Assembly: GCA_963766735.1 (NCBI GenBank)
Contig: CAVYBU010000008.1
Location: forward strand, 96,001-160,000
Length of the DNA: 64,000 nucleotides
Direction: 5' to 3'
Source: an uncultured Chloroflexia bacterium
GTDB lineage: Bacteria > Chloroflexota > Limnocylindria > Limnocylindrales > CSP1-4
In this document: positions 1 to 64,000 of the stretch, piece after piece
Layout of the letters: each line of letters begins with the position of its first letter
Position numbering within the stretch: position 1 is the first letter of the stretch
Notes under the pieces: generated by a model
The model's input: the letters and a program-made list of their open reading frames with translations, nothing else
Told to the model about the DNA's origin: nothing
The model's database searches: none
Made by a program: the position numbers and the translations under genes

Positions 1-258
1 GGCCTCACGAACGTGGCCAGCGTGACGCTTGTCGACTCGTACGTCCTGCCGTCGGTCGCGGCGGCGGTCATCGGTGGCACGTCGATCATGGGTGGCCGCG
101 GGGGGTACTCGGGCACGATCGTGGGCGCGCTGATCCTGACCGTCCTGACCTCGCTGCTCACGGTTCTCGGGTTCCCGGAGGCGGTGCGCCAGATCCTGTT
201 CGGGTCGATCATCGTCGCCGTGGCGGCTGCGTACACCCGTGTCACGTCGGAGTCCTGA
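1..258 (+). CDS. ABC sugar transporter permease (RbsC-like), 3' part only
   Basis: C-terminal motif AAAVIGGTSIMGGRGGYSGTIVGALIL typical of the BPD_transp_2 family; truncated by the window edge. Confidence 0.85.
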   Translation, partial: GLTNVASVTLVDSYVLPSVAAAVIGGTSIMGGRGGYSGTIVGALILTVLTSLLTVLGFPEAVRQILFGSIIVAVAAAYTRVTSES

Positions 259-285
259 GCGAGTTCCGGCGGAGGGAGCGATACG

Positions 286-1221
286 ATGACGGCGGGGACA
301 GCGACGCGCCACCTGGGCCTTGATCTGGGCGCGACCAACCTCAAGTGGGCCGTGGTGGAGCACGCCGATGGCGCCTGGACGACGGTTGCCCACGACCAGG
401 CGCCGACGAGGATCGTCGCCGATGCCGACGCCGTCCCGGCCGCGGTCACCGCCCAGCTGGGGGAGATCGCCGCGGCCGCCATCGTCTCGTGGGGGCCCGT
501 CCTCAGCATCGGTATCGGGGTGCCGGGCCTGTACGACCCCGCCCACGGAACGACCCGGTTCCTGCCCAACATCCCGGGGCCGTGGGATGGCCATGCCGTT
601 GCAGGACCGGTGGCCGAAGCAGCGGGAGTGCCGGCGCACCTGATCAACGACGCCAGGGCGTTCGGCCTGGCGGAGCTGCGGCTGGGGGCGGGACGAGGTG
701 CCTCCTCGATGATCGGGCTGACGCTCGGGACCGGCGTCGGCGGCGCGTTCGCCGTCGACGGGCGCATCCACCTGGGCCACGATGGGACGGGCGGGGAGCT
801 CGGACACCAGACCATCGATCCCGACGGGCCGTGGTGCACCTGCGGCAACCGCGGCTGCATGGAGGCCTTCGCCCGGGCGGACCAGATCGCCGCGGCCTGT
901 GGAACTGCGACAGTCGAGGAGGCAATCCGGGCCGCACGGGCCGGCGAGCCCAGGGCGCTGGCGGGCGTCGCCGACGTGGGCCGGTACCTGGGGATCGGGA
1001 TCGCGAACATGGTCGTCGTGATCTCGCCGGACCGGATCGTCATCGGCGGCGGAGTCGCGGCCGCGGCAGACCTGCTGTTCGCGTCCATCTGGGCAGAGGT
1101 CCGGCGTCGGGTCCACATCACGACCCTCGACGACGTGAAGCTGGTCCCGGCGGAGCTGGGAACGTGGGCAGGCTCGATCGGTGCCGCCGTGCATGGCGCG
1201 GAACAGGCCGGCGTCGTGTGA
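286..1221 (+). CDS. ROK family sugar kinase (glucokinase/GlcNAc kinase-like)
   Basis: GLDLGAT phosphate loop, INDA, GTGVGG, ELGH and the CTCGNRGCME zinc motif. Confidence 0.9.
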   Translation: MTAGTATRHLGLDLGATNLKWAVVEHADGAWTTVAHDQAPTRIVADADAVPAAVTAQLGEIAAAAIVSWGPVLSIGIGVPGLYDPAHGTTRFLPNIPGPWDGHAVAGPVAEAAGVPAHLINDARAFGLAELRLGAGRGASSMIGLTLGTGVGGAFAVDGRIHLGHDGTGGELGHQTIDPDGPWCTCGNRGCMEAFARADQIAAACGTATVEEAIRAARAGEPRALAGVADVGRYLGIGIANMVVVISPDRIVIGGGVAAAADLLFASIWAEVRRRVHITTLDDVKLVPAELGTWAGSIGAAVHGAEQAGVV

Positions 1222-1973
1222 TGCCCCCGACGGCGTGGCTCCCGCACTACCGCCAGATCGAGCTGGCTCTCCGTGAGCGCGTCCCGACGCTGCGCCCGGG
1301 TGAACGGCTCCCCTCCGACAGCGACCTGTGCCGGGAGTTCGGGGTCAGCCGGATGACGGCCCGCAACGCCATGCAGCGGCTGGCCGACGACGGGCTGGTG
1401 CGGCGCATCCCCGGCCGGGGCACCTTCGTGGTGGAGCCGCCCGCCCACCGTCACGCGGACCGGCTGATGGCCTTCTCGCACGAGATGGAGCGCAGGGGCC
1501 GCCGGGCCGGCTCGCGGCTGCTCGCCCGCGAGATCCGCCCCGCCACGGAGGCCGAGGCCACCGCCCTGGAGATCCGCCCGGCAGAGCCCGTGGTGCTGGT
1601 GCGGCGTCTCCGCCTGGCCGACGATGTCCCGATGGCGATCGAGACGGCGGTCCTGATCGGCCGCACCGCGGACGCGGTCATGGTGGCCGACCTCGAGGCC
1701 GGGTCGCTGCACGAGGCCCTCGCCCGGGTCGGCCTCCAGCTCCGGCGCGGGCACGCCACGATCACGGCCGAGGCCGCCTCGCCCGAGGACGCGCTCCTGC
1801 TCGGGGTGCGCGCCGGGGAGCCCCTGCTGGTGGAGCGGCGCGTCATCCTGGGCGTCCAGGGCCGGCCGGTCGAGGCGACCGAATCGCGCTACCCGGGGCA
1901 CCTCTACGCGCTCGACGTCCGGTTCGAGGTGCAGGACGGCACCCATGCCGGAGCCGGGGACGGCGCCGCGTGA
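1221..1973 (+). CDS. GntR (HutC/NagR-type) transcriptional regulator with UTRA domain
   Basis: C-terminal part of ORF 345..1973; PGERLPSDSDLCREFGVSRMTARNA HTH; ATG overlaps the previous stop (TGATG). Confidence 0.9.
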   Translation: MPPTAWLPHYRQIELALRERVPTLRPGERLPSDSDLCREFGVSRMTARNAMQRLADDGLVRRIPGRGTFVVEPPAHRHADRLMAFSHEMERRGRRAGSRLLAREIRPATEAEATALEIRPAEPVVLVRRLRLADDVPMAIETAVLIGRTADAVMVADLEAGSLHEALARVGLQLRRGHATITAEAASPEDALLLGVRAGEPLLVERRVILGVQGRPVEATESRYPGHLYALDVRFEVQDGTHAGAGDGAA

Positions 1974-3373
1974 GCGGGGGCATGCCGGTGCGCCGCCTCC
2001 TGGTGCCGCCGCCGCTCGATGCCCGCTTCCGGCCCATGGCCCTCGCTCGAGCGGCGCTTCACGCCGAGATCGGCGCCAGCGGCGCTGGAGTCCCGGTTGC
2101 GCTGGCCATCGAGCAGCCCACCGGCTCCGCCTGGCGCCGCGAGACGGTCGTCTACCCACCGGGCCACCCGGACGAGGACGCCTCCCACCGCGCCGTGGAG
2201 CGCCTGTGCAAGTTCCTCCTCTGGTCCCGTGGTGGGTCGCGCCTCTACGTGGACGGGCCCCCGGCACTGGTCGCGTACCTCGACCGCCACTACGCGGCGG
2301 ATCCCGCGGGCATGTTCGACGCCGCGTTCATGGGCCCGCGGCTGTTCGGCACGCCGTTCGAGGTCGTGGGTGTCCCGAAGGCCGACTTCCCTCCGTCGCG
2401 CGAGGCCGCCGTCGCGCTCGGCCGCCATCTCGACGGGTGCCGGATCGGCTTCGATCTCGGCGCCAGCGATCGCAAGGCCGCAGCCGTGATCGACGGCGAG
2501 GTCGTCTTCAGCGAGGAGATCCCCTGGGACCCCTCGCGGCACGCGGATCCCCAGTGGCACTTCGACCAGGTCATGGACTCGTTGCGCCGCGCCGCTGCCC
2601 ACCTGCCGCGGGTGGATGCCATCGGCGGCAGCTCGGCAGGTGCCTACGTTGACAACGAGGTGCGGGCCGCGTCGCTGTTCCGGGCCGTTCCCCCGGAGGC
2701 GTTCGAGAACCGCATCCGGGGGCTGTTCCACGAGCTGCAGCAGGCCTGGGGCGGCATTCCCTTCGTGGTCGTGAACGACGGGGAGGTGACCGCGCTGGCG
2801 GGCTCGATGATGGCCGGCACCGGCGGCCTGCTGGGGATCGCGATGGGGTCCAGCCAGGCCGCGGGCTACGTGGATCGCGAGGGTCGCCTGACCTCGCGCA
2901 TCGACGAGCTCGCCTTCGCGCCGGTCGACGATGCACTGGACGCGCCGATGGACGAGTGGTCGGGTGACCGGGGCTGCGGCGTCCAGTACTTCTCGCAGCA
3001 GGCCACGGCGCGGCTCATGGCGCCGGCCGGCATCGACGTCGACGACCTGATGCCCCTGCCGGAGCGTCTCGTCCACCTGCAGGAGCGCATGGCGGCCGAG
3101 GATCCGCGCGCAGCGCTCGTCTACAGGACCGTCGGCAGCTACCTCGGATACACGTTGCTGACCTACCGCGAGGAGTACGACCTGGACCACCTCCTGCTGC
3201 TCGGGCGGGTCATGACCGGCGTCGGCGGCGACCTGATCATCGAGACTGCCCGCGCCGTGCTCGAGGCAGAGGACCCGGTCGCCTCGGAGGGGATCACGTT
3301 CCACGTCGCCGACGAGCACCAGAAGCGCCACGGCCAGGCGGTGGCGGCGGCAAGCCTGCCCGAGGTCCGCTGA
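1970..3373 (+). CDS. ROK family protein with long N-terminal extension
   Basis: GFDLGASDRK, VNDGEV, GIAMGSS motifs; GTG start overlaps the GntR stop (GTGA). Confidence 0.8.
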   Translation: MSGGMPVRRLLVPPPLDARFRPMALARAALHAEIGASGAGVPVALAIEQPTGSAWRRETVVYPPGHPDEDASHRAVERLCKFLLWSRGGSRLYVDGPPALVAYLDRHYAADPAGMFDAAFMGPRLFGTPFEVVGVPKADFPPSREAAVALGRHLDGCRIGFDLGASDRKAAAVIDGEVVFSEEIPWDPSRHADPQWHFDQVMDSLRRAAAHLPRVDAIGGSSAGAYVDNEVRAASLFRAVPPEAFENRIRGLFHELQQAWGGIPFVVVNDGEVTALAGSMMAGTGGLLGIAMGSSQAAGYVDREGRLTSRIDELAFAPVDDALDAPMDEWSGDRGCGVQYFSQQATARLMAPAGIDVDDLMPLPERLVHLQERMAAEDPRAALVYRTVGSYLGYTLLTYREEYDLDHLLLLGRVMTGVGGDLIIETARAVLEAEDPVASEGITFHVADEHQKRHGQAVAAASLPEVR

Positions 3374-4554
3374 TGGCCGCCAGGCCAGCCACGCCCGGAG
3401 CGATGTCGTCCCGGGAGCGTGTCCGGACGGCACTCGATCACAGGGAGCCGGACCGGATCCCGCTCGACCTCGGCGGCTCCCGGATGACCGGCATCCACGT
3501 GCGCGCCTATGCGGCGTTGCGCGCCGCGCTCGGCCTGCCGGAGGCGGAGATCCGGGTCGGAGACCTCACCCAGCAGCTCGCCGAGGTGGACACGGACGTC
3601 ATGGATCTGCTGGGCTGCGATGTCCGGCTCGTGGGACCGCGTCCGGCCGCCGGGTACCGCCGCGAGATCGTGGAGGCGGACGGGTACCGCTCGTTCCTCG
3701 ACGAGTGGGGCGTGGGGCGGCGGATGCCTATCGACGGGGGCATGTACTACGACTCGTTCGGAGCACCGCTCTCGGGCGAGGTGGACCGGGCGACGATCGA
3801 CGCCTTCCCGTGGCCCGATGCCACGGATCCCGGGCGGTACCTGGGCCTGGCGGAGTCCGCGCGACGGATCGTGGACGAGGAGGGTCGCGCCGTCCTCGTC
3901 AGCTCGATCTGTGGGGGTCTCACCGAGGGCCTGTTCAAGATGCGCGGGTTCGAGGACGGGTACATGGACCTGGCCGCCGAGCCCGAGCGCGCCCGCCAGG
4001 TCATGGAGAAGATCCTGGAGATCAAGCTCGCGTACTGGGAGCGAGCCCTGGCCGAGCTGGGCGACACCGTCGATGTCATCGGTGAGGCGGACGACCTGGG
4101 CGGTCAGGACCGACCGCTCTTCTCGCCGGCGACCTACCGGACGCTGGTGAAGCCGCTCCAGGCGGAGCTGTTCTCGTTCATCCGGGCGCGGACCACGGCC
4201 AAGGTGTTCTTTCACAGCTGCGGCGCGATCCGGGAGCTGATCCCGGACCTGATCGAGATCGGCGTGGACATCCTGAACCCCGTCCAGGTCTCGGCGTCGG
4301 GGATGGACAGTGCCTCGCTCAAGAGCGAGTTCGGGCGCGACATCACCTTCTGGGGCGGAGGCGTGGACACACAGGGGATCCTGGGCGGCGGGACGCCCGA
4401 CGAGGTCCGGGCGGAGGTCCGGCGCCGGATCGAGGACATGCGCGAGGGCGGCGGGTTCGTCTTCGCGACCGTCCACAACGTGCAGCCGAACGTGCCGCCC
4501 GGGAACCTCCTGGCGATGTGGGAGACGTGGCGCGAGGAGGCGGCATATGGGTAG
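3373..4554 (+). CDS. Uroporphyrinogen decarboxylase family protein (MtaA/CmuA-like)
   Basis: SRERV..AL.HREPDRIPLDLGG, FFHSCG, GVDILNPVQ, FWGGGVDTQ, HNVQPNVPP motifs. Confidence 0.85.
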   Translation: MAARPATPGAMSSRERVRTALDHREPDRIPLDLGGSRMTGIHVRAYAALRAALGLPEAEIRVGDLTQQLAEVDTDVMDLLGCDVRLVGPRPAAGYRREIVEADGYRSFLDEWGVGRRMPIDGGMYYDSFGAPLSGEVDRATIDAFPWPDATDPGRYLGLAESARRIVDEEGRAVLVSSICGGLTEGLFKMRGFEDGYMDLAAEPERARQVMEKILEIKLAYWERALAELGDTVDVIGEADDLGGQDRPLFSPATYRTLVKPLQAELFSFIRARTTAKVFFHSCGAIRELIPDLIEIGVDILNPVQVSASGMDSASLKSEFGRDITFWGGGVDTQGILGGGTPDEVRAEVRRRIEDMREGGGFVFATVHNVQPNVPPGNLLAMWETWREEAAYG

Positions 4555-5677
4555 CGTGCGGGCGGTGGTCGTTCGTGGGCGGCTCGTCCTGGACGAGGCG
4601 ATCGTCCCGGGGCGGCTGCACGTGCAGGACGGCTGGATCGCGGCCATCGAGCCCGATGACGCCGAGGCGTCCGGGCCGCTCGTCGTGCCGGGGTTCGTGG
4701 ACGTGCACGTGCACGGGTGGGGCGGTCACGACGCGATGGGCTCCACGGCAGACCTGGACGGGATGGCGCGGGCGCTGCTGCGGCACGGCGTGACGTCGTT
4801 CCTGCCCACCGCGGTGACGGCCTCGCTCGACACGTTGCGGGAGTTCGCGGATCGGGTGCGCGGCTGGATACCCGAGGCGCCGCTGGACGGTTCCGCGCCG
4901 CTGGGCTTCAACCTGGAGGGGCCGTTCATCTCGCCCGCGCGCAAGGGGGCGCAGAACCCGGCCTTCATCGCGGACGCGTCGGCGGTTGCCTTCGAGTCGC
5001 TGGCTCCGCTGCTGCCGGGAATGAAGGTCATGACCGTCGCGCCGGAGATCCCCGGAGGGCTGGGGCTGATCGGCTGGCTGGCGGCCAACGGGGTGGCTCC
5101 CTCCCTGGGTCACTCGGCCGCCACCGTGGATCAGGCTCGGGCAGGCTACGCGGCCGGCGGTCGCACCACGACCCACCTGTTCAACGCGATGACCGGGGTC
5201 GTGCACCACGCGCCGGGTCTGGCAGTCGCGGCGCTGACCGATGATGCCGCGTACGTGGAGCTCATCGCGGACGGCCACCATGTGCATCCCTCGCTGTGGC
5301 CGATCATCACGCGGACCAAGCCCGCTGACCGGTTGATCCTGGTGAGCGACGCGCTGGCGATCGCCGGGATGGGCGAGGGGCGCAGCCTGAGCGGCGGCCT
5401 GGACGTGGAGGTCAAGGGAAGTCGCCTCACCCTCGCCGGCACGGACACCCTGGCGGGAAGCGTGATCGCGCTGGACTCGGCCGTCCGCAACCTCGTCCGG
5501 TCGGGTCTCCCGCTTCCCGTGGCCTCGGCTGCAGCCAGCCGCAACCCGCTGGCGCTGTTGGGCATTACCGACCGCGGCCGGCTCGCCGTCGGTCAGCGCG
5601 CGGACCTCGTGGAGCTGGACGACGATCTCGCCGTGCGCAGGGTCACCCATGATGGGGAGTGGCTCGTCCCTGGCTGA
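4547..5677 (+). CDS. nagA: N-acetylglucosamine-6-phosphate deacetylase
   Basis: PGFVDVHVHG, LEGPFIS, GHS, THLFNAM, IADGHH, LAGS motifs. Confidence 0.93.
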   Translation: MGSVRAVVVRGRLVLDEAIVPGRLHVQDGWIAAIEPDDAEASGPLVVPGFVDVHVHGWGGHDAMGSTADLDGMARALLRHGVTSFLPTAVTASLDTLREFADRVRGWIPEAPLDGSAPLGFNLEGPFISPARKGAQNPAFIADASAVAFESLAPLLPGMKVMTVAPEIPGGLGLIGWLAANGVAPSLGHSAATVDQARAGYAAGGRTTTHLFNAMTGVVHHAPGLAVAALTDDAAYVELIADGHHVHPSLWPIITRTKPADRLILVSDALAIAGMGEGRSLSGGLDVEVKGSRLTLAGTDTLAGSVIALDSAVRNLVRSGLPLPVASAAASRNPLALLGITDRGRLAVGQRADLVELDDDLAVRRVTHDGEWLVPG

Positions 5678-5728
5678 GCATCTGCCAGGTGGGTTGACGT
5701 GGTCCGGAAGTCCGGTCACAGTCCCGCG

Positions 5729-6106
5729 ATGGATCCCGACGCCGCATCGGTCGCTCGCGAGCTGCGTGACCGGGAGCCAGTCTTCCACCGCCCGGAACAT
5801 GGAACGAGCCGCGCCAACTTCGAGGCGATGACCGTCCCGGACTACTGGGAGGTTGGCGCGTCGGGTCGCGTCTACGACCGCCTGGTGTGTCTCAAGGAGC
5901 TTGAGCGCCGCTACGCGGACGCGGCGTATGACCCCCTCGAGGGCCTCCAGGTGAGCGACTTCGCTGTCCGCGAGGCAGGGGCCGACACCTGGCTGGCGAC
6001 CTACCAGCTCCTCCAGGGCGAGCGACGGACCCGGCGTGTCTCGGTGTGGCGAAGGACGATCGCCGGGTGGGTCCTCGTCTATCACCAGGGCACGGTGATC
6101 GGGTGA
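5729..6106 (+). CDS. DUF4440 / NTF2-like protein
   Basis: REPVFH, YWEVGASG and C-terminal WVLVYHQGT. Confidence 0.8.
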   Translation: MDPDAASVARELRDREPVFHRPEHGTSRANFEAMTVPDYWEVGASGRVYDRLVCLKELERRYADAAYDPLEGLQVSDFAVREAGADTWLATYQLLQGERRTRRVSVWRRTIAGWVLVYHQGTVIG

Positions 6107-6148
6107 CCGGCCGACCCCGACGGGCGACGGGCGACAGCCTGGCTCCAG

Positions 6149-8326
6149 CTACCCCTGGCGGCTCGCGCCGCTCACCAGCTCCTCCATCCGCTTCGCCGAG
6201 TACGACGGCCCCTCGTCCCGGGTCAGCTGCGCCAGGACGTCCATCGGCAGGTCGTTGACGATCGCCCCGTTCGGGTTGAACAGCAGGTGCTCGTCGATTG
6301 CCAGCCCGAACGCGGAGCCCTCCTTCACCGCGTAGTACAGGTTCCGCGGCGCCACGGAATCGCCCACGTTGAGGACCCGCACGCCGGCCGCCCGCAGCTC
6401 ACCGAAGAGCGCAACCTCGGGCCGGGTGTGGCAGGTCACGACGTCGTCGACCTCGATCGTGGTCCGCGCGAAGTCCTTGTCCCGGAGGACCGCGGAGCCT
6501 GCCTGGACCTCCTCCACCGTGGTGCTCGTGATCACGGTGACGGGGTGCTTGTAGGGTCGGGACGAGAGCACCTCCGCGTCACCCTGCGCAAAGCGCTTGC
6601 GCAGGACGTACATGTGGATGACCTCGCAGTCCGCTGCGAACTCCCGGTTCTCGGTCACGATCGTGACCTGCTTGCCGATGTCCGCGAGGAACGCCGCGGT
6701 ATCAGTGGCCGCATACGAATCGCCCCACAGCAGCACGCGGGCACCGAGCTTGCGCATCTTCCGCCCACCCGGGTGGCACTCGCAGGCGATCTTGGGACAG
6801 GCCATCGCCTCCTCGAAGGGCACCACGCGCGAGGCGTCACCGGCCACCTCGGGCACGTACGAGACCGCCCCCGTGGCGTTGAGCACCAGGTCGAAGCCGC
6901 GCAGCTCGTCCACCGTCGGCGCGTGGTTGAGACGGATGTCCACGTCCAGGTCGAGCAGCTGGTCCCGGATCCAGTCCAGGTACCAGCGCATCTTCTCCTT
7001 GCCCGGGACCAGGCAGACGTAGAGCATCGCCCCGCCCAGCTCCGCGTGCTTCTCGAACAGCGTGACCTGGTGCCCGCGCTCCGTGGCGATCCGGGCCGCC
7101 TCCATGCCCGCCGGCCCGCCACCGACGACCGCCACCCGCACGGGCCTGGGCGTCGGCTGCATGTCGTGGTAGGCCGGGTTCCCGCAGGCAGCGTTGATCG
7201 AGCAGGCGATCTCCTTCTTCGCCAGCAGCGACTCCTGCCAGCAGCCGCCGAGACACGAGATGCACTTGCGGATCGACTTGACCTTCCCGTACTGGGCCTT
7301 GACCGGCCAGTAGGGATCCGCCAGGAGCTGCCGGGCCAGCCCGACCAGGTCCGTCTTGCCCTCGGCCAGGATCTGCTCGCAGTACTCGGGGTCACGCAGC
7401 GAGTGGCTGGTGATGACCGGGATCCGGATCGCCTTCTTGACGGCCTCGGCGGCGTACGTCGCCCAGCCCTGGGGGTACTGCATCGGGTCGAAGCCGGCGC
7501 CGGGGCTTTCCTGCATGCCCTGGGACAGGTCCACGGCAGCGCACCCGGCCCGCTCGAGGACGCGCGCCGTCTCGACGCCCTCCTCCATCCCTCGGCCGCC
7601 CTCGCACCACTCCTCGAACGAGTAGCGGACGAGCACGGGGAAGGACTTCCCGCACTTCTTCTGGATCGAGTCGATGACCGCAAGCGGGAACCGCATCCGG
7701 TTCTCGAAGCTGCCACCGAACCGGTCGTTGCGCATGTTGAGGTACGGGCTCATGAACTCCGACAGGAGGTAGCCGTGGGCCGCGTGGAGCTCCACTGCGT
7801 CAAAGCCGGCCTGCTTCACCCGCCAGGCCGCCTCGCTGAACAGGTCAACGAGCTCCAGGATCTCGGAGATCGAGGCCTCGCGGATCTCCTTGCCCTTCTC
7901 CTCCGCGTTCTCGTAGATGATCTCGTGACCGGCTGACCACGGCAGCTTGAGGATCCGGTCCGTGGCGCCCAGGGTGTTGTAGCGGGGGATCGCGCACTGG
8001 CGCCCCGGGTGCTGGAGCTGGACCGCGCACTTCGCGCCGTAGCGGTGCATGGATTCGGCCAGGCGGGCGAGGCCCGGGACGTAGTTGTCGCCGTCGGCCA
8101 CGAGGCAGGTCACCGTGGGCCGGCCGGTCTTCATGTCGGGCGTCGTGGCACCCACGATGATGAACCCGCTGCCACCGCGTGCGATGTCGCCGTGGTGATG
8201 GATGTCGCGTTCGCTCACCTCGCCGTCCGCGTGCGAGGAGCTGATGTCCGTGGGCACGTGGACGATGCGGTTGGGGAGCTCGATGTTGCCCATCTGGAGC
8301 GGGCTGAACAGGTGCGGGAAGGCCAT
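6149..8326 (-). CDS. NADH:flavin oxidoreductase (old yellow enzyme/enoate reductase type, FMN + 4Fe-4S + FAD)
   Basis: LFSPLQMG..ELPNRI, AGFDAVELHAAHGYLL, CISCLGGC..C Fe-S motif, GGGPAG; AGGAGA Shine-Dalgarno before the ATG at 8326. Confidence 0.9.
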   Translation of the reverse strand: MAFPHLFSPLQMGNIELPNRIVHVPTDISSSHADGEVSERDIHHHGDIARGGSGFIIVGATTPDMKTGRPTVTCLVADGDNYVPGLARLAESMHRYGAKCAVQLQHPGRQCAIPRYNTLGATDRILKLPWSAGHEIIYENAEEKGKEIREASISEILELVDLFSEAAWRVKQAGFDAVELHAAHGYLLSEFMSPYLNMRNDRFGGSFENRMRFPLAVIDSIQKKCGKSFPVLVRYSFEEWCEGGRGMEEGVETARVLERAGCAAVDLSQGMQESPGAGFDPMQYPQGWATYAAEAVKKAIRIPVITSHSLRDPEYCEQILAEGKTDLVGLARQLLADPYWPVKAQYGKVKSIRKCISCLGGCWQESLLAKKEIACSINAACGNPAYHDMQPTPRPVRVAVVGGGPAGMEAARIATERGHQVTLFEKHAELGGAMLYVCLVPGKEKMRWYLDWIRDQLLDLDVDIRLNHAPTVDELRGFDLVLNATGAVSYVPEVAGDASRVVPFEEAMACPKIACECHPGGRKMRKLGARVLLWGDSYAATDTAAFLADIGKQVTIVTENREFAADCEVIHMYVLRKRFAQGDAEVLSSRPYKHPVTVITSTTVEEVQAGSAVLRDKDFARTTIEVDDVVTCHTRPEVALFGELRAAGVRVLNVGDSVAPRNLYYAVKEGSAFGLAIDEHLLFNPNGAIVNDLPMDVLAQLTRDEGPSYSAKRMEELVSGASRQG

Positions 8327-8509
8327 GGCCGGATCTCTCCTGGGTGAAGGGCGGATCTCGAGGCCTTGATCGTGGTCCCGGACGGCGGATCCGGCAATGC
8401 CAGAGAGGGTCGATGAAGTGGCAGAAGCGGCTGCCCGGTCCGTGAGGAGCATCCGGATCGATCCAAACGGCCCTGTCCGATACGGCTGGCGGCCTGCGAC
8501 CGTCGGTGC

Positions 8510-9409
8510 ATGGCCGTCTATGTCTGGCAGCAGGACCTGGAGCCCGCCTTCCCGCTGGCCGTGCTCGAGTACACGGCCCGGGGAGACGCTGACCGGATGC
8601 ACTGGCACGATCACCTCGAGATCGCGGTGGTGCTCGAGGGTCGGGGCGCCTTCCTGTTCGGCCGTCGGGCGATCCCGGCGGAGGCCGGTGACATCTTCTT
8701 CATCGACAACTCGCAGCCGCACGTGGCCCTGGCGGATCCCGGGTCGTCCCTGCGCCTGCTGCTGGTGCTGTTCCGGCCGGAGCTTGTCGCCGGGCCGGGG
8801 TGCCGGGAGCTGGATCTCGGGTACCTCGCACCGTTCCGCGTGGACGAACGGGTCGCGTCGCCGCGCATCCGCGGGTGCTCACCGCTGGCGGCGGAGGTGG
8901 CACCGGTCCTGCACGAGCTGCGCGAGATGTGGGAGCGCCACGATCCGGCGGAGCGGCACCTGGCCGACGCGACGCTGCGCCGGGCCCTTGCCCTGGTCAA
9001 CCGGGAGCGGGGCGCCGGCGGGAAGGCGGCTGCTGTTCGTGCCGCCGCCGATCGCCGGGAGCAGATCCGGCCGGTTCTGGCCTACGTGGACCGCCACTGC
9101 CGCGAGAGCATCACCCTGGACGACGTGGCAGAGGTCGTCCACGTGAGCCCGTCCCGCGTCCGGCACGTGTTCAAGGACGTGACCGGCGTGAGCTTCAAGG
9201 AGTACGTGACGCAGGTCCGCGTGGCCGAGGCGAAGCGGCTCCTGCTGGGGACGGACCTCTCCGTGGCGGAGATCGCCCGCGCCGTCAGCTACACGAACCT
9301 GCACCAGTTCTACAAGGTCTTCTACCGATCCTGCGCGATGTCGCCGGGGGAGTACCGCCGCTACTACACGCCGGCCGGTGGTGAGGTCGCACCGGAACGC
9401 ATGGCCTGA
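8510..9409 (+). CDS. AraC family transcriptional regulator
   Basis: Cupin MHWHDHLE plus C-terminal double HTH; divergent from the oxidoreductase. Confidence 0.92.
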   Translation: MAVYVWQQDLEPAFPLAVLEYTARGDADRMHWHDHLEIAVVLEGRGAFLFGRRAIPAEAGDIFFIDNSQPHVALADPGSSLRLLLVLFRPELVAGPGCRELDLGYLAPFRVDERVASPRIRGCSPLAAEVAPVLHELREMWERHDPAERHLADATLRRALALVNRERGAGGKAAAVRAAADRREQIRPVLAYVDRHCRESITLDDVAEVVHVSPSRVRHVFKDVTGVSFKEYVTQVRVAEAKRLLLGTDLSVAEIARAVSYTNLHQFYKVFYRSCAMSPGEYRRYYTPAGGEVAPERMA

Positions 9410-9443
9410 GACCCCACCCCGGACCGCCTACCCCCCCAGCTTC

Positions 9444-11291
9444 CTAGGTCTGCAGCTCCCCGCCGAGCGTCGCGAGATGCCCGGCAAGCTCCGGCGGCAG
9501 CCGATCGCCGAAACGCGCGTAGTGCTCCTGGATCTGCGACAGCTCCGCAGCGATCGCGGGGCCGTCCACGCGCAGCAGCTCTGCGAGATCCTCTTCCGCG
9601 ATGTCCAGCCCGGTCGTGTCCAGGTCGGCCGGAGCCGGCAGCAGGCCGATCGGCGTGCGCTCCGCCTCCACCTCGCCGTCGCAGCGTCGGAACATCCACT
9701 CGATGACCCGGCTGTTCTCGCCGAAGCCGGGCCACAGCCAGCGCCCGTCGGCGCCGCGGCGGAACCAGTTGACGTAGAAGATCCGCGGCAGCTTGTCGGG
9801 CGTGGTCGCGCGCCCGACATCCAGCCAGTGCGCCCAGTAGTCGGCCATGTTGTAGCCGCAGAACGGGAGCATGGCGAACGGGTCGAAGCGCAGCTTGCCG
9901 ACCTCGCCGAACGCCGCGGCGGTGGTTTCCGAGCTCATGATCGAGCCCATGAACACGCCGTGCGACCAGTCGAAGGCCTCTCGCACGAGCGGCACGACGC
10001 CTGCGCGGCGGCCGCCGAACATGATGCCGTCGATCGGGACCCCGGCCGGGTCCTCCCACTCGTCGGCGATGGCCGGGTCCTGCCGTGCAGGAGCCGTGAA
10101 CCGGGAGTTGGGGTGGGCGGCCGGGCGTCCGGCGTCCGGCGTCCAGTCGCGCCCGGTCCAGTCGATCAGGTGCGCCGGCGGTGTCTCGGTCAGGCCCTCC
10201 CACCACACGTCGCCATCGTCGGTGAGGCCGACGTTGGTGTAGATGCAGTTCGCATCCAGGGTGCGGATGGCGTTGTAGTTCGTCTTCTCGCTGGTGCCGG
10301 GCGCGACGCCGAAGAACCCGGCCTCCGGGTTGATGGCGTACAGGCGCCCGTCGTCCCCGTAGCGCATCCAGCAGATGTCATCGCCGACCGTCTCGACCTT
10401 CCAGCCGGGCAGGGTTGGCACCAGCATCGCGAGGTTGGTCTTGCCGCACGCGGACGGGAAGGCGCCGGCAAAGTACTTGCGGCGGCCGTCCGGCGCGGTG
10501 ACCTTGATGATCAGCATGTGCTCGGCCAGCCAGCCCTCATCGCGGGCGATCGCGGACGCGATCCGGAGCGCGTAGCACTTCTTGCCCAGCAGGGCATTGC
10601 CGCCGTACCCGGATCCGTACGACCAGATCTCACGGGTATCGGGGAAGTGGACGATGTACTTGGTCTCCGCGTCGCACGGCCAGGGCACGTCCTGATCGCC
10701 CGGCCCGAGCGGGGCACCGACGGAGTGGAGGCAGGGAACGAAGTCACCGGCGGCCCGGATCACGTCCAGCGCCGGAGCGCCCATCCGGGTCATGATCCTC
10801 ATGTTGACCACGACATAGGCGGAGTCCGTGATCTGCACGCCCAGGCGGCTGATCCGGGAGCCCAGCGGGCCCATCGAGAACGGGATCACGTACATGGTCC
10901 GGCCGCGCATGGATCCGCGGAACAGGTCGGTGAGGGTGGCCCGCATCTCGTCGGGGTCGCGCCAGTTGTTGGTGGGGCCGGCATCGGCCGCTTCACGCGA
11001 GCAGATGTAGGTGCGGTCCTCGACGCGGGCGACATCGCTCGGGTCGGAACGCGCCAGGAAGCTGTTCGGACGCTTTTCGGGATCGAGCTTCGTGAACGTG
11101 CCAGCCTCGACGAGCTCGCCGCACAGCGCGGCGTACTCCTCGTCGGTGCCGTCGCACCAGTGCACACGATCCGGCATTGCCAGGGCGGCGATCTCGTCCA
11201 CCCAGCGGACGAGCTCCGGCATCCCGTCGGGTCGGCTCATCCCCATGTATCCGGCGCCGGTTGGAAGGGCGCCTGTATCGACTGCGCTCAC
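9444..11291 (-). CDS. pckG: Phosphoenolpyruvate carboxykinase (GTP)
   Basis: [36 protein letters not shown] and WPGFGEN motifs. Confidence 0.96.
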
Positions 11292-11545
11292 TGTTGCCTC
11301 CGCATGGCCCCGAGGCTAGGCATGGCATCTATCGGGGCCGCTATGAGCACCCTACGCGGCCGCCGTGACGATGAGCGGGGCCGACCCGCCCTCGGCTGCA
11401 GGCCGAGACGCCCAATTCTGCCCCTGCTCGAGTGGGAAGAAGGGCGGGCAATCGACGATAATCGTCCGGCCTGCTCCCGTCGCGACAGTCTCAAACGCCG
11501 GGTGACCGGCCCCTCGCACCCCCCACAGGGAGGGCGGAACGCCCG

Positions 11546-11944
11546 ATGGATCTCGAGACGCTGGCGAGAGGCAGGTACCTGTCGCTGACAACATTCCGGA
11601 GGGACGGCACACCCGTCGCCACCCCGGTCTGGCTGGCCCGCCAGGGCGACGAGCTGGTGGTCTTCACTGCGAAGTCCGCGGGCAAGGCCAAGCGGCTCCG
11701 GAACGGCGACAGGGTCCTGCTTGCCCCGTGCGACATGCGGGGCCGCGTCACCGGCGATGCCGTCGAGGGCACGGCGCGCCTGCAGGACGAAGCCGAGACG
11801 GCAGCCACCATCGGTCTCATCCGACGGCGCTATGGCGTGCTGGGTCGCCTCCTGTTCTGGTGGGAGGGCCGTCGTTCTCGGAACCTGGAGGCCAGCCCTC
11901 AGATCGGGATCGCGATCCGCCTGGGCGTCCCCGGACCGGGCTGA
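11546..11944 (+). CDS. PPOX-class F420-dependent oxidoreductase
   Basis: YLSLTTFRRDGTPVATPVW, GKAKRLR, APCDMRG. Confidence 0.9.
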   Translation: MDLETLARGRYLSLTTFRRDGTPVATPVWLARQGDELVVFTAKSAGKAKRLRNGDRVLLAPCDMRGRVTGDAVEGTARLQDEAETAATIGLIRRRYGVLGRLLFWWEGRRSRNLEASPQIGIAIRLGVPGPG

Positions 11945-11954
11945 GCAAGCGCCG

Positions 11955-13406
11955 TCACCTTGCGATGGCCCCCGGGCGCCAGCCCGGCGACGCCCACCAC
12001 CCGGATGCTGCCTCCAGTGCCCCGGCCACGTCGAACACGGTCGCATCGTCGTACGGTCGGCCCACGACCTGGACGCCGGTCGGGACCCCGTTCGAGGCGA
12101 TTCCGCTCGGCACGGCCAGCACCGGCCGACGGCTCAGGAGGTTGAACAGCGGCGTGAGCGCGGCCTGCAGGTAGAAGTCAAGCTCCACGCCGCCCACGGT
12201 GACCCTGGTCTCGGTGTAATCGTCGTCGGCGGCGTAGCCGATCGTCGCCATCGTGGGGCAGACGAACGCCAGGTAGGGTGCGAGCACGTCTGTGACGGCG
12301 GCGTCGATCTCCGATTCCAGCTTGAGGCCGCCGTAGAAGCCCACCTCGGCGAACCCGGCGTCCGCCTTGTCGCGGAAGGCCCGGACGTAGGGCGTCAGCC
12401 GCTCGTCCTGCCCGGCGGCCACCTCGTCCACGCTGGGGCCCATGATCGCGCCGTAGTGTGCGAACGCCGCCCGGAACAGCATCTCCATCGAGATCGGGAT
12501 CTCGACCTCCTCGACGATCGCACCGAGATCGGCCAGCGTGGACGCGACCCGAGCCGTTGCCGCGGCCACCTCCGGGTCAACCGGGGCATCGCCGAGGGTG
12601 CGAGCCCAGGCGATCCGTCGGCCGGCGATGCGCCCGGGGCTGCCGTCCACGGTGATTGGTCCCGGGAACGGGAGGCTGGCCTGGTCGATCGGGTGCTGCC
12701 CCGCGATGACGTTGTGGAGCAGCGCGACGTCGGCCACGCTCCGGCCCATCGGGCCGTCGTGGCAATAGGCGTCCAGGTTGAACGGCGGTAGCGCGGGGAC
12801 CCGGCCGTAGGGCGGCTTGTAGCCCACCACGCCGCAGAGCGAGGCCGGGATCCGGATCGAGCCGCCGATGTCCGATCCGGTCGCGAGCGTCGCGGTGCCG
12901 GACGCCAGCGCAGCCCCGGAGCCGCCCGAGGAACCGCCGGGCGTGCACTCGGTGTTCCACGGGTTGCGGGTGACGCCCCACAGCGGCGTGTGCGTGAAGC
13001 CGGCGGAGCTGAACTCGGGGGTCGCCGTGCGCGCGTGGACCACGCCTCCGGCGGCGACGATGCGCTCGATAACGGGATGCGTGACGTCGGCGACGTAGCC
13101 GTCCATGAGGTGCGAGCCCAGCTGTAGAGGCTCACCCTCGATGGCCTGCTCCTCCTTGACGCCGACCGGCAGTCCCTCGAGCGCCCGTGGCTCGCCGCCG
13201 CCCCGGCCGAGGTAGCGTGCCTCCGCCTCGCGAGCGGCCGCCAGGGCCGTGTCACGCCGGATGGTCGTCAGCGCGTTGATGGCTGGTTCGACCAGCTCAG
13301 CCCGCCGGAGAACGGCATCCAGCAGCTCGACCGGGCTCAGCTCCCGCGATCGGAAGGCCGCCAGGGCGTCACCGGCGCTCAGGTAGGGGAGATCGACGCC
13401 GCTCAT
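11955..13406 (-). CDS. Amidase (amidase signature family)
   Basis: TPGGSSGGSGAA and GSDIGGSIRIPASLCG. Confidence 0.93.
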   Translation of the reverse strand: MSGVDLPYLSAGDALAAFRSRELSPVELLDAVLRRAELVEPAINALTTIRRDTALAAAREAEARYLGRGGGEPRALEGLPVGVKEEQAIEGEPLQLGSHLMDGYVADVTHPVIERIVAAGGVVHARTATPEFSSAGFTHTPLWGVTRNPWNTECTPGGSSGGSGAALASGTATLATGSDIGGSIRIPASLCGVVGYKPPYGRVPALPPFNLDAYCHDGPMGRSVADVALLHNVIAGQHPIDQASLPFPGPITVDGSPGRIAGRRIAWARTLGDAPVDPEVAAATARVASTLADLGAIVEEVEIPISMEMLFRAAFAHYGAIMGPSVDEVAAGQDERLTPYVRAFRDKADAGFAEVGFYGGLKLESEIDAAVTDVLAPYLAFVCPTMATIGYAADDDYTETRVTVGGVELDFYLQAALTPLFNLLSRRPVLAVPSGIASNGVPTGVQVVGRPYDDATVFDVAGALEAASGWWASPGWRPGAIAR

Positions 13407-14506
13407 CGGGTCGTGCCGTCGGGCGCGGTCTCCACGCTCCCCGCTGGTGGCTCGACCTTGTTGCGAAGCAGGGCCGCGAACCCTCGAGATGACGGGAACG
13501 CCTCCATGACCATGACCAGCCCGACGGTCAGCGGCACCGCCAGGAGCGCCCCGCCGGCGCCCAGGATCCACGCCCATACGAGCACCGAGAGGAAGACGAC
13601 CAGCGGGCTCAGGTTGAGCTCGTTGCCCATCATGACCGGCTGGAGGAAGTGATCCTGGGCGAAGTTGATGAGCGTGTACCCGACCACGACCGCCACCGCC
13701 GTCCCGACCCCACCCTCGAGGAACGCGAGGATCGTCGGCGGGATGACCGCGATGAACGTGCCCACGTTGGGGATGAAGCTGGCGGCGAAGACGAGGAACG
13801 CCCAGAGACCCGGCAGCGGCACGCCGAGGACGATGAGGAGCACCAGCACGAACACCGCGGCGAACAGCCCCAGTTGCGCACGGACGAGGAGGTATCGACG
13901 CAGGTCGGTCCCGAACTGCTCGGCGCCCGCCAGGAGGGGATGCCCCTCGCCGAACGCTGCTGCCGCTCGTGCGTGGAGGCCGGCCGCCCCGAAGAGCGCG
14001 TAGATCATCGTGAAGGCGAGGATGAAGAGCCCCAGGCCGGCGCCGGAGACGGCGGATCCGACCGGCCGGATGAGGGACGTGAGCATCTCCGGAGAGATGA
14101 TCGCCGTGATCGCCCCCACATCGGTGGCGATCCCGACCTGTGCGAGCAGGTCGCGGAAGGCGGCAATCTGGTCACGCAGGCGGCTCTCGTACTTGGGCAC
14201 CTGGATGACCAGCTCGCCAATCGAGATGGCGATGATCGCCACGGCCGCCAGGACGACCGCGAGGATCGTCAGCATCGCGACGGCGAGGGCCACCGAGCGC
14301 CGGGCGCCCCGCCGCTCCAGCTTGCCGACCAGCGGCCACGCGACCAGTGCGATGAACAGCCCGAACAGCACGGGGACCAGGAGCGATGCCACCTCGCGCA
14401 GGGCGAGGGCCGCCACGAGCACGAGCACAAACCCGGCCAGAGCCCCGAGCGGGCCGGCCAGCGGGCCGCCCGGCCGCCCCCGATCATCCGTGCGCGCTTC
14501 CGACAT
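13403..14506 (-). CDS. AI-2E family transporter
   Basis: Multi-TM; FIPNVG and LNLSPLVVFLSVLVWAWILGAGGALLAVP. Confidence 0.9.
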   Translation of the reverse strand: MSEARTDDRGRPGGPLAGPLGALAGFVLVLVAALALREVASLLVPVLFGLFIALVAWPLVGKLERRGARRSVALAVAMLTILAVVLAAVAIIAISIGELVIQVPKYESRLRDQIAAFRDLLAQVGIATDVGAITAIISPEMLTSLIRPVGSAVSGAGLGLFILAFTMIYALFGAAGLHARAAAAFGEGHPLLAGAEQFGTDLRRYLLVRAQLGLFAAVFVLVLLIVLGVPLPGLWAFLVFAASFIPNVGTFIAVIPPTILAFLEGGVGTAVAVVVGYTLINFAQDHFLQPVMMGNELNLSPLVVFLSVLVWAWILGAGGALLAVPLTVGLVMVMEAFPSSRGFAALLRNKVEPPAGSVETAPDGTTR

Positions 14507-14729
14507 CTCGACCCTCCGCCGGCTGGCCACCACGGGCTCGCCTCCGGCGAACGTGACGCGGTGCACGGGCGATGATCGCACCAACGCGGGGTGGACGGTG
14601 CGCTGAACGGTGCCGTTCCATGTGCCGACGGCATCGCTGGCGCGCGCGTACCCTTGCCCCGCTACCGGGACCGTCCTCCGGGCCTGTCGCGAACGGGCGT
14701 GATCCCGGCACACCGTCGAAAGGGACCGC

Positions 14730-15521
14730 ATGACGCCGTCGTCTCCAGCGCCGCGGCTGGCCCGCCTCAACGTGGCACCCGTGAAGAGCATGGGGCTCCT
14801 GCACCCCGAGAGCGTGCAGCTGACGGCGACCGGCATCCCCTCGAACCGTCGTTTCCACCTCGTGAACGAGGCAGGACGCCTGTTCACGGGCGCCGATCAC
14901 GGGCCGCTGGTCCGCGTCCGATCGTCGTTTGACCCCGATGCGGAGACGCTGAGTATCGCCTTCCCGGACGGGTCCGTGGCCACCTCTGCAGCGAACCTGC
15001 TGGGTGCCCCGCACGTGACGGATGTCTGGGGCAGGCCGGTTCCCGGACACTTCCTCCTGGGTCCGCTCGCCGATGCCATCGGTGCGTTCGTGGGCCAGCC
15101 GCTGCAGCTGGTCCGCGCCGATCTCGAGGGCGACGGTTCGGATGTCCACCGGCTGTCGCTCATCTCCCTGGCCTCGGTCCGCGACCTTGGTGCCCGCAGC
15201 GACCGCCCGGATCTCGATCCGCGGCGGTTCCGGATCGACCTGGAGCTCGATGGTTGCGACCCGTTCGAAGAGGACACGTGGGACGGCCTGGCGGTTCGCA
15301 TCGGCGAGGCCGTCGTCCGGGTCTTCGGGCCGATCCCGCGCTGCGTGGTCACGACCCAGGATCCGGCAACCGGCGTGAAGGACTTCGACACGCTCAAACG
15401 CATCGCCGAGTACCGGCCGCTGATGCAACGCCCGAAGGGCGTTCCGTTCGGCATGTACGCGGAGGTTCAGCAGCCGGGGAGGATCGCCGTCGGGGACCCG
15501 GTGGAGCCTCTCGGGCGCTGA
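14730..15521 (+). CDS. MOSC domain protein
   Basis: APVKSM, DPRRFR, RCVVTTQDP, FGMYAEV..PG.I.VGD. Confidence 0.9.
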   Translation: MTPSSPAPRLARLNVAPVKSMGLLHPESVQLTATGIPSNRRFHLVNEAGRLFTGADHGPLVRVRSSFDPDAETLSIAFPDGSVATSAANLLGAPHVTDVWGRPVPGHFLLGPLADAIGAFVGQPLQLVRADLEGDGSDVHRLSLISLASVRDLGARSDRPDLDPRRFRIDLELDGCDPFEEDTWDGLAVRIGEAVVRVFGPIPRCVVTTQDPATGVKDFDTLKRIAEYRPLMQRPKGVPFGMYAEVQQPGRIAVGDPVEPLGR

Positions 15522-15624
15522 CCCGGCCATCTCGAGCCTCGCCCAGGCCCTGTCCCGGTCACACTCCCGGGCCATCCGGAGCGGCCCCGCCCTGTCTGCA
15601 ACTCAGCGCTGGCGTAGCGCCGGC

Positions 15625-16737
15625 TCAGGTCGGCCGTCGGCCGCGGCGGCCCCGCCGTCGACGAGCCAGCTCGCCAATCGCACTCGCGGCCGAGACGCCG
15701 ACGAACAGCAGGATCGCCACCACGTTGAGCAGGCCGCCGAGCTCCCACGCCCGGGGGAGCCCCAGCACATCCCCGCCAATGATCCTGATGAGCAGCCCGG
15801 CGTGCAGCAGGGCGAGGTGTCCGTAGAAGACCGGCGTGTACGGAAGCGGCACCCGCAGCACCGCCGGCACGATCACCGGCGCGTGTCCGAAGACCATCGA
15901 GATCACGAACCCCAGGAACAGCGCGTGGAGACGCACGTCGTAGGCGCCGCCGCCGTCGGTGCCCGTGACCAGCCATGCGGCGCCGGCCACGGCCAGCCAG
16001 GCGTAGCCCGTGAGCAGCGACAGAGCGATGAAGCGGGTCACGCCGGGCATGCGGACCGTGCGCCGCGCCAGATCGTTCCTCGCCAGCCAGGCCGCGAGCG
16101 CCAGGAGCCCGATGCCGCCAACCCGCGTCCCGGCATCGGGAACCGCCAGCGATCCGGTGACCCCGGCGACGAAGATCCACGCAGCCACGATGAACTGGCG
16201 TCGCTTGAGCAGGGTGAGCTGGCCGAGGCGCGCGAGCTCGAGGCGTTCCCCCGCGATGGTCAGGACGAGGAACGCGGCGAGCCACGGCAGCGCGTCCGAC
16301 ACGGGCCGCCCCACCGCCAGTAGCAGCGCGGCCACGGGCCACGCCCCGGCTCCTGCGGCCTGGATCCCCAGGTGCAGGGACCGCTCGCGGGTCGCGAAGG
16401 CGGCGTACGTCCCGACCAGAAACACGCCCCCTGCCACCAGGAGCCATGCGGCCGGAGCCGGTGGAAGACCGAGCACGATGGCGAGCGCACCCACGCCCGT
16501 TGCCAGCGGCGCGGCGTAGCCCAGCGGCCGGCCGAGCGCCACCGCACGCTCCAGCGCGATGACGGTCCCCAGGAAACCGAGCGTCATGAGCCGCCCGTGT
16601 CCCGCCGCGAGGCGCCCGGCATCGACGGGCATCAGCGTTCCCAGGAGCACGAGCGCGCCGGCGAGGCCCGCCAGGAGCGCGATCCCGCCCATCGCCAGCA
16701 GGACGAATCGGCCGCTGGGCGCGTGGGCCGCCTGCAC
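15625..16737 (-). CDS. Conserved multi-TM membrane protein (NnrS-like)
   Basis: HG.LM.LGFLGTVIALERAV, GERLEL, HALFLGFV motifs; start uncertain. Confidence 0.7.
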   Translation of the reverse strand: MQAAHAPSGRFVLLAMGGIALLAGLAGALVLLGTLMPVDAGRLAAGHGRLMTLGFLGTVIALERAVALGRPLGYAAPLATGVGALAIVLGLPPAPAAWLLVAGGVFLVGTYAAFATRERSLHLGIQAAGAGAWPVAALLLAVGRPVSDALPWLAAFLVLTIAGERLELARLGQLTLLKRRQFIVAAWIFVAGVTGSLAVPDAGTRVGGIGLLALAAWLARNDLARRTVRMPGVTRFIALSLLTGYAWLAVAGAAWLVTGTDGGGAYDVRLHALFLGFVISMVFGHAPVIVPAVLRVPLPYTPVFYGHLALLHAGLLIRIIGGDVLGLPRAWELGGLLNVVAILLFVGVSAASAIGELARRRRGRRGRRPT

Positions 16738-16739
16738 GG

Positions 16740-17081
16740 TCAGGCCTGCCAGCCCAGCGCGATCCGCGCCGCGGGCGTCATCAGCTGCGGCGACCACGCC
16801 GGCTCGTGGGTGACCTCCACCTCGACGTCCACCACGCCGGGGATCTCCAGGAGCGCCCACCGGACCTGGTCCTCGAGGTAGGAGCCTATGGGGCAGGCGG
16901 GCGATGTCGTGGTCATCAGGACGTGCGCGACTCCGGCGTGCACGTCACTCTCGTACACGAGTCCCAGGTCGACGATGTTGAGGCCGAGCTCCGGGTCCAT
17001 GACGGTACGGAGGTGCTCGAGCAGGGCATCGTCGTCCACGGCCGGGAGCAGGCGGGAGAGATCGACCGCTGGTTGATCCAT
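16740..17081 (-). CDS. Metal-sulfur cluster assembly factor (DUF59/SufT/PaaD-like)
   Basis: VMDPELGLNIVDLGLVY, TTTSPACP, EPAWSP. Confidence 0.92.
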   Translation of the reverse strand: MDQPAVDLSRLLPAVDDDALLEHLRTVMDPELGLNIVDLGLVYESDVHAGVAHVLMTTTSPACPIGSYLEDQVRWALLEIPGVVDVEVEVTHEPAWSPQLMTPAARIALGWQA

Positions 17082-17107
17082 AATGTTGACTAGATTACTA
17101 TGAATTA
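17081..17107. promoter_or_regulatory. AT-rich divergent promoter/operator, candidate Rrf2-family site
   Basis: TAATGTTGACTAGATTACTATGAATTA stands out in GC-rich DNA between divergent DUF59 and cupin genes. Confidence 0.45.
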
Positions 17108-17142
17108 GGTCCCGACCGGAACCAGCTCGTCAAGGAGACGCC

Positions 17143-17475
17143 ATGGACCCCCGCACGTTCACTCCAGACTGGCGCGAGATCGTCACGTACGCCGCCCCCG
17201 GCCCGCAGCCGGCGCTGCTCGTGGACGAGGATGACCTCAAGGTGCTCGTGGGCGGCCTCGAGCCGGGGGGCATGATCCCGCCCCACCCCGAGCGACGCGC
17301 GGTCTACCACGCGCTCGAGGGCGAGGGCGTGTTCCGCCTGGACGGCGCGGCGCTCGAGTTCCGGGCGGGTGCCGTGGTCGTCGCGCCGGCAGGCTCGACT
17401 CGCGGGATCGAGGCGGTGACCCGGCTGGCCTTCCTCGCCGTGCGGATCGGAGCCCCCCTGGACGCCGGCGGCTGA
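17143..17475 (+). CDS. Cupin domain protein
   Basis: LEPGGMIPPH..YHALEGEG..RG cupin pattern; AAGGAG Shine-Dalgarno. Confidence 0.85.
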   Translation: MDPRTFTPDWREIVTYAAPGPQPALLVDEDDLKVLVGGLEPGGMIPPHPERRAVYHALEGEGVFRLDGAALEFRAGAVVVAPAGSTRGIEAVTRLAFLAVRIGAPLDAGG

Positions 17476-17619
17476 TCGCCACCGGCCGCTCGGCGACCGC
17501 TGAGCGCCGCGCCGCACATTCGCTCCGCCGCCGCGTCGCCCTGCCGCCCTACAATCGACCCTGGGTGAACCGTCTGCGTGGCGGTCCGGAGCCCATCTCC
17601 GCACGAGGGGTCCTGCACG

Positions 17620-17949
17620 ATGATCGATCCGGAGCTCGAAGCCGAGCGCGACGGGCTGAACAACTACCCGGTGGCGTTCCTCCAGAACCTGATCGACAAC
17701 GGCGAGGGCTGGCAGGCCGAGGGAGCGCTGGGACGGGCAATCGTCAACGCGCTCGAGGACGGTCGCTGCGTCCTCGGTCCCGTCGCACACCATGACTACC
17801 ACGGCAGGGTGGTGCCGGCGCGCAAGGACGTCGCCGCGGGCGACAAGGGCAGCCTCGAGTATGCGAACCGCCTTCGGGCCGAGCGTGGTGAGCCGCAGCT
17901 CCTCGAGGGCGCGGACGGGACGATCTCGGTCGAGACGGCCCCCGCCTAG
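17620..17949 (+). CDS. Hypothetical protein
   Basis: GC3-biased ORF with normal composition, GAGGGG upstream, TACAAT at 17550. Confidence 0.65.
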   Translation: MIDPELEAERDGLNNYPVAFLQNLIDNGEGWQAEGALGRAIVNALEDGRCVLGPVAHHDYHGRVVPARKDVAAGDKGSLEYANRLRAERGEPQLLEGADGTISVETAPA

Positions 17950-17980
17950 CTCCGCGCTCCCGCCGGGGTTGCCCGGCGCC

Positions 17981-18898
17981 CTAGACCGTGACCTCGCCCA
18001 GCGCGTCGCGCAGCTCCGAGTACGCCTCCAGGCAGAGATCCGCGGGGTCCATGGACCGGACCTGGACGCAGACATGGTCGGCGCCCGCGTCCAGGTGCTC
18101 GCGGACCCGGCGGGCGATCGCAGTGGCATTGCCCTGTGCGATCACAGCGTCCAGGAGCCGATCGCTGCCGCCGCCCGCGATGTCCTCGTCGGACCAGCCG
18201 AGACGGCGAAGGTTGTTCGCGTAGTTGACAGCGGCCAGGTAGCGCGTCGCGAAGGCCCGGGCCGTCTCTCGCGCCCGTGCCGGGTCTGAGTCCAGGACGG
18301 CCGTGAGCTCCACCGCGAGGACTGGATCCCGGCCAATCCGCTCGCGAGCGAAACGCGTGTGCTCGACCGGGACGAAGTACGGGTGGGCGCCGTCGGTGCG
18401 TTCAGCGGCCAGATCCAGCATCCGCGGTCCGAGGGCCGCCAGGATCACAGGGGGCCGGTCTGGCAGCTCAGGACCGGCCCATGCGGCGGCGTCCATGGCA
18501 TCCAGGTAGGCCGTCATCGTCTCGATCGGACGTCCATAGGTGCCACCGCGTGCGGCAACGGACGGGGCGTGGCTCACGCCGATCCCCAGGACGAACCGGC
18601 CGGGGTACGCCTCGGCAAGTGTCCGGGCGCCGCTGATCATGGCGGCCGCGTCGCGTGCGTAGATGCTGGCGATGCCCGTGGCGATCACCATGCGCGGGCT
18701 TGCGGCCAGGAGCAGCGCCGCGTGCGCGAGCGCCTCCTTGCTGCCGATGCTCTCCGGGAACCAGGTGGCTGCGTAGCCGAGGCCCTCATACGCCGAGACG
18801 GCCGCCTGCCCGTCCACAGCGCGATTTGCCTGCAGGCCGAAGCTCCAGACCCCGACCCCGCCGAGGGCTGCGCGAAGAGTGTCCTGTCGTGTCGTCAT
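17981..18898 (-). CDS. LLM-class F420-dependent oxidoreductase
   Basis: ATGIASIYARD, GRFVLGIGVSH, AALGPRML, GAHPY, AGADHVCVQ. Confidence 0.9.
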   Translation of the reverse strand: MTTRQDTLRAALGGVGVWSFGLQANRAVDGQAAVSAYEGLGYAATWFPESIGSKEALAHAALLLAASPRMVIATGIASIYARDAAAMISGARTLAEAYPGRFVLGIGVSHAPSVAARGGTYGRPIETMTAYLDAMDAAAWAGPELPDRPPVILAALGPRMLDLAAERTDGAHPYFVPVEHTRFARERIGRDPVLAVELTAVLDSDPARARETARAFATRYLAAVNYANNLRRLGWSDEDIAGGGSDRLLDAVIAQGNATAIARRVREHLDAGADHVCVQVRSMDPADLCLEAYSELRDALGEVTV

Positions 18899-18968
18899 GA
18901 CACGGAGTCTAGCCGGGGGCGCGCGATGCGGCCCCCCGGGCTCGCAGGCTGGAGGCGCCGCAGGTGAG

Positions 18969-19283
18969 CTACTGCTCCGGGTGGACCCGCTCGACGTCGA
19001 TCGCACGGACCCGGCGCGACCGTCCCTCGTCCGTCTTGACGGTGGCGGAGGGGATGACGCCCATGGCCAGCGCCGTGACGACGGCCAGCTCGCCGGCGTA
19101 CAGGCCCGCGCCGCCGATCCGAACGCGGTCGCCCACGGAGAGGTCGTTTCGACCTTCAAGCGCGGTCATGTCGATCGTGGTTGCCGGCGTTCGATTGCTC
19201 CTCGGGTCGCCGGGGGCCAGGGGGTTCCGCCCGCCCTTGGTGGCGGTCTTCGCCACCGGGTAGTTCACCTTGCGTTTGCGCAC
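18969..19283 (-). CDS. Small hypothetical protein with KOW/SH3-like C-terminus
   Basis: VGDRVRIGGAGLYAGELAVV resembles a KOW motif; GAGGT upstream. Confidence 0.6.
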   Translation of the reverse strand: MRKRKVNYPVAKTATKGGRNPLAPGDPRSNRTPATTIDMTALEGRNDLSVGDRVRIGGAGLYAGELAVVTALAMGVIPSATVKTDEGRSRRVRAIDVERVHPEQ

Positions 19284-19497
19284 TGCGGTTGTCAGACCTC
19301 GCTACGGGAGATGGGCGGCACGAGCCGCGCGATCCCTGGATCGGCCCGCATGGACCGCCAGGACATGGTTGAGCACGTCGCGCAGGCTGGTCGTCATCGT
19401 ACCGATGACGGGGTCCCCTGCGCCGGAGTGCAGGGACAGGGTATCCGACGCGGCGTCGTGCACCGAATCGGCGGTGGGAATCCAGTCGCCTGCGCCG

Positions 19498-20637
19498 TCA
19501 GGGCGGCGCTGCGACCGGCAGGCGGACCTCGAAACGTGCTCCCGCACCCGGCTCGTTCGCTGCCGTCACTGTCCCGCCCTGAGCTTCCACCAGCGACCTG
19601 GCGATCGCCAGCCCGAGGCCGGACGTCCCGGTCGAGCGGTCGCGCGACTCGTCGGCCTGGTAGAAGCGGTCGAAGACGTGTGCGAGGTCCGCTTCCGCAA
19701 CGCCGGGCCCGGAGTCCACGACCGCCAGCACCGACCAGGCGCCCTCGGCGCGCGCCTCCAGCTTCACCCAGCCCCCCGTGGGCGCGTGGCGCAGCGCGTT
19801 GTCCACGAGGGCTGACAGGACCTGGCGCAGGCGATCCGGATCTGCGACCACGACCGGCGCACCCACGGTCCGGGAGGTCACGGTGATCGCCGCGACGGTC
19901 GCTCGAGGCTGCATGTCGCGCGCGATGGCGTCAAGGAGCGCGTCCACGTCCATGCGCTCGCGCCGGAGCGGCAGCGTGCCGGCATCGGCCAGGCTCACGG
20001 TGCGCAGGTCGTCCACGATCCGTCCCAGGAGCCGCGACTGGGTGCGGATCGTCTCCAGGTGAAGGTCGTCGTGGGGATAGACGCCATCCAGGACCGCGGA
20101 GGTCGTCGCGTCGATGACGGCGAGCGGCGTCTTGAGCTCATGGGCCGCGTCCTGGAAGAACCGGCGACGCGTCGTCTCGGCCGCCTGCAGCTCCGCGGCC
20201 ATGCCGTCGAACGAGCGCCCGAGCGAGCCGATCTCGTCCCTGCGGTCGCCCAGCCCAGAGCGTACTTCGGTCCGGCCGCGGGCGATCTCCGCCGCGGCGT
20301 GCTCCAGCCGGCCGAGCGGGCGCGTCATCCGCGTCGCCAGGAAGACTCCGAGCAGGGACGCCACGATCGCGGCCACCGCGGCGACCGCGATGATCGTCTC
20401 CGTGGTCTCCTGCTGGACCTGAGCGGCGTGCTGCCCACCCATGCCCGCGCCCGCGCCGCCGCCGCGCCCGGCGCCGATCCCTCCGCCCATGCCACCGCCC
20501 ACGGCGCCTGCTGCCGGGTCGGCCTGCATGGCCGCGAAGCCGCGGCCGACGATCGTGGGCGCGGTGAGCGCGATTGCGACCGCGGTGAGGATGGCCACCA
20601 GCGCGAACGCTGCCGCCAGCCGGGTGCGGAGGCTCAC
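19498..20637 (-). CDS. HAMP sensor histidine kinase (BaeS-like)
   Basis: Two TM helices, HAMP, AAHELKTPL, DSGPG, FYQAD, GLGLAI. Confidence 0.93.
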   Translation of the reverse strand: MSLRTRLAAAFALVAILTAVAIALTAPTIVGRGFAAMQADPAAGAVGGGMGGGIGAGRGGGAGAGMGGQHAAQVQQETTETIIAVAAVAAIVASLLGVFLATRMTRPLGRLEHAAAEIARGRTEVRSGLGDRRDEIGSLGRSFDGMAAELQAAETTRRRFFQDAAHELKTPLAVIDATTSAVLDGVYPHDDLHLETIRTQSRLLGRIVDDLRTVSLADAGTLPLRRERMDVDALLDAIARDMQPRATVAAITVTSRTVGAPVVVADPDRLRQVLSALVDNALRHAPTGGWVKLEARAEGAWSVLAVVDSGPGVAEADLAHVFDRFYQADESRDRSTGTSGLGLAIARSLVEAQGGTVTAANEPGAGARFEVRLPVAAPP

Positions 20638-21362
20638 TGCCGCGCTCCCCGGTAGCCCACGCCACGGACAGTCTCCACGTACGGCGCCCCGGCGGACCGC
20701 GTCCCGAGCTTGTGGCGGAGGTTCTTGACGTGGCTGTCGATCGTGCGGTCGAAGGCGTCGAAGGTCTCGCCGAAGACCCGCTCGCCCAGCTGCTCGCGCG
20801 TGAGAGCGGTGCCGGGATGGGTGGCGAAGGTCACGAGCAGGTCGAACTCGGCTCTGGTCAGCGGGATCACCTCGCCGTCGCCCCGGCTGACCTCGCGGGC
20901 CGCCCGATCGATCTCCAGGTCGAGCCAGCGCTCGGACGTCGCGCTGGTCTCCGCAGGCTCGGGCGAGCGCGCTGTGCCCGTCGGGCCGAGGCGGCGGAGC
21001 ACGGCCCCGACCCGGGCCGCCAGCTCGCGGGGCTCGAACGGCTTGGTGACGTAGTCATCCGCGCCGATCTCCAGGCCTGCCACACGGTCGATGACGTCGT
21101 CGCGGGCGGTCAGCATGATCACGGCGGCTCCGCTGCCGCTCGCACGAAGCTCCCTGAGCACCTCGAAGCCGGACCGGCGGGGGAGCATCACGTCCAGCAC
21201 CACCAGGTCCGGCACGGTCTCGCGGGCCAGCTCCAGCGCCGTCTCGCCGTCCGCCGCCGTCACGACGTCATGGCCGTCCCGAACCAGGTAGGCGCGGACG
21301 ACCTCAACGATATGCGGCTCGTCATCGACGACGAGGATCCTCGACATGATTGGCTCCGACAT
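20634..21362 (-). CDS. OmpR-family response regulator
   Basis: ILVVDDEP, LDVMLP, GADDYVTKPF, RTIDSHVKNLR, TVRGVGY; alternative start 21347. Confidence 0.93.
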   Translation of the reverse strand: MSEPIMSRILVVDDEPHIVEVVRAYLVRDGHDVVTAADGETALELARETVPDLVVLDVMLPRRSGFEVLRELRASGSGAAVIMLTARDDVIDRVAGLEIGADDYVTKPFEPRELAARVGAVLRRLGPTGTARSPEPAETSATSERWLDLEIDRAAREVSRGDGEVIPLTRAEFDLLVTFATHPGTALTREQLGERVFGETFDAFDRTIDSHVKNLRHKLGTRSAGAPYVETVRGVGYRGARQ

Positions 21363-21418
21363 GACGGGACGGCCGGGACCGGGCTGGTCCGGGCCGTCCC
21401 CATTCTCGGCGTTCTCCG

Positions 21419-21967
21419 CTACGGCGTCGTGCCGGTCCCGGGCACGACGCCGGTGCAGGTCCCGTTGCCGGCCCCACGCATCCCGCTCATGCCACCACCG
21501 TAGGTGCCACGACCGTTGAGGCCGCGGCCGGCGCCCATCCCGCCACCGTCCATCCCACGACCGGCGCCGATGGCCGCGCCCCGCATGCCGCCCGGCGCTG
21601 CCTGGTTGACCATGGACTTCGCCTGGACCGCCAGGTTCGCCTTGAGCGCGGTTGCCTGGTCGGCCGTGAGCGCGCCAGCGGCGACGCGGGCGTCGATCCG
21701 CGCGCTCCACTGGGCAACGAGCGCGTCGATCAGCTCCTGGGGATCGACCTTCTGCTGCTCTGCGATCTGGGCCAGCGTGAGGCCGTCGTGCCGCAGCTCC
21801 ATCACCTGCGCGGAGGTGAGCCCCAGGATCTCCGTGAGTGCCTGGTCGCGGGCGACCGGGCCGCCCATGCCCATGCGAGTCGGGGCGGGCGAGGCCGCGG
21901 AGACGGCTGCGGCCACGGCAAGGATCGCGAGTGCCGCGATCGAGAGGGAGATGGCGAGTCGTCGCAT
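21419..21967 (-). CDS. Secreted Gly/Met-rich hypothetical protein
   Basis: Signal peptide MRRLAISL..AVSA; G.TLAQIA helical core; GM-rich tail ending GNGTCTG. Confidence 0.75.
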   Translation of the reverse strand: MRRLAISLSIAALAILAVAAAVSAASPAPTRMGMGGPVARDQALTEILGLTSAQVMELRHDGLTLAQIAEQQKVDPQELIDALVAQWSARIDARVAAGALTADQATALKANLAVQAKSMVNQAAPGGMRGAAIGAGRGMDGGGMGAGRGLNGRGTYGGGMSGMRGAGNGTCTGVVPGTGTTP

Positions 21968-22103
21968 CGGGTTTGTGGCCTCCCGGCCGATAGGGTCGCG
22001 GCCGGCGGACCGGCGACACCACTCTCGGCGTCGGTTCAGATCCTCGGGCGCATCCGTGGAGGCGGGATGGAGCCTGCGTGGAGGCTGCGCGGAGACCGCA
22101 GCG

Positions 22104-22663
22104 TCAGGTGGGACAGGCTCCACCGCGTATGCGCAGCCGGATCCGCCACGCCGCCGTCACGGCCAGCAGCACGAGCGACGCGGCGCCCAGGATGGGTTGC
22201 AGCGGGGCCCAGATCGAGAGGGCGCCGCTCCAGCCGAGCAGCACCAGGGCGATCTTGTTGCACACCGGGCAGCCGATCGCGAGAAAGGCACCCACGCCGC
22301 CGATCGTGCCGAGCGTCGAGGACCGGCGCTCCTCGTCCGGCCGGACGGGCTGAAGGGGCTGGAGGGAAGCGATCCGGCAGGCTGCAGCGCTCCGGTAGAT
22401 TGCAGGCCACCAGCGGGCTGCACGCCCCCAATGGGAGCGAACTGCAGGGGCTGCGCACGTGCGGCGGGCAGCGGGGCGGTGTAGGTCGCTCCGACGATCC
22501 CGATCAGCGGCGAGGACAGGAGCCAGACGGCGATCGCGAACGCCTCCGGCGGGATCTGGCGCCCGAACACGGGGTTCGGGATGATGGCCGTCACCATCCC
22601 GTAGCCGACGAACGCGACCAGGGTCCACGCGAGCGCGTGGAGCCGGAAGCGCCCGTCGATCAC
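22104..22663 (-). CDS. Membrane protein with GCPVCNK motif (frameshift near 22360)
   Basis: N-half (TAIIPNPVFGRQIP) in ORF 22157..22687 and C-half (FLAIGCPVCNKIAL..APLQP) in ORF 22104..22628. Confidence 0.7.
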
Positions 22664-22709
22664 GAGCGGACAGGAGCGGGGTAGCACGATCCGGCCTCCG
22701 GGAGCTCGG

Positions 22710-23213
22710 TCAGCCGGCGACCGAAGCGGTGGCGGGCGTGGGGTCGTGGTGCGGGCCTTCGACCAGGACGTCGCCGGACTCCTCGGCGCCCGTGACCGCG
22801 TCGATCAGGAGGTATCCGTGGTGGATCTCCACGGCGCCACTGGCGAGCGTGGCCCCCACGGCGCAGTACTTCGTGGCGGAGAGCTCGATCGCCCGGCGAA
22901 CCGCGTCGACGTCCACGCCGGTTCCCTCGACGACGTGCGTGACGTCCAGGCGGGTGAACGCGTTCGGGTGGGCATCCATCTGCGTGCCGCCGACCTCGAT
23001 CCGGTAGCCGCTGACGTCCTGGCGCTTCTTGCGCAGGATCGAGATGACATCCATGCCGGTGCAGCTGGCCAGCGCGATGGGGAGGAGCTCGGACGGGCGC
23101 ATGCCGGCGTCGCCCTCGCCGCTGTCAAGGACGATCGAGTGGCCGCTTCCGGCGCTGGCGCTGAAACGGAGGCCGTCGCCCTCGAGGGTGACGATCGCGG
23201 TCTTGAGGGCCAT
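22710..23213 (-). CDS. OsmC family protein (YhfA-like)
   Basis: RPSELL..LASCTGMDV.SILRKKRQ and AIELSATKYCAV. Confidence 0.92.
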   Translation of the reverse strand: MALKTAIVTLEGDGLRFSASAGSGHSIVLDSGEGDAGMRPSELLPIALASCTGMDVISILRKKRQDVSGYRIEVGGTQMDAHPNAFTRLDVTHVVEGTGVDVDAVRRAIELSATKYCAVGATLASGAVEIHHGYLLIDAVTGAEESGDVLVEGPHHDPTPATASVAG

Positions 23214-23297
23214 GGGTATGACTCCGGGCTGGGCGGTCGTTGTCTCCGACCGGGGTTCTGGGTACTGGTCAACGGGCCGCTGGGACAACCATACGCG

Positions 23298-23319
23298 TAG
23301 TTGCGCAATTTCGCAACTA
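23298..23319. promoter_or_regulatory. Inverted repeat TAGTTGCG-N6-CGCAACTA, candidate operator
   Basis: Perfect 8-bp arms in the divergent osmC/mmuM intergenic region. Confidence 0.55.
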
Positions 23320-23429
23320 GAGCGACGGGCACGGCTGGCGGCTGCGAGCGTGGTTTCCGGCATTGCCGGGGTTGCGCCCGCGCGGGCGCGAGGCGTCGCC
23401 CTGCCGGAGGTGGCACGATCGGCCTCGAC

Positions 23430-24371
23430 ATGGATGCCACCCACCTCCGCAGCGTGCTCGCCACCGGCCATCCCGTGCCCCTCGACGGCGGCCTTGCCAC
23501 CCAGCTCGAGGCGCAGGGCGCCGACCTGTCCGACCGCCTCTGGTCTGCACGCCTGCTGATCGAGGAGCCGGAGGCGATCACCGCGGCGCACCTCGCCTTC
23601 TACCGGGCCGGCGCCCGGGTCGCGACCACGGCCAGCTACCAGGCCACGTTCGAGGGGTTCGCGGCGCGGGGGATCGACCGTACCTCGGCCGAGGCGTTGC
23701 TGAGGCGGAGCGTGGCCCTGGCGGTGGAGGCGCGGGCGCGATACCTCACGGAGCTCGAGGGAAGAGGGCTTGCGGAGCAGGCTCCGCTGTTCGTCGCGGG
23801 GTCCATCGGTCCGTACGGCGCCATGCTCGCGGACGGCTCCGAGTACCGCGGCAACTACGGACGATCGGTGGCCGAGCTGGGCGAGTTTCATCGCGCCCGT
23901 CTGGACGTGCTCGTGGACACGTCCGCGGACGTGCTGGCGGTCGAGACCATCCCGGAGCTGGAGGAGATCGAGGCGGTCGCGGCGCTGCTCTCCGACCGGC
24001 CGGCCGCCGCGGCCTGGATCAGCGTCTCCTGTTCGGACGGGGCCAGGCTCCGCGGCGGCGCCACCGTGGAGGAGGCCACCCTGGCTGCGGCGGCATCGGC
24101 AGGCGTCGTGGCGGTCGGGGTCAACTGCACGCCCCCGGTCTTCGTGGAGGAGATCGTGGCGAGGATGCGGGCGGTGACAGCGCTCCCGATCGTCGCCTAC
24201 CCGAACAGCGGTGAGGGCTGGGACGCGTCGGCGCGGCGCTGGACCGGGGCCGCATCCGAGCGGGTCGATGCGACGGCCGCCACCCGCTGGCGCGCGGCCG
24301 GGGCCACGCTCGTTGGCGGCTGCTGCCGCGTGACTCCGGACCAGATCACCGCGCTCGTCGCGGGGCTCTGA
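23430..24371 (+). CDS. mmuM: Homocysteine S-methyltransferase
   Basis: LDGGLATQLE, WSARLL, GSIGPYGA.LADGSEY, GVNC, YPNSGE, VGGCC. Confidence 0.93.
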   Translation: MDATHLRSVLATGHPVPLDGGLATQLEAQGADLSDRLWSARLLIEEPEAITAAHLAFYRAGARVATTASYQATFEGFAARGIDRTSAEALLRRSVALAVEARARYLTELEGRGLAEQAPLFVAGSIGPYGAMLADGSEYRGNYGRSVAELGEFHRARLDVLVDTSADVLAVETIPELEEIEAVAALLSDRPAAAAWISVSCSDGARLRGGATVEEATLAAAASAGVVAVGVNCTPPVFVEEIVARMRAVTALPIVAYPNSGEGWDASARRWTGAASERVDATAATRWRAAGATLVGGCCRVTPDQITALVAGL

Positions 24372-24492
24372 CGCTCGCGCGGGCCCGCTCCGACGCACCC
24401 GCCGGGCACGGCAGCACCAATCGGCGCAGTCGGGTGACAATGGGCGTCGTTCAGCCACCGTCCACCACCCGTCCCACAGGAGGTCAGCCAGC

Positions 24493-25155
24493 GTGATCCG
24501 TGGCCTCGCGTCCCTCGCCCTGATCCTGGTCGTCGCGGGTTGCGGCGGGTCATCGGCCAACCCTGCCGCCAGCGGTCCCGCTGCCTCGCCTCTGCCCGCG
24601 GGCACCTACACGTCGTCGGCGTTCCAGCCGCCGGTCAGCTACACCCTGCCCGATGGGTGGACGCTCGCCTCGGACACCGCTGGATATCTGCAGCTCCACC
24701 CCGTTGAGACCGATCTGATGGGCCTTCACCTCTTCCGGGACGTCCTCGCCGCGTCGCAGGATCCCTCCTGCCCCACGACCCCCGAGCCCGGCGTCGGCAC
24801 GACCTCATCGGAGCTCGTGACATGGATGCGCAGCCTCCCGGGCCTGTCGGTTGGAGCACCCGTGATGGTCACCGTGGGCGGGTTGCGCGGGACCGCGGTT
24901 GACGTCGCGATTGCCCCCGGCTGGACCCAGTCGTGCTCGTTTGCCAACGGTCTCCCGACGGTGCCGCTTCTCACCAACGGAGCGGACCTGCGATGGGTCG
25001 TGGCCGGAAGCGAGCGCCTCCGCCTGTACGTGCTCGACCTGCCCGACGGCGGGACCGTGATCGCGGACCTGGACGCGTTCGACGGTGACCTGTACGGCCC
25101 CCTCATCAACGCCGGGGTGCCGATCGTGAAGTCGCTCCAGTTCGCGACCGGGTGA
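24493..25155 (+). CDS. Hypothetical lipoprotein
   Basis: Lipobox VVAGC after a hydrophobic stretch. Confidence 0.75.
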   Translation: MIRGLASLALILVVAGCGGSSANPAASGPAASPLPAGTYTSSAFQPPVSYTLPDGWTLASDTAGYLQLHPVETDLMGLHLFRDVLAASQDPSCPTTPEPGVGTTSSELVTWMRSLPGLSVGAPVMVTVGGLRGTAVDVAIAPGWTQSCSFANGLPTVPLLTNGADLRWVVAGSERLRLYVLDLPDGGTVIADLDAFDGDLYGPLINAGVPIVKSLQFATG

Positions 25156-25871
25156 GCGGCGCGGCGATGGGCATCAACGGCCGTGTGCTGGCGCTCGTCC
25201 CGGGGTACGAGGAAGGTCCGCGGATCGGTACCGTGGTGGAGGCGGCGCTGCAGCACCTACCCGTGCTGGTCGTGGACGACGGCTCGACCGACGACACGGC
25301 GGCCGCCGCAGAGGCCGCGGGCGCGGAGGTCATCCGCCAGAGCCCGAACCAGGGCAAGGGGGCGGCGCTCCGTGCCGGCTTCCGGCACGCGCTGGACGCC
25401 GGCTACGACGCGGTCCTCACCCTCGACGCCGATGGGCAGCACGACCCGGACGAGATCCCGCGGTTCATCGCCGCATTCGGCGCCTCGGGCCGCCCCGGCG
25501 CCTCGGGCCCCCGCCCAGAGCTGATCATCGGCTGCCGCGACTTCTCGCGGATGCCGGCCGTGCGGCGGCTGTCCAACACGGTGGGCACGGCCGCCTTCTC
25601 CTGGGCGGTGGGTCGTCAGGTGCCGGACAACCAGTCGGGGTACCGGCTCCTGGGCCGGCGACTGATGACCGCGATGCTGGACAGCCACGAGACGGGTTTC
25701 GAGTTCGAGGTGGAGATGATCGCCGTCTGCATCCGCAGCGGCTGGACGCTGGGCTGGGTGCCGATCTCGACGATCTACGCGGGAGCCCCGAGCCACGTGA
25801 AGCCGGTGGCGCACCTCCGGCACTTCATCCGGGCCACCAGGGCGGCACGCAGGCTGGTCCGCCGTCCGTGA
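25152..25871 (+). CDS. Glycosyltransferase family 2 (DPM1-like)
   Basis: VVDDGSTD, NQGKGAAL, LDADGQHDP, DNQSGYR. Confidence 0.92.
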   Translation: MSGAAMGINGRVLALVPGYEEGPRIGTVVEAALQHLPVLVVDDGSTDDTAAAAEAAGAEVIRQSPNQGKGAALRAGFRHALDAGYDAVLTLDADGQHDPDEIPRFIAAFGASGRPGASGPRPELIIGCRDFSRMPAVRRLSNTVGTAAFSWAVGRQVPDNQSGYRLLGRRLMTAMLDSHETGFEFEVEMIAVCIRSGWTLGWVPISTIYAGAPSHVKPVAHLRHFIRATRAARRLVRRP

Positions 25872-26037
25872 GCCGGGAGGCGGGCAACCCGTGCCCGCGC
25901 CGCCCTCCACCTCGAATGTGCCTCGGGACCCTGTGCATAAGGCAACTTCACCCGCCCTCCACCCGGACTGAAGCCTCAGGCCTCATGCTTCGTGGTGCCG
26001 ACCTTGTCCCGGCGTGTGCCGCGAACCCGAAAGACGA

Positions 26038-27456
26038 ATGACCGAGCCCAACGACCAGCCCATCCCGCCGGCCTACCCCGCCGTCGCCTCGGCCCACCCC
26101 GCCGCGCCGGAGCCACCCGCGCCGGAGCCACCCGCGCCGCCCATGGTGCCGACCGCGCCCATCGCATCCATGCCACCCGCGCCCGCCGGGAGCAGGGGTG
26201 TCTCGCGCGGCCTCATCGCGGTGCTTGCGCCCGTTCTGGCGGTCGTCGTCTTCTCCGGCGGCGTGTTCTTCGGACGTGCCAACCTGGGACCGGACGGTGC
26301 TTCTGCAACGTCTTCCCCGGTCTCCTCGGACGAGAGCGCGAACCTCGCGCTGATCGAGGAGGCGTGGCGCGCGATCCAGGACAACTACGTCGACGCCACG
26401 AACCTTGACGACAAGACTCTGGCGTACGGTGCCATCCGGGGCATGACCAACGAGGTCGGCGACGAAGGGCATACGTCGTTCATGACCGGCGCGGAGGTCA
26501 AGGCATCCGACGAGTCCCTGTCCGGCACCTTCACCGGGATCGGTGTCCAGCTGTCCGGGAGCGAGCTTCCGCCCGTGATCGGCGCGGTCATTCCCAATAC
26601 GCCTGCCGAGGAGGCGGGTCTCCTGCGCGGCGACCGGATCCTGGCGGTGGACGGCACCACCACCGACGGCGAGACCATCGACCAGGTCGTTGCCCGGGTT
26701 CGCGGGCCTGACGGCGAGCCGGTCACGCTGACGGTGGGACGGAGCGGCACGGCGGATTTCGACGTCACCATCGTCCGCCGCAAATTCGACCTGCCCCTGG
26801 TCAGCTGGGCCATGGTTCCCGGAAGGAACGTCGCGATGATCCGCCTGGAGCAGTTTGCGACGGGATCCACCAAGGCTCTGAAGGACGCCATCACGAGCGC
26901 GAAGGCGGCCGGCGCGACTGCGCTCATCTTCGATCTGCGGTTCAACCCCGGCGGCTACGTGACCGAGGCGGTGGGCGTCGCCAGCCAGTTCCTGTCCGAG
27001 GGCATCGTCTACCAGTCCCTTGATCGCTCGGGCAAGCACGAGGACGCCGCGATCGAGCCCGGCGGCCTGGCCACGGACATCCCGCTTGTCGTCCTCGCGG
27101 ACGGCGACACGGCAAGCGCCGCCGAGATCGTCACCGGGGCGATCCAGGACGCGGGACGGGGCACGGTCGTGGGCGTCAAGACGTTCGGGACCGGAACCGT
27201 GCTGGGGCGCTTCGACCTGGCCGACGGATCCGCGCTCCGGATCGGCGTCGAGCGCTGGCTCACGCGCAACGGACGGCCGATCTGGCATGAGGGTCTGGAC
27301 CCGGACGTGAAGGTGGAGCTGCCCACGGCCGCAACGGCCGACCCGCTGGTTCCGCTCGTCCCCTACCTCCTGCGCGACATGACAGCGGCGCAGTTGGCGG
27401 CGTCCACGGACACCCAGCTGAAGAAGGCGCTGGAGCTGCTCAAGGGCGACGGCTAG
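26038..27456 (+). CDS. S41 carboxyl-terminal processing protease (CtpA-like)
   Basis: N-terminal TM, PDZ domain, DLRFNPGG, TASAAEI, KTFG. Confidence 0.92.
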   Translation: MTEPNDQPIPPAYPAVASAHPAAPEPPAPEPPAPPMVPTAPIASMPPAPAGSRGVSRGLIAVLAPVLAVVVFSGGVFFGRANLGPDGASATSSPVSSDESANLALIEEAWRAIQDNYVDATNLDDKTLAYGAIRGMTNEVGDEGHTSFMTGAEVKASDESLSGTFTGIGVQLSGSELPPVIGAVIPNTPAEEAGLLRGDRILAVDGTTTDGETIDQVVARVRGPDGEPVTLTVGRSGTADFDVTIVRRKFDLPLVSWAMVPGRNVAMIRLEQFATGSTKALKDAITSAKAAGATALIFDLRFNPGGYVTEAVGVASQFLSEGIVYQSLDRSGKHEDAAIEPGGLATDIPLVVLADGDTASAAEIVTGAIQDAGRGTVVGVKTFGTGTVLGRFDLADGSALRIGVERWLTRNGRPIWHEGLDPDVKVELPTAATADPLVPLVPYLLRDMTAAQLAASTDTQLKKALELLKGDG

Positions 27457-27475
27457 AGAAAAGGTCCGGAAACGA

Positions 27476-27506
27476 GGATGACCGCCGGCGGTGCCGGCGG
27501 TCATCC
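27476..27506. terminator. Hairpin between convergent genes
   Basis: GGATGACCGCCGGC-GGT-GCCGGCGGTCATCC, perfect 14-bp stem. Confidence 0.65.
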
Positions 27507-27536
27507 CGCTCTGGGTCAAGGTTTGCGACAGCCGGG

Positions 27537-27746
27537 CTATCCAGCCGCCGTGCGCGAAGCCGCCACGTGGCGGCTCCAATCCGAGGTCCTTCCGTCGGGC
27601 ATCACGGAGCTGCCGGTCCAGCCGCAGACACAGGTCACTTCCTGGTCCCGGTGGCGGTACTCCGCGATCACGTGACGGCGCGGATCCGGCTCACTTGCCG
27701 GACGTCGCGGCGGTAGCCCGTTGCCGGGCCGCCGGACCTCGGTCAT
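27537..27746 (-). CDS. Small hypothetical protein with H..CVCGW..H putative zinc site
   Basis: 69-aa ORF starting 5 nt after the zinc-ribbon gene stop. Confidence 0.6.
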   Translation of the reverse strand: MTEVRRPGNGLPPRRPASEPDPRRHVIAEYRHRDQEVTCVCGWTGSSVMPDGRTSDWSRHVAASRTAAG

Positions 27747-27751
27747 TCAGC

Positions 27752-28117
27752 CTAGGCCCGGCGCTGCGCGAAGCACGCGCTGCAGTAGACGGGCTTGCCG
27801 GAGGTCGGCCGGAACGGGACCTCGGTCTGCTGGCCACAGGCCGAGCAGGTGGCCGCGAACATCTCGCGGGGGCCGCGGGAGCCGCCGCCGGAGCCGTAGC
27901 CGCCGCCGGAGCTGTAGCCGCCGCCGGAGCTGTAGCCGCCGCCGGAGCTGTAGCCGCCGCCGGCGCTGTCGCCGCGCGAGGCCTTGCGGCTTGCGCGGCA
28001 GGACGGGCAGCGGCGGGGCTCGGTGAACCCGCGCTCGGCGAAGAAATCCTGCTCGCTGGCAGTGAAAGTGAAGGACTGGCTGCAGTCAGCACAGCTGAGC
28101 GTCTTATCGACGTTCAT
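27752..28117 (-). CDS. Zinc-ribbon / CxxC-x17-CxxC domain protein
   Basis: DKTLSCADC..F.FT..EQ.FF..RGF..P.RCPSCR and CSACG..VPFRP...PVYCSACF; GAGGAG Shine-Dalgarno. Confidence 0.93.
   Translation of the reverse strand: MNVDKTLSCADCSQSFTFTASEQDFFAERGFTEPRRCPSCRASRKASRGDSAGGGYSSGGGYSSGGGYSSGGGYGSGGGSRGPREMFAATCSACGQQTEVPFRPTSGKPVYCSACFAQRRA
27881..27962. repeat. 18-bp coding tandem repeat (GGGYSS x about 4)
   Basis: Unit GCCGCCGCCGGAGCTGTA repeated within the zinc-ribbon gene. Confidence 0.85.
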
Positions 28118-28644
28118 GAACGGTCCACTCCTCGTGGTGTGTGCGACGGTATCCGCGATCTGCCTCTGCGGAACCCGTGAGGTGGTGGATCGAGTCTGCC
28201 GTGCGATTGCCTGCGCCCATCGATGGGGCGTTTCGGGAGGATACGCCATCGTGCGAATAACGCAAATGGGAGTTGCGGGATGGTTGCGGCCAGGAGCCAC
28301 GTTCGGGGCCTGGCCAGGCCTCCTGGCGCCTCTCGCGGCATGAGGGCACCCCGGCTGCTGGGGGGATAGCGACCGGGGTGCGGGTAGATGCTACGCCGTC
28401 GGAGACGGCCCGGTCATCAGGGCCCTGCAGGCAGCGACGCCGGCTGGCCCCTGCGACTGCGTCCAGGCGGGCGTTCGATGGCGGCACATCCACGGGCAGG
28501 CGTGGGCGATGGGAAGATACGTGCAACAGCGGCCTGAGAGACAGCTCTGTTCTGCGATCATGAATGCCACAACTTGGGGGATCCCAGCAACTCGACCTGC
28601 GCCGGCCGGCGTCCGCCGCGCGCCCGCATAGAGGTGAACTGGTC

Positions 28645-29868
28645 ATGCGAATCCTGGTGGTGGGAGCCGGCGGCGTCGGCACGGCAGCGGTGGCCATCGC
28701 GGCGCGGCGCAGCTTCTTCGAGCACATGGTGGTGGCCGACTACGATCCCGCCCGCGTCGAGCACGCCCTGGCCCAGGTGGCCGGAGATGCCCGCTTCTCC
28801 GGCGCGCGCGTGGACGCCTCGAACGGGGACGCGATGGTCGCGCTCATCCGGGAGCACCGGATCACGCACGTGCTCAACGCCGTGGACCCGCGCTTCGTCA
28901 TGCCGATCTTCGATGCCTGCGCAGAGGCCGGCGTGAACTACATGGACATGGCGATGTCGCTCTCGCACCCCCATCCCGAGCGGCCGTTCGAGGAGAGCGG
29001 CGAGAAGCTGGGCGACCGGCAGTTCGCGAAGGCGGGCGAGTGGGAGGCCGCGGGACGGCTGGCCCTCGTAGGCCTCGGCGTGGAGCCGGGCCTGTCGGAC
29101 ATCTTCGCCCGGTATGCGCAGGATGAGCTGTTCAGCGAGATCGACGAGGCAGGCGTGCGGGACGGCGCCAACCTCACCGTGGACGGCTACGACTTCGCGC
29201 CGTCATTCTCGATCTGGACGACGATCGAAGAGTGCCTCAACCCGCCGGTCATCTGGGAGGAGGGCCGAGGCTGGTACACCACGCCCCCGTTCTCCGAGCC
29301 TGAGACGTTCGAGTTCCCGGAGGGAATCGGGCCCGTCGAGTGCGTGAACGTGGAGCACGAAGAGGTGCTCCTGATCCCGCGCTGGGTGAAGGCCAAGCGC
29401 GTGACGTTCAAGTACGGTCTGGGCGACGAGTTCATCAACGTGCTCAAGGTGCTCCACACTCTCGGCCTGGACAGCACGACCCCGGTCACGGTCAAGGGAG
29501 CGGCCGTCTCGCCGCGGGACGTGGTGGCCGCATGCCTGCCGGATCCGGCGGGTTTGGGCGACCGGATGCACGGCAAGACGTGCGCCGGGACCTGGGTCAC
29601 GGGTCGCGGCAAGGACGGCGCGCGGCGCGCGGTCTACCTCTACCACGTGGTGGACAGCGACTGGTCCTGGCAGGAGTACGGCTCACAGGCGGTGGTCTGG
29701 CAGACGGCGATCAACCCCGTCATCGGACTCGAGCTCCTCGCGCGGGGAACCTGGTCCGGGGCTGGAGTCCTGGGTCCCGAGGCCTTCGCACCGAAGCCGT
29801 TCCTGGACTTGCTGGTGGAGTACGGGTCCCCGTGGGGGATGCGCGAGGAGCCGGTACCGGTCCTATGA
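28645..29868 (+). CDS. Saccharopine dehydrogenase / carboxy(nor)spermidine dehydrogenase family protein
   Basis: ILVVGAGGVG Rossmann fold, NYMDMA, GVEPG, HEEV. Confidence 0.85.
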   Translation: MRILVVGAGGVGTAAVAIAARRSFFEHMVVADYDPARVEHALAQVAGDARFSGARVDASNGDAMVALIREHRITHVLNAVDPRFVMPIFDACAEAGVNYMDMAMSLSHPHPERPFEESGEKLGDRQFAKAGEWEAAGRLALVGLGVEPGLSDIFARYAQDELFSEIDEAGVRDGANLTVDGYDFAPSFSIWTTIEECLNPPVIWEEGRGWYTTPPFSEPETFEFPEGIGPVECVNVEHEEVLLIPRWVKAKRVTFKYGLGDEFINVLKVLHTLGLDSTTPVTVKGAAVSPRDVVAACLPDPAGLGDRMHGKTCAGTWVTGRGKDGARRAVYLYHVVDSDWSWQEYGSQAVVWQTAINPVIGLELLARGTWSGAGVLGPEAFAPKPFLDLLVEYGSPWGMREEPVPVL

Positions 29869-29911
29869 GGATCTGTTAGGACTCAGGCTCCACCGGGTCC
29901 CATCCGTCCGG

Positions 29912-30868
29912 TCAGATCCCGTCGATCCTCCGCGGAGAGAGGCGAGGGCCGTAGCGCGGCGCCGTGGCGCCGGCGAGTTCAAGCAGCCGGATCACCCGGC
30001 CGCGTTGCCCGCGATACGGCTCCAGCAGTTCCAGCATCCGCTCGTCCGTACCGCGTGGCTCGCCGGCCAGGGCCCACGAAACCATATTCGGGATATGGAA
30101 GTCTCCGACGCTCACCGCGTCCGGGTCCCCGAACGCCCGGATGCCTACCTCGGCTGCCGTCCACGGCCCGATGCCCGGGAACGCCCGCAGCGCGCGGTAC
30201 GCCAGCTCGCGGGCATCCGGGGCCGCCCCCGGGCCGGCCGCCGCCGCGCCCAGGCGCTCGAGCCGTGCCGCGTCCCGGCAGACCGCCCGGACCAGCTCCG
30301 CCCGCCGTCGCTCGAGGCCAAGGGGATGGAACGCGTGGTAGGGGAGAGCAGCGAGGATCTCCGGAGCCGGTGGCAGGCGCAGGCCCGGCGGCCCGGGTGC
30401 GTCCTCGCCGTACGCGCGGGCAAGCCCGCGGAGTGTCCGATGCGCCTCGTCTCCGGTGACCTTCTGGCCCAGGATCGCCGGGACCAGCGCCTCCAGCACG
30501 GCAAGGGTTCGACCGATGCGAAGCCCTGGTGTGCGCCTCGTCGCCGCTGCCACCACCGGGTGGCGCGGGACCAGCGCCGTCGGTTCGTCGTCCAGGCCCA
30601 GGAGCCCCTCCAGGCCGGCGAGCGCCCAGGCGCTGCCGGGTCCCCACGCCCGCGCACGGGCGATCCCTTCACGTGCCTCGATCAACAGCGTGACCGGTCC
30701 GTCCGGGGTCCTGGTCGCCCGCCACGTGGACCCGGAGACCTCGAACCGCATCGACGGGTCGAGGCGGCCTCGGGCGTGGATCTCCAGCGTCCGGCGGAGA
30801 TCGAGGCGCCCGGTCACGTCCACCGTCCGCTCCGCATCCGGCTCGCGCGATCCTGCCTCGCTCATCAC
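29912..30868 (-). CDS. DNA-3-methyladenine glycosylase II (AlkA/HhH-GPD) family protein
   Basis: AILGQKV, FPGIGPWTA, SVGDFH. Confidence 0.85.
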   Translation of the reverse strand: MMSEAGSREPDAERTVDVTGRLDLRRTLEIHARGRLDPSMRFEVSGSTWRATRTPDGPVTLLIEAREGIARARAWGPGSAWALAGLEGLLGLDDEPTALVPRHPVVAAATRRTPGLRIGRTLAVLEALVPAILGQKVTGDEAHRTLRGLARAYGEDAPGPPGLRLPPAPEILAALPYHAFHPLGLERRRAELVRAVCRDAARLERLGAAAAGPGAAPDARELAYRALRAFPGIGPWTAAEVGIRAFGDPDAVSVGDFHIPNMVSWALAGEPRGTDERMLELLEPYRGQRGRVIRLLELAGATAPRYGPRLSPRRIDGI

Positions 30869-30992
30869 GGCTGCAGCGTACGCCCGCCGCTCGCCCGGGC
30901 CATCGGCGGGCAGTTGCGGGGCGCATCGACCGCGAGCCGTCCGGTCCCTCCAGGCGGGCCCTTGACGCTCTCGGGTAGCCTACAGATGCATC

Positions 30993-31598
30993 GTGCGTAC
31001 CAGGATCATCGTCGCGATCGCGGCACTCATGGCCGCGTCCGCCCTGGTCGCCGTTCCCGAACCCGCGGGCTCGAGTGCCCCGAGCCCCGCCCGGACGGTT
31101 GATGCGGCGTCGTTGACGGCCGTCTCGATTGCTCTGCCCGCCGGTTCCACGGCGACGGCGATTCTCAACATCAATTCCGCGTCACGCTCGGCCGGTTGGA
31201 TCGGGCCCGATTCGACGTTCCTCGAGCCGGGTCGTGACGCCGCGGCCAAGATCGATCGACCCGCCGTCCGCCAGCCGGCGCCGAAGATCCGGACCATCCT
31301 CAAGAACTACTGGCGGTTCGACGGCAACATCAGCTGGTACGGGCCTGGGTTCTTCGGCAGGGGCACCGCCTGCGGTCACAGGTACACGAAGACGATCCTT
31401 GGGGTCGCCCACAGGACGCTGCCGTGCGGCACGCTCGTCACGTTCCGCAACCCCTCCAACGGCCGCCAGATCACAGTTCCGGTCATCGATCGCGGACCGT
31501 ACGTCAGGGGCCGCCAGTGGGACATGTCCAGGGGCCTGTGCGCCTACCTCGATCACTGCTACACAGGGTCGATCATGTGGCGTTTCGGCAAGCGCTAG
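30993..31598 (+). CDS. RlpA-like DPBB lytic transglycosylase
   Basis: SWYGPGF.G.GTACG, AHRTLPCGT, VIDRGPY; signal peptide. Confidence 0.88.
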   Translation: MRTRIIVAIAALMAASALVAVPEPAGSSAPSPARTVDAASLTAVSIALPAGSTATAILNINSASRSAGWIGPDSTFLEPGRDAAAKIDRPAVRQPAPKIRTILKNYWRFDGNISWYGPGFFGRGTACGHRYTKTILGVAHRTLPCGTLVTFRNPSNGRQITVPVIDRGPYVRGRQWDMSRGLCAYLDHCYTGSIMWRFGKR

Positions 31599-31645
31599 GG
31601 CGGCTGGCCCCGTCGCGCCAAGGGCGGCTGGCCCCCGTCGCGCCA
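31597..31645. repeat. 24/25-bp intergenic tandem duplication
   Basis: AGGGCGGCTGGCCCC(C)GTCGCGCCA x2. Confidence 0.7.
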
Positions 31646-31688
31646 CCGGCCAGCCAGCGAGCGACCAGCCGGGGCACCACCACCGGGA

Positions 31689-32801
31689 TCAGGGATGGGG
31701 ACTGCCGCTCACCAGTAGCTGGCGGAGGACATGGCCACCGGCAAGGTCGTCAAGCGCCTCGCGTGCTTCTTCCAGCGGGCGGCGGGCTGACACCAGAGAC
31801 TCAAGATCCAGGCTGCCGTCCATGAACAGGTCCACGAGTCGCGGGAAGTCCACGGCCGCGTTCACCGAGCCGTAGTTGGAGCCCAGGATCCGCCGGTCGG
31901 CCTCCGCGAGCGCCAGCGGCTCGAACGTTGCCTTCCGACCGGTCGGCGGCAGCCCGACGATCACCGCCGCTCCGCCGAGGCCGATCGCCCCGATGGCCTG
32001 CTCCGTGGTCTCGATCTTCCCGATGGCGTCGAACACGTAGTCCAGCCCCTCGGGAACCGCGGCCGCCAGTGCCTCGAGGACGGGCACCTCGGACGCGTTC
32101 ACCGTGTCCGTGGCACCCAGGCGCAGGGCGAGCTCGAGCTTCGATCCCACCACGTCCACGGCAACGATCCGTGATGCCCCGGCCAGCCGTGCCCCCTGGA
32201 TGCAGCACAGGCCGACGCCCCCGCAGCCGATGACGGCAACGGTCGCGCCCGCTTCCACGCGGGCGGTGTTCTGCACGGCGCCGACACCCGTGGACACCGC
32301 GCAGCCGACCAGCGAGATCACGTCCAGCGGCGCGTCCTTGCGGACCCTGATCGCGCCGCTGGCGGGCACGACCACGCGTTCCGAGAAGGACGAGACCGCG
32401 CAGTAGTGGTACGCAGCCTCCCCGCCGATGCTGAACCGGGACGTGCCGTCGAACAGGACGCCGTTGGGTGCGGTGACCGTGGCCGCCTTGCGGCACTGCG
32501 ACGTCCGGCCCAGCCGGCAGTAGCGGCACTCGCCGCACGAGGGGACCCACGACAGAACGACGTGGTCGCCCTCGACCAGCCCCGTCACGCCCGCGCCGAC
32601 CGCGGTCACGATGCCCGACCCCTCGTGGCCCAGGATCACTGGCGTGGGGACCTCCCACTCGCCGCGGATAAGGTGGAGGTCGGAGTGGCACACGCCTGCA
32701 GCGGCGATCGTGACCTCCACCTCGCCTGCCTTCGGCGGCGCCAGGTCCACGTCCATGACGACCACCGGCTCGTTCGCGGTGCGCCACACGGCTGCCCTCA
32801 C
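31689..32801 (-). CDS. Zn-dependent alcohol dehydrogenase (MDR, class III-like)
   Basis: GVCHSD, GHEG, CGECRYC..C, GCGGVG. Confidence 0.93.
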   Translation of the reverse strand: MRAAVWRTANEPVVVMDVDLAPPKAGEVEVTIAAAGVCHSDLHLIRGEWEVPTPVILGHEGSGIVTAVGAGVTGLVEGDHVVLSWVPSCGECRYCRLGRTSQCRKAATVTAPNGVLFDGTSRFSIGGEAAYHYCAVSSFSERVVVPASGAIRVRKDAPLDVISLVGCAVSTGVGAVQNTARVEAGATVAVIGCGGVGLCCIQGARLAGASRIVAVDVVGSKLELALRLGATDTVNASEVPVLEALAAAVPEGLDYVFDAIGKIETTEQAIGAIGLGGAAVIVGLPPTGRKATFEPLALAEADRRILGSNYGSVNAAVDFPRLVDLFMDGSLDLESLVSARRPLEEAREALDDLAGGHVLRQLLVSGSPHP

Positions 32802-32934
32802 GCGCGAAGCCCCCAGAATGCGCGCGGCCGGGCCACGTCCCTGGCGTGCTTGACCATCCAGCCCTCCCGGCAGCGCTGATCCGCCTGCTGGCACGATCAC
32901 GAATCCTAACCCGCCGGCACCTGCCGGCGACTTC

Positions 32935-33111
32935 GAAGGCTGCAAGGTGGGCTGGGACGCACAGGACGGCGTCCTGCTCTGCCCGTGCCACGGTGCCGCC
33001 TTTGATCCGACAGACCACGGCGCGGTCCTCGGCGGTCCCACGAACGCGCCGCTGATGGAGCTGCCGATCATCGTGGACCACCAGGCCGGGACGATCAGCC
33101 TCCGCGCCTGA
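32935..33111 (+). pseudogene. C-terminal remnant of a Rieske 2Fe-2S domain gene
   Basis: Reads EGCKVGWDAQDGVLLCPCHGAAFDPTDHGAVLGGPTNAPLMELPI..*; first CxH box absent and no upstream start before the in-frame TGA at 32851. Confidence 0.75.
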
Positions 33112-33610
33112 GGCCGGGGTCGAACGCCAGGACGCCCGCCTCGACGGCTCGTTGGTCCTGCTGGGAGTCTCCGCCGGAGACGCCGACGGCGCCGACGAGG
33201 ATCCCGTCCCGCTCGAGCGGCATGCCGCCGGCGAAGATGATCGTCCGGCCGCCGGCGACGGTGTGATAGCCGAAGAACTCGGTGCCGGGCTGGGTGATCG
33301 GCGGGAGGTCCGCCGTGGACATGTGGTTCGTGAGGGCCGTGTAGGCCTTGTCCCTGGCGAGCACGATCCCGGCCAGGTCCGCAGCGTCCATCCGCTCGAA
33401 GGCGACGAGCTGGTCGCCGGAGTCGACGACGGCGCAGCTCATCGCCACGCCGAGCGAGCGTGCCTCGGCCTGGACGGCGTCGATGATCGCCCGTGCCGCG
33501 GCCAGCGTGAGACCCGCCGCCTGCGATGCGGTCGGACCCCGCCAGCCGTCCACGTTGTCGATGCCCAGCGGGTCCAGCGGCTTGGTGTGTTCATCGCGAG
33601 ATGGGCTCAT
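33095..33610 (-). CDS. GlcG/HbpS family heme-binding protein
   Basis: AVVDSG, ERMD, KAYTA, FAGGMP, GAVGVSGG..QD. Confidence 0.9.
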   Translation of the reverse strand: MSPSRDEHTKPLDPLGIDNVDGWRGPTASQAAGLTLAAARAIIDAVQAEARSLGVAMSCAVVDSGDQLVAFERMDAADLAGIVLARDKAYTALTNHMSTADLPPITQPGTEFFGYHTVAGGRTIIFAGGMPLERDGILVGAVGVSGGDSQQDQRAVEAGVLAFDPGLRRGG

Positions 33611-33620
33611 GGACGCTCCC

Positions 33621-34605
33621 TCATGGTTTCTCCGGCGCCGGGACGACGGTCACCTCGTCCGGCACCTCGTCCGGCACCCTCGCCGACTGCTTCGCCTGGC
33701 TCCGGAAGACCAGGTAGACGATCACCAGCGCCGTCAGCGTGACCAGCAGGATCAGCGAAGCGATGGCGTTGATCTGAGGGAGTGATGCCGCGCCGGATCG
33801 ACCCGAAGACGAAGAGGGGAAGCGTCGGCTGGCCGGGACCCTGCACGAACGAGGCGATGATGTAGTCATCGAAGCTGAAGGTGAACGAGAGGAGCGCGCC
33901 CGCCAGGATCGCCGGGCGGAGTTGCGGCAGCGTGACCTGGCGCAGGGTCCGCCAGGGGGTTGCGTAGAGGTCGGCCGACGCCTCGACGAGGGCGCGGTCC
34001 ATGCCGGACAGGCGCGCCCGCACCAGGACGAAGACGATCGCCGACGTGAACACGACGTGGGCGCCGATGATCGTGTGCAGGCCGGACTGGAGGACCGGTG
34101 CGGCGCCCATGCCCAGGCTTCCCCACACGTAGCTCAGCCACGGGTTGACCCAGGCGAAGAAGTTGACGTAGAAGATCAGGGTGGCGATCGCGATCACGAT
34201 CCCGGGGATGATGATCGCGACGTAGGTGACGGCCTCGAAGGCGACCCGGATCGGGCGCGCGGCCCGGTTGACGGCGAGGGCTGCGACGGTGCCCAGGGTG
34301 GTGGCGATGAGCGCCGTCCAGAGGCCGACGATGACGCTGTTGCCCAGCGCACCGAGCGCGAAGGCGTCGGACAGCGCCTTCTCGTACCAGCGCAGGGAGA
34401 GGCCACGCAGCTCGCCCGTGCGCTCCCCGGCGTTGAAGCTGAAGACCACGACGAGGGCGATCGGGACGTAGAGGAAGACGTAGAGGAGGATCGCATGGCC
34501 CCGGAAGACCCGGTCCACCCAGCGCCCGGCCGAGTCGACCGCGGCCCGCGCGCCGCCGGCACGAGCGGGGCCGCTGCCCGTCGGCGAGCCGGCCACGCTA
34601 GACAA
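33621..34605 (-). CDS. potC: Polyamine ABC transporter permease PotC-like (frameshift near 33777)
   Basis: EASADLYA and FTFSFDD; ..RRGITP continues as QINAIASL in the shifted frame. Confidence 0.85.
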
Positions 34606-35482
34606 GGGAGATGTCCCGGCCGACCTGACCTCGCGCGCCGACCCTCAGGTACAGCGCGACGGCGATCAGCACGATGAGGATGAGCCCGACGGCCATCGCC
34701 GAGCCGAACGGCCAGTTGCGGGACTGCAGGAAGGCATCGACGAGTGCGTTGCCGACGAAGAAGACCTTGCCGCCGCCGAGGAGGGCAGGGATGAGGTACT
34801 CGCCCATGATCGGGATGAAGACGAGGACGACACCCGAGAGGACTCCAGGCAGGGTGAGCGGCAGCGTCACCTGGCGGAACGTGCGCCAGCGGGCCGCCCC
34901 CAGGTCCTTCGAGGCTTCGAGGAGCCGCTTGTCGAGCCGCTCGAGGCTGACGTACAGCGGGAAGACCATCAGGGGCAGGTAGTTGTAGACGATCCCGATC
35001 ATGACCGCGAGCGGCGAGTTGAGCAGGACCACCCTGCCGAACCCGAGGCTCTCGATCAAAGCGGGAATGCCGGTGCTGCCCAGGATCGTGAGCCACGCGT
35101 AGGTTCGAATGAGGAAGCTCGTCCAGAACGGGACGATGACCAGGACCAGGAGGAGGGTCTTCTTCGGCCCCGCCCGCGTCGCCAGGTAGTAGGCCAGGGG
35201 ATAGCCGACGAGCAGGCAGAGGGTGGTCCCGCCGAGGGCGAGAAGCAGCGTGTTCGTGAACGCGACCGAGCGCGTCGGCAGGTGTGCGTAGTTCTCCAGG
35301 GTGAACCCGGGTGCGTACCCGCCCTGCGGTGCTCGCTCGCCCACGCTGAAGACCAGGAGGATCCCGAGCGGCACGGCCAGGAGCAGGAAGTACCAGGCGC
35401 TCGTGGGCAGCAGGAACAGGGCGGTGGCGGCTCGCCGCCTCCATCGCCCTGCCTCGTGTCGCGGTCGCGCGACTGTGGTCAC
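34598..35482 (-). CDS. potB: Polyamine ABC transporter permease PotB-like
   Basis: PFWTSFLIRTYAW, YNYLPLMV, EASKDLGA, NWPFGSA. Confidence 0.9.
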   Translation of the reverse strand: MTTVARPRHEAGRWRRRAATALFLLPTSAWYFLLLAVPLGILLVFSVGERAPQGGYAPGFTLENYAHLPTRSVAFTNTLLLALGGTTLCLLVGYPLAYYLATRAGPKKTLLLVLVIVPFWTSFLIRTYAWLTILGSTGIPALIESLGFGRVVLLNSPLAVMIGIVYNYLPLMVFPLYVSLERLDKRLLEASKDLGAARWRTFRQVTLPLTLPGVLSGVVLVFIPIMGEYLIPALLGGGKVFFVGNALVDAFLQSRNWPFGSAMAVGLILIVLIAVALYLRVGARGQVGRDISLV

Positions 35483-35513
35483 GGGCGCCAGGCCCTTGGG
35501 CGATCGGTCACCG

Positions 35514-36749
35514 TCAGGCCGACTTGAAGCGTGCCCAGAGCTCTGCCCGGTTCGGGTCGGTCAGCGTCACGGCTGCGCCGAACTCGAGCGGCGTCAGGAG
35601 CGCGTCGTCGGGGTAGATGATCGGGTTGCCGGTGAACGAAGCCGGCAGGAGCCCTGTGGCCACCTCATCGACAACCGGGTAGCCGTGGAACTCGGCGTCC
35701 TTGGCGGCGACCTTCGGAGTGCTCATGTAGTCCAGGAAGGCGTAGGCGGCCTCGCGGTGCGGAGCGTTGGCGATGACGGAGAAGAAGTCGGACCAGAGCT
35801 CGCCGCCCTCGCTGCCGATGACGTACTGGATCGCAGGGATGTCCCGGTTGAGCTGGACGCCGTCGCCGGTCCACGCCATGGCGATCCAGGCGTCGTTGTT
35901 GCGCATCGGGGGCTGGTAGTCGCTGGTGATCGCGAAGAAGTGCTTCTTCGCGTCGACGAGAAGCTCCTCCGCCTTGGCCAGCTCGGCCGTATCGACGGAG
36001 TTGAACGAGTAGCCGAAGTACTTGAGGGCATTGCCGATCCCGGTCAGCTGATAGTCGTGGATCGTCGCCTTGCCGGTGTAGTCGGTCCGGAGCAGGTCGA
36101 AGTAGTCCTTCCAGCTCGTCATCGGCTTGGTCACGAACTCAGTGTTCACGACGTAGCCCGTGGTCCCCCAGTCCTTGCTGACGCCAAGCAGGTCCGACGA
36201 GCCGGCGGGATACGTCGCCGGCTCGAGGAACCGGGCTTCGTAGCGGCTGGCATCGAAGCGGGGGAGCTTCGCCAGGTCGAGCGGTTCGAGCAGCTTGAGC
36301 TCGCCGTAGGTCTCGAAGGTGTAGTTGGTCGGGACGAGGACGTCCCATCCTGTGCCCCCGGCCTGGAGCTTGGCCAGCATCTCTTCGTTCGAACCGAAGA
36401 TCGTCAGGTTCACCTTGACCCCGGTGAGGTCGGTGAACGCCTGGATCGTCTGCGGGTCGTGGTAGTTCGGCCAGGTGGTGAGGTAGAGCTCGCTGCCCAG
36501 GTCGACGCCCTCCGGCGGCGTCCAATCGGCGAAGGGATCGATCGCCGGGGGGGCATCCGACGCGGCCGCAGCCGACGCCGGTGCCGCCGTGGCCGGTGCC
36601 GCCGTCGCGGGCGCGGACGTGGCCGTCGGTGCGCACGCGGCGATGACCGCTGCCGCCGTGGCGAGGCCCGTCGCCTCCATGAACCGGCGGCGTGAGATCT
36701 TGCCCTTCTGGAATGCCAGGTAGTGCTTCTGGAACTCTTGCTGATCCAC
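35514..36749 (-). CDS. potD: Polyamine ABC transporter substrate-binding protein (PotD/PotF), Tat lipoprotein
   Basis: SRRRFM Tat motif, IAAC lipobox, SNEEMLAKL, WGTTG, AWTGD. Confidence 0.88.
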   Translation of the reverse strand: MDQQEFQKHYLAFQKGKISRRRFMEATGLATAAAVIAACAPTATSAPATAAPATAAPASAAAASDAPPAIDPFADWTPPEGVDLGSELYLTTWPNYHDPQTIQAFTDLTGVKVNLTIFGSNEEMLAKLQAGGTGWDVLVPTNYTFETYGELKLLEPLDLAKLPRFDASRYEARFLEPATYPAGSSDLLGVSKDWGTTGYVVNTEFVTKPMTSWKDYFDLLRTDYTGKATIHDYQLTGIGNALKYFGYSFNSVDTAELAKAEELLVDAKKHFFAITSDYQPPMRNNDAWIAMAWTGDGVQLNRDIPAIQYVIGSEGGELWSDFFSVIANAPHREAAYAFLDYMSTPKVAAKDAEFHGYPVVDEVATGLLPASFTGNPIIYPDDALLTPLEFGAAVTLTDPNRAELWARFKSA

Positions 36750-36807
36750 GGTTCCCCTTCCTTCCCGGGCCGAGCCCGAACTCCCCTCCATGCGTGGACG
36801 ATGACGG

Positions 36808-37992
36808 TCAACTGATCAGGATGAGGTTTGCCTCCTCGTGCCAGCGGATGACGACGGGATCGCCGGGACCGATCCCGGCCACACCGGTGGCACCGTCCGA
36901 GTTCTGGCGCCGCGAGACCACCTCGCCGGCCACGTCGGTGGCGATCCGGAACTCGGTCTCGTCGCCGAGATACGTTCCCTGGCGGACACGCCCCTCGATG
37001 CTCGTCCAGCCGTCCCCGACGGGCTGCGCGTGCGCCGCGGCCTCCACCCGCATCCGCTCGGGGCGGATCGCGATGACGACCCGGGCGCCCGGCGCGGGCC
37101 GTGCGGCAGGGTCGGTGACCACGCCCGCGAGCCGGAGCCCGGTGTCGGCCTGGACGAGGCCCCGGCCGGTGGCCGGGTCGTGCTCGAGGAGGGCGCCCTC
37201 GATCGGGTTCGAGACGCCGATGAAGTCGGCCACGAACCGGTTGATCGGCCGCTCGTAGAGCTCCGTCGGCCGGCCCTGCTGCTGGATGCGGCCGTGCTGC
37301 ATGACCACGATGGTGTCGCTCATGGTCAGGGCCTCCTCCTGGTCGTGGGTCACGTACACGAACGTGATCCCGACCTCCTGCTGGAGGGCCTTGAGCTCGA
37401 GCTGCATCTCCTTGCGGAGCTTGAGGTCGAGCGCCCCGAGGGGCTCGTCGAGGAGCAGCACGGTCGGGTGGTTGATCAGGGCCCGGGCAAGCGCGACGCG
37501 CTGCTGCTGGCCGCCCGACATCTCCCAGGTGCGGCGCTGCTCGTAGCCCGCGAGGCGGACGAGCTCGAGGGCCTCGCCCACGCGGCGGGTCTCGTCCGCC
37601 TTGGTGGAGCCCTTCCTCTGGCGCAGGCCGTAGCCCACGTTCTGGGCCACGTTCATGTGCGGGAACAGGGCGTAGTGCTGGAAGACCGTGTTGACGCTCC
37701 GTCGGTAGGGCGGCACGCCGGCGACCGGCTCGCCCGCGAGGTAGATCTCGCCGCTGGTGGGCTGCTCGAAGCCCGCGATCATCCGCAGGGTCGTGGTCTT
37801 GCCGCAGCCCGACGGGCCCAGGAAGGAGTAGAAGGATCCGCGCTCGACCGAGAGGTCCATCGCGTCCACCGCGGTCACCGCGCCGAACCGCTTGGTGACG
37901 TTCGCGATCCGGACGTCCGGGACATCGGCCACCGGCTGCGGCTGGGAGATCGGTTGTTCGGTGACCTGGGCGGGATAGGCGGAACCGATCAC
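36808..37992 (-). CDS. potA: Polyamine ABC transporter ATP-binding protein
   Basis: GPSGCGKT, MSGGQQQRVALARAL, LLDEP, C-terminal TOBE; start uncertain. Confidence 0.92.
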   Translation of the reverse strand: MIGSAYPAQVTEQPISQPQPVADVPDVRIANVTKRFGAVTAVDAMDLSVERGSFYSFLGPSGCGKTTTLRMIAGFEQPTSGEIYLAGEPVAGVPPYRRSVNTVFQHYALFPHMNVAQNVGYGLRQRKGSTKADETRRVGEALELVRLAGYEQRRTWEMSGGQQQRVALARALINHPTVLLLDEPLGALDLKLRKEMQLELKALQQEVGITFVYVTHDQEEALTMSDTIVVMQHGRIQQQGRPTELYERPINRFVADFIGVSNPIEGALLEHDPATGRGLVQADTGLRLAGVVTDPAARPAPGARVVIAIRPERMRVEAAAHAQPVGDGWTSIEGRVRQGTYLGDETEFRIATDVAGEVVSRRQNSDGATGVAGIGPGDPVVIRWHEEANLILIS

Positions 37993-38067
37993 AGATGCCT
38001 CACGGCGAACGGGCACTCCTGGGGGAAGCGACGGATGAAGGGTTCGGCCGGGCGCCTGCAGGCCGAA

Positions 38068-38130
38068 GGTCATAACACCGTATTACCAATGGAGTGCCGG
38101 AATACTGCCGGAATGGCTGGCTCATGTCAA
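38068..38130 (-). promoter_or_regulatory. Sigma70-like promoter and palindromic operator for the pot operon
   Basis: Minus-strand TTGACA (38130-38125), 17 nt, CAGTAT; imperfect palindrome GGTcATA-N6-TATtACC at 38068-38087. Confidence 0.5.
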
Positions 38131-38340
38131 CACTCTTCCTTGATTTCGCGCACATGGCAGGCAAGGAGCCCTGTCGGCCGCCCGGCCCACGCCGAGAGCT
38201 CGACGCCCGCCCCCGCAGCCCCGGCCGCGGCCCGTTGGAGGATGGCGGCGCATGGCATCCTTGGCGGCGATGGATCTGGCTCTCCCCGACGCGGCTCGAG
38301 CGGATTCGGGAAGGACCCCCAGTCCTGGAGGGACCAACGG

Positions 38341-39180
38341 ATGGCACCTGAAGAACCGGTCCTGCTGACGGCCCCGACCCCATGGGGCGTCCGCCTGACC
38401 CTGAACCGCCCTGCCAAGCTGAACGCGCTATCCGGCGAGATGGTCGCCGCGCTGGACGCAGCACTTGTCGCGGCGGCCGCCGACCCGGAGGTTCGGGTCG
38501 TCGTGATCGAGGGTGCCGGGCGTGCCTTCTCGTCCGGCTACGACCTGACAGAAGGGGGGGAGGTGTCCCCGGGGCCGGTCGCGTGGCGCGCCGCGCTGGC
38601 TGCCGATGTCGCGGCGACGCTGCGGATCCTGGATTTCCCGAAGCCCGTCATCGCCCAGGTCCACGGTTACGCGCTCGCCGGCGGCCTGGAGATCGCGATG
38701 GCCTGTGACCTGGTGATCGCCGCCGAGGGCACCAAGCTCGGCGAGCCGGAGATCCGCTTCGGGTCGGCGCCGGTGACGCTGCTCATGCCGTACCTCATCG
38801 GCCAGAAGAAGACCCGTGAGCTGCTCCTCACCGGCAATCTCATCGACGCCACGGAAGCTGAACGGATCGGCCTGATCAATCGCGTCGTGCCGGCGGAGCA
38901 GTTGGCCGCGGAGGTGGACGCGCTGGCCGATCGCCTTGCCCGGACGCAGCCCGAGGTGATGGGCCTGACCAAGCTGATGCTCAACCGCGCGATGGATGCG
39001 GCCGGCTTCCGGACGGCCGTCGAGGCGGCGATCGACCTAGGCGCGATCATCAATGCGGCCGGCACGCCCGAGCAGCTCGAATGGGACACGATCGTCCGTC
39101 GCGATGGAATGAAGGCCGCCCTGGCCTGGCGAGACCGGCGCTATGACGAGCGGCTGGCCGAGAGCGGCCGGGGCGAATAG
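38341..39180 (+). CDS. Enoyl-CoA hydratase/isomerase family protein
   Basis: LNRPAKLNAL, AFSSGYDL, GYALAGG, GEPEIRFG; GGAGG upstream. Confidence 0.92.
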   Translation: MAPEEPVLLTAPTPWGVRLTLNRPAKLNALSGEMVAALDAALVAAAADPEVRVVVIEGAGRAFSSGYDLTEGGEVSPGPVAWRAALAADVAATLRILDFPKPVIAQVHGYALAGGLEIAMACDLVIAAEGTKLGEPEIRFGSAPVTLLMPYLIGQKKTRELLLTGNLIDATEAERIGLINRVVPAEQLAAEVDALADRLARTQPEVMGLTKLMLNRAMDAAGFRTAVEAAIDLGAIINAAGTPEQLEWDTIVRRDGMKAALAWRDRRYDERLAESGRGE

Positions 39181-39295
39181 GGCACGGCGTACCGCGCGAC
39201 TCGAGCTGATCCGGGAGCGCGGCCGGGACCCGCCCGACCGCCTCGAGCACCGCGATCATGCCCAGCATCCGACACGTCGGAGATCGGTTGGTGCC

Positions 39296-40675
39296 CTAGC
39301 GGGCCAGAGGCGCGAAGACCGCCGTGAAATGCCGGAGCGCAGTCGGCTGCTTCGGGATCCGGTAGCCGCGCAGGCTCGATGCCCGTGACGCCACGTCCCT
39401 GGCCACCTCGATCACGTAGTCCACGTGACTCTGGGTGTACGTCCGGCGCGGGATGGCGAGGCGCACCAGGTCCATCGCCGCGGGCGTCTCGGTCCCGTCC
39501 GGGTGGAGCCCGAACATCACGGTGCCGATCTCACACCCGCGGATGCCGCCGGCGCGGTACAGCTCGACCGCAAGCGCCTGGCCCGGGTACTCGAGCGGCG
39601 GGATGTGGGGGAGCATCGCCCGCGCATCGAGGTAGATGGCGTGGCCGCCGAACGGCTTGACCAGGGGGATCCCGGCCGCGTCCAGCGCGTCGCCCAGGTA
39701 GGCCGTGGACGTGATCCGGTAGCGCAGGTAGTCCTCGTCCACGACCTCCTTCAGCCCCTGGGCGATAGCCTCGAGATCGCGTCCGGCCAGCCCGCCGTAG
39801 GTCGGGAAGCCCTCGGTCAGGATGAGGAGGTTGCGACACCTCTCCGCCAGGCCGTCATCGTTCATGGCCAGCCAGCCGCCGATGTTCGCCATCCCGTCCT
39901 TCTTGGCCGACATCGTCATCCCGTCGGCCAGGCCGCCGATCTCACGGATGATGTCGATGACCGGACGGTCCGCCTGCCCCGGCTCGCGGGTCTTGATGAG
40001 CCACGCGTTCTCGGCGAAGCGGCAGCCATCCAGGAACAGGGGCTTGCCGAAGCGGTCGCACACCTCGCGCACCGCGTGCAGGTTGGCCAGGCTGACCGGC
40101 TGGCCGCCGCCCGAGTTGTTGGTGATGGTGACGACGACGACGGGGATGTCGTCACCGCGGGCCGTCAGCAGCGCCTCGAGCGCCGCGACGTCCATGTTGC
40201 CCTTGAACGGGTGGACCAGGGCGGGCTGGCGCCCCTCGGCGATCACGAGGTCCACCGCGTCGGCGCCGGTGAACTCCACGTTGGCGCGGGTCGTGTCGAA
40301 GTGGGTGTTGTTCGGGATGACCTTGCCGGGCCCGCCGATCGCGGTGAACAGGATCTTCTCGGCCGCACGCCCCTGGTGGGTGGGGATGACGTGCCGGAAC
40401 GGGAACAGGTTCTGTACGGCCTCGAGGAACACGAACCAGGACGGACTGCCCGCGTAGCTCTCGTCGCCGTGCTGGATGGCCGCCCACTGGTCCCGGCTCA
40501 TGGCGCCGGTGCCCGAGTCCGTCAGGAGGTCGATGAGGACGTCGTCGGCGTGAAGGCTGAACAGGTTCCAGCCTGCGGCCTCGAGGGCGCGCTCGCGCTC
40601 GGCCTCCGTGGTGAGCCGGATGGGCTCGACGGCGTGGATGCGGAAGGGTTCGATGATCGTCTGCCAGCGGTCCAT
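39296..40675 (-). CDS. tnaA: Tryptophanase (beta-eliminating lyase)
   Basis: DLLTDSGT, HQGRAAE, MSAKKDG (PLP Lys), RLAIPRR, and C-terminal LRHFTA (His as in TnaA; Tpl has Phe). Confidence 0.88.
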   Translation of the reverse strand: MDRWQTIIEPFRIHAVEPIRLTTEAERERALEAAGWNLFSLHADDVLIDLLTDSGTGAMSRDQWAAIQHGDESYAGSPSWFVFLEAVQNLFPFRHVIPTHQGRAAEKILFTAIGGPGKVIPNNTHFDTTRANVEFTGADAVDLVIAEGRQPALVHPFKGNMDVAALEALLTARGDDIPVVVVTITNNSGGGQPVSLANLHAVREVCDRFGKPLFLDGCRFAENAWLIKTREPGQADRPVIDIIREIGGLADGMTMSAKKDGMANIGGWLAMNDDGLAERCRNLLILTEGFPTYGGLAGRDLEAIAQGLKEVVDEDYLRYRITSTAYLGDALDAAGIPLVKPFGGHAIYLDARAMLPHIPPLEYPGQALAVELYRAGGIRGCEIGTVMFGLHPDGTETPAAMDLVRLAIPRRTYTQSHVDYVIEVARDVASRASSLRGYRIPKQPTALRHFTAVFAPLAR

Positions 40676-40874
40676 CGGTCGAGGATACGCCGCGATGGGT
40701 GATGGAGGCGGCCCGGAGTCGCGGTGCTGGCCATGCGACCGGACGCCGGCTGATCGTCGGCAGCGCGACGTGTTGGCCCATGCCAAACTCAGTCCTAGCG
40801 GACGACATCACCGGACCGTGAACGCCGCCCGCCCCGTGCCGTATCCGACCCTCGAGCACAACGAGGACACCCGC

Positions 40875-42569
40875 GTGGAATCCCCAGGCGCCACGGGCGC
40901 AGCGATGCACGAGTCCGGCCGCGGCCGCTGGCTGGGCCTGGCGATGCTGAGCCTGGGCGTGTCCATGATCATCGTGGACACGACGATCGTGAACGTGGCC
41001 GTCCCGTCCATGATCCGCGACCTGGACCTGGACTCCACCACGGCCGAGTGGATCAACACCGTCTACGCGCTGGTCTTCGCGGCTCTCCTGATCACGCTCG
41101 GGCGCATTGGCGACCTCGTCGGCCGCCGGAAGCTGTACCTCCTCGGCCTGATCGTGTTCGGGATCGCATCCGTCATGGCCGGCCTGTCCCAATCGGGCGA
41201 GATGCTGATCCTCGCCCGCGTGCTGCAGGGCGTCGGCGGCGCGATGATCCTGCCGGCGACACAATCGATCCTGAACACGAACTTCCGGGGCCGGGATCGC
41301 GCGATCGCGTTCGGCATCTGGGGCGCCATGATCGGTGGCATGGCCGCAGTCGGGCCGCTCATCGGCGGCTGGCTGACCACCTACCTGTCCTGGCGCTGGG
41401 CGTTCTTCATCAACATCCCGGTGGCGCTCATCGCGATTGCCGGCACCCTCCGCTACATCGGCGAATCAAGGGACGAGGGCGCGCAGTCCGGGCTCGATCC
41501 CATCGGCTTCCTGCTGATCACCAGCGGCCTCGGGGCGTTCGTTTTCGGGCTCATCGAGGGCCGCAGCTACGGCTGGTGGGAGCCCACCAGGCCGTTCGAG
41601 ATCCTCGGCTGGACCTGGCCGTTGGAGAACATCTCGATCATCCCGTTCCTGCTCGCCTACGGCGTCCTGGCGCTGGCGATCTTCCTCGTCGTCGAGGGCC
41701 GCCGGTCCCGCGCAGGCAAGTTCTTCCTGTTCGACGTCGGCCTCTGGCTGTACCCGGCGTTCCGCTACGGGAACCTGGCTGGCACGATCGTTGCCCTGGG
41801 CGAGTTCGGCCTCCTGTTCGCGCTCCCGCTGTTCCTGCAGGCGGTCGTCGGCTACAGCGCGTTCGAGACGGGGCTCGTGTTCCTCGCGCTCGCGCTTGGC
41901 GCGTTCTTCGCAGCGCCCGTGTCGGCGCGGCTGGCGCACAAGTACGGTCCGCGGCGCGCGGTGACCCTGGGTATGGCCCTCGAGGCCGTGGGCATCATCA
42001 GCACATCCCTGCTCATCTCCTCAACCGTGAGCGGCCTCCAGCTGGCCGTGCCCCTGTTCGTGTACGGGGTCGGCGTTGGCCTCGCGACGGCGCAGCTGAC
42101 CAGCATCGTCCTGTCTGACATCCCGCCGGAGCGATCGGGCCTGGCCTCGGGGGCGAACTCCACGATGCGCCAGGTCGGCTCCGCGCTGGGTATCGCGATC
42201 CTGGGAACGGTCCTGTTCACCGCTCTCGGGAACGGCGTCCACGAGAACCTGTCGGCTGTTCCCGGCATCCCGCCCGCTGCAGTGGATGGCGTGGCCGAGG
42301 CGATGGAGCAGTCCGCGGGCCAGGCGCTGGTGGCAATCCGGCTTGAGCCCCAGTACGCGGCGGCTGTCGAGCCGATCGAGCAGGCCTTTGTGGACGCCAC
42401 CCGGCTCGCCGGGTTCGTCGCGAGCGGCTTCGTGCTGGTGGGGGTCGTCCTCACCCTCCTGCTGCCGGAGATGCCGCACGACCGGCTGCCGGAGCGTGAG
42501 CCCGTGGAGGACGGGGACGAGGCCGAAGAACCAGCGGACCCCGACAAGGTGGAGCCGGTGCCCGCCTGA
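40875..42569 (+). CDS. MFS transporter, DHA2 (EmrB/QacA) family
   Basis: DTTIVNVA.P, GRIGDLVGRRK, WRWAFFINIP; alternative start 40905. Confidence 0.92.
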   Translation: MESPGATGAAMHESGRGRWLGLAMLSLGVSMIIVDTTIVNVAVPSMIRDLDLDSTTAEWINTVYALVFAALLITLGRIGDLVGRRKLYLLGLIVFGIASVMAGLSQSGEMLILARVLQGVGGAMILPATQSILNTNFRGRDRAIAFGIWGAMIGGMAAVGPLIGGWLTTYLSWRWAFFINIPVALIAIAGTLRYIGESRDEGAQSGLDPIGFLLITSGLGAFVFGLIEGRSYGWWEPTRPFEILGWTWPLENISIIPFLLAYGVLALAIFLVVEGRRSRAGKFFLFDVGLWLYPAFRYGNLAGTIVALGEFGLLFALPLFLQAVVGYSAFETGLVFLALALGAFFAAPVSARLAHKYGPRRAVTLGMALEAVGIISTSLLISSTVSGLQLAVPLFVYGVGVGLATAQLTSIVLSDIPPERSGLASGANSTMRQVGSALGIAILGTVLFTALGNGVHENLSAVPGIPPAAVDGVAEAMEQSAGQALVAIRLEPQYAAAVEPIEQAFVDATRLAGFVASGFVLVGVVLTLLLPEMPHDRLPEREPVEDGDEAEEPADPDKVEPVPA

Positions 42570-42686
42570 TCGAAGGGTTGCTGGCCGCGGGTCGGGTGCT
42601 CCCCGACGCGCCCCCCTGACCCGGTGCCGCTCGCGCTGCCCCATCTGCGCTGCTCCGCGTCGCGGCGCGCGAGGTACGCTGCGGGC

Positions 42687-42977
42687 ATGTGTCGCAGCAT
42701 CCGCCAGCTCCGCCGGGTCGAGGATGCCGGACCCGCCACCACGGGCGAGGCCCAGGCAGCCGCCCTCCAGTACGTCCGCAAGGTCAGCGGCTATCGCGCG
42801 CCCGCGGCCCGCAACGAAGCCGCCTTCCGGGAGGCCGTGGATGAGATCGCGGCCGCCACGGAGCGCCTCCTCCAGGCGATCGGCACGCCCGTGGCCGAGG
42901 GACCCGATCCGTTCGCCGACCCGGTGACCCGCGCCGCAATCCTCGCGGCGCGCCCGGCCCCGCGGGCGCGGGCGTGA
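42687..42977 (+). CDS. DUF2277 family protein
   Basis: MCRSI..L, AAALQYVRKVSG, N..AF..AVDEIA. Confidence 0.88.
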   Translation: MCRSIRQLRRVEDAGPATTGEAQAAALQYVRKVSGYRAPAARNEAAFREAVDEIAAATERLLQAIGTPVAEGPDPFADPVTRAAILAARPAPRARA

Positions 42978-44272
42978 GCAACGCCCCGGGCGTGGACATG
43001 AGCCACGGCGCGGCACCGGCGCCCGCGCGTCCGGCACCGGCACCGGCGTGGTGGCGGCGCCCCGGGCTGGATGTCTCGGACGACCGGCTCGTGCTCAACG
43101 GCGCGGACCTCGAGGCCCTGGCGCGCACGCACGGCACGCCCCTGTTCGTCTACGACCTGGCCCGGCCGGTCGAGAACGTGCGGACGCTCCAGGCGGCGCT
43201 GACCCGCGCCGGCGTCCCGTTCGTCACGCGCTTCGCGCTCAAGTCCTGCCCGGACCCCAGGATCCTCGCCGTGCTTCGGCGCATGGGCGAGCCCGGCTCT
43301 CCGTCCGCCGTGGGGATCGACGCCTGCTCGCCCGGCGAGGTCCTCCACGCCCTCGCCAACGGTTGGGAGCCGGACGAGATCAGCCACACGGGCACGAACG
43401 TCTCCGAACGCGACCTGGACGTGCTCCTGGCGCACCCGATCCGGCTCAACCTCGACGGGGTCAGCCAGCTCGAGCGCGTCGGTCGCCGGTCGCCCGGCCG
43501 GACCGTTGGGATGCGGATCAACCCGGGGGCGGGTGCGGGCTACACCGAACACCTCGCCTATGCCGGGGAGCGGCCGACCAAGTTCGGCGTGACCGAAGAC
43601 CGGCTGGACGATGCGATCGCCGCCGCGCGCCGGTACGGACTGGTCGTGGACACGCTGCATTTCCACGCCGGGTCCGGCTGGCTGGGCCAGCAGCTGGATG
43701 GTTTCGAGGCCGCCCTCACCCGTGCCACGTGGTTCCTGGACCGGCTCCTGGACGCCGGTCTTCCGATCCGGGAGGTCAACGTCGGCGGTGGCCTGGGCAG
43801 GATCGCCCGCGACGGCGAGTTCCCAGTTGACCTGGACGCCTACGCGAGAACGATCCGCCGCCACCTGGAGCCGTACGGGGTGACCGCGGCGTTCGAGCCG
43901 GGCGACTTCGTGGTGAAGGACGCGGCCGTGCTCCTGGGCGAGGTCGTGACCGTGGAGCGCCGGGGTGAGACGACGTTCGTCGGGCTGGACATCGGGTGGA
44001 ACGTCAACTGCGCGTACTTCATCTACCGCTACGCCCAGGAGATCCTCCCGGTCCGGGACCCGCTCCGCGAGCGCACCCAGGTGGTCACGATTGCAGGGCA
44101 CATCAACGAGGCGGGCGACGTGTTCGCGGAGGACTACGCGTTCCCGGACGTCGCCGAGGGCGAGGTGGTGGCGATCCTCAACGCGGGCGGCTACCTGCAG
44201 GCGATGTCGATGACGCATTGTCTGCGGCCGGTCGGGCAGGCGATCTACCTGGAGCGAGAGCCCGCGGTGTGA
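42974..44272 (+). CDS. lysA: Diaminopimelate decarboxylase-like fold III PLP decarboxylase
   Basis: GTPLFVYD, FALK, KFG, H.GS, NVGGG, EPG, GGY; atypical GHINEAGD motif. Confidence 0.65.
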   Translation: MSNAPGVDMSHGAAPAPARPAPAPAWWRRPGLDVSDDRLVLNGADLEALARTHGTPLFVYDLARPVENVRTLQAALTRAGVPFVTRFALKSCPDPRILAVLRRMGEPGSPSAVGIDACSPGEVLHALANGWEPDEISHTGTNVSERDLDVLLAHPIRLNLDGVSQLERVGRRSPGRTVGMRINPGAGAGYTEHLAYAGERPTKFGVTEDRLDDAIAAARRYGLVVDTLHFHAGSGWLGQQLDGFEAALTRATWFLDRLLDAGLPIREVNVGGGLGRIARDGEFPVDLDAYARTIRRHLEPYGVTAAFEPGDFVVKDAAVLLGEVVTVERRGETTFVGLDIGWNVNCAYFIYRYAQEILPVRDPLRERTQVVTIAGHINEAGDVFAEDYAFPDVAEGEVVAILNAGGYLQAMSMTHCLRPVGQAIYLEREPAV

Positions 44273-44502
44273 CGGACTGGGCGAGATAGTGTGCGTCGGG
44301 TGCCCGCTCGCCAGCGCGTAGGCACCGTGCCCGCTCGCCAACCGCTGCCATGCGATTGTTCTCTGTGAGCGAACGGCTCATCCTCGGGGGCGGGGTCTTC
44401 CACGACCCGGGGCACGGATCGGCGCCGTCGGCCGGCGGCAACCGCCGATGCGCCCCCAGGCTCTCCGGGGACACGTCACGGTACCCGCGATAGCATCCGC
44501 CC

Positions 44503-45364
44503 ATGACCACCCAGCCCGCGGACCCCTCCCTCGAGCGCCGCGCCACCCGCGCCGTCATCACGGCGTACCGCGCCGGCCGCGTCGAGACGCGCGAGGATCG
44601 CCTGTCGGGTGAGGAGCCCATGGCCATTCGCGTCTGCGGGCCTGGCCAGGCTCCCGTGGACGTCGCGGTGACCATGCGCACGCCCGGCAACGAGTCGGAG
44701 CTGGCGGCCGGGTTCCTCCGCACGGAGGGTCTGCTGGAGGATCCGGCGGACATCGTCGCAATCGAGGTTGCGGATCCGGCCACGCACGCCCACCCGGACG
44801 ACGACGTCATCGTCCGCTTGGCCCACCCGTTCGATGCCACGCGGATCGCCGCCCGCAACTTCGTGGCCACCGCGTCGTGCGGGATCTGTGGCAAGGCCTC
44901 CCTCGACGATGTCCAGGTCCGCTGCCGTCCGATCCCGGATGGCCCGGTGGTGACGCCTGAGACGCTCCTCGCGCTCCCGGGACGGTTGCGGGCGGCCCAG
45001 GACGTGTTCACCGCGACGGGCGGCATCCACGCCGCGGGCCTCTTCGACGCCGCGGGCGAGCTGCTCGATGTCAAGGAGGATGTTGGCCGCCACAATGCGC
45101 TGGACAAGCTCATCGGTGGCCGCTTCCTTGCCGGCGAGCTCCCGCTGAACGATCGCATCGTCCTCGTCTCGGGCCGCGCCAGCTTCGAGCTGGTCCAGAA
45201 GGCCGCGGTCGCCGGCATCCCGATCCTCGCCGCGGTGTCCGCCCCGAGCGATCTCGCGGTCGAGGCGGCGGAGCGGCTGGGTGTCACCCTGATCGGGTTC
45301 CTGCGCGCGGACGGCTTCAACGTCTACGCCCGACCCGGACCGGGTCGCGGTCGGGCCGGCGTAG
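44503..45364 (+). CDS. fdhD: Formate dehydrogenase accessory sulfurtransferase FdhD (frameshift near 45335)
   Basis: MRTPG, SCGICG, TGGIHAA, EDVGRHNALDK; removing one C gives ..FNVYARPDRVAVGPA* ending at 45364. Confidence 0.9.
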
Positions 45365-45391
45365 GGTTCGTCAGCGCCTGCGTGGGGATCG

Positions 45392-46981
45392 TCAGGGGCC
45401 GGGCGACGGCGGTGGCAGCGAAGGCGACGGCGGGGCCATCAGCGAACGCTCGAGCTCACGGTCCAGCCGGCGCTTGGTCAGCCACAGGTACGCAACCCCG
45501 AGCAGGATCAGCGCCAGGACGATCACCATCGCCGCGCGCCGGAAGTTCGTCTCATCGATCTTCGCGGTCGCGAGCGCCTTCGCGTCCCCGGCCTTGGTCA
45601 CGGCATCGGCGGACAGCTCGGCAATCGACGTGAGCTTGGTCGTGTGGACGGCCGCCTGGGCCTGGATCAGGCTCGTCTTGGCCCCGGCCAGCGCCACCTC
45701 GGCATCGGAGGTGATCATGCCCAGCCCCGCGGCATGCTGGATCTCGTCCTCCGCGTCCAGGTAGGCCTCCTCGGCGCTCGTGACCGCGTCCGAGATCCCC
45801 TCGATCTGCGAGTAGATCTGCGAATCCGGGTGGTGGCAGGTGTCGCACCGCCGGTTCTCCGGTTCCTGGAACTGGTCGAGCTCCAGGCGCAGCGTGTGGT
45901 TCTGCAGGTCATGGCACGTGACGCAGGCGTAGTCGGGCGGCGTGGGATGGAAGAAGAGCTCCGAACTCGGCTTGGTGACATCGTGGGTGCCGTGGCAGGT
46001 CCAGCACTTCGGGGCCACGGCCTGCAGCTCCGAGTGGCGGCTCTCCATGTACAGGTCCTGGGTCGCCGTGTGGCACTTGCCGCACACGTCGACCACGGTC
46101 GTCGACGTTGGCGGCTGGGCGTCGTGGGAGCCGTGGCAGCCCACGCAGGACGGTGCGCGAAGGTCCTTGTTGTCCAGGAGCGCGTGACCGTGAACGCTCT
46201 TGGAATAGACGTCGTACTGGTCGGTGGGGATCCCGTACGGCTCCATGCGCTTGGCGTCGGCGTGGCAGCTGGCGCACAGCTCCGGCACGTTGAGCGCAAA
46301 GGTCTTGGCCGTCGGGTCAGAGACCTTCTTGACGTCGTGCACCCCGTGGCAGTCGCTGCAGACGGCGACGCGAACGTCGTTGTTGACGATCAGCTGCTGG
46401 CCGTGGACGCTGGACCAGTACTTCGCGTACTGGTCGGTCGGCAGGCCGGACGCCTTCATCGTGTCGACGCTGGCGTGGCAGCTGCCGCACAGCCCCACCG
46501 TCCCCTGGCGGTCGGGCGCCCCCACGAAGCCGATCGCCGGGTCCATCGCCTTGGTGATCTGGTCCGATCCGGGATCGCCGCCGTGGCAGTCGGCGCAGGT
46601 CACGCCGCCCTGGCCATGGACGCTGTCCTGCCATTGGGCCGCGATATCCGCCTGCTTCGCGTTGACCGCGTTGTGGCAGTCGTAGCAGCCGTTCTCGCCC
46701 CCACCATCCGGGTGGGCGACCTGCGGCGGAACCGGCGGCGCGGTGGCAGGGGGGATCGTCGCCGTTGGAGCCGGCGTCGCGTACATCCACTCGGTGTCCG
46801 ACGGGCCGGGCGTCTGGGCGGCGGGCGCCGAAGCTGATGGGGACGGGGACCCCGCGGCGGCCGCCGACGGGCTCGGGCTCTCAGCGGAGGCCGAGAACGC
46901 GACCGCGAACCACGCGAGGCCGGCGAGGGCGAGCGTGCCGCCGAGCCGGACGAGCCGGCGCACCCTGGGCTGGTGGAGCAT
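45392..46981 (-). CDS. Decaheme c-type cytochrome, signal peptide plus C-terminal TM anchor
   Basis: 10 CxxCH (CYDCH, CADCH, CGSCH, CSDCH, CASCH, CVGCH, CGKCH, CWTCH, CVTCH, CDTCH). Confidence 0.93.
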   Translation of the reverse strand: MLHQPRVRRLVRLGGTLALAGLAWFAVAFSASAESPSPSAAAAGSPSPSASAPAAQTPGPSDTEWMYATPAPTATIPPATAPPVPPQVAHPDGGGENGCYDCHNAVNAKQADIAAQWQDSVHGQGGVTCADCHGGDPGSDQITKAMDPAIGFVGAPDRQGTVGLCGSCHASVDTMKASGLPTDQYAKYWSSVHGQQLIVNNDVRVAVCSDCHGVHDVKKVSDPTAKTFALNVPELCASCHADAKRMEPYGIPTDQYDVYSKSVHGHALLDNKDLRAPSCVGCHGSHDAQPPTSTTVVDVCGKCHTATQDLYMESRHSELQAVAPKCWTCHGTHDVTKPSSELFFHPTPPDYACVTCHDLQNHTLRLELDQFQEPENRRCDTCHHPDSQIYSQIEGISDAVTSAEEAYLDAEDEIQHAAGLGMITSDAEVALAGAKTSLIQAQAAVHTTKLTSIAELSADAVTKAGDAKALATAKIDETNFRRAAMVIVLALILLGVAYLWLTKRRLDRELERSLMAPPSPSLPPPSPGP

Positions 46982-46998
46982 CGCTGTCCTCGGTCATC

Positions 46999-48079
46999 TC
47001 AGCTGACGTAGCCCCAGATCGTGAACACGATGAGGCCGACGATCACGAGGGTGGCTCCCGCGACGGCGATCTTGCGCCGGCGCATCACGACCTCCGGGTT
47101 CCGGTCCAGGAACGGCCAGATCACGAGCACCGCGACCCCGACGATGGGCACCATGATGCCGATCACCTTGATCGGGATGACCTTGAGCAGCTGGTAGACG
47201 CCGAGGTAGTACCACTCCGGCTTCGTGTGCTCCGGCGTCTGCAGCGGGTTCGCCTGCTCCTCCAGACCGGCCGGGAAGACCGAGGCGAGGACGACCAGGA
47301 TCGCCAGCAGGACGTACCAGGCCATCAGCTCGTCGATGATGTAGTGCGGGAAGAAGGGCCGCTGGGGCTCCTTCTCGATCTCGGGCGTCATGACGCGAGG
47401 CTCGGGGCGCTTGGGGTTCGCGAGGCCGAGCTGGTGCACGAGGATGAGGTGCACGGCGAGCAGCGCCACCAGGGCCAGCGGGCAGCACCAGGACGTGGAT
47501 CCCGAAGAAGCGGGTCATCGTGTCACCCGTGACATCCGCTCCGCCCCGGAGCAGCAGCAGCAGGGAGTCACCGATGAGCGGCACGCTGCCGGCGATCTCC
47601 GTGCCCACCACCGTCGCCCAGTAGGCGAGCTGGTCCCAGGGCAGCAGGTACCCGGTGAAGCCAAAGGCGAGCGTCACCATCAGGAGCAGCGAGCCGAAGA
47701 CCCAGGTGAGCTCGCGCGGGTACTTGTACGCGGCCTGCATGTAGACCCGCACCAGGTGCAGGACCACGAACAGGATCATCAGGTTGGCGGCCCAGTGGTG
47801 GACGGACCGGATCAGCCAGCCGAAGCTGACGTCGCTGGTGATGAACTTGACGCTCTCGTAGGCGGCTTCGGGCGTCGGCTTGTAGTACAGCGCCAGCAGG
47901 GTGCCGGTGGCCGCCTGGATGCCGAACAGGAACAGGGCGATGCCGCCGAAGTAGTACGTCTTCGCTGACATCGGGATGCGGACGTGCAGGCTGGCCCTGA
48001 TGACGGGACCGATCTTCGTCCGCTGGTCGAGCCAGCTGGTGGCCTTGCCGCCGGTGGGGGCCTTTGGGGTGGCCGCCAT
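46999..48079 (-). CDS. Cytochrome b of a Rieske/cytochrome b complex, b6 and subunit IV parts fused (frameshift near 47481)
   Basis: GWLIRSVHHWAAN, FTGYLLPWDQ, RFFGIHVL; shifted frame gives AVHL..HQLG, PFFP, KPEWY. Confidence 0.9.
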
Positions 48080-48080
48080 C

Positions 48081-48596
48081 TCAGGCCTCCGTCAGGTAGA
48101 TCTGGTCGCCCTCGACCGACACGGTGATCGGCGCCAGCGGTGCCGGCGGCGGGCCCGAGACGACCACGCCGGTCGCCGGGTTGAAGCGCCCGTCGTGGCA
48201 GGGACACTGGATGGCGCCGATCATGTCGTTCCAGGCGACGACACAGCCAAGGTGCGTGCAGATCGCGGAGAAGGCCTTCACGCCCTGGTCCGTGTTGACC
48301 ACGATCGCGGGCTTGCTCCCCATCGCGACGACCTTGCCGGCCCCGGCGGGGATATCCGCGGTCGTCCCGACCAGGACCTTGCCGCCGCCCGCGGAGGCGC
48401 CGTTCTTCGAGGGGATGAGAAACCCGATGACCGGGGTCAGGACCATGGCGGCCGTGGTCACGATGGTCAGGCCGCCCAGCCAGCGCAGGAAGCCTCGCCG
48501 CGTGGTCTGGCCGTCCGCCTCAGCCGGTGGACCACCACCCTCCGTGGCCGGACCACCACCCTCCGTGACCGATCCTGCGCGGGCCTCTGGTTCCAA
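48081..48596 (-). CDS. Rieske 2Fe-2S subunit with Tat signal/anchor
   Basis: TRRGFL, CTHLGC, CPCHDGRF, SGPPPAPL; TTG start after GGAGGG. Confidence 0.92.
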   Translation of the reverse strand: MEPEARAGSVTEGGGPATEGGGPPAEADGQTTRRGFLRWLGGLTIVTTAAMVLTPVIGFLIPSKNGASAGGGKVLVGTTADIPAGAGKVVAMGSKPAIVVNTDQGVKAFSAICTHLGCVVAWNDMIGAIQCPCHDGRFNPATGVVVSGPPPAPLAPITVSVEGDQIYLTEA

Positions 48597-48820
48597 TGCG
48601 CCCTCCGGGCGACGGGAGCACCAACCGCATGGTTGCAGCCCAATGGACGGATTGTGGGCGGTTGCACGGGCACAACAACCTATGGGTCGATATAGAAAAG
48701 GCACATTCCGGGTGACACATGGCCCGCCGCCGGAATGACCAGCGGCCCTGAGGCGCGCAGGCATCCCGCAGTCGCCGGTGCTCAGGCGCGCGCAGACGCC
48801 CGGCGCTCAGGCCCGGCGGG

Positions 48821-50575
48821 TCAGGATCTCGGGGTCAGTGGCCACGCGACACCAGTGGGAAGGTCCGGCAGCGTCGTGCCCTCCGTGCCTTCCTCGGCGC
48901 CTCCCTCCGTGCCGTGGAACGACGGCGACGTAACGGGCAGCACCGGATCCGCGTGGCAGCGGGCGCAGTACACGGGCTGGTGGCAGTAGGCGCACGCCGT
49001 GTTGCCCTGGTCGCGGATGACCTTGGCGTGGTTGGTCGACATCGTGTCGTGGTCCACGGTGACGGCGCCCGTGGCGTGGCAGTTGACGCAGTAGTCGCGG
49101 GCGTGGCACTCGCCGCACGAGTTTCCACCCGGGTCGATGTCGGTCGACACGTCCTTGTGGCTGAAGACCCACAGGTCATCGGCGTGCGTCGTCGGCGGCT
49201 CGCCGAGCGGCAGGCTGGCGACGGCCGGTCCGATCTGCGGGAACGTGTGGCAGGTGCTGCAGGCGGACGGGATGGTCTGCCTGGTGGCCACGCCATCCTT
49301 GACCAGGAAGTGGCCGCCGTCGTGGCAGCGGAAGCAGCCGGGGAAGTCCATGTGCCCCAGTTGGTTCGGGTACGTGCCGGGGGTGACGCTCATCTCCGGC
49401 GTCGACGACACGCGGTGGAGGGCCTTGATCTGCTCGATCGCATTGTCGATCTGGGCCGCCTTGGAGGCCGCGACGTCCGGGTAGTTGGCCGCGTAGAAGT
49501 TCTGCAGCTTGTCGATCTCGGCATCCGCCGTCGCGTCGTCCGGGTAGCCCGCCCACAGGAGCCGCATCCCTTCCCGTTTGATGTACGGGAGCGTGGAGTC
49601 GATATCGCCCTTGAACAGCTCGTAGTCCATGTCCGTGCGCGGGTTGGGGATGGCGTGCCCCGCCCGGTTGTGGCAGTCGTAGCACGTCATCAGGCTCATC
49701 GTCTCGGTTTCCAGGATCGCGTCGATGTCGGGCTGGACGTCCTCGGCAACGCTGATCTTGTCCTGGGCGATGAACTCCTGGGTCGATCCATCGCGACCCT
49801 CGGATACGACGTAGTCGATGGTGGCCTTGTGCTCGTCCGGCGAGGCGAACGTGAGCTCGCGGATGACATGCCAGTGCACGCCGCGCTCGGCATCGAGGGC
49901 ATCGCCGCCACCTGGGCGGATCATCAGCCCGACGAAGTTACGGGTGTTCGGCTCGTCCTCGAGGAACTGGGTGCTGGCCTTGAGGACCGCGAGGGCCTCC
50001 CGCTCAACGTCATGGCACTTGTCGCAGGTGTCGGACGCCTTGGGCAGGAGCGAGTGCTCGGGGGGCAGGATCGGCGTGGGGTAGGTGCCCAGGACGACGC
50101 TCACCAGCTGGCGGGTGCCGCTCATCTTGGCCTTGATCCAGCCGGCGATGCCCGGTTCCACGTGGCACTCGCCGCACGTGACCTCGGCGTGGGCGCCGGT
50201 CTTGTAGGCCTCGAGCTCGGGGTCCATGGTGTGGCAGCGTCCGCAGAAGTCGGCCGTCTCCGTCCAGTGGACCAGCGAGACGCCGGTGAACACGCCGACG
50301 AAGCCGAGCGCCCCCAGGATCAGCAGCAGGGCCAGCAACCCGCCCTTGGAGCTTGGGAGGTGGATCCGGCGGCCACGCAGGTAGAACGGGTTGCGGCGGC
50401 CACGCAGGTAGAACGGGTTGCGACGACGAGCCTTGGCGGGTTCAGAAACCCCCTCGGTCGCCACGGGCGCCTCCGCCCCCTTGGAAGGCCCGGCAACCGG
50501 CTCGTCACCGGCCCCCGGCGGCGTCACCCCCGCTTCGGCGGGCGGCAGGGCGTCGGGCGTCTCGGGGTCGCTCAT
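48821..50575 (-). CDS. NapC/NirT-like membrane-anchored decaheme cytochrome c
   Basis: TM helix then TETADFCGRCHTM..H..VTCGECH; 10 CxxCH in total. Confidence 0.9.
   Translation of the reverse strand: MSDPETPDALPPAEAGVTPPGAGDEPVAGPSKGAEAPVATEGVSEPAKARRRNPFYLRGRRNPFYLRGRRIHLPSSKGGLLALLLILGALGFVGVFTGVSLVHWTETADFCGRCHTMDPELEAYKTGAHAEVTCGECHVEPGIAGWIKAKMSGTRQLVSVVLGTYPTPILPPEHSLLPKASDTCDKCHDVEREALAVLKASTQFLEDEPNTRNFVGLMIRPGGGDALDAERGVHWHVIRELTFASPDEHKATIDYVVSEGRDGSTQEFIAQDKISVAEDVQPDIDAILETETMSLMTCYDCHNRAGHAIPNPRTDMDYELFKGDIDSTLPYIKREGMRLLWAGYPDDATADAEIDKLQNFYAANYPDVAASKAAQIDNAIEQIKALHRVSSTPEMSVTPGTYPNQLGHMDFPGCFRCHDGGHFLVKDGVATRQTIPSACSTCHTFPQIGPAVASLPLGEPPTTHADDLWVFSHKDVSTDIDPGGNSCGECHARDYCVNCHATGAVTVDHDTMSTNHAKVIRDQGNTACAYCHQPVYCARCHADPVLPVTSPSFHGTEGGAEEGTEGTTLPDLPTGVAWPLTPRS
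50367..50420. repeat. Exact 27-bp tandem duplication (NPFYLRGRR x2)
   Basis: CGGCGGCCACGCAGGTAGAACGGGTTG x2. Confidence 0.9.
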
Positions 50576-50582
50576 CGCGTCC

Positions 50583-51182
50583 TCAGTTCATCAGGGCCGC
50601 AACGGCGCGGTCCATCTCGTCCCTGGGGAGCGCACCGATCCGGACCTCCCGGACCTTCCCGTCAGGGCCGATGAAGAAGTGGGTCGGGATGCCCATCGAC
50701 CGGTAGGCCGCCGCAATGTCGGCATTCGGGTCCACCACGATGGGGAAGGTCAGCGCGGCCCTGCCGGCGTACCCGCTGACATCCTCGGCGGTCTCGTTGA
50801 TGAACACGCCCAGGACCACCAGGCCCTGGTCCTTGTTCGCGCGGTACGTGGCCTCCAGGTCCGCCGACTCGGTCCGGCAGTCGGGGCACCACGAGGCGCC
50901 GAACGTCAGCCAGACCGGCTTGCCGGCGTAGTCCGAGAGCGACACGGTCGTGCCGTCGTAGGTGACGCCGGTGAAGTCCGGCGGGACCGCGCCCACCACG
51001 GGGGCAGCGGCAGCCGCCCCCTCGCCCAGGTCGATCTGGGTCACGCCGTCCGATGGCCCCTGGCCGCTGGCCGCGTAGACGAGGACCCCGATCACGACGA
51101 CCGCGATCACGCCGATGCCGATCGTCTGCAGCCGGCCGGCCGTACGCCCGGAGGACCGGGCCGTGGTTCCCGCTGCGCTCAT
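50583..51182 (-). CDS. resA: TlpA/ResA thiol-disulfide oxidoreductase
   Basis: N-terminal TM, ASWCPDC, GIPTHFFI. Confidence 0.88.
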   Translation of the reverse strand: MSAAGTTARSSGRTAGRLQTIGIGVIAVVVIGVLVYAASGQGPSDGVTQIDLGEGAAAAAPVVGAVPPDFTGVTYDGTTVSLSDYAGKPVWLTFGASWCPDCRTESADLEATYRANKDQGLVVLGVFINETAEDVSGYAGRAALTFPIVVDPNADIAAAYRSMGIPTHFFIGPDGKVREVRIGALPRDEMDRAVAALMN

Positions 51183-51211
51183 GGTGCCCTGACTCCCTTC
51201 GTGCCGTCGGC

Positions 51212-52123
51212 TCAGCCGAGGCCGGAGTAGCTGTGGAGCCCGCCGAAGAACAGGTTACCGAAGTAGGTGAACAGCGTGGCCGCGAAGCCGATCACGAGCA
51301 GCACTGCCGCCCGCTTGCCGCGCCAGCCGCGCATGACGCGGGCGTGGAGGTAGGCGCCGTAGATGAACCAGGTCACGAGCGACGCGGTCTCCTTGGGGTC
51401 CCAACTCCAGTAGCTGCCCCACGCCGTGTCTGCCCAGACTGCGCCGAGGACGATCGTCAGGGTGAGGAACGGGAAGCCGACGATGACCGCGCGGTACCCG
51501 ATGTCGTCCAGCACGTCCAGCCGCGGGAGGCCCCAGCCGCCGGGCTCGTCGCGGTTCGTGACCCAGGCGATGAACACCTGCAGCAGGTACAGGACCGACG
51601 CGGCGAAGGCGATGGTGAAGCTGCCGTAGGCGACGATTGCCACCGCGACGTGGACGGTCAGCAGGAGGTTGTTCTGCAGGGCCGGGACGAGCGGCGCGAT
51701 GTCGGCCGGAATGGTCCACGCGTAGAGCAGCATCGCGAGCGCGACCGGCATCGCGATCAGCGCGAGGATGCGCTGGTGATACCGGCGCTCGAACAGCATG
51801 TAGGCGAGCAGGATCCCGAACGCGAACGCCATCGAGAACTCGTACATGTTCGTGAACGGGCCGTAGCCGGTCGCGATGGTTCGGAACACGAGGCTGGCGA
51901 GGAGCGTGAACACTGCCAGCCAGCCCAGCATCGTGGCGTAGCGCCCGATGGCCGCCGTGCGGGGCCCGGAAGTGATGCCCACGGATCCGCTGGTCACGGG
52001 TGCACCGGCCGTCTGCATGCGGGCGGCCCGGAGTCCGGACACCGCGTACATCAGGTAGAAGATCGTGGCGAGCCCGGTGCTCAGCATCGCCGCGATGAAC
52101 ATGTACCCCGAGAGCTTTTCCAT
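51212..52123 (-). CDS. resC: Cytochrome c synthase, System II (ResC/CcsA)
   Basis: PFTNMYE, LVPALQ, HV, WWD domain GAVWADTAWGSYWSWDPKET, GLHSY. Confidence 0.95.
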   Translation of the reverse strand: MEKLSGYMFIAAMLSTGLATIFYLMYAVSGLRAARMQTAGAPVTSGSVGITSGPRTAAIGRYATMLGWLAVFTLLASLVFRTIATGYGPFTNMYEFSMAFAFGILLAYMLFERRYHQRILALIAMPVALAMLLYAWTIPADIAPLVPALQNNLLLTVHVAVAIVAYGSFTIAFAASVLYLLQVFIAWVTNRDEPGGWGLPRLDVLDDIGYRAVIVGFPFLTLTIVLGAVWADTAWGSYWSWDPKETASLVTWFIYGAYLHARVMRGWRGKRAAVLLVIGFAATLFTYFGNLFFGGLHSYSGLG

Positions 52124-52136
52124 GGCGGGGACTCCC

Positions 52137-53603
52137 TCAGCTCTGCGCCGGCGTCTGCAACGCCGCGCGAATGTCAGTGACCAGGTTCTCGAAATCGGTG
52201 GCCTGGGAAACGTCCTTGGTGGTCAGGGTGGCCATGCCGAGGACCGCGCCCCCGTTCGGGCGGGCGACGATGCGGCCCCAGACTCGCTTGTGGCGGATCA
52301 TAAAGCGGATCGAGAAGCCCCCGAACAGCAGGAGCGAGCCAATCCAGATGAACAGGACCCCGGGATCGCGGGCCACGTTGAGGCCGGTGAACTGGGTCTC
52401 GCGCTCGAAGGTGACCGTGAGATCACCCAGCTGGGTGGCCACGCCCTGGTCGATGATGCCGTCCGCGATCTGAGAACCCTCACCCGCGGTGTACAGCTCC
52501 GCCTGGATCTGGCCGGGCTTGATCATCCCGTCGCCGCTTCCCAGCGTGCCCACCAGCCAGATCACCTCGCCGGCGCCCGGGACGGTGAACGAGCCCACCG
52601 GCCGGTTGTCCGCGTTCGTCCGCCACGCGAGCGGCACGCCGCCCGAGTAGAGGATCTCGCCCGCGGCATCCTTGACCGTCATCACGGCCGCGGCCCCGAA
52701 GAAGGCCTGGTAGAAGGTGAGGTTTCCGTAGCGGTACGGATCGTTGACCCGCACGGTGTGGCGGTCGATCTCGGCCCCGTCCTTGAACACGACGATCTGG
52801 CTGGCGTAGTCGATCGGCGAACCCGTGACAGTGTCGTACTTGTCGGTGAAGTCGATCAGCTGGACGCTGAGGCCCGGTTCGGCGACCACGGGGAGCGTCT
52901 GCCCCTCGGCGACCGTGAACCCAGCGTCGCGATAGCCGAACATGCCGCCGATGATGGCGCCCGCCAGGATGACGACGATCGAGACGTGGGCGATCAGGCC
53001 CGCCCACGCTGCGTACCGGAAGCGGTCCCCGTAGAGGTGGATCGCGCCGTCGTCGGTCGAGAGGAAGCGGAAATGGCGGCCTCGCATGACGCTCTCCACG
53101 ATCGCCAGCGTCTCAGCGGGGGTATGCCGGACGACGATGGCCTCGTGCTGCGGGGCGTGCTCGAAGAACTGCGGCCCCACGTCCACGCGGGGCTTGGTGG
53201 TGGTCCGCCAGATTCCAGGGATCCGGTGGATCGAGCAGGCGATCAGGCTGATCGTCAGGCCCGCCACCAGGATCCGGAAGAGGATCGAGTTGAAGACCTC
53301 GAACATCTGGATGGTGTCCAGGAACCCGGTCCACCCGCCGTACTTGGGACGGATCTCATCCAGCCAGTTGGCCTTCGCGTCGGCACTGACCAGGACCCCG
53401 GGAGGCGCCTGGATGATGAGCGATCCGACGACGCCGAGCGCGGCGATGGCCAGCATGAGCACCATGGCCGTGCGCATGGACGAGAGGAAGTGCCACAGCC
53501 CTTCCAGCGCCCGGTCGACGCGATCCATGAACGAGGGCCCCGCCGCCGCGGCGGCCGGAGCGCCATTCGGCGGAAGCGGCCGGGTGTGGACCTCTTCGGT
53601 CAT
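52137..53603 (-). CDS. resB: Cytochrome c biogenesis protein ResB/CcsB
   Basis: LSSMRTA, GSLIIQ, AH, VNDP, FYQA, RDPG. Confidence 0.92.
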   Translation of the reverse strand: MTEEVHTRPLPPNGAPAAAAAGPSFMDRVDRALEGLWHFLSSMRTAMVLMLAIAALGVVGSLIIQAPPGVLVSADAKANWLDEIRPKYGGWTGFLDTIQMFEVFNSILFRILVAGLTISLIACSIHRIPGIWRTTTKPRVDVGPQFFEHAPQHEAIVVRHTPAETLAIVESVMRGRHFRFLSTDDGAIHLYGDRFRYAAWAGLIAHVSIVVILAGAIIGGMFGYRDAGFTVAEGQTLPVVAEPGLSVQLIDFTDKYDTVTGSPIDYASQIVVFKDGAEIDRHTVRVNDPYRYGNLTFYQAFFGAAAVMTVKDAAGEILYSGGVPLAWRTNADNRPVGSFTVPGAGEVIWLVGTLGSGDGMIKPGQIQAELYTAGEGSQIADGIIDQGVATQLGDLTVTFERETQFTGLNVARDPGVLFIWIGSLLLFGGFSIRFMIRHKRVWGRIVARPNGGAVLGMATLTTKDVSQATDFENLVTDIRAALQTPAQS

Positions 53604-53617
53604 ATCCGACTACCTCC

Positions 53618-54410
53618 TCAGAGACCGAAGGGCGACCCGAGGGTCGCCAGCCGGCCGAGTGTGTTGGTGAGCATCAGGACGCCGAGCAGCACGAGCAGGA
53701 AGCCCGTGACCACGTCGACGGCACGGTGGTGGCGCCCGACCACGGTCAGCCGCCGGGAGACCCAGGACGCGCCCAGGGCCACCGCCAGGAACGGGATCGC
53801 GAGGCCCGCGGCGTACGCGACCAGGAGCACGGTCCCCTGCAGGACGCTCGACGTGGCCGTGGCCAGGCCGAGGATCCCGCCCAGGATCGGGCCGATGCAG
53901 GGGCTCCAGCCCGCCGCGAACAGCAGGCCGAACAGGAAGGACCGCGGGTAGCCGGGCCGCTCGCCCGGGCTGGCGATCGACGCGAAGCGCGAGCCCGCCG
54001 GAGGCGCCACCGTTGTCGTCGGAGCCGCCGCCGGCCATCACCAGCCCGCCGCCCATCGAGGGCATGGCGCGAGTGTCGCGCCACAGGGCACGAACGTTGA
54101 TCACGCCCGCCACCTGAAGGCCGAGGAAGACCAGGAGCGCTCCACCGATGGTCGTGAGCACGCGGCGGTCGATGAAGGCCCCCAGGGCGCCGATCACGGC
54201 GTAGAAGGCGACGAACACGAGCGAGAAGCCGATGACGAACGAGAGCCCGTGCATGAAGGCCGGGCGGCGACCGGTGGTGCCCTCACCGGTCGCGCCCATC
54301 ATGTAGCCGAGGTACGCCGGCACGAGCGGGAGGCAGCAGGGGGACGCGAAGGACACGACGCCGCCGATGAAGGCGATGCCGATGCCCAGGATGCTGCCGA
54401 GCTCGTTCAC
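53618..54410 (-). CDS. ccdA: Cytochrome c biogenesis protein CcdA (frameshift near 54020)
   Basis: SFASPCCLPLVPAY in one frame and GWSPCIGPILG..GLAIPF in the other. Confidence 0.9.
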
Positions 54411-55624
54411 GGCACCGTGCTCGCCGCAGGCGATGCGGAGGGGGCCGGGGTGGTGCTGAGGGCCGGGGATGCGGCGGGCGAGTTGCCGGGGATCATCGAG
54501 GACTGGGCCAGCGAGTCGAGATGCGACCGGACGGTCTGGGCAAGAGGCGAGGTCGGGTCCAGGTCGATGACCGTGTTCCACTCGCGCTGGACCGCGGTCC
54601 AGTCCGGGGGCGTCTGGTTCAGGTACAGGAAGCCCAGGTCGTAGTGGGCCTCCGCGTTCTTCGGGTCGATGACCAGGACCTTCTTCCAGGTCGTCTCGGC
54701 GGCCGGCAGGCTGCCCAGGTTGAAGCTGACGGCGCCACGGGCCAGCATGGCGTCGACGTTCTCAGGCTCAATGGCGAGGAGCTTGTCGAGCCAGTTGCCG
54801 GCGTCCGCGTACTGCTCACCCGCGTAGTACTCGTCGGCGAGGGCGAGGAGTGCGACCGTGTCATTGGGGTTGGCGGCAAGGCTTTCCATCAGCGAGCTGA
54901 CCTTGGCGAGATCGACCGCCGGCGGCCCCTGGGTGGCCTGGGCCACGGCGCCGGGCTCCTGGGAATCGCCACCGATCGCGCCGACGACCTGTATCCCGCC
55001 GAACCCGACGGCGACGATGGCGATCACGGCGACGCTGGCGATCACGAGCCGCTTCCAGGGGTTGGCGGCCTGGGGAGCCGTGGCCGCTGCGGCGGCTGCC
55101 GGGCGGATGGCCTTGCGATGCTGGATCGGTGCCGCGACCGGGCGCGTGGCGGCCTTCGGCTTCGGCTTGGCATCCGGGAGCATGTCCGGGTGGGCGCTCG
55201 GGGTCACCGATGCGTAGAGCAGCGCGAGGTCGTCCGTGTCCGGGTCATCGGCTGTGGGCTCGATTCCGGCGTCCGCTGCCGCCAACGCTGCTGCGGGGAT
55301 GGGGTCTGTTGCCGGAGCGGAGCCCCGGCGGGCCGGAGGTGTCGCCGGCCCGCCGGGTACGACCGCAGGCGGCCTGGCCGGGCTCCTGAGGGCCGAGCCC
55401 TGGAGGCCGACTGGGTCGGTCAATTGGAGGTACGCCTCGTCCAGCGCCGTGGCCTGGGCGTGAGCCCACCGTCGGAGCTCGGGAGGCGCGGACGCGAGGT
55501 ACTGGCTCGCGGCCTGGTGGAGGTTGTCGAGATCCTCGGGGGAGGCGCTCTTCGGGAGTCCGAGCCGGGCCAGCAGCTCGTTCTCTGCAGCGGACCCTGA
55601 GGTGGGGAGGCCGGGGCCGGTCAT
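54407..55624 (-). CDS. Membrane-anchored TPR protein (CcmH/CycH-like C-terminus)
   Basis: Central TM helix followed by TPRs (NPNDTVALLALA, DPKNAEAHYDLG). Confidence 0.82.
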   Translation of the reverse strand: MTGPGLPTSGSAAENELLARLGLPKSASPEDLDNLHQAASQYLASAPPELRRWAHAQATALDEAYLQLTDPVGLQGSALRSPARPPAVVPGGPATPPARRGSAPATDPIPAAALAAADAGIEPTADDPDTDDLALLYASVTPSAHPDMLPDAKPKPKAATRPVAAPIQHRKAIRPAAAAAATAPQAANPWKRLVIASVAVIAIVAVGFGGIQVVGAIGGDSQEPGAVAQATQGPPAVDLAKVSSLMESLAANPNDTVALLALADEYYAGEQYADAGNWLDKLLAIEPENVDAMLARGAVSFNLGSLPAAETTWKKVLVIDPKNAEAHYDLGFLYLNQTPPDWTAVQREWNTVIDLDPTSPLAQTVRSHLDSLAQSSMIPGNSPAASPALSTTPAPSASPAASTVP

Positions 55625-55821
55625 CGAAGACCTCCCCGGGGGCGCGGGCGGGAAGCGGCGCGCGCCGACGTGCGATACATCGTGGAACCCTCATCTGATG
55701 CCGCGGGGGACCGCGGCTTGACACCTGCCCTGATTGTCGGCGGCAAGCACCCATGCGCCCATCCGTCGGGGCGCACATTTCGGCCGGGACCTGGACGGGC
55801 TAATGGGTGGAGAGAATCGAA

Positions 55822-55849
55822 ACCCCCTGTACCGGTCGATACAGGGGGT
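55822..55849 (-). terminator. Hairpin downstream of the octaheme gene
   Basis: ACCCCCTGTA-N8-TACAGGGGGT followed by TTCGATTCT on the minus strand; could instead be an operator. Confidence 0.55.
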
Positions 55850-55881
55850 GATTGGAGAGGCTCGGATGCGGGCGCAGAGGA

Positions 55882-58254
55882 TCAGGGGCTCGTCGGCAGC
55901 GCGTAGGTGTAGTCGACGTGAGACTTGCCGTGGCAGGTGAGGGTGCAGCTGCCCCATGCGGTCGGCGTCGCGGCCCTGAACATCTCGTTCGCGCCGTGCG
56001 GGATTACGTTGGGAGCGAAGTTCACCAGGCCGGTCGCTGGCGCCTGCCCATTCACGGCGAGGGCAGACCCGTGGATACGGAAGTGGCACTCCGCGCAGAT
56101 GGCGTTGCCCTGGCCGGCGCCGCGGACGTCGATGTCGCGGCCACCGACACCGTTGCCGGAGATCTCGTTCATGTGGTAGCCGTGCCAGTTGAAGTTCGTG
56201 TCGGCTCGGTAGTCGGCGCTATCGTCGACCATCGGCGCTTCCGCATGGCACACGTAGCAGAGCGCGAAGTCCTGCGCCTGGTAGAGCCCGCGCGGCCTGA
56301 GGTCTCGATCCCTGTACGGCGCGATCAGGATCCCGCGGTTCGGTGAGGCATGGTTGCTCAGGATCGCGTCCGCGGCCGGCTTCGGGACCTGAACGGTCGC
56401 CGAGGCGTCGCCGTGGCAGTTCTCGCAGCGGACGGTGTCCTGGGTTCCAAAGACCCACAGCTTGTAGGGGGACGTCCCGGCAAGGCTGAGCGCCATTGCG
56501 TTCGTCTGGTTCTTCCCCGCGGCCTCCACTGGGTGATAGGAGACGTTCGCCGGGTTCAGCTCGATGCCCTTGTCAAGCGACCAGCGACTCGGATGGGTCG
56601 GATCCTGCGCGGGCAGCTTCGTGAAACCGGAGTGGCATTTGAAGCACAGCTGGTACTCGAAGCCGGACGTGTTCTGAAGCGTGTAGGTCGGCGCCTCACC
56701 GGCCGCGCCGTTGACCACCGCGACGCCGGACGCACCGGCGATCGCACCGGAGGCCGACCAGCCGCCGACGCTGTTCACGGGTCGCGTGGCGTCCGCGAGG
56801 TGCGGCTGGTGACAGTCTCCACAGGCGCTGTGCCGGTCCAGCGTGGCGCCGAACTCATCCTCCTTGCCCGAAACGTGGCTTGAGGGCGACGTGGCCGGGT
56901 GCGAGTACCACGACGACGTCGTCGGGTCGTTCGCCGGGAGCGACGAGCTGGACCAGTCGCTCTGGACGTCGCTCGACGCGCCCGTGCCGTCGTGGCAGAC
57001 GAAGCAGGTCGTCGACTGGGGGCCGGACTGCTGGAGCAGCATCAGCCCCTGGGCATCGTGGGCCGCGTGGCACGAGGCGCACGCGTCTGAGGCCAACCCG
57101 GAGATGATGTGCGGCGAACCTCCGGCGGCGGCTGCCGCGACGGACGTCTGCAGCGCGTACGTGGCCGTCGCGCCCCTGCCGGTCGACGCTGCCAGAGAGC
57201 GGGCGGTCGAACCGATGGAGGGGTCCAGCCGGTAGAGGGGGACGGGCTTGTCAACGGGCTTGCCCTTGCGCTGTCCGGGCGACAGGTCGAGGGACGGCTT
57301 GGTTCCCAGGGCCAACTCCGCCTCGGCCCCGGGAAGCTCGGTGGACCCGTCCATGAGGCGGAACAGGTAGTGCGCGCCCCAGTTCGCATCCACGGTGGCC
57401 CGGATGGCGAATTCGATCTCGGTGAAGCTGTGGGCGGGGAGCGTGATTTCCGTGAGCTCCCGGCCGGCGCTGGTCCTGCCCTGGACGGGCGTCGCCAGCG
57501 GATCGGTGGCCTGGCCGAGGCGCAAACCGGCGGCCTCGATCGGCTCCTGGCGCGGATCGAAGACTCGGCCGTCGTCGGACGCGCCGTAGAACGCCTTGCC
57601 CAGATCCGGGTCCACCATGGGCAGGGTCATCCAGTCGGCGGACGCGCCGGAGAACTGAAGCGCCGGCGCGATCGCGGCGTCGGCATCGGAATCGTTGACA
57701 ACCTGGAACCGGACTCGGTACACGGTGAACCGCTGCGCCGCGTCGAGGGGTGCGTCCAGCTGACCTGGGTCGGTCACCGCACCGGCCTCGCTGACGGTAT
57801 CGATCCAGACATGGTCCACACGCGGACCGGTGGGCTCGACCGAGGGCTCAGCGGACGGTTCAACCGACGGCTCGACCGAGGGCTCAGCGGACGGTTCGAC
57901 CGACGGCTCGACCGACGGCTCAACCGACGGCTCGACCGACGGCTCGACCGACGGCTCGACCGAGGGAGCCGCGGTGGGTGCAGCAGACGGCTGGACCGAC
58001 GGAGCCGGGGTGGGCTCGACCGAGGGAGCCGGGGTGGGCTGGACCGACGGAGCCGGGGTGGGCTGGACCGACGGAGCCGGGGTGGGCTGGACCGACGGAG
58101 CCGGGGTGGGCTGGACCGACGGAGCCGGGGTGGGGTCCAGGGCGCGTGCGGCCGGCACGGCGGGAGTCAGCGCTCCCACGGCGCCCGCAAGGACGAGGAG
58201 CACCCCAAACAGGGGACCGGCCCGGCGGCTTGCGGGTCGTTGCTGGCGGTTCAT
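55882..58254 (-). CDS. Secreted octaheme c-type cytochrome with Pro/Thr/Ser repeat stalk
   Basis: Signal peptide (AARA), repeats, non-heme domain, 7 CxxCH plus terminal CTLTCH (CxxxCH). Confidence 0.9.
57832..58135. repeat. Coding tandem repeats, 24-bp (PTPAPSVQ) and 12-bp (PSVE) units
   Basis: Visible in both DNA and translation of the octaheme gene. Confidence 0.92.
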
Positions 58255-58457
58255 GCTGGCGAGGTCTTCGTCATGGCGAGGGGTTGGACGTACACCCGTA
58301 GAGGCGGTTGACCCGATCGGTTCTCGGCATTGTGACGGACTGTGAGCTGCGCGGAGGAGACGTCAAGCGTCGGCTTTGGCGGCTCTTCGGCGAGGCCCGT
58401 GCCGGTGAGGGTTGCGGGTGGCCGGGACGATCGTCGCCGGCCACCGCGCGCTGGTGG

Positions 58458-59673
58458 TTACGGAAGGTACGGGTTCGGGGTCGGTCCGACGAAGTCGCCG
58501 ACCACCATCGTCCCCGTGGGATCGTGACAAGCCTGGCACGTGCCGCGGTTGTCGATCTTCAGGAGGCGAGAGTCGCCCACCGGGGCAGCCGCGCCGCCCG
58601 GGAAGTCCATGTTGGCGGAGTTGTAGCCCGTCATCTGGGCGTTGGAACCGTGCGACACGTGGCACGTGATGCAGTTCCGGGTGGGGTTGAGGGACGTGTG
58701 CCGATACTTGAAGATCGCATCGGCTTCCTCCACATCCCACCCCTGGCTCAGGTAGCGGGAGTGGCACGTGGTGCACCAGTTGGCGATCTCCGTGGTGAAC
58801 GTCGAGGGCATGCCGTTGGGCGCGTCGTTGGACCCGCCGCTCGCGGCATCCCACGGGACGTAGCGCCGGAAGTAGTCACCAGCCGTTGATGACAGGCCGA
58901 GCCCAACAACCTGGCTCGCGTAGAGCGTTCCGGTGCCGCCGGCGGTCTGGATGATGGTGAAGTTGCGCGAGTCGTCGTTCCGGGAGCGGCGCGTCCTGGA
59001 CGACCACTCCTGCAGCCGCAGGCACAAATGCATCGGTGCCGATGGCGACCGGTGCGGGGATGGGGTTGAGGATTCGGTAGTTGCCGTTGCCGTGCGGGTT
59101 GTGGCAGGTGCCACATTCCATCTCGACTTCGGGTCCCGCGTACGCGGCGAGGTCGTTGGGGCCGTTGCCCCAGGCGACGCCGTCGGCCGGTCCCACCACG
59201 CCTGCCACGTTGGGCAGGTGGGCGGAGGTCACCGGCTGCGATCCGGCGGTCCGGACCGGCACCTTGGCTCGCTGGGAGACGTTTGACGTGCCTCTCGGAA
59301 CCGAGAGACGCGCAGCCTCACCCGACCCAATGCGGGCATTGACGAAGCCGCCACCTCGGAGATAGCCAAGAACGACGGAGCCACGGTATGTCGTGGTCCC
59401 GACGCGGTACTGGATGCCGCTCTCGACATCGATCTTGGAACCGAGGCCGGTGGCCCCGTGGCAGGACAGGCAGAGCGCAGTCCCCTCTTCGACGAGGAGG
59501 AACATGCCCTGCGCCGTGTGGGCGCGGTGGCAGCCAGCGCAGTTATCGGAGTTGATCCCGTTTACGCCGCTGTTGTTCGCAGCCACATGTGGTCCACTGT
59601 CTGCGAAGACGGGGACCGCGGCAAGGAACAGCCAAAGACTTCCGGCTGCAATCAGCAACATCAGCCTTCTCAA
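58458..59673 (-). CDS. Secreted hexaheme cytochrome c, OmcS-like (frameshift near 58980)
   Basis: TTG start after AAGGAGGTGA; signal peptide; CAGCH, CLSCH, CGTCH in ORF 58876..59790 and CTTCH, CITCH, CQACH in ORF 58458..59114; about 404 aa when joined. Confidence 0.88.
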
Positions 59674-59777
59674 ACTGTCCTCACCTCCTTTCTCTGTGCT
59701 ACGTGGGCTTGACATTGGCCGCCACGATTGGCGGCGGCGCAGAACTCCGGTATCCACCTCCCTTTGCTGGTTCGGGT

Positions 59778-60848
59778 TCAGTAGCTCCACAACTGCACAC
59801 GGTTGTTGGCGGAGTCGGCGATGTACAGCCGGCCTCGTGCATCGACCGTGATGCCGTTGGGGTAGGCGAAGGCTCCGTCGCCCGAGCCCTGGCTCCCGAA
59901 GCTGCCCAGGTACTCGAGTCGCGACGACCCTTCTTGGTAGCGTCCGAAGACGAAGACGGTGTGACCGGTCGAGTCAGCGACGTAGACCCGACCCTGTCCG
60001 TCCAGGGCCACCCCTCGCGGCAGGCCAAGGTTCCCCTCGCCGGCTCCCCGTCCAACACGGGCGACGATGGCCCCATCCTGACCGTAGACCAGCAGGCGGC
60101 CGTTGTTGCTGTCGGTCACGTACGCGTAGCCGGCATCGTCGATGGCCACGCCGTTGGGAAAGTCGAGGTCATCGTTCTCGCCGAAGATGCGGACCTGCGC
60201 GCCGGATGGATCGAACACCCGCACCCGGCCCGGGACGTCGCCGACGTCGGTGACGTACAGGTTGCCCGCCGCATCGAACGCGAGCCCCAGCGGCTGCCAG
60301 CCCGGGGCGTCCGCTGGCGGGGAAAACGCCCGCAGATAGGCGCCCTGGGTGTCGTAGATGTAGATCGATGCCGTCTGACGGTCCGAGACATAGATCTCGC
60401 CCGTGAGCGGGTTGAGCGCGAGGTAGGTCGGCACGTGGTCGGTGCCCGTGGAACTCGGCGGCAACATGGCCTGCACCTCGTTGCCACCGGTGTCGTAGAT
60501 GCCCGCCGTCTGGTCCCCGGCGGTCTCGCCGATGTAGATCCGCTCGCCGTCAGGCGTCACGGCGACGCTCATCGGACGTGAGGCGCCGTAGATCGACGTC
60601 GTGTACGTGGGCATGATCGTCTCGCCCGGGATCGTCGGGACGGGGATCGGCTGGCGGAACAGCAGGTACCAGATCGCGAGGCCGAGCAGCGCCAGGAAGG
60701 CCAGCAGCAGCATCAGCAGCAGCAGCAGCCGGCGGCGCCGGCGGTTGTCCTCCTCCTCGAGGACGTCCTCCGGAGGGGCCGTGTCGCCCGGTGATGCCGC
60801 CGCGCCTGTCGGGGGGATGGCATCCACGTCGTCGCCGGGAGCGGTCAT
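59778..60848 (-). CDS. Membrane-anchored NHL-repeat beta-propeller protein
   Basis: Repeated P.G.A.D..G..YV.D..N.R units; N-terminal TM. Confidence 0.92.
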   Translation of the reverse strand: MTAPGDDVDAIPPTGAAASPGDTAPPEDVLEEEDNRRRRRLLLLLMLLLAFLALLGLAIWYLLFRQPIPVPTIPGETIMPTYTTSIYGASRPMSVAVTPDGERIYIGETAGDQTAGIYDTGGNEVQAMLPPSSTGTDHVPTYLALNPLTGEIYVSDRQTASIYIYDTQGAYLRAFSPPADAPGWQPLGLAFDAAGNLYVTDVGDVPGRVRVFDPSGAQVRIFGENDDLDFPNGVAIDDAGYAYVTDSNNGRLLVYGQDGAIVARVGRGAGEGNLGLPRGVALDGQGRVYVADSTGHTVFVFGRYQEGSSRLEYLGSFGSQGSGDGAFAYPNGITVDARGRLYIADSANNRVQLWSY

Positions 60849-61906
60849 CAGTTGCTCCCTTCGGCGCTGGGTGACGGCATGACATCCGGGTGAGCCTGTG
60901 TGCCGTCACTCACGCGGCTCAGCCCGAGCTGCGCGGCCTGGCTCTCGGCGTCCAGCTCGAGGGCCTTCCGGTACCAGACCGCGGCCGTTGCCGGGTCGCC
61001 GCTCGCCTCGGCCAGCAGCCCCAGCCCGATCCGGGCATCGACCCCAGCATCACCGTCCGCGATGGCCTCGAGGCGGGCAACCGAGTCGGCCGGGGCGGAG
61101 GACTCACCGGCCGCGAGTACCGCCATCGCGGTGGCCATGGCGTCCGCCCACTCGGCCTCCCCCGCGTCGCCCGTCGCCGTGTAGGCGTCGGCCAGCGACC
61201 GGTACGGATCCGGCCAGCGCGTGGGCACGAACAGGATGGCCTTCCGCAGGGGTTCGAACGCCTCCTCCGGCTTGCCGGCCTTCACGTACGCGGCGCCGAG
61301 AAGGTTCATCGCGTCCGCGTCGGTGCGCTTGATCGCCAGGGCCCTGAGGAGGTTGTCCACGGCGTCGTCCGGCCGGTCCTGCTGCAGCGCGATCTCGCCG
61401 AGCCCGTAGTAGGCGGTCTGAAGCATCGGGTCCACGTTGGCCTGCTCGGTGTCCCTGGCGATCTCGACGACCTTCGCGAAGTCGGCCGCCGCCGCGTCGG
61501 CGTCGCCGGTCTTCTGGAACGCGAGGCCGCGGCTGATGTAGGCGGCCTCGTCCCGCTTCCCGGTCCTGATGATCTCCGAGTACTGCGCAATCGCATCCTC
61601 GTACCGACCTGCCGTGAAGTACAGGTCTCCGAGCCGGCCCCGTGACGCGATGTCGGTTGGGTCCGTGCGGACAGCCTCCTCGACCACCGCCATCTCGCGG
61701 TTCACGATCGAGGGCGCCGGCGCGCGGAATCTGTCAACGGCGTAGAAGGCGACGAAGGCGACGATACCGACGAACAGCAGCAGCGCGAGCCGCTTGATCC
61801 AGCGGTTCAGCTGCGCCTCGGGCATCGAGGTCAGGGACGTGACCCGGGACATGAATGGCACCTGTACTCCTTGGCCGGCGGAATCAGGGAGACCGACCTG
61901 CGTCAA
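60848..61906 (-). CDS. Membrane-anchored TPR protein
   Basis: N-terminal TM plus several TPR units; start may be 61852 or 61825. Confidence 0.88.
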   Translation of the reverse strand: MTQVGLPDSAGQGVQVPFMSRVTSLTSMPEAQLNRWIKRLALLLFVGIVAFVAFYAVDRFRAPAPSIVNREMAVVEEAVRTDPTDIASRGRLGDLYFTAGRYEDAIAQYSEIIRTGKRDEAAYISRGLAFQKTGDADAAAADFAKVVEIARDTEQANVDPMLQTAYYGLGEIALQQDRPDDAVDNLLRALAIKRTDADAMNLLGAAYVKAGKPEEAFEPLRKAILFVPTRWPDPYRSLADAYTATGDAGEAEWADAMATAMAVLAAGESSAPADSVARLEAIADGDAGVDARIGLGLLAEASGDPATAAVWYRKALELDAESQAAQLGLSRVSDGTQAHPDVMPSPSAEGSN

Positions 61907-61933
61907 TCATCGCGCACGCGCCCCCCCAGTTGC

Positions 61934-61947
61934 ATCCGTCGGGGGAT
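61934..61947. promoter_or_regulatory. Candidate operator ATCCGTCGGGGGAT
   Basis: Quasi-palindrome with related copies at 63131, 55761, 63093 and 48646. Confidence 0.45.
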
Positions 61948-62081
61948 AGAACTGCGATACAGGGCGGTGCCGGGACGCACCGGGAAGCCTGTATCCTCCG
62001 GCCCTCCCATGGATCGCGCGCACGCGTGAGAGGGGCCGGATGGCCCGTGCACGGCCCCGGAGCGATCCGACAGCAGCGCCG

Positions 62082-62600
62082 TCAGGCCGGCAGCAATTCC
62101 TTGGGCGTGTCGAAGTTGCCGGGCACGTCCACCTCGATGACGTCGCCGGTGATCCGGATCGGGAACTGCCGGAGGGGCGTGGTGGGCTTGCCGGAGATCA
62201 CGCTTCCGTCCAGGGCGAACTGGCCGTCGTGGCAGTGGCAGGAGAACTGCCCGACGTCCGGGAGCCAGCCGTAGGAGCACAGCCCGTGGGTGCAGCGCGG
62301 GTCGTAGGCGATGATCTCCCCGGAGGACTTCTTCACCAGCCACACGGAGGCGGCCGTCGGCCTGCCGCCCAGGTCCACGGTGAACTCGACCTCCGTGGGG
62401 GTGCCCGGGACGAGGTCGTCCGGGTCGGTGTCCAGCTCCACGGGGACGGGCGGCCCGGCGCAGCCGGCGAGGATGCTGCCCAGGCTGCCCGCCGCCAGCG
62501 CGCCGACGCCGATGAGCAGCAGGACACGACGCCTTGGGACCGGCGTGGTGCGTGGATCGAAGGCCGGTGCGGTCTGCGGCCGGCGGAGGTCGTCGCCCAT
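62082..62600 (-). CDS. Second Rieske 2Fe-2S protein, probable Tat lipoprotein
   Basis: PRRRVLLL..ILAGC, CTHGLC, CHCHDGQF. Confidence 0.9.
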   Translation of the reverse strand: MGDDLRRPQTAPAFDPRTTPVPRRRVLLLIGVGALAAGSLGSILAGCAGPPVPVELDTDPDDLVPGTPTEVEFTVDLGGRPTAASVWLVKKSSGEIIAYDPRCTHGLCSYGWLPDVGQFSCHCHDGQFALDGSVISGKPTTPLRQFPIRITGDVIEVDVPGNFDTPKELLPA

Positions 62601-62613
62601 AACGGGCGACAGA

Positions 62614-63024
62614 CTAGCCCGGAATCGGCGAGGGCTGCAGGCTGGGGTCCGCGTCGGCGGCAGGTGCGGGCTTGCCGGCGGCACCGACCACCGCGCGGAT
62701 CGCGGCCAGGAAGTCGTCCGGGCGGGTGGACAGGGTCTCGCGGCGAAGGGTCCAGGCGCGGGTGGTGGTGATGTCCACGTCCAGCACCACGGGGCAGTCG
62801 GACCGGCGGACGACATCTGCGGCATCAACCGCGCCGCCCTCCTCCACCACGATCACGTCCGGGTCCAGGGCGATGGCGGCATCAACCGCCTCCGTGATGC
62901 CGATGTCCACGGCATCCACGGCCACCCCGGGCTCGGCGGCGAGCATCTTCAGCAGCCCCTCCCCCATCAGGGGATGGCTGTACAGGAGAAGCACGCGCAC
63001 CGGATCTGGCGACACGATGGGCAT
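62614..63024 (-). CDS. Degenerate stand-alone receiver-like protein
   Basis: VRVLLLYSHPLMGEGL..PDVIVVE resembles a NarL receiver without the canonical acidic residues. Confidence 0.6.
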   Translation of the reverse strand: MPIVSPDPVRVLLLYSHPLMGEGLLKMLAAEPGVAVDAVDIGITEAVDAAIALDPDVIVVEEGGAVDAADVVRRSDCPVVLDVDITTTRAWTLRRETLSTRPDDFLAAIRAVVGAAGKPAPAADADPSLQPSPIPG

Positions 63025-63174
63025 CCTCGAGCGCGCGGGTCGCTGACGTACGTCCCGTAATGGGATGCTAGGGGTACGGGGCGTTCAATCCAATCCGTCG
63101 CCCGGCACAACCTGCGCCGGGGCCGGATGTATCCGACGGGGGACGCCGGGGTGTGCCCGATCCGCCCTTCGAGG

Positions 63175-63867
63175 TCAATCCCGGTTCGGCTCCTGGTTCG
63201 CGTAGCCCTGCCGAACCGCGTAGGCGGCCGCCTGCACCCGGTTGGTGAGGTGGAGCTTCTCCAGGGCGTTGTGGACGTGGTTCTTGACCGTGCCCTCGGT
63301 GATCGTCAGCTCGTTGGCGATCTCCTTGTTGGACATCCCCGCGGCGACCAGCTGGAGGATCTCCGACTCGCGGCGGGTCAGGACGGTGGGCTGGGGTGCT
63401 GCCGCGGCCTGGCCGCGCGTGGGGATCCCGCCGGTGCGCAGGGCCTCCAGCAGCCGGGTGGCCACCGCGGGGGCGATGGGCGCCTCGCCGCGCATCACGC
63501 CGCGCATGTCCTCGAACAGCTGCTCTGGGCGGACGTTCTTGAGCAGGTAGCCGTTGGCGCCGGCCTTGATCGACTCGAACAGGTCGTCGTCGTCCTCGGA
63601 CACCGTGAGCATGACGATGGGCGTCTTGATCCCGGCAGCACGGATGGCCGCAACGCCGTCAACGCCCGAGGCGACAGGCATGTTCACGTCCATGATCACG
63701 AGATCGGGATGGAGCGCGCGGACCTTCTCCAGGGCGTCGCGACCGTTCTCACCCTCGCCCACGACCGTCATGTCGAACTGGGCGCTGATCAGGGTCGCGA
63801 GCGCCCTGCGGAACAGGGGCTGGTCATCGACGAGCAGCACCCGGAGCTTCGGAGGAAGGTGTTCCAC
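63175..63867 (-). CDS. NarL/FixJ family response regulator
   Basis: LLVDDQP, PDLVIMDVNMP, GANGYLLK, LTRRESEIL..SNKEIA..TVKNH. Confidence 0.95.
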   Translation of the reverse strand: MEHLPPKLRVLLVDDQPLFRRALATLISAQFDMTVVGEGENGRDALEKVRALHPDLVIMDVNMPVASGVDGVAAIRAAGIKTPIVMLTVSEDDDDLFESIKAGANGYLLKNVRPEQLFEDMRGVMRGEAPIAPAVATRLLEALRTGGIPTRGQAAAAPQPTVLTRRESEILQLVAAGMSNKEIANELTITEGTVKNHVHNALEKLHLTNRVQAAAYAVRQGYANQEPNRD

Positions 63868-64000
63868 GCATGTCCTCTGGGTCGAGCTGGACGACGATCG
63901 TCGTCCCGTGTTGCGGGGCAGTCTGCACATCGATGCTGCCACCGATCTGCTCGACCCGCTCGCGCATGGACTTCAGGCCGAAGCCGCCTTCCATGGAGCT
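63824..64000 (-). CDS. NarX/DesK-type histidine kinase, 3' end only
   Basis: Manual translation GGFGLKSMRERVEQIGGSIDVQTAPQHGTTIVV; stop at 63826-63824. Confidence 0.88.
   Translation of the reverse strand, partial: SSMEGGFGLKSMRERVEQIGGSIDVQTAPQHGTTIVVQLDPEDMRGTPSSEAPGAARR

Follow-up and report, generated by a model that had tools for sequence, protein, structure and literature searches.

Modules of the NrfH type normally oxidize quinol, and a stepwise multiheme chain has been proposed for the Gram-positive Thermincola. Among the described multiheme proteins, OmcS uses histidine for all 12 of its axial heme ligands, and one ligand of heme 505 is supplied by the neighbouring subunit (accessible portion of PMC6584659). 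The gene adjoining omcS in Geobacter, GSU2505, encodes an NHL-repeat protein that has been proposed to be necessary for OmcS (accessible portion of PMC9070056), and OmcE clusters are described as always containing two beta-propeller lipoproteins (accessible portion of PMC13712944). Electron uptake via surface cytochromes has also been described (accessible portion of PMC5815863).

In this study, a multiheme cytochrome gene cluster was analyzed that spans positions 45392-63942 of the window, which is the whole 64-kb stretch of DNA. The reading favoured on balance is a conserved, porin-less conduit of Limnocylindria that would connect the quinol pool of the membrane with the cell surface and end in an OmcS-like polymer. 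If this is true, these common soil and freshwater bacteria may deliver electrons to extracellular solids or draw them from such solids.

Composition, host lineage and gene order

ORF calls and Pfam searches gave 16 co-oriented genes in the window, all on the minus strand. The original prediction had counted about 17, including a NarL-type two-component system; the regulator of that system lies in the window, whereas the seventeenth gene is its sensor kinase, past base 64000 and seen only in relatives. In three of these (L045, L004 and L008) a GAF-HisKA_3-HATPase_c kinase gene is located directly upstream of the regulator, so that the cluster runs past the window edge as had been expected. The proposed four multiheme cytochromes with 34 heme motifs (10 + 10 + 8 + 6) were reproduced exactly, and this count exceeds chance because no other GC3-supported frame of the window contains a CxxCH motif. 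Pfam also recovered the other components that had been listed, namely Rieske proteins (two genes), the N- and C-terminal domains of cytochrome b, the NapC/NirT N-terminal module, DsbD_TM, AhpC/Redoxin, ResB and Cytochrom_C_asm (the CcdA-ResA-ResB-ResC set), TPR proteins (two genes), NHL and the NarL/LuxR response regulator.

The guess of a Chloroflexota host is borne out by record titles: of the 73 related loci, 71 have titles of the Chloroflexota lineage, and Limnocylindria or Limnocylindrales is named in ten. The names found among the relatives of the hexaheme cytochrome agree with this placement, and the class is probably Limnocylindria. This class, whose members live in soil and freshwater, is uncultured, and no expression, localization or physiology data were found for it in the literature searched.

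Gene order, proposed earlier as a check, is kept in most evaluable loci, where only loci whose DNA extends far enough are counted for the gene in question. At 63/66 loci the NHL gene is found upstream of the hexaheme gene at a distance of no more than 3.5 kb, much as an NHL-repeat protein is encoded beside omcS in Geobacter, and the octaheme gene is present in 59/61. The remaining genes are retained at similar or somewhat lower frequencies: TPR protein 2 in 58/61 loci, TPR protein 1 in 52/59, ResB in 49/56, ResC in 49/55, ResA in 48/54, ccdA in 43/56, the NapC-type decaheme in 48/54, the response regulator in 49/54 and the second Rieske protein in 42/59. The Rieske, cytochrome b and decaheme genes are contiguous in all seven of the loci that contain all three.

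Quinol modules, octaheme cytochrome and accessory genes

Two membrane modules would exchange electrons with quinol, possibly menaquinol; their domains were found in the sequence, and the quinol chemistry is assigned from their families. One is a membrane-anchored decaheme of the NrfH/NapC type (48821-50575; ten CxxCH motifs; Cytochrom_NNT 42.1 bits, cutoff 24.1), in which a tetraheme quinol-dehydrogenase module is followed by six more hemes and a TM-like segment occupies residues 81-99. Its residues 76-202 match the solved NrfH structure 2j7a_C (E = 3.2e-9), and the NapC/NirT assignment made earlier thus corresponds to a genuine NrfH quinol-dehydrogenase module.

The other module would consist of a Rieske/cytochrome b pair with an anchored decaheme acting as its c-type subunit. 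The Rieske subunit (48081-48764, start uncertain; Pfam Rieske 51.1 bits) gave a weak Pfam match to the PetC anchor and an NCBIfam b6f PetC score of 83.1 bits, which is below the cutoff. The frameshifted cytochrome b gene (46999-48079) joins a b6-like N-terminal part and a subunit-IV-like C-terminal part in one gene (Cytochrome_B 173 bits and Cytochrom_B_C 66 bits, in separate frames), with NCBIfam scores of 223.6 bits for ExtP and 221.7 bits for b6, both under cutoff. Directly after this pair, at the gene position of cytochrome c1/f, lies the decaheme (45392-46981; ten CxxCH motifs), which carries a signal peptide and is anchored in the membrane at its C-terminus (TM-like segments at residues 10-28 and 483-501). 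The second Rieske [2Fe-2S] protein (62082-62828; Pfam Rieske 39.7 bits), the true start of which is probably near 62600, carries a twin-arginine signal and an LAGC lipobox-like motif (RRRVLLLIG...ILAGC) as well as a TM-like segment at 102-120. The Rieske/cytochrome b genes, the second Rieske gene and the cytochrome-maturation genes are equally compatible with an ordinary aerobic chain.

The octaheme cytochrome (55882-58254; seven CxxCH motifs and one CxxxCH; Pfam PT repeat and Paired_CXXCH_1) comprises, from its N-terminus, a hydrophobic segment, a linker of some 110 residues made of repeats rich in Pro, Ser, Val, Thr and Glu, a heme-free middle domain and a C-terminal eight-heme domain. All eight heme sites are invariant across 32 sequences, and the linker is encoded by tandem repeats at 57833-58134 (12 nt × 10.9 and 24 nt × 6.1). 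The hydrophobic segment would hold the protein at the membrane, while the proline-rich linker would take the eight-heme domain outward through the wall. An extracellular location of the cytochromes is presumed in this arrangement. Comparison of the four cytochromes with catalytic multiheme enzymes gave no match beyond the heme-motif level, the best being NrfA (E = 0.0012 over about 55 residues).

As had been stated earlier, no porin is visible. Outer-membrane, porin and beta-barrel Pfam families were absent among the ORFs scanned over the 64 kb, several of which have no Pfam match of any kind, and the flanks checked upstream of the kinase in two relatives (L004 and L008) likewise gave no porin family. 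Chloroflexi are treated as being without a Gram-negative envelope (accessible portion of PMC7399161), and a monoderm envelope is presumed for Limnocylindria.

The predicted System II maturation genes are present by both Pfam and NCBIfam, and their products would attach the 34 hemes. They encode CcdA, a DsbD-type thiol transporter (53618-54410, start approximate; DsbD_TM) that is frameshifted, its two frames covering profile positions 7-104 and 125-217; the cytochrome c synthase subunit ResB, or Ccs1 (52137-53603; Pfam ResB 225.4 bits); a heme-handling subunit of the ResC/CcsA type, termed CcsB in NCBIfam (51212-52123; Cytochrom_C_asm 159.6 bits; TIGR03144 231.5 bits, exceeding the cutoff of 187.6); and a ResA-like membrane-anchored thioredoxin (50583-51182; AhpC-TSA 91.5 and Redoxin 75.7 bits; NCBIfam ResA 86.7 bits, under the cutoff of 170).

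TPR protein 1 (54407-55624; TPR_11 57.6 bits) has a central membrane segment (TM-like, 193-211) and a C-terminal TPR domain, with a weak match to TPR_CcmH_CycH (21.6 bits, cutoff 42). TPR protein 2 (60848-61906; many Pfam TPR matches) has an N-terminal membrane anchor (TM-like, 40-58), and its stop overlaps the start of the gene for the NHL-repeat beta-propeller (59778-60848; NHL 105.9 bits), which is likewise anchored at its N-terminus (TM-like, 41-59). Since both TPR proteins show weak, below-cutoff matches to CcmH/CycH-type TPR domains, they may be apocytochrome chaperones rather than parts of a wire. From their position, the anchored propeller and the TPR proteins would aid the folding, maturation or assembly of the cytochromes. 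Expression would be controlled by the GAF-sensor kinase and the NarL/LuxR-type response regulator (63175-63942; Response_reg 98.4 and GerE 74.8 bits; NCBIfam NarL 199.5 bits, under the cutoff of 250). Next to the regulator, a 136-residue ORF (62614-63024) without a Pfam match gave weak NCBIfam matches to NarP/NarL N-terminal regions (E = 5e-5) and has a relative, 35-94% identical, at most of the related loci; it is probably a degenerate receiver-like domain.

The hexaheme cytochrome and its likeness to OmcS

The frameshifted hexaheme gene (58458-59661) carries three CxxCH motifs in each of its two pieces, and translation probably begins at Met44 of the ORF at 58876-59790. At E ≤ 1e-3, 1038 relatives were found among the 8000 candidates scored, and a count by representative clusters gave 1763 at the same threshold. 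In addition to the six CxxCH motifs, the family has six further invariant or near-invariant histidines (H25, H48, H148, H190, H323 and H339, in P0001 numbering), which is the number that an all-bis-His hexaheme needs.

The proposal of an OmcS-like protein fared unevenly. A broad profile of 45 sequences (A3) matched OmcS (6ef8_A/6nef) with E = 3.9e-5 and 26.1 bits in two collinear stretches, with profile positions 58-90 aligning to OmcS 8-55 and 185-358 to 128-337. A third, insignificant stretch of 0.7 bits placed the C-terminal heme-6 motif of OmcS (389-405) out of order on profile positions 71-87. At heme motifs 1 to 5 the family and OmcS share the contexts CxxCHxxH, LxCxSCHxPHG.YR, WCxxCHT and NCxxCHxAHxS. 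Other long-listed multiheme chains gave E > 0.03 against the same profile, except MtrA, the match of which reflects the repeated paired motif only. However, OmcS was not retrieved even at E ≤ 1 or 10 by single-sequence searches with both hexaheme pieces or by a narrower profile (A2). A Foldseek search of the PDB with two AF2 models of the hexaheme returned nothing at E ≤ 0.001, and OmcS was absent among the matches listed. The better of these models (pLDDT 76.6, pTM 0.82) shows beta strands in the segment that separates heme 2 from heme 3, a region outside the OmcS profile match. Atlas placement put the hexaheme in generic Paired_CXXCH_1 clusters of Chloroflexota, Actinomycetota and Bacillota. 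Some support for a remote relationship between the hexaheme and OmcS comes from the broad-profile match and from the two-copy model described next.

Self-association was modelled with two copies of P0001 residues 23-402 and four of the 12 hemes, using our own alignment. The model scored 0.52 (runs 0.57, 0.52 and 0.43), against 0.00 for the best of three controls. Of 30 proteins solved as one-chain pairs, 20 attain the score mark, as does one of 23 solved as single chains; these counts are only roughly valid in the present case, and a passing score may reflect memory of a similar solved complex. Contact agreement was at least 93% and partner pLDDT at least 89. Two different surfaces form the interface, residues 304-394 of copy 1 (the heme 4-6 region) and residues 27-56 plus 188-193 of copy 2; residue 48 of copy 2 contacts residues 304, 305, 319, 322, 323 and 356 of copy 1, and residue 47 contacts 335 and 377. 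The predicted interface is therefore heterologous and head to tail, and would extend into polymers instead of closing as a symmetric dimer. In such a polymer the heme-6 region of one subunit would meet the heme-1 region of the next, with the histidine just past the first heme motif reaching into the neighbouring subunit. Filament formation by this six-heme, all-bis-His protein, giving a continuous heme chain beyond the cell, is accordingly a prediction of the model.

Alternative readings and the state of this copy

In the favoured conduit, electrons would most likely flow outward, so that under oxygen shortage respiration could dispose of them on acceptors outside the cell. In principle a multiheme wire can run either way, and the electron source for the surface cytochromes could instead be Fe(II), Mn(II), reduced humic substances or a partner cell, with electrons passing downhill to an oxidase and uphill to quinone via the Rieske/cytochrome b complex in reverse, as the bc1 complex is run in acidophilic iron oxidizers. 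The two Rieske proteins, the centres of which have comparatively high potentials, fit such inward flow, and the title of one related locus (L051, Mn-Chloroflexi) hints at it. Inward flow is nevertheless considered unlikely: the NrfH-type module normally works in the opposite sense, genes for Cyc2, a cupredoxin or an oxidase were not found by Pfam in the cluster or elsewhere in the 64-kb window, and OmcS-type multiheme proteins with bis-His ligation titrate at low potentials, a midpoint near -130 mV being quoted (accessible portion of PMC13712944). We also regard as improbable a respiratory island that is confined to the envelope and lacks a wire, with the Rieske/cytochrome b-decaheme as the complex III of the organism, System II as its general maturation machinery, and the hexaheme and octaheme, no more than dimeric, attached to the membrane or wall as carriers or as reductases acting on soluble substrates. 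Such an island would resemble the chain of Thermincola, and the maturation genes inside the cluster, the CcmH/CycH-type matches of the TPR proteins, the weak OmcS profile match, the Foldseek result and the generic placement of the hexaheme are all consistent with it. However, the polymer-extending interface, the propeller kept beside the hexaheme as beside omcS, the long repeat linker of the octaheme and the absence of catalytic-enzyme matches above the heme-motif level speak against it.

The description of the cluster as complete does not hold: the window ends before the sensor kinase gene, and three genes are frameshifted as sequenced, so that the pathway is functional in this copy only if the breaks are sequencing errors. 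The original prediction had translated across these breaks. The hexaheme break near 58977/58978 is a 2-nt gap relative to the DNA of L001 and L004 and is also evident against full-length homologs of 401-406 residues; the ccdA break near 53994/53995 is a 2-nt gap relative to L045; and in cytochrome b the C run at 47480-47482, which falls between the two histidines of helix D, is one C longer than in L073 and L072. The corresponding genes of relatives keep both pieces in a single frame at 57/60, 40/44 and 7/8 loci, respectively. A decaying remnant that no longer makes the pathway would account for three independent breaks within 18.6 kb, all in genes that the pathway requires; two of the breaks are 2-nt gaps and not simple homopolymer slips, and no frameshift was confirmed in the window outside the cluster. 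Real decay is quite unlikely, however, given that sporadic breaks affect the same genes at other loci (3/60, 4/44 and 1/8), a pattern that fits assembly indel noise, and that Pfam coverage is also truncated elsewhere in the window, in URO-D and, near 33.8 kb, in an ABC permease. On either side of each break the gene retains high GC3 and 63-96% identity to relatives, and any decay would therefore be very recent.

Gene content, integrity and edges of the cluster

The window has a G+C content of about 70% throughout, so that long spurious open reading frames are abundant; genes were called from stop-to-stop frames filtered on third-position G+C (G+C3), followed by Pfam and NCBIfam scans. Sixteen genes were found in the cluster, all on the minus strand at 45392–63942, and transcription therefore runs from high to low coordinates. 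In this order they encode a NarL/LuxR response regulator, a 136-aa receiver-like ORF (62614–63024), Rieske protein 2 (twin-arginine signal, LAGC motif), TPR protein 2 (TPR2) and an NHL propeller, each with an N-terminal anchor, the six-heme OmcS-like cytochrome (hexaheme) with 3+3 CxxCH motifs over two frames, an octaheme with an N-terminal anchor and seven CxxCH motifs plus one CxxxCH motif, and TPR protein 1 (TPR1) with a central hydrophobic segment. These are followed by CcdA (DsbD_TM in two halves, 25.9 and 33.2 bits), ResB (Pfam ResB, 225.4 bits), ResC (Cytochrom_C_asm, 159.6 bits; TIGR03144, 231.5 bits, above the cutoff of 187.6), a ResA-like thioredoxin (AhpC-TSA, 91.5 bits; N-terminal anchor), a 584-aa decaheme with an NrfH/NapC module (ten CxxCH motifs; N-terminal anchor), Rieske protein 1 (Pfam Rieske, 51.1 bits), cytochrome b (Cytochrome_B, 173 bits; Cytochrom_B_C, 66 bits) and a 529-aa decaheme (ten CxxCH motifs; signal peptide and C-terminal anchor).

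The heme motifs of the four cytochromes number 10, 10, 7+1 (the last being CxxxCH) and 3+3, which confirms the total of 34 given in the original prediction (10+10+8+6), and CxxCH was absent from all other G+C3-supported frames of the window. Spacing is tight from ccdA through the last decaheme: wherever starts could be placed clearly, neighbouring genes overlap or stand at most a few tens of bases apart. The hexaheme and octaheme genes are flanked by gaps of about 120–260 bases. Scans returned no promoters, four terminators (4.4 expected), no Rfam matches and no tRNAs. Outside the cluster, the window contains genes of ordinary metabolism. The 136-aa ORF, conserved between the regulator and Rieske 2, gave no Pfam match and matched the N-terminal part of NarP/NarL in NCBIfam at E = 5e-5; it is apparently a receiver domain in which the family signature can no longer be recognised.

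The cluster had been predicted to be complete. In this copy, however, the hexaheme, ccdA and cytochrome b are frameshifted, each being coded across two frames. Compared with full-length homologs of 401–406 aa, the hexaheme loses its frame after ...QDAPLP and resumes it at NDDSRNF..., and its DNA shows a 2-nt gap near 58977/58978 relative to L001 and L004, two of the 73 related loci from species-representative genomes (L001–L073). A 2-nt gap relative to the close relative L045 lies near 53994/53995 in ccdA, and cytochrome b carries one additional C in the run 47480–47482 relative to L073 and L072. One reading of these breaks is that the cluster is a decaying set of pseudogenes in this genome. 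Both halves of each broken gene keep coding-type G+C3 and 63–96% identity to relatives, which argues that the three breaks are assembly errors or very recent events; among the related loci, the pieces lie in a single frame in 57 of 60 cases for the hexaheme, 40 of 44 for ccdA and seven of eight for cytochrome b. A natural split of cytochrome b into b6 and subunit IV was considered and dropped, because helix D is interrupted between its two stretches that carry histidines and because of the single frame in those seven relatives. Outside the cluster, where the G+C3 frame-switch script was noisy, it flagged an ABC permease near 33.8 kb: a possible further break lies at ∼33750–33820, with a frame switch nearby and a Pfam match covering profile positions 2–136 of 184. 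A URO-D gene (2968–4551) that lacks profile positions 1–102, its N-terminal third, is another candidate. Pfam scans of alternative frames confirmed neither.

The response regulator is the sole two-component part within the window. In L045, L004 and L008, a kinase with GAF, HisKA_3 and HATPase_c domains lies directly upstream of the regulator, and past the kinase unrelated genes were found (an endonuclease/phosphatase-family protein and formate-dehydrogenase-like subunits), so that the cluster reaches one gene past the window edge. The predicted continuation beyond the edge is thus borne out; of the two-component system, the regulator stands in the window and the kinase was read from the DNA of relatives, where it supplies one gene beyond the 16 found of the roughly 17 proposed. 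Judging from its architecture, the GAF kinase may sense a redox or gas signal, and its layout recalls that of DosS/DosT.

An FdhD gene on the opposite strand (44503–45633) adjoins the low-coordinate end of the cluster, and in two relatives the DNA upstream of the kinase (L004 2–2598 and L008 2–2723) carries NuoF-like and molybdopterin Fe4S4-type formate-dehydrogenase-like genes. These neighbours hint at formate oxidation linked to the cluster. In L045 (3937–4832), the response regulator and the 136-aa ORF are separated by an inserted pair of genes for a Phd-like antitoxin and a HicA-like toxin, which is missing in the window.

Conservation and taxonomic distribution

Of 8000 candidates scored against the N-terminal piece of the hexaheme, 1038 are relatives at E ≤ 1e-3; names are given for a few of these, which are Candidatus Limnocylindrales, Chloroflexi RBG_16_72_14 and Chloroflexota. 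Clustered at 50%, the family comprises 1763 representatives at E ≤ 1e-3, some with repeated modules. The 73 loci come from species-representative genomes scanned with the hexaheme family alignment; they are labeled as uncultured Chloroflexia (40), Chloroflexi or Chloroflexota (18), Candidatus Limnocylindrales or Limnocylindria (ten), Anaerolineaceae (three), Actinomycetota (one, on a 4-kb contig) and Deferrimicrobiaceae (one). According to a lineage look-up, Limnocylindrales is an order of Chloroflexota. Two loci with labels from outside this phylum, L001 (a 4162-bp contig, Actinomycetota) and L068, have an unchanged gene order, and mis-binning of short contigs seems a likelier source of these labels than transfer. 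The hexaheme of L001 is the closest to that of the window (84% over the N piece).

Synteny in relatives, which had been named as a check on the prediction, was observed using tblastn of the window proteins: the gene order is nearly the same everywhere across the 73 loci. Counting only loci whose available DNA extends far enough, the NHL propeller was found in 63 of 66, TPR2 in 58 of 61, Rieske 2 in 42 of 59, the regulator in 49 of 54, the octaheme in 59 of 61 and TPR1 in 52 of 59, followed by ccdA (43/56), ResB (49/56), ResC (49/55), ResA (48/54) and the NapC-type decaheme (48/54). The trio of Rieske 1, cytochrome b and decaheme mostly falls outside the 10-kb flank of the loci compared. It follows the NapC-type gene in L073, as in the window, and several other loci end in a Rieske 1 match, in agreement with this placement; in seven loci (L031, L035, L040, L041, L055, L064 and L072) the trio instead lies upstream of the regulator.

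At least 28 of the 73 loci, within L022–L072, contain two hexaheme paralogs (tblastn matches of more than 150 aa), usually within a few kilobases, an arrangement that recalls the omcS/omcT tandem of Geobacter. Pfam likewise finds two hexahemes in L045 (8819–11281), whereas the window has one. Between the window and L045, DNA identity is 86–96% on both sides (window 64000–61178 and 55845–48479), and a DNA-level match is absent over the NHL–hexaheme–octaheme module between them (window 55845–61178 versus L045 6825–13864). Protein identity within this module is 34% for NHL, 53% for the hexaheme and 50% for the octaheme, compared with 92–98% for the flanking proteins. These identities suggest that close relatives have swapped the surface module.

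The hexaheme and its relation to OmcS

Full-length relatives of the hexaheme (401–406 aa) carry a signal peptide, and their six CxxCH motifs are invariant or near-invariant in two profiles, A2 (45 close relatives) and A3 (45 more diverse relatives). Six further histidines, H25, H48, H148, H190, H323 and H339 in the numbering of the full-length relative P0001, are also invariant or nearly so. This is the number needed by a hexaheme with bis-His coordination throughout, and all-His ligation is plausible from the conservation pattern. In OmcS, all 12 axial ligands are described as His, with the heme order following the motif order and one ligand of heme 505 being supplied by the neighbouring molecule (PMC6584659).

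OmcS (PDB entries 6EF8 and 6NEF) resembles the hexaheme in its length of about 400 residues and in its six CxxCH motifs in the same order, whereas the motif spacing differs and pairwise similarity is undetectable. Searches of the PDB by phmmer with both hexaheme pieces and by hmmsearch with A2 returned matches at the level of heme motifs only, and OmcS was not matched. However, the more diverse A3 profile matched OmcS (6ef8_A/6nef) with an E value of 3.9e-5 (26.1 bits) over two collinear stretches, profile 58–90 to OmcS 8–55 (hemes 1–2) and profile 185–358 to OmcS 128–337 (hemes 3–5); a third stretch, placing OmcS 389–405 (heme 6) on profile 71–87, was insignificant (0.7 bits) and out of order. 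The context common to both at motifs 1 to 5 reads CxxCHxxH, LxCxSCHxPHG.YR, WCxxCHT and NCxxCHxAHxS. The match of A3 to MtrA (6r2q_A) was slightly better (E = 5.5e-6), but consisted of one 40-residue paired motif matched repeatedly, and the remaining multiheme chains among the matches listed had E values of 0.03 or worse. H48 of the family is aligned with the OmcS histidine that follows the first CxxCH at a distance of two residues, which we take to be His16, the ligand donated to heme 5 of the neighbour; in work by Wang et al. from 2019, His16 of OmcS reportedly coordinates heme 5 of the adjacent subunit.

The first AF2 model of the hexaheme, built from A2, was poor (pLDDT 60.5), and a Foldseek search with it was meaningless. 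The second, built from A3, reached a pLDDT of 76.6 and a pTM of 0.82, and differs from OmcS in a beta-rich insert between hemes 2 and 3. Foldseek with the two models gave no matches at E ≤ 0.001, and OmcS was absent among the matches listed; this negative result is weak because the models contain no hemes and the fold consists mostly of loops with little regular secondary structure. A two-copy model of mature P0001 scored 0.52 (runs of 0.57, 0.52 and 0.43), compared with 0.00 for the best of three controls. Among proteins of known structure, 20 of 30 one-chain pairs and one of 23 single chains attained the score mark; these counts hold only roughly here, where four hemes rode along and a custom alignment was used. 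Contact agreement was at least 93% and the partner pLDDT at least 89. The two copies meet through different surfaces, which makes the interface heterologous: one contributes residues 304–394 (around heme motifs 4–6) and the other residues 27–56 and 188–193, which include H48, heme motif 1 and the CHNPH of heme 3. Residue 48 contacts residues 304, 305, 319, 322, 323 and 356 of the partner in the heme 4/5 region, and residue 47 contacts C335 and C377.

As modelled, this interface can repeat indefinitely, which would place heme 6 beside heme 1 of the next subunit. A pass of this kind can also echo the memory of a solved complex, in this case the OmcS filament. From the models and the weak homology, we infer that the hexaheme may polymerise as OmcS does. 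The predicted likeness to OmcS finds some support in the A3 match and the head-to-tail model; single sequences, A2 and Foldseek did not recover OmcS.

In the Pfam scan, the NHL gene lies directly upstream of the hexaheme in the window. An NHL propeller gene is also adjacent at the omcS locus of Geobacter sulfurreducens, where the NHL-repeat protein GSU2505 beside omcS is thought to be necessary for OmcS (PMC9070056), and OmcE clusters are described as always containing two beta-propeller lipoproteins (PMC13712944). The NHL neighbour is an independent parallel to the OmcS and OmcE loci.

Quinol modules, octaheme and a proposed route to the outside

The NapC-like 584-aa decaheme matched NrfH (2j7a_C) over residues 76–202 (E = 3.2e-9) and Cytochrom_NNT with 42.1 bits (cutoff 24.1), with a TM-like segment at 81–99, and scored 53.1 bits against the NCBIfam NrfH equivalog, below the cutoff of 134.2. 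On these profile scores it is a member of the broad NapC/NirT/NrfH family and not NrfH proper. It has the N-terminal helix and tetraheme module of NrfH, NapC and CymA, but differs from them in a C-terminal extension of about 380 residues with six more hemes and in the absence of an NrfA-type partner gene. A perfect 27-nt tandem duplication at 50367–50422 repeats RRNPFYLRG in its cytoplasmic N-terminus.

In the second module, the Rieske protein, the N and C domains of the frameshifted cytochrome b and a c-type subunit are adjacent. The N part of cytochrome b scored 223.6 bits with ExtP and 221.7 bits with b6, and the C part matched subunit IV and ExtQ; all NCBIfam equivalog scores for this complex were below the curated cutoffs. 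The 529-aa decaheme has the gene position and C-terminal anchor of cytochrome c1/f in pet/qcr operons. The order of Rieske protein, cytochrome b and C-terminally anchored c subunit is common to Geobacter ExtMNOPQS (ExtP/ExtQ), b6f and actinobacterial QcrABC; unlike in these systems, the b6-like and subunit-IV-like parts form one gene in seven of eight relatives and the c subunit is a decaheme instead of a mono- or diheme protein. The NrfH-type and Rieske/cytochrome b modules would, from what is known of their families, exchange electrons with quinol. Two such modules in one operon may serve acceptors of different potential or forward versus reverse flow, and the several quinol oxidases of Geobacter offer a parallel.

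The System II set (CcdA, ResA-type thioredoxin, ResB/Ccs1 and ResC/CcsA) is present together, with ccdA frameshifted here, and by family knowledge would attach heme outside the membrane. TPR1 and TPR2 gave weak, below-cutoff matches to the TPR domain of the CcmH/CycH apocytochrome chaperone; roles in maturation and in wire assembly are equally likely.

The octaheme consists of an N-terminal hydrophobic segment, a linker of about 110 residues, a heme-free middle domain and a C-terminal eight-heme domain, whose heme sites are invariant in 32 sequences. Its PSVE/PAPSVQPT linker is encoded by tandem repeats at 57833–58134 (12 nt × 10.9 and 24 nt × 6.1, 96% matches), and the linker length may vary between strains, or the repeats may be collapsed in assemblies. 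A phmmer search with the whole octaheme matched only low-complexity repeat proteins, through the linker. The profile of the heme domain (A4; 55885–57147) matched OmcE (7tfs_A; E = 8e-6) and a 218-aa multiheme chain (9yuq_N), each over the first paired CxxCH motif only; homology of this domain to OmcE was rejected because only that one motif was matched and it fitted two places in OmcE. With this architecture, the octaheme might span the wall via its linker.

Porin, beta-barrel and outer-membrane Pfam families were not found in the 64-kb window, nor were beta-barrel families upstream of the kinase in the flanks of L004 and L008, in line with the porin-less character originally proposed. A large outer-membrane beta-barrel is reported for most OmcS and OmcE regions (PMC13712944), whereas the cluster region has none. 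The hosts also differ, Geobacter for OmcS and a Chloroflexota bacterium, presumed to have a single membrane, for the cluster, which unlike the omcS locus has its own quinol oxidases and maturation system.

Outward electron flow is favoured. Inward electron uptake is its rival, and reverse flow is one of the uses that the two quinol modules might have. Another alternative is a respiratory island confined to the envelope, without a filament; the lack of OmcS among the Foldseek matches listed speaks for it, and the head-to-tail two-copy hexaheme model speaks against it. The original prediction had named catalytic reductases as a refuting identity for the cytochromes, and the PDB matches of the 529-aa decaheme were to NrfA at the motif level only. 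We tentatively propose, as a possibility short of an even chance, that the abundant, uncultured Limnocylindria as a whole class build OmcS-type filaments on a single membrane, fed by the in-operon Rieske/cytochrome b–decaheme and the NrfH-type decaheme and tethered through the proline-rich stalked octaheme, with the NHL–hexaheme–octaheme module swapped like a surface-antigen cassette.

If this is true, porin-free nanowires exist, wire assembly and anchoring occur on a single-membrane cell, OmcS-type proteins extend to a deep, uncultured lineage, and Limnocylindria, which live in soil, aquifers and freshwater, are unrecognised participants in extracellular iron, manganese and humic redox cycling. 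The cluster would then also be a genetic marker for extracellular electron transfer in common soil and aquifer organisms, and as a compact unit of 16–17 genes with its own heme-attachment system it suits heterologous tests. The characterised cytochrome nanowires are described as belonging to double-membrane relatives of Geobacter, with beta-barrels thought to mount them (PMC13712944), and OmcE-type nanowires as also known from two archaea. OmcS homologs are reported from Geobacter, Geoalkalibacter and Anaeromyxobacter (PMC10954620), and the nearest published statement, in a passage of PMC7399161, places one OmcS homolog in a single Coriobacteriales genome. A literature search found nothing describing the cluster or Limnocylindria as electroactive: OmcS combined with Chloroflexi/Chloroflexota gave surveys only, and Limnocylindria or Ellin6529 combined with multiheme, extracellular electron transfer, cytochrome or iron gave nothing on the cluster. 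A 2025 study by Shen et al. in Cell Chem Biol is said to describe a 'widespread and ancient' OmcS assembly machinery, and may already cover part of the cluster. What is rated as new here is a putative OmcS-type system without a porin, in one operon with quinol oxidases and maturation genes, conserved across a Chloroflexota class.

Among known conduits, MtrCAB and the Geobacter Pcc/Ext systems share with the cluster a multiheme relay from a quinol oxidase to the outside. In MtrCAB/Pcc, the genes for periplasmic and surface multiheme cytochromes adjoin one for a porin, whereas no porin was found in the cluster, and the similarity of the cluster to MtrA is a repeated short paired CxxCH motif that is not collinear. 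For Anaerolineales, a passage of PMC7399161 reports that porin–cytochrome complexes were not found and ascribes this to the envelope. By description, the Gram-positive Thermincola potens offers the porin-less counterpart, a multiheme-only route with about ten, eight to nine and six hemes from membrane to surface; the cluster differs in holding all of the parts in one conserved operon-like block with Rieske/cytochrome b and System II. Carlson et al. reportedly proposed in 2012 a stepwise chain for T. potens of a membrane decaheme, a wall nonaheme and a surface hexaheme. The sole link to Thermincola-type proteins was a Bacillota atlas cluster among the neighbours of the hexaheme.

Follow-up and report, generated by a model that had tools for sequence, protein, structure and literature searches.

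A stretch of 64,000 nucleotides from an uncultured Chloroflexia bacterium (contig CAVYBU010000008.1, positions 96,001 to 160,000; the window) raises the question whether a bacterium of this lineage encodes a cytochrome nanowire. Chloroflexota and Actinomycetota are not known to have a classical outer membrane. The initial annotation of the window joined two open reading frames into a secreted hexaheme protein and likened it to OmcS, the nanowire subunit of Geobacter sulfurreducens (PDB 6EF8/6NEF). We consider it likely that the locus encodes a Sec-exported bis-His hexaheme cytochrome that is a remote relative of OmcS and that sits in a conserved gene cluster for extracellular electron transfer, and that the break in its frame is a consensus error.

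A hexaheme gene in two frames

The hexaheme c-type cytochrome gene occupies 58458..59673 of the minus strand. It starts with a TTG codon (59673-59671), 7 nt behind the Shine-Dalgarno-like AAGGAGGTGA (59681..59690, minus strand). The TTG start and an identical stretch of 20 upstream bases are found in six relatives. From the Shine-Dalgarno the initial annotation argued for high expression, which the sequence may suggest. Some of the gene is covered by contigs from two RNA libraries that are 99-100% identical to it, which is a weak hint of expression.

As assembled, the gene occupies two frames. The N-terminal frame runs from 59673 down to 58981 and is sound to about residue 231. The C-terminal frame, shifted by one base, runs from 58979 down to 58458. 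Treating the four letters GAAC as a single step gives a product of 404 residues (P0003). Relatives have two additional bases at the break, hence the true product would be about 405 amino acids long.

P0003 contains 12 Cys and 12 His, with CxxCH at residues 45, 68, 187, 300, 334 and 379. Since six of the 12 His belong to these motifs, exactly six lie outside them (29, 52, 152, 194, 325 and 341). Heme motif 1 is CAGCH followed by RAH, which includes His52 (59527..59541), motif 2 is CLSCH (59458..59472), motif 3 is CGTCH followed by NPH with His194 (59101..59115), motif 4 is CTTCH (58761..58775), motif 5 is CITCH followed by VSH with His341 (58659..58673) and motif 6 is CQACH (58524..58538), all on the minus strand. 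Three of the six motifs thus have the form CxxCHxxH.

The N-terminus consists of MRRLMLLIAAGSLWLFLAAVPVFA followed by DSGPH. Judged by eye from the translation, residues 1-24 (59602..59673, minus strand) are a predicted Sec signal peptide with cleavage after VFA. An A-D-G-G-P-H junction is kept in the family, where A20, D21, G23, P24 and H25 (numbered as in P0006, an intact member) vary little or not at all. Inspection by eye found neither a lipobox Cys nor a C-terminal membrane segment in the hexaheme sequence, and no anchor was seen. The initial annotation was right in these respects: there is a hidden hexaheme cytochrome, secreted as far as the signal peptide can be judged by eye and split near 58980; the joined product of about 404 residues has exactly 6 CxxCH and 6 further His; and the quoted order of motifs is the order in the translation.

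The break at 58979..58980 (minus strand) can be read as an error of the assembly or as a true pseudogene. Compared with its relatives the window is short of two bases. In a DNA alignment all six same-genus relatives have two more bases at CTCCCG^GAAC, which makes the gap one of two bases and not a 1-base indel, and in all six the hexaheme frame is intact. Two public contigs span the site, and each has two extra bases behind 58979; a database protein that is 91% identical reads straight through the site. Two RNA runs leave the interval between 58947 and 59159 uncovered. A programmed frameshift was ruled out, since in the relatives a single frame encodes the whole protein.

The neighbouring ccdA is likewise split in two frames, with its break between 53998 and 54057. 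Elsewhere in the genome, 115,764 compared bases contain six other frame-change sites, of which about four lie inside coding sequence: codon-position G+C (GC3) led us to set two of the six aside as gene boundaries. In the comparison of the cluster itself, plus-strand ORFs of G014 were set aside as antisense ORF artefacts. An apparent third frame change in the cluster, at 55687-55851 upstream of the second TPR gene, was not counted as it precedes the likely start; this segment may be conserved non-coding DNA inside the relatives' stop-to-stop ORFs.

Because relatives and bridging contigs carry the missing bases, and because similar breaks occur elsewhere, including in ccdA, we are fairly confident that the break is an indel of the assembly consensus. 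Were it real, the hexaheme gene of this strain would have been inactivated recently, ccdA would be broken too, and the cluster would be decaying. This we think unlikely, though several observations fit it. The two breaks lie at most 5 kb apart in functionally linked genes, and the genome has an intact rpoB and rpoC, so its indel rate is not extreme. Furthermore, no bridging public contig is identical to the window across 58979, as would fit a strain-specific 2-base deletion, and other members of the genus have broken copies of the gene (split in G009, with TGA stops in the copies of G019). Decay sits poorly, however, with a cluster in which every other gene is open. The rate of 2 breaks in about 28 kb is not above the genome-wide rate of about 4-6 in 116 kb, both breaks sit in G+C-rich low-complexity linkers, and near-identical environmental contigs are intact. 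There is a practical warning in this: the hexaheme gene was missed by ORF calling solely through a 2-base gap, and such gaps recur across this assembly.

A large family remotely related to OmcS

The hexaheme belongs to a very large, generically annotated and uncharacterised family in Chloroflexota (Limnocylindria-type and Anaerolineae-type) and Actinomycetota. A homologue search gave 1628 matches at E<=1e-3 among 8000 scored. Cluster representatives numbered 1768 at E<=1e-3, 875 at 1e-10 and 363 at 1e-30. Exactly six CxxCH are present in 109 of the 150 best representatives and in 116 of 120 close matches. Each of the six non-motif His is kept in 99-101 of the 101 rows of a diverse alignment (A4), which contains no further conserved His. 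This pattern suggests that all six hemes are bis-His ligated.

Names in the databases say little about function. A search of the ESM Atlas returned generic 'doubled CXXCH / cytochrome c3' clusters only, a homologue search with a profile of the short forms (A6) returned names that all read 'cytochrome c3 family protein', and the cluster members of ten short forms carried no functional names. Thermincola was absent from the A6 homologue search, and no Bacillota record occurred among the 77 best loci or among the named matches. Literature searches on multihemes of CSP1-4 and Limnocylindria and on OmcS homologs in Chloroflexi yielded no evident earlier account of the family; a preprint found on the Limnocylindria multiheme topic is silent on OmcS and nanowires. 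OmcS-like proteins of these phyla may have been listed before, by Baquero et al. 2023 or Shen et al. 2025.

Among curated models, PF09699 (paired CXXCH) matches the N-terminal half with 54.4 bits and the C-terminal half with 32.3 bits, above its cut-off of 20.6 (E 9.7e-15), and TIGR01905 matches the N-terminal half with 51.2 bits against a cut-off of 25.2. The DmsE/MtrA decaheme model TIGR03508 gave 36 bits, far below its cut-off of 192.2, for a protein with six hemes.

How close the family is to OmcS depends on the depth of the comparison. When each half was compared with the PDB by phmmer, OmcS did not appear at E<=10; the output was a weak match to a chain of the Mtr complex and noise. A profile of 44 sequences (A2) did not find OmcS in the PDB at E<=10 either. 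With the profile of the 101 diverse sequences (A4), OmcS (6ef8_A) was found at E 5e-6 and 29 bits, in one collinear stretch that covers hemes 3-5 and OmcS residues 131-341. In a weak second segment over hemes 1-2, OmcS His16 falls on the His of the family's CxxCHxxH. The short-form profile A6 reached OmcS at E 3.4e-4 over hemes 1-4 (OmcS residues 8-248). OmcS homologues have been listed by a BLAST E<1e-5 with coverage >75% (PMC10954620). OmcS is missed at this threshold because a single-sequence search does not find it.

An AF2 model built from A4 has pLDDT 86.3 and pTM 0.83; with the shallow alignment A2 the pLDDT was 46.8, too low to be of use. The low-confidence part of this monomer is confined to residues 19-60, from the mature N-terminus through heme motif 1. 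In a VIA-align comparison with 48,161 chains, OmcS was the best match (Z 7.8, rmsd 4.4 A over 206 residues, 25-27% identity), at a value below the Z of 8 and thus within reach of unrelated models. The match spans the whole length, model residues 21-384 against residues 3-407 of the 407-residue chain. Altogether 18 chains had Z>=2; the runner-up was 6r2q_A with Z 4.9, and the others had at most 2.8. In a repeat comparison with 336 chains OmcS alone reached Z>=2. Foldseek found no significant match in the PDB, with OmcS at rank 1 of 339 rows (E 0.34, TM 0.23).

The likeness to OmcS that the initial annotation drew hence stands at a remote level, in two profiles and a structural match, and does not extend to single-sequence, A2 or Foldseek searches. 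The profiles and the predicted fold indicate that the relationship is real but remote. The two proteins have similar sizes (about 380 mature residues here, 407 in OmcS), and in each the six CxxCH form three CxxCHxxH...CxxCH pairs, in collinear order, with bis-His hemes (predicted here). They differ in their hosts, here Chloroflexota and Actinomycetota, and in the gene neighbourhood, here composed of TPR, NHL, multiheme cytochrome and System II maturation genes; in Geobacter it is that of the omcS-companion (osc) genes.

OmcS is not the only match to be found in this way. MtrA-type proteins carry ten hemes, inside the sheath of an outer-membrane porin. The MtrA-type chain 6r2q_A, from an entry titled 'Structure of the Mtr complex', matches the profiles at E 3.8e-6 and 3.9e-8, so that by sequence it is level with OmcS or better. 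MtrA/DmsE-type proteins share the paired CXXCH module (PF09699) and the structural match mentioned above. Unlike the OmcS alignment, their matches are not collinear but consist of a single module that recurs in several short stretches. Since CxxCHxxH...CxxCH is a general PF09699 module that MtrA-type cytochromes also contain, it is not specific to OmcS. The profiles also match 7TFS, which we take to be an OmcE-type tetraheme filament, over a C-terminal paired CxxCH (E 1e-3 and 5.3e-5). This type differs in having four hemes, lacks whole-length similarity and is absent from the structural matches.

A third comparison is with CwcA of Thermincola (TherJR_1122 / Tfer_0075), a hexaheme with 18% identity to OmcS from a Gram-positive-type cell. 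In PMC7911101 it is modelled as a wall-spanning polymer in which the following subunit supplies a His ligand to heme 5. Compared through its published description, CwcA resembles the present family as a hexaheme and remote OmcS homologue, and it embodies the same stacking idea as the initial annotation. It differs in its Bacillota host.

The gene cluster and a proposed role of the hexaheme

The hexaheme gene is part of a cluster on the minus strand. At its upstream end (62082..63942) are a LuxR-type response regulator (63175-63942) and a second Rieske protein (62082-62828). They are followed by a membrane-anchored TPR protein (60848..61906; in 64 of the 77 best loci) and, directly upstream of the hexaheme, an NHL-repeat beta-propeller with an N-terminal membrane anchor (59778..60848; Pfam NHL 3.9e-31). 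In 70 of the 77 loci, which come from two phyla, an NHL homologue precedes the hexaheme gene on the same strand. Downstream of the hexaheme, a 790-aa multiheme cytochrome (55882..58254; 54/77 loci) has seven CxxCH and one CxxxCH; its N-terminus is an anchor or signal, and it contains a repeat linker rich in Pro, Thr and Ser. A second TPR protein (54407..55624; 53/77) and the CcdA/DsbD-type thiol-reductant transporter mentioned above (53621..54602; 46/77) come next.

The System II cytochrome c maturation group (50583..53603) comprises ResB (52137-53603; in 42/77 loci, many of which are truncated), CcsA (51212-52123) and a thioredoxin-like protein (50583-51182). Last is a putative quinol-side module (45392..50575) with a NapC/NirT-type cytochrome with 10 CxxCH (48821-50575), a Rieske protein (48081-48764), cytochrome b (46994-48079) and another cytochrome with 10 CxxCH (45392-46981). 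The cluster TPR-NHL-hexaheme-multiheme-TPR-CcdA-ResB-CcsA is conserved among the 77 best loci, with the frequencies given for each gene.

The motifs, the family size, the His conservation, the synteny, the remote likeness to OmcS and the intact frames of relatives are observed; secretion of the hexaheme, the direction and partners of its electron transfer and any assembly into polymers are inferred. Hemes would be attached outside the membrane by the maturation proteins that the cluster itself encodes (CcdA, ResB, CcsA and thioredoxin). In a cell that has no outer membrane, the hexaheme would then link the membrane quinol module to the large outer cytochrome by relaying electrons across the wall zone. 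Its subunits might line up in a short stack or filament, the arrangement of OmcS and the one proposed for CwcA, or a single relay might dock on the NHL propeller.

If the hexaheme does not polymerise, it could have a role like that of MtrA or PdcA: held at the membrane or wall by the NHL and TPR proteins, it would accept electrons from the NapC-type cytochrome and hand them on to the 790-aa outer cytochrome. This reading is plausible, if somewhat short of probable. It fits the frequency with which NHL and TPR genes accompany the hexaheme, and NHL propellers have been proposed to scaffold multiheme complexes in Desulfovibrio ferrophilus (PMC5815863) and Dethiobacter (PMC10376724). The sequence scores of the MtrA-type chain, equal to or above those of OmcS, point the same way, whereas the predicted fold is nearer to OmcS than to the Mtr chain. 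A single unit of about 5 nm, a length taken from the size of OmcS, may also be too short to span a thick wall.

As a true OmcS-type nanowire subunit, the protein would form a head-to-tail filament through and beyond the wall, in which an N-terminal arm carries heme 1 and His52 ligates a heme of the next subunit. We hold this reading tentatively, as a possibility on which we would not rely. The remote homology to OmcS over the whole length is consistent with it, as are the exact match in number between conserved distal His and hemes, six of each, and a sequence that by eye shows no anchor. The CxxCHxxH His that aligns with OmcS His16, in the weak segment, also fits, but the same motif is the intramolecular paired-CXXCH module of MtrA-type proteins. 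Similarly, a low-confidence region restricted to residues 19-60 is what one would expect of an arm that packs on its neighbour, yet low pLDDT in an N-terminal arm has many other causes. There is precedent in the CwcA polymer modelled in PMC7911101 and in the interfacial heme of OmcS and OmcE, which in both is ligated by a His from the adjacent subunit (PMC12954529).

Alternatively, the protein could be no electron wire but a multiheme enzyme with a catalytic function, such as a reductase of the nitrite, hydroxylamine or sulfite type. Matches to NrfH, NrfB and octaheme families hint at this, but all are weak and sub-threshold, and no catalytic-family model reaches its cut-off. A second His is conserved for all six hemes, so that an open coordination site is not expected, and the context consists solely of electron-transfer and maturation genes. 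We regard catalysis as highly improbable.

Possible cytochrome wires in cells without an outer membrane

The analysis ties a very large, generically annotated hexaheme family to OmcS by profile and predicted fold, and finds it in company with the same TPR-NHL-cytochrome-maturation cluster. To our knowledge, solved cytochrome filaments come from Geobacter-type bacteria and a few archaea only, and for Gram-positive-type cells we know of the CwcA homology model only.

The family, which numbers thousands of members among the Chloroflexota and Actinomycetota of soil and sediment, might be the OmcS nanowire of cells that lack an outer membrane. Its subunits would then be joined by His ligation through the N-terminal arm, and the membrane-anchored NHL and TPR proteins, whose genes adjoin it in nearly all genomes, would nucleate or anchor the filament. 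As a whole this proposal is doubtful. At least one locus record is not labelled as metagenome-assembled (Intrasporangium sp. DVR, L057), which would make the wire question directly testable. If the proposal is true, cytochrome wires would be common in abundant Gram-positive-type soil bacteria.

Gene and frame break

The gene for a six-heme c-type cytochrome (hereafter hexaheme) lies at 58458-59673 on the minus strand, with a TTG start at 59673 and a stop at 58458. A Shine-Dalgarno-like AAGGAGGTGA (59681-59690, minus strand) stands seven bases 5' of the TTG. The N-terminal frame (MRRLMLLIAAGSLWLFLAAVPVFA/DSGPH...) is sensible up to about residue 231, and the remainder continues to the stop in the frame one base further on. 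Joining the two frames (read-through by reference) yields 404 residues with CxxCH motifs at 45, 68, 187, 300, 334 and 379. The product has 12 Cys and 12 His. Since the six motifs account for six His, exactly six lie outside them (29, 52, 152, 194, 325 and 341). Two-frame translation and the motif and His count thus bear out the initial annotation, which had described a split protein of about 404 residues with six CxxCH and six extra His. Its account of motifs, His and product stands; that of the strand and of the nature of the break does not.

The start region is highly conserved: the TTG and the preceding 20 bases (59671-59693) are identical in the window and at the homologous loci L003-L008, even though the proteins are merely 74-79% identical.

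We searched 41 genomes, the window's own included, with the N-terminal part of hexaheme. Matches occurred in 19 (own genome counted): 18 of the 24 genomes of the same genus-level group have it, against none of 16 from a sister family whose genomes are roughly 1 Mb. Intact ORFs (405-409 residues, six CxxCH) are found at six relative loci, all sharing the window's TTG start and 20 upstream bases. Elsewhere, one locus (L009) is likewise divided between frames and another (L010) is truncated where its contig ends. In a DNA alignment, six of six relatives have two additional bases at CTCCCG^GAAC, and a 91%-identical database protein runs continuously across the break (...LPGNADSRNYTIIQ...). Relatives encode hexaheme in one frame, which rules out a programmed frameshift.

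The break may then be an indel of the assembly or a real, recent lesion. Among the contigs of four public runs (two DNA, two RNA-library) aligned to the gene, just two bridge the break. They come from the two DNA runs, match the gene at 97% and 92%, and both have two extra bases (AC and GC) behind 58979. The RNA-library runs match the gene elsewhere at 99-100% and leave the break site uncovered. No contig of the four runs is identical to the window across the break.

To see whether such breaks are peculiar to the cluster, we compared it with the corresponding regions in two relatives, which matched about 28 kb of the window at 60% identity or above. Sense-strand frame changes were limited to the hexaheme break and one in ccdA (53998-54057), both in G+C-rich low-complexity stretches. 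This ccdA/DsbD-type gene (53621-54602, minus strand) has its N half at 54602-54057 and its C half at 53998-53621; the break sits in a Gly-rich linker, and the relatives' ccdA is one ORF. Upstream of the second TPR gene, a stretch at 55687-55851 (minus strand) is about 61% identical to relatives in a frame unlike that of the gene body. Either a third indel or conserved non-coding DNA could account for this.

Across the window's own genome (G000), ORFs from twenty 20-kb regions of a relative's genome matched 115,764 bases and revealed seven frame changes at six sites. Codon-position G+C places about four of the six inside coding sequence (C2:162093, C3:26356, C8:333089 and C17:188186); C7:312712 and C8:1165 were set aside on the same basis. 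Among the broken genes are one of the HlyD family and one for an amino-acid permease; rpoB and rpoC each form one open frame. The cluster's 2 breaks per 28 kb are not above the roughly 4-6 per 116 kb elsewhere; hence frame-breaking indels are scattered through the assembly, a pattern that suggests residual indel errors. We consider an assembly indel the likely cause of the hexaheme break and a real, recent lesion unlikely.

A conserved cluster and a large family

Hexaheme belongs to a minus-strand cluster extending from about 63.9 kb down to 45.4 kb. The order is a LuxR-type response regulator, a Rieske protein, a membrane-anchored TPR protein, a membrane-anchored NHL propeller, hexaheme, a 790-residue cytochrome (7 CxxCH and 1 CxxxCH behind a Pro/Thr/Ser repeat linker), a second TPR protein, CcdA, ResB, CcsA and a thioredoxin-like protein, a NapC/NirT-type cytochrome with 10 CxxCH, Rieske plus cytochrome b, and another cytochrome with 10 CxxCH. 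Tandem repeats at 57833-58134 (period 12, 24, 36 and 60 nt) encode the N-terminal PTPAPSVQ/VEPS-type linker of the 790-residue cytochrome. This linker looks like a long spacer between membrane anchor and heme domain.

Synteny was assessed at 77 loci from one-genome-per-species contigs, labelled Chloroflexota, Actinomycetota (Solirubrobacterales and Intrasporangiaceae among them) and, in one case, a Deinococcus bin. With strand and gene order unchanged, tblastn at 1e-8 detects NHL at 70 of the 77 loci, the upstream TPR at 64, the large cytochrome at 54, the second TPR at 53, CcdA at 46 and ResB at 42; many loci stop short of the distal genes. The locus of Intrasporangium sp. DVR (L057), not labelled a metagenome bin, has the complete cluster, likewise arranged as TPR, NHL, hexaheme, large cytochrome, TPR, CcdA and ResB. 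For Intrasporangium calvum, PMC6295460 notes an ImcH-like cytochrome that has a single membrane segment. NHL and TPR genes also adjoin multiheme genes in Dethiobacter (PMC10376724) and Desulfovibrio ferrophilus (PMC5815863).

Of 8000 proteins scored, 1628 match the read-through protein at E<=1e-3. The top 120 are 55-91% identical and mostly about 400 residues long, with 'cytochrome c3 family protein' and 'predicted CXXCH cytochrome family protein' as their fullest names; organism labels, where given for the homologues, are Chloroflexi and Candidatus Limnocylindrales. Above cut-off, Pfam and NCBIfam report the paired-CXXCH module only. A profile of 44 natural members, searched against 1.84 billion cluster representatives, matches 1768, 875 and 363 at E<=1e-3, 1e-10 and 1e-30. 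Exactly six CxxCH, three as CxxCHxxH, occur in 109 of the 150 best representatives (311-874 residues).

In a diverse alignment (A4) of 101 rows, picked solely by six CxxCH and a length of at most 540, the six non-motif His are kept in 99-101 rows, and no further His is conserved. Six hemes and six spare conserved His imply, at the level of sequence, that all hemes would be bis-His ligated, and thus that hexaheme would be an electron-transfer rather than a catalytic protein.

In a quick maximum-likelihood tree, 62 of the 77 locus proteins (15 were left out for want of a clean six-motif ORF) fall into three clades: one of Chloroflexota (34), one of Actinomycetota (21, with 2 Chloroflexota rows) and a small one of Anaerolineae type. 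Some genus members have two paralogues next to each other (L011, L013; also G011:C5 and G023:C43, with about 2 kb between the two copies). One paralogue, 624-640 residues long, has large insertions separating heme motifs 3 and 4 as well as 4 and 5, and still has exactly six CxxCH. At the C-terminus (alignments A2 and A3), Chloroflexota-type members close with a conserved Pro-rich tail, ...GPTPxPxxP, some 20 residues beyond heme motif 6; Actinomycetota-type members end two residues past that motif, and OmcS nearly so.

Likeness to OmcS

OmcS, the hexaheme nanowire subunit of Geobacter sulfurreducens (6ef8_A), is not matched at E<=10 by either half of hexaheme alone or by the shallow 44-sequence profile A2. 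The A4 profile matches it (E 5e-6, 29 bits) in a single stretch that puts family heme motifs 3, 4 and 5 on OmcS residues 131-341. Motifs 1-2 are covered by a further, weak segment, in which the CxxCHxxH His falls on OmcS His16. OmcS is also matched by a profile built from 38 short forms of Actinomycetota type (E 3.4e-4, residues 8-248). The MtrA-type chain 6r2q_A scores equally or better, yet as several short paired-module repeats.

A template-free AlphaFold2 model from A4 has pLDDT 86.3 and pTM 0.83, with low confidence solely at residues 19-60, which take in the mature N-terminus and heme motif 1. The weights used are presumably older than the OmcS structure. Foldseek ranks OmcS first without significance (E 0.34, TM 0.23). 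OmcS leads the VIA-align comparison with 48,161 representative chains at Z 7.8 (206 aligned residues, rmsd 4.4 A, 27% identity; model 21-384 against chain 3-407), followed by the Mtr chain at Z 4.9 and all others at 2.8 or below. Re-alignment of Foldseek's list returns OmcS alone (Z 7.7). By the usual BLAST criterion, hexaheme falls outside OmcS membership. The proposed OmcS parallel survives as a remote one, in the diverse profiles and, more tentatively, in the VIA-align match, and not at BLAST level. On profile and predicted fold, we read hexaheme as a putative remote OmcS homologue, or at least as a protein of the same six-heme architecture and fold class.

Possible role

Hexaheme would be exported by Sec and receive its hemes from the cluster's own cytochrome c maturation system (System II). 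It may then carry electrons in the wall zone, linking a membrane module that would oxidise quinol with the large outer cytochrome. How it would do so can be pictured in two ways. In PMC7911101, the Thermincola hexaheme CwcA, 18% identical to OmcS, is proposed to stack across the Gram-positive wall, its heme 5 taking a ligand from the next subunit; an inter-subunit His ligand is common to OmcS and OmcE according to PMC12954529. Hexaheme acting as a stacked polymer of this kind is rather doubtful to us. We hold as tentatively plausible that one hexaheme, docked on the NHL propeller (the neighbour most often kept beside it), serves as the relay.

A partial literature search, without Baquero 2023 and Shen 2025, found no prior description of the family or cluster. 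BLAST homologues of OmcS are reported from Geobacter, Geoalkalibacter and Anaeromyxobacter (PMC10954620), and the terms 'Chloroflex' and 'phyla' are absent from its main text. A Chloroflexi-supergroup preprint names multiheme cytochromes, with OmcS and nanowires absent. In sum, the interpretation in the initial annotation is partly supported: by profile and predicted fold the protein is remotely OmcS-like, its being a nanowire subunit is a hypothesis, and the frameshift is probably an artefact. Its role is open to test in a cultured carrier, for which Intrasporangium sp. DVR may be an experimental system.
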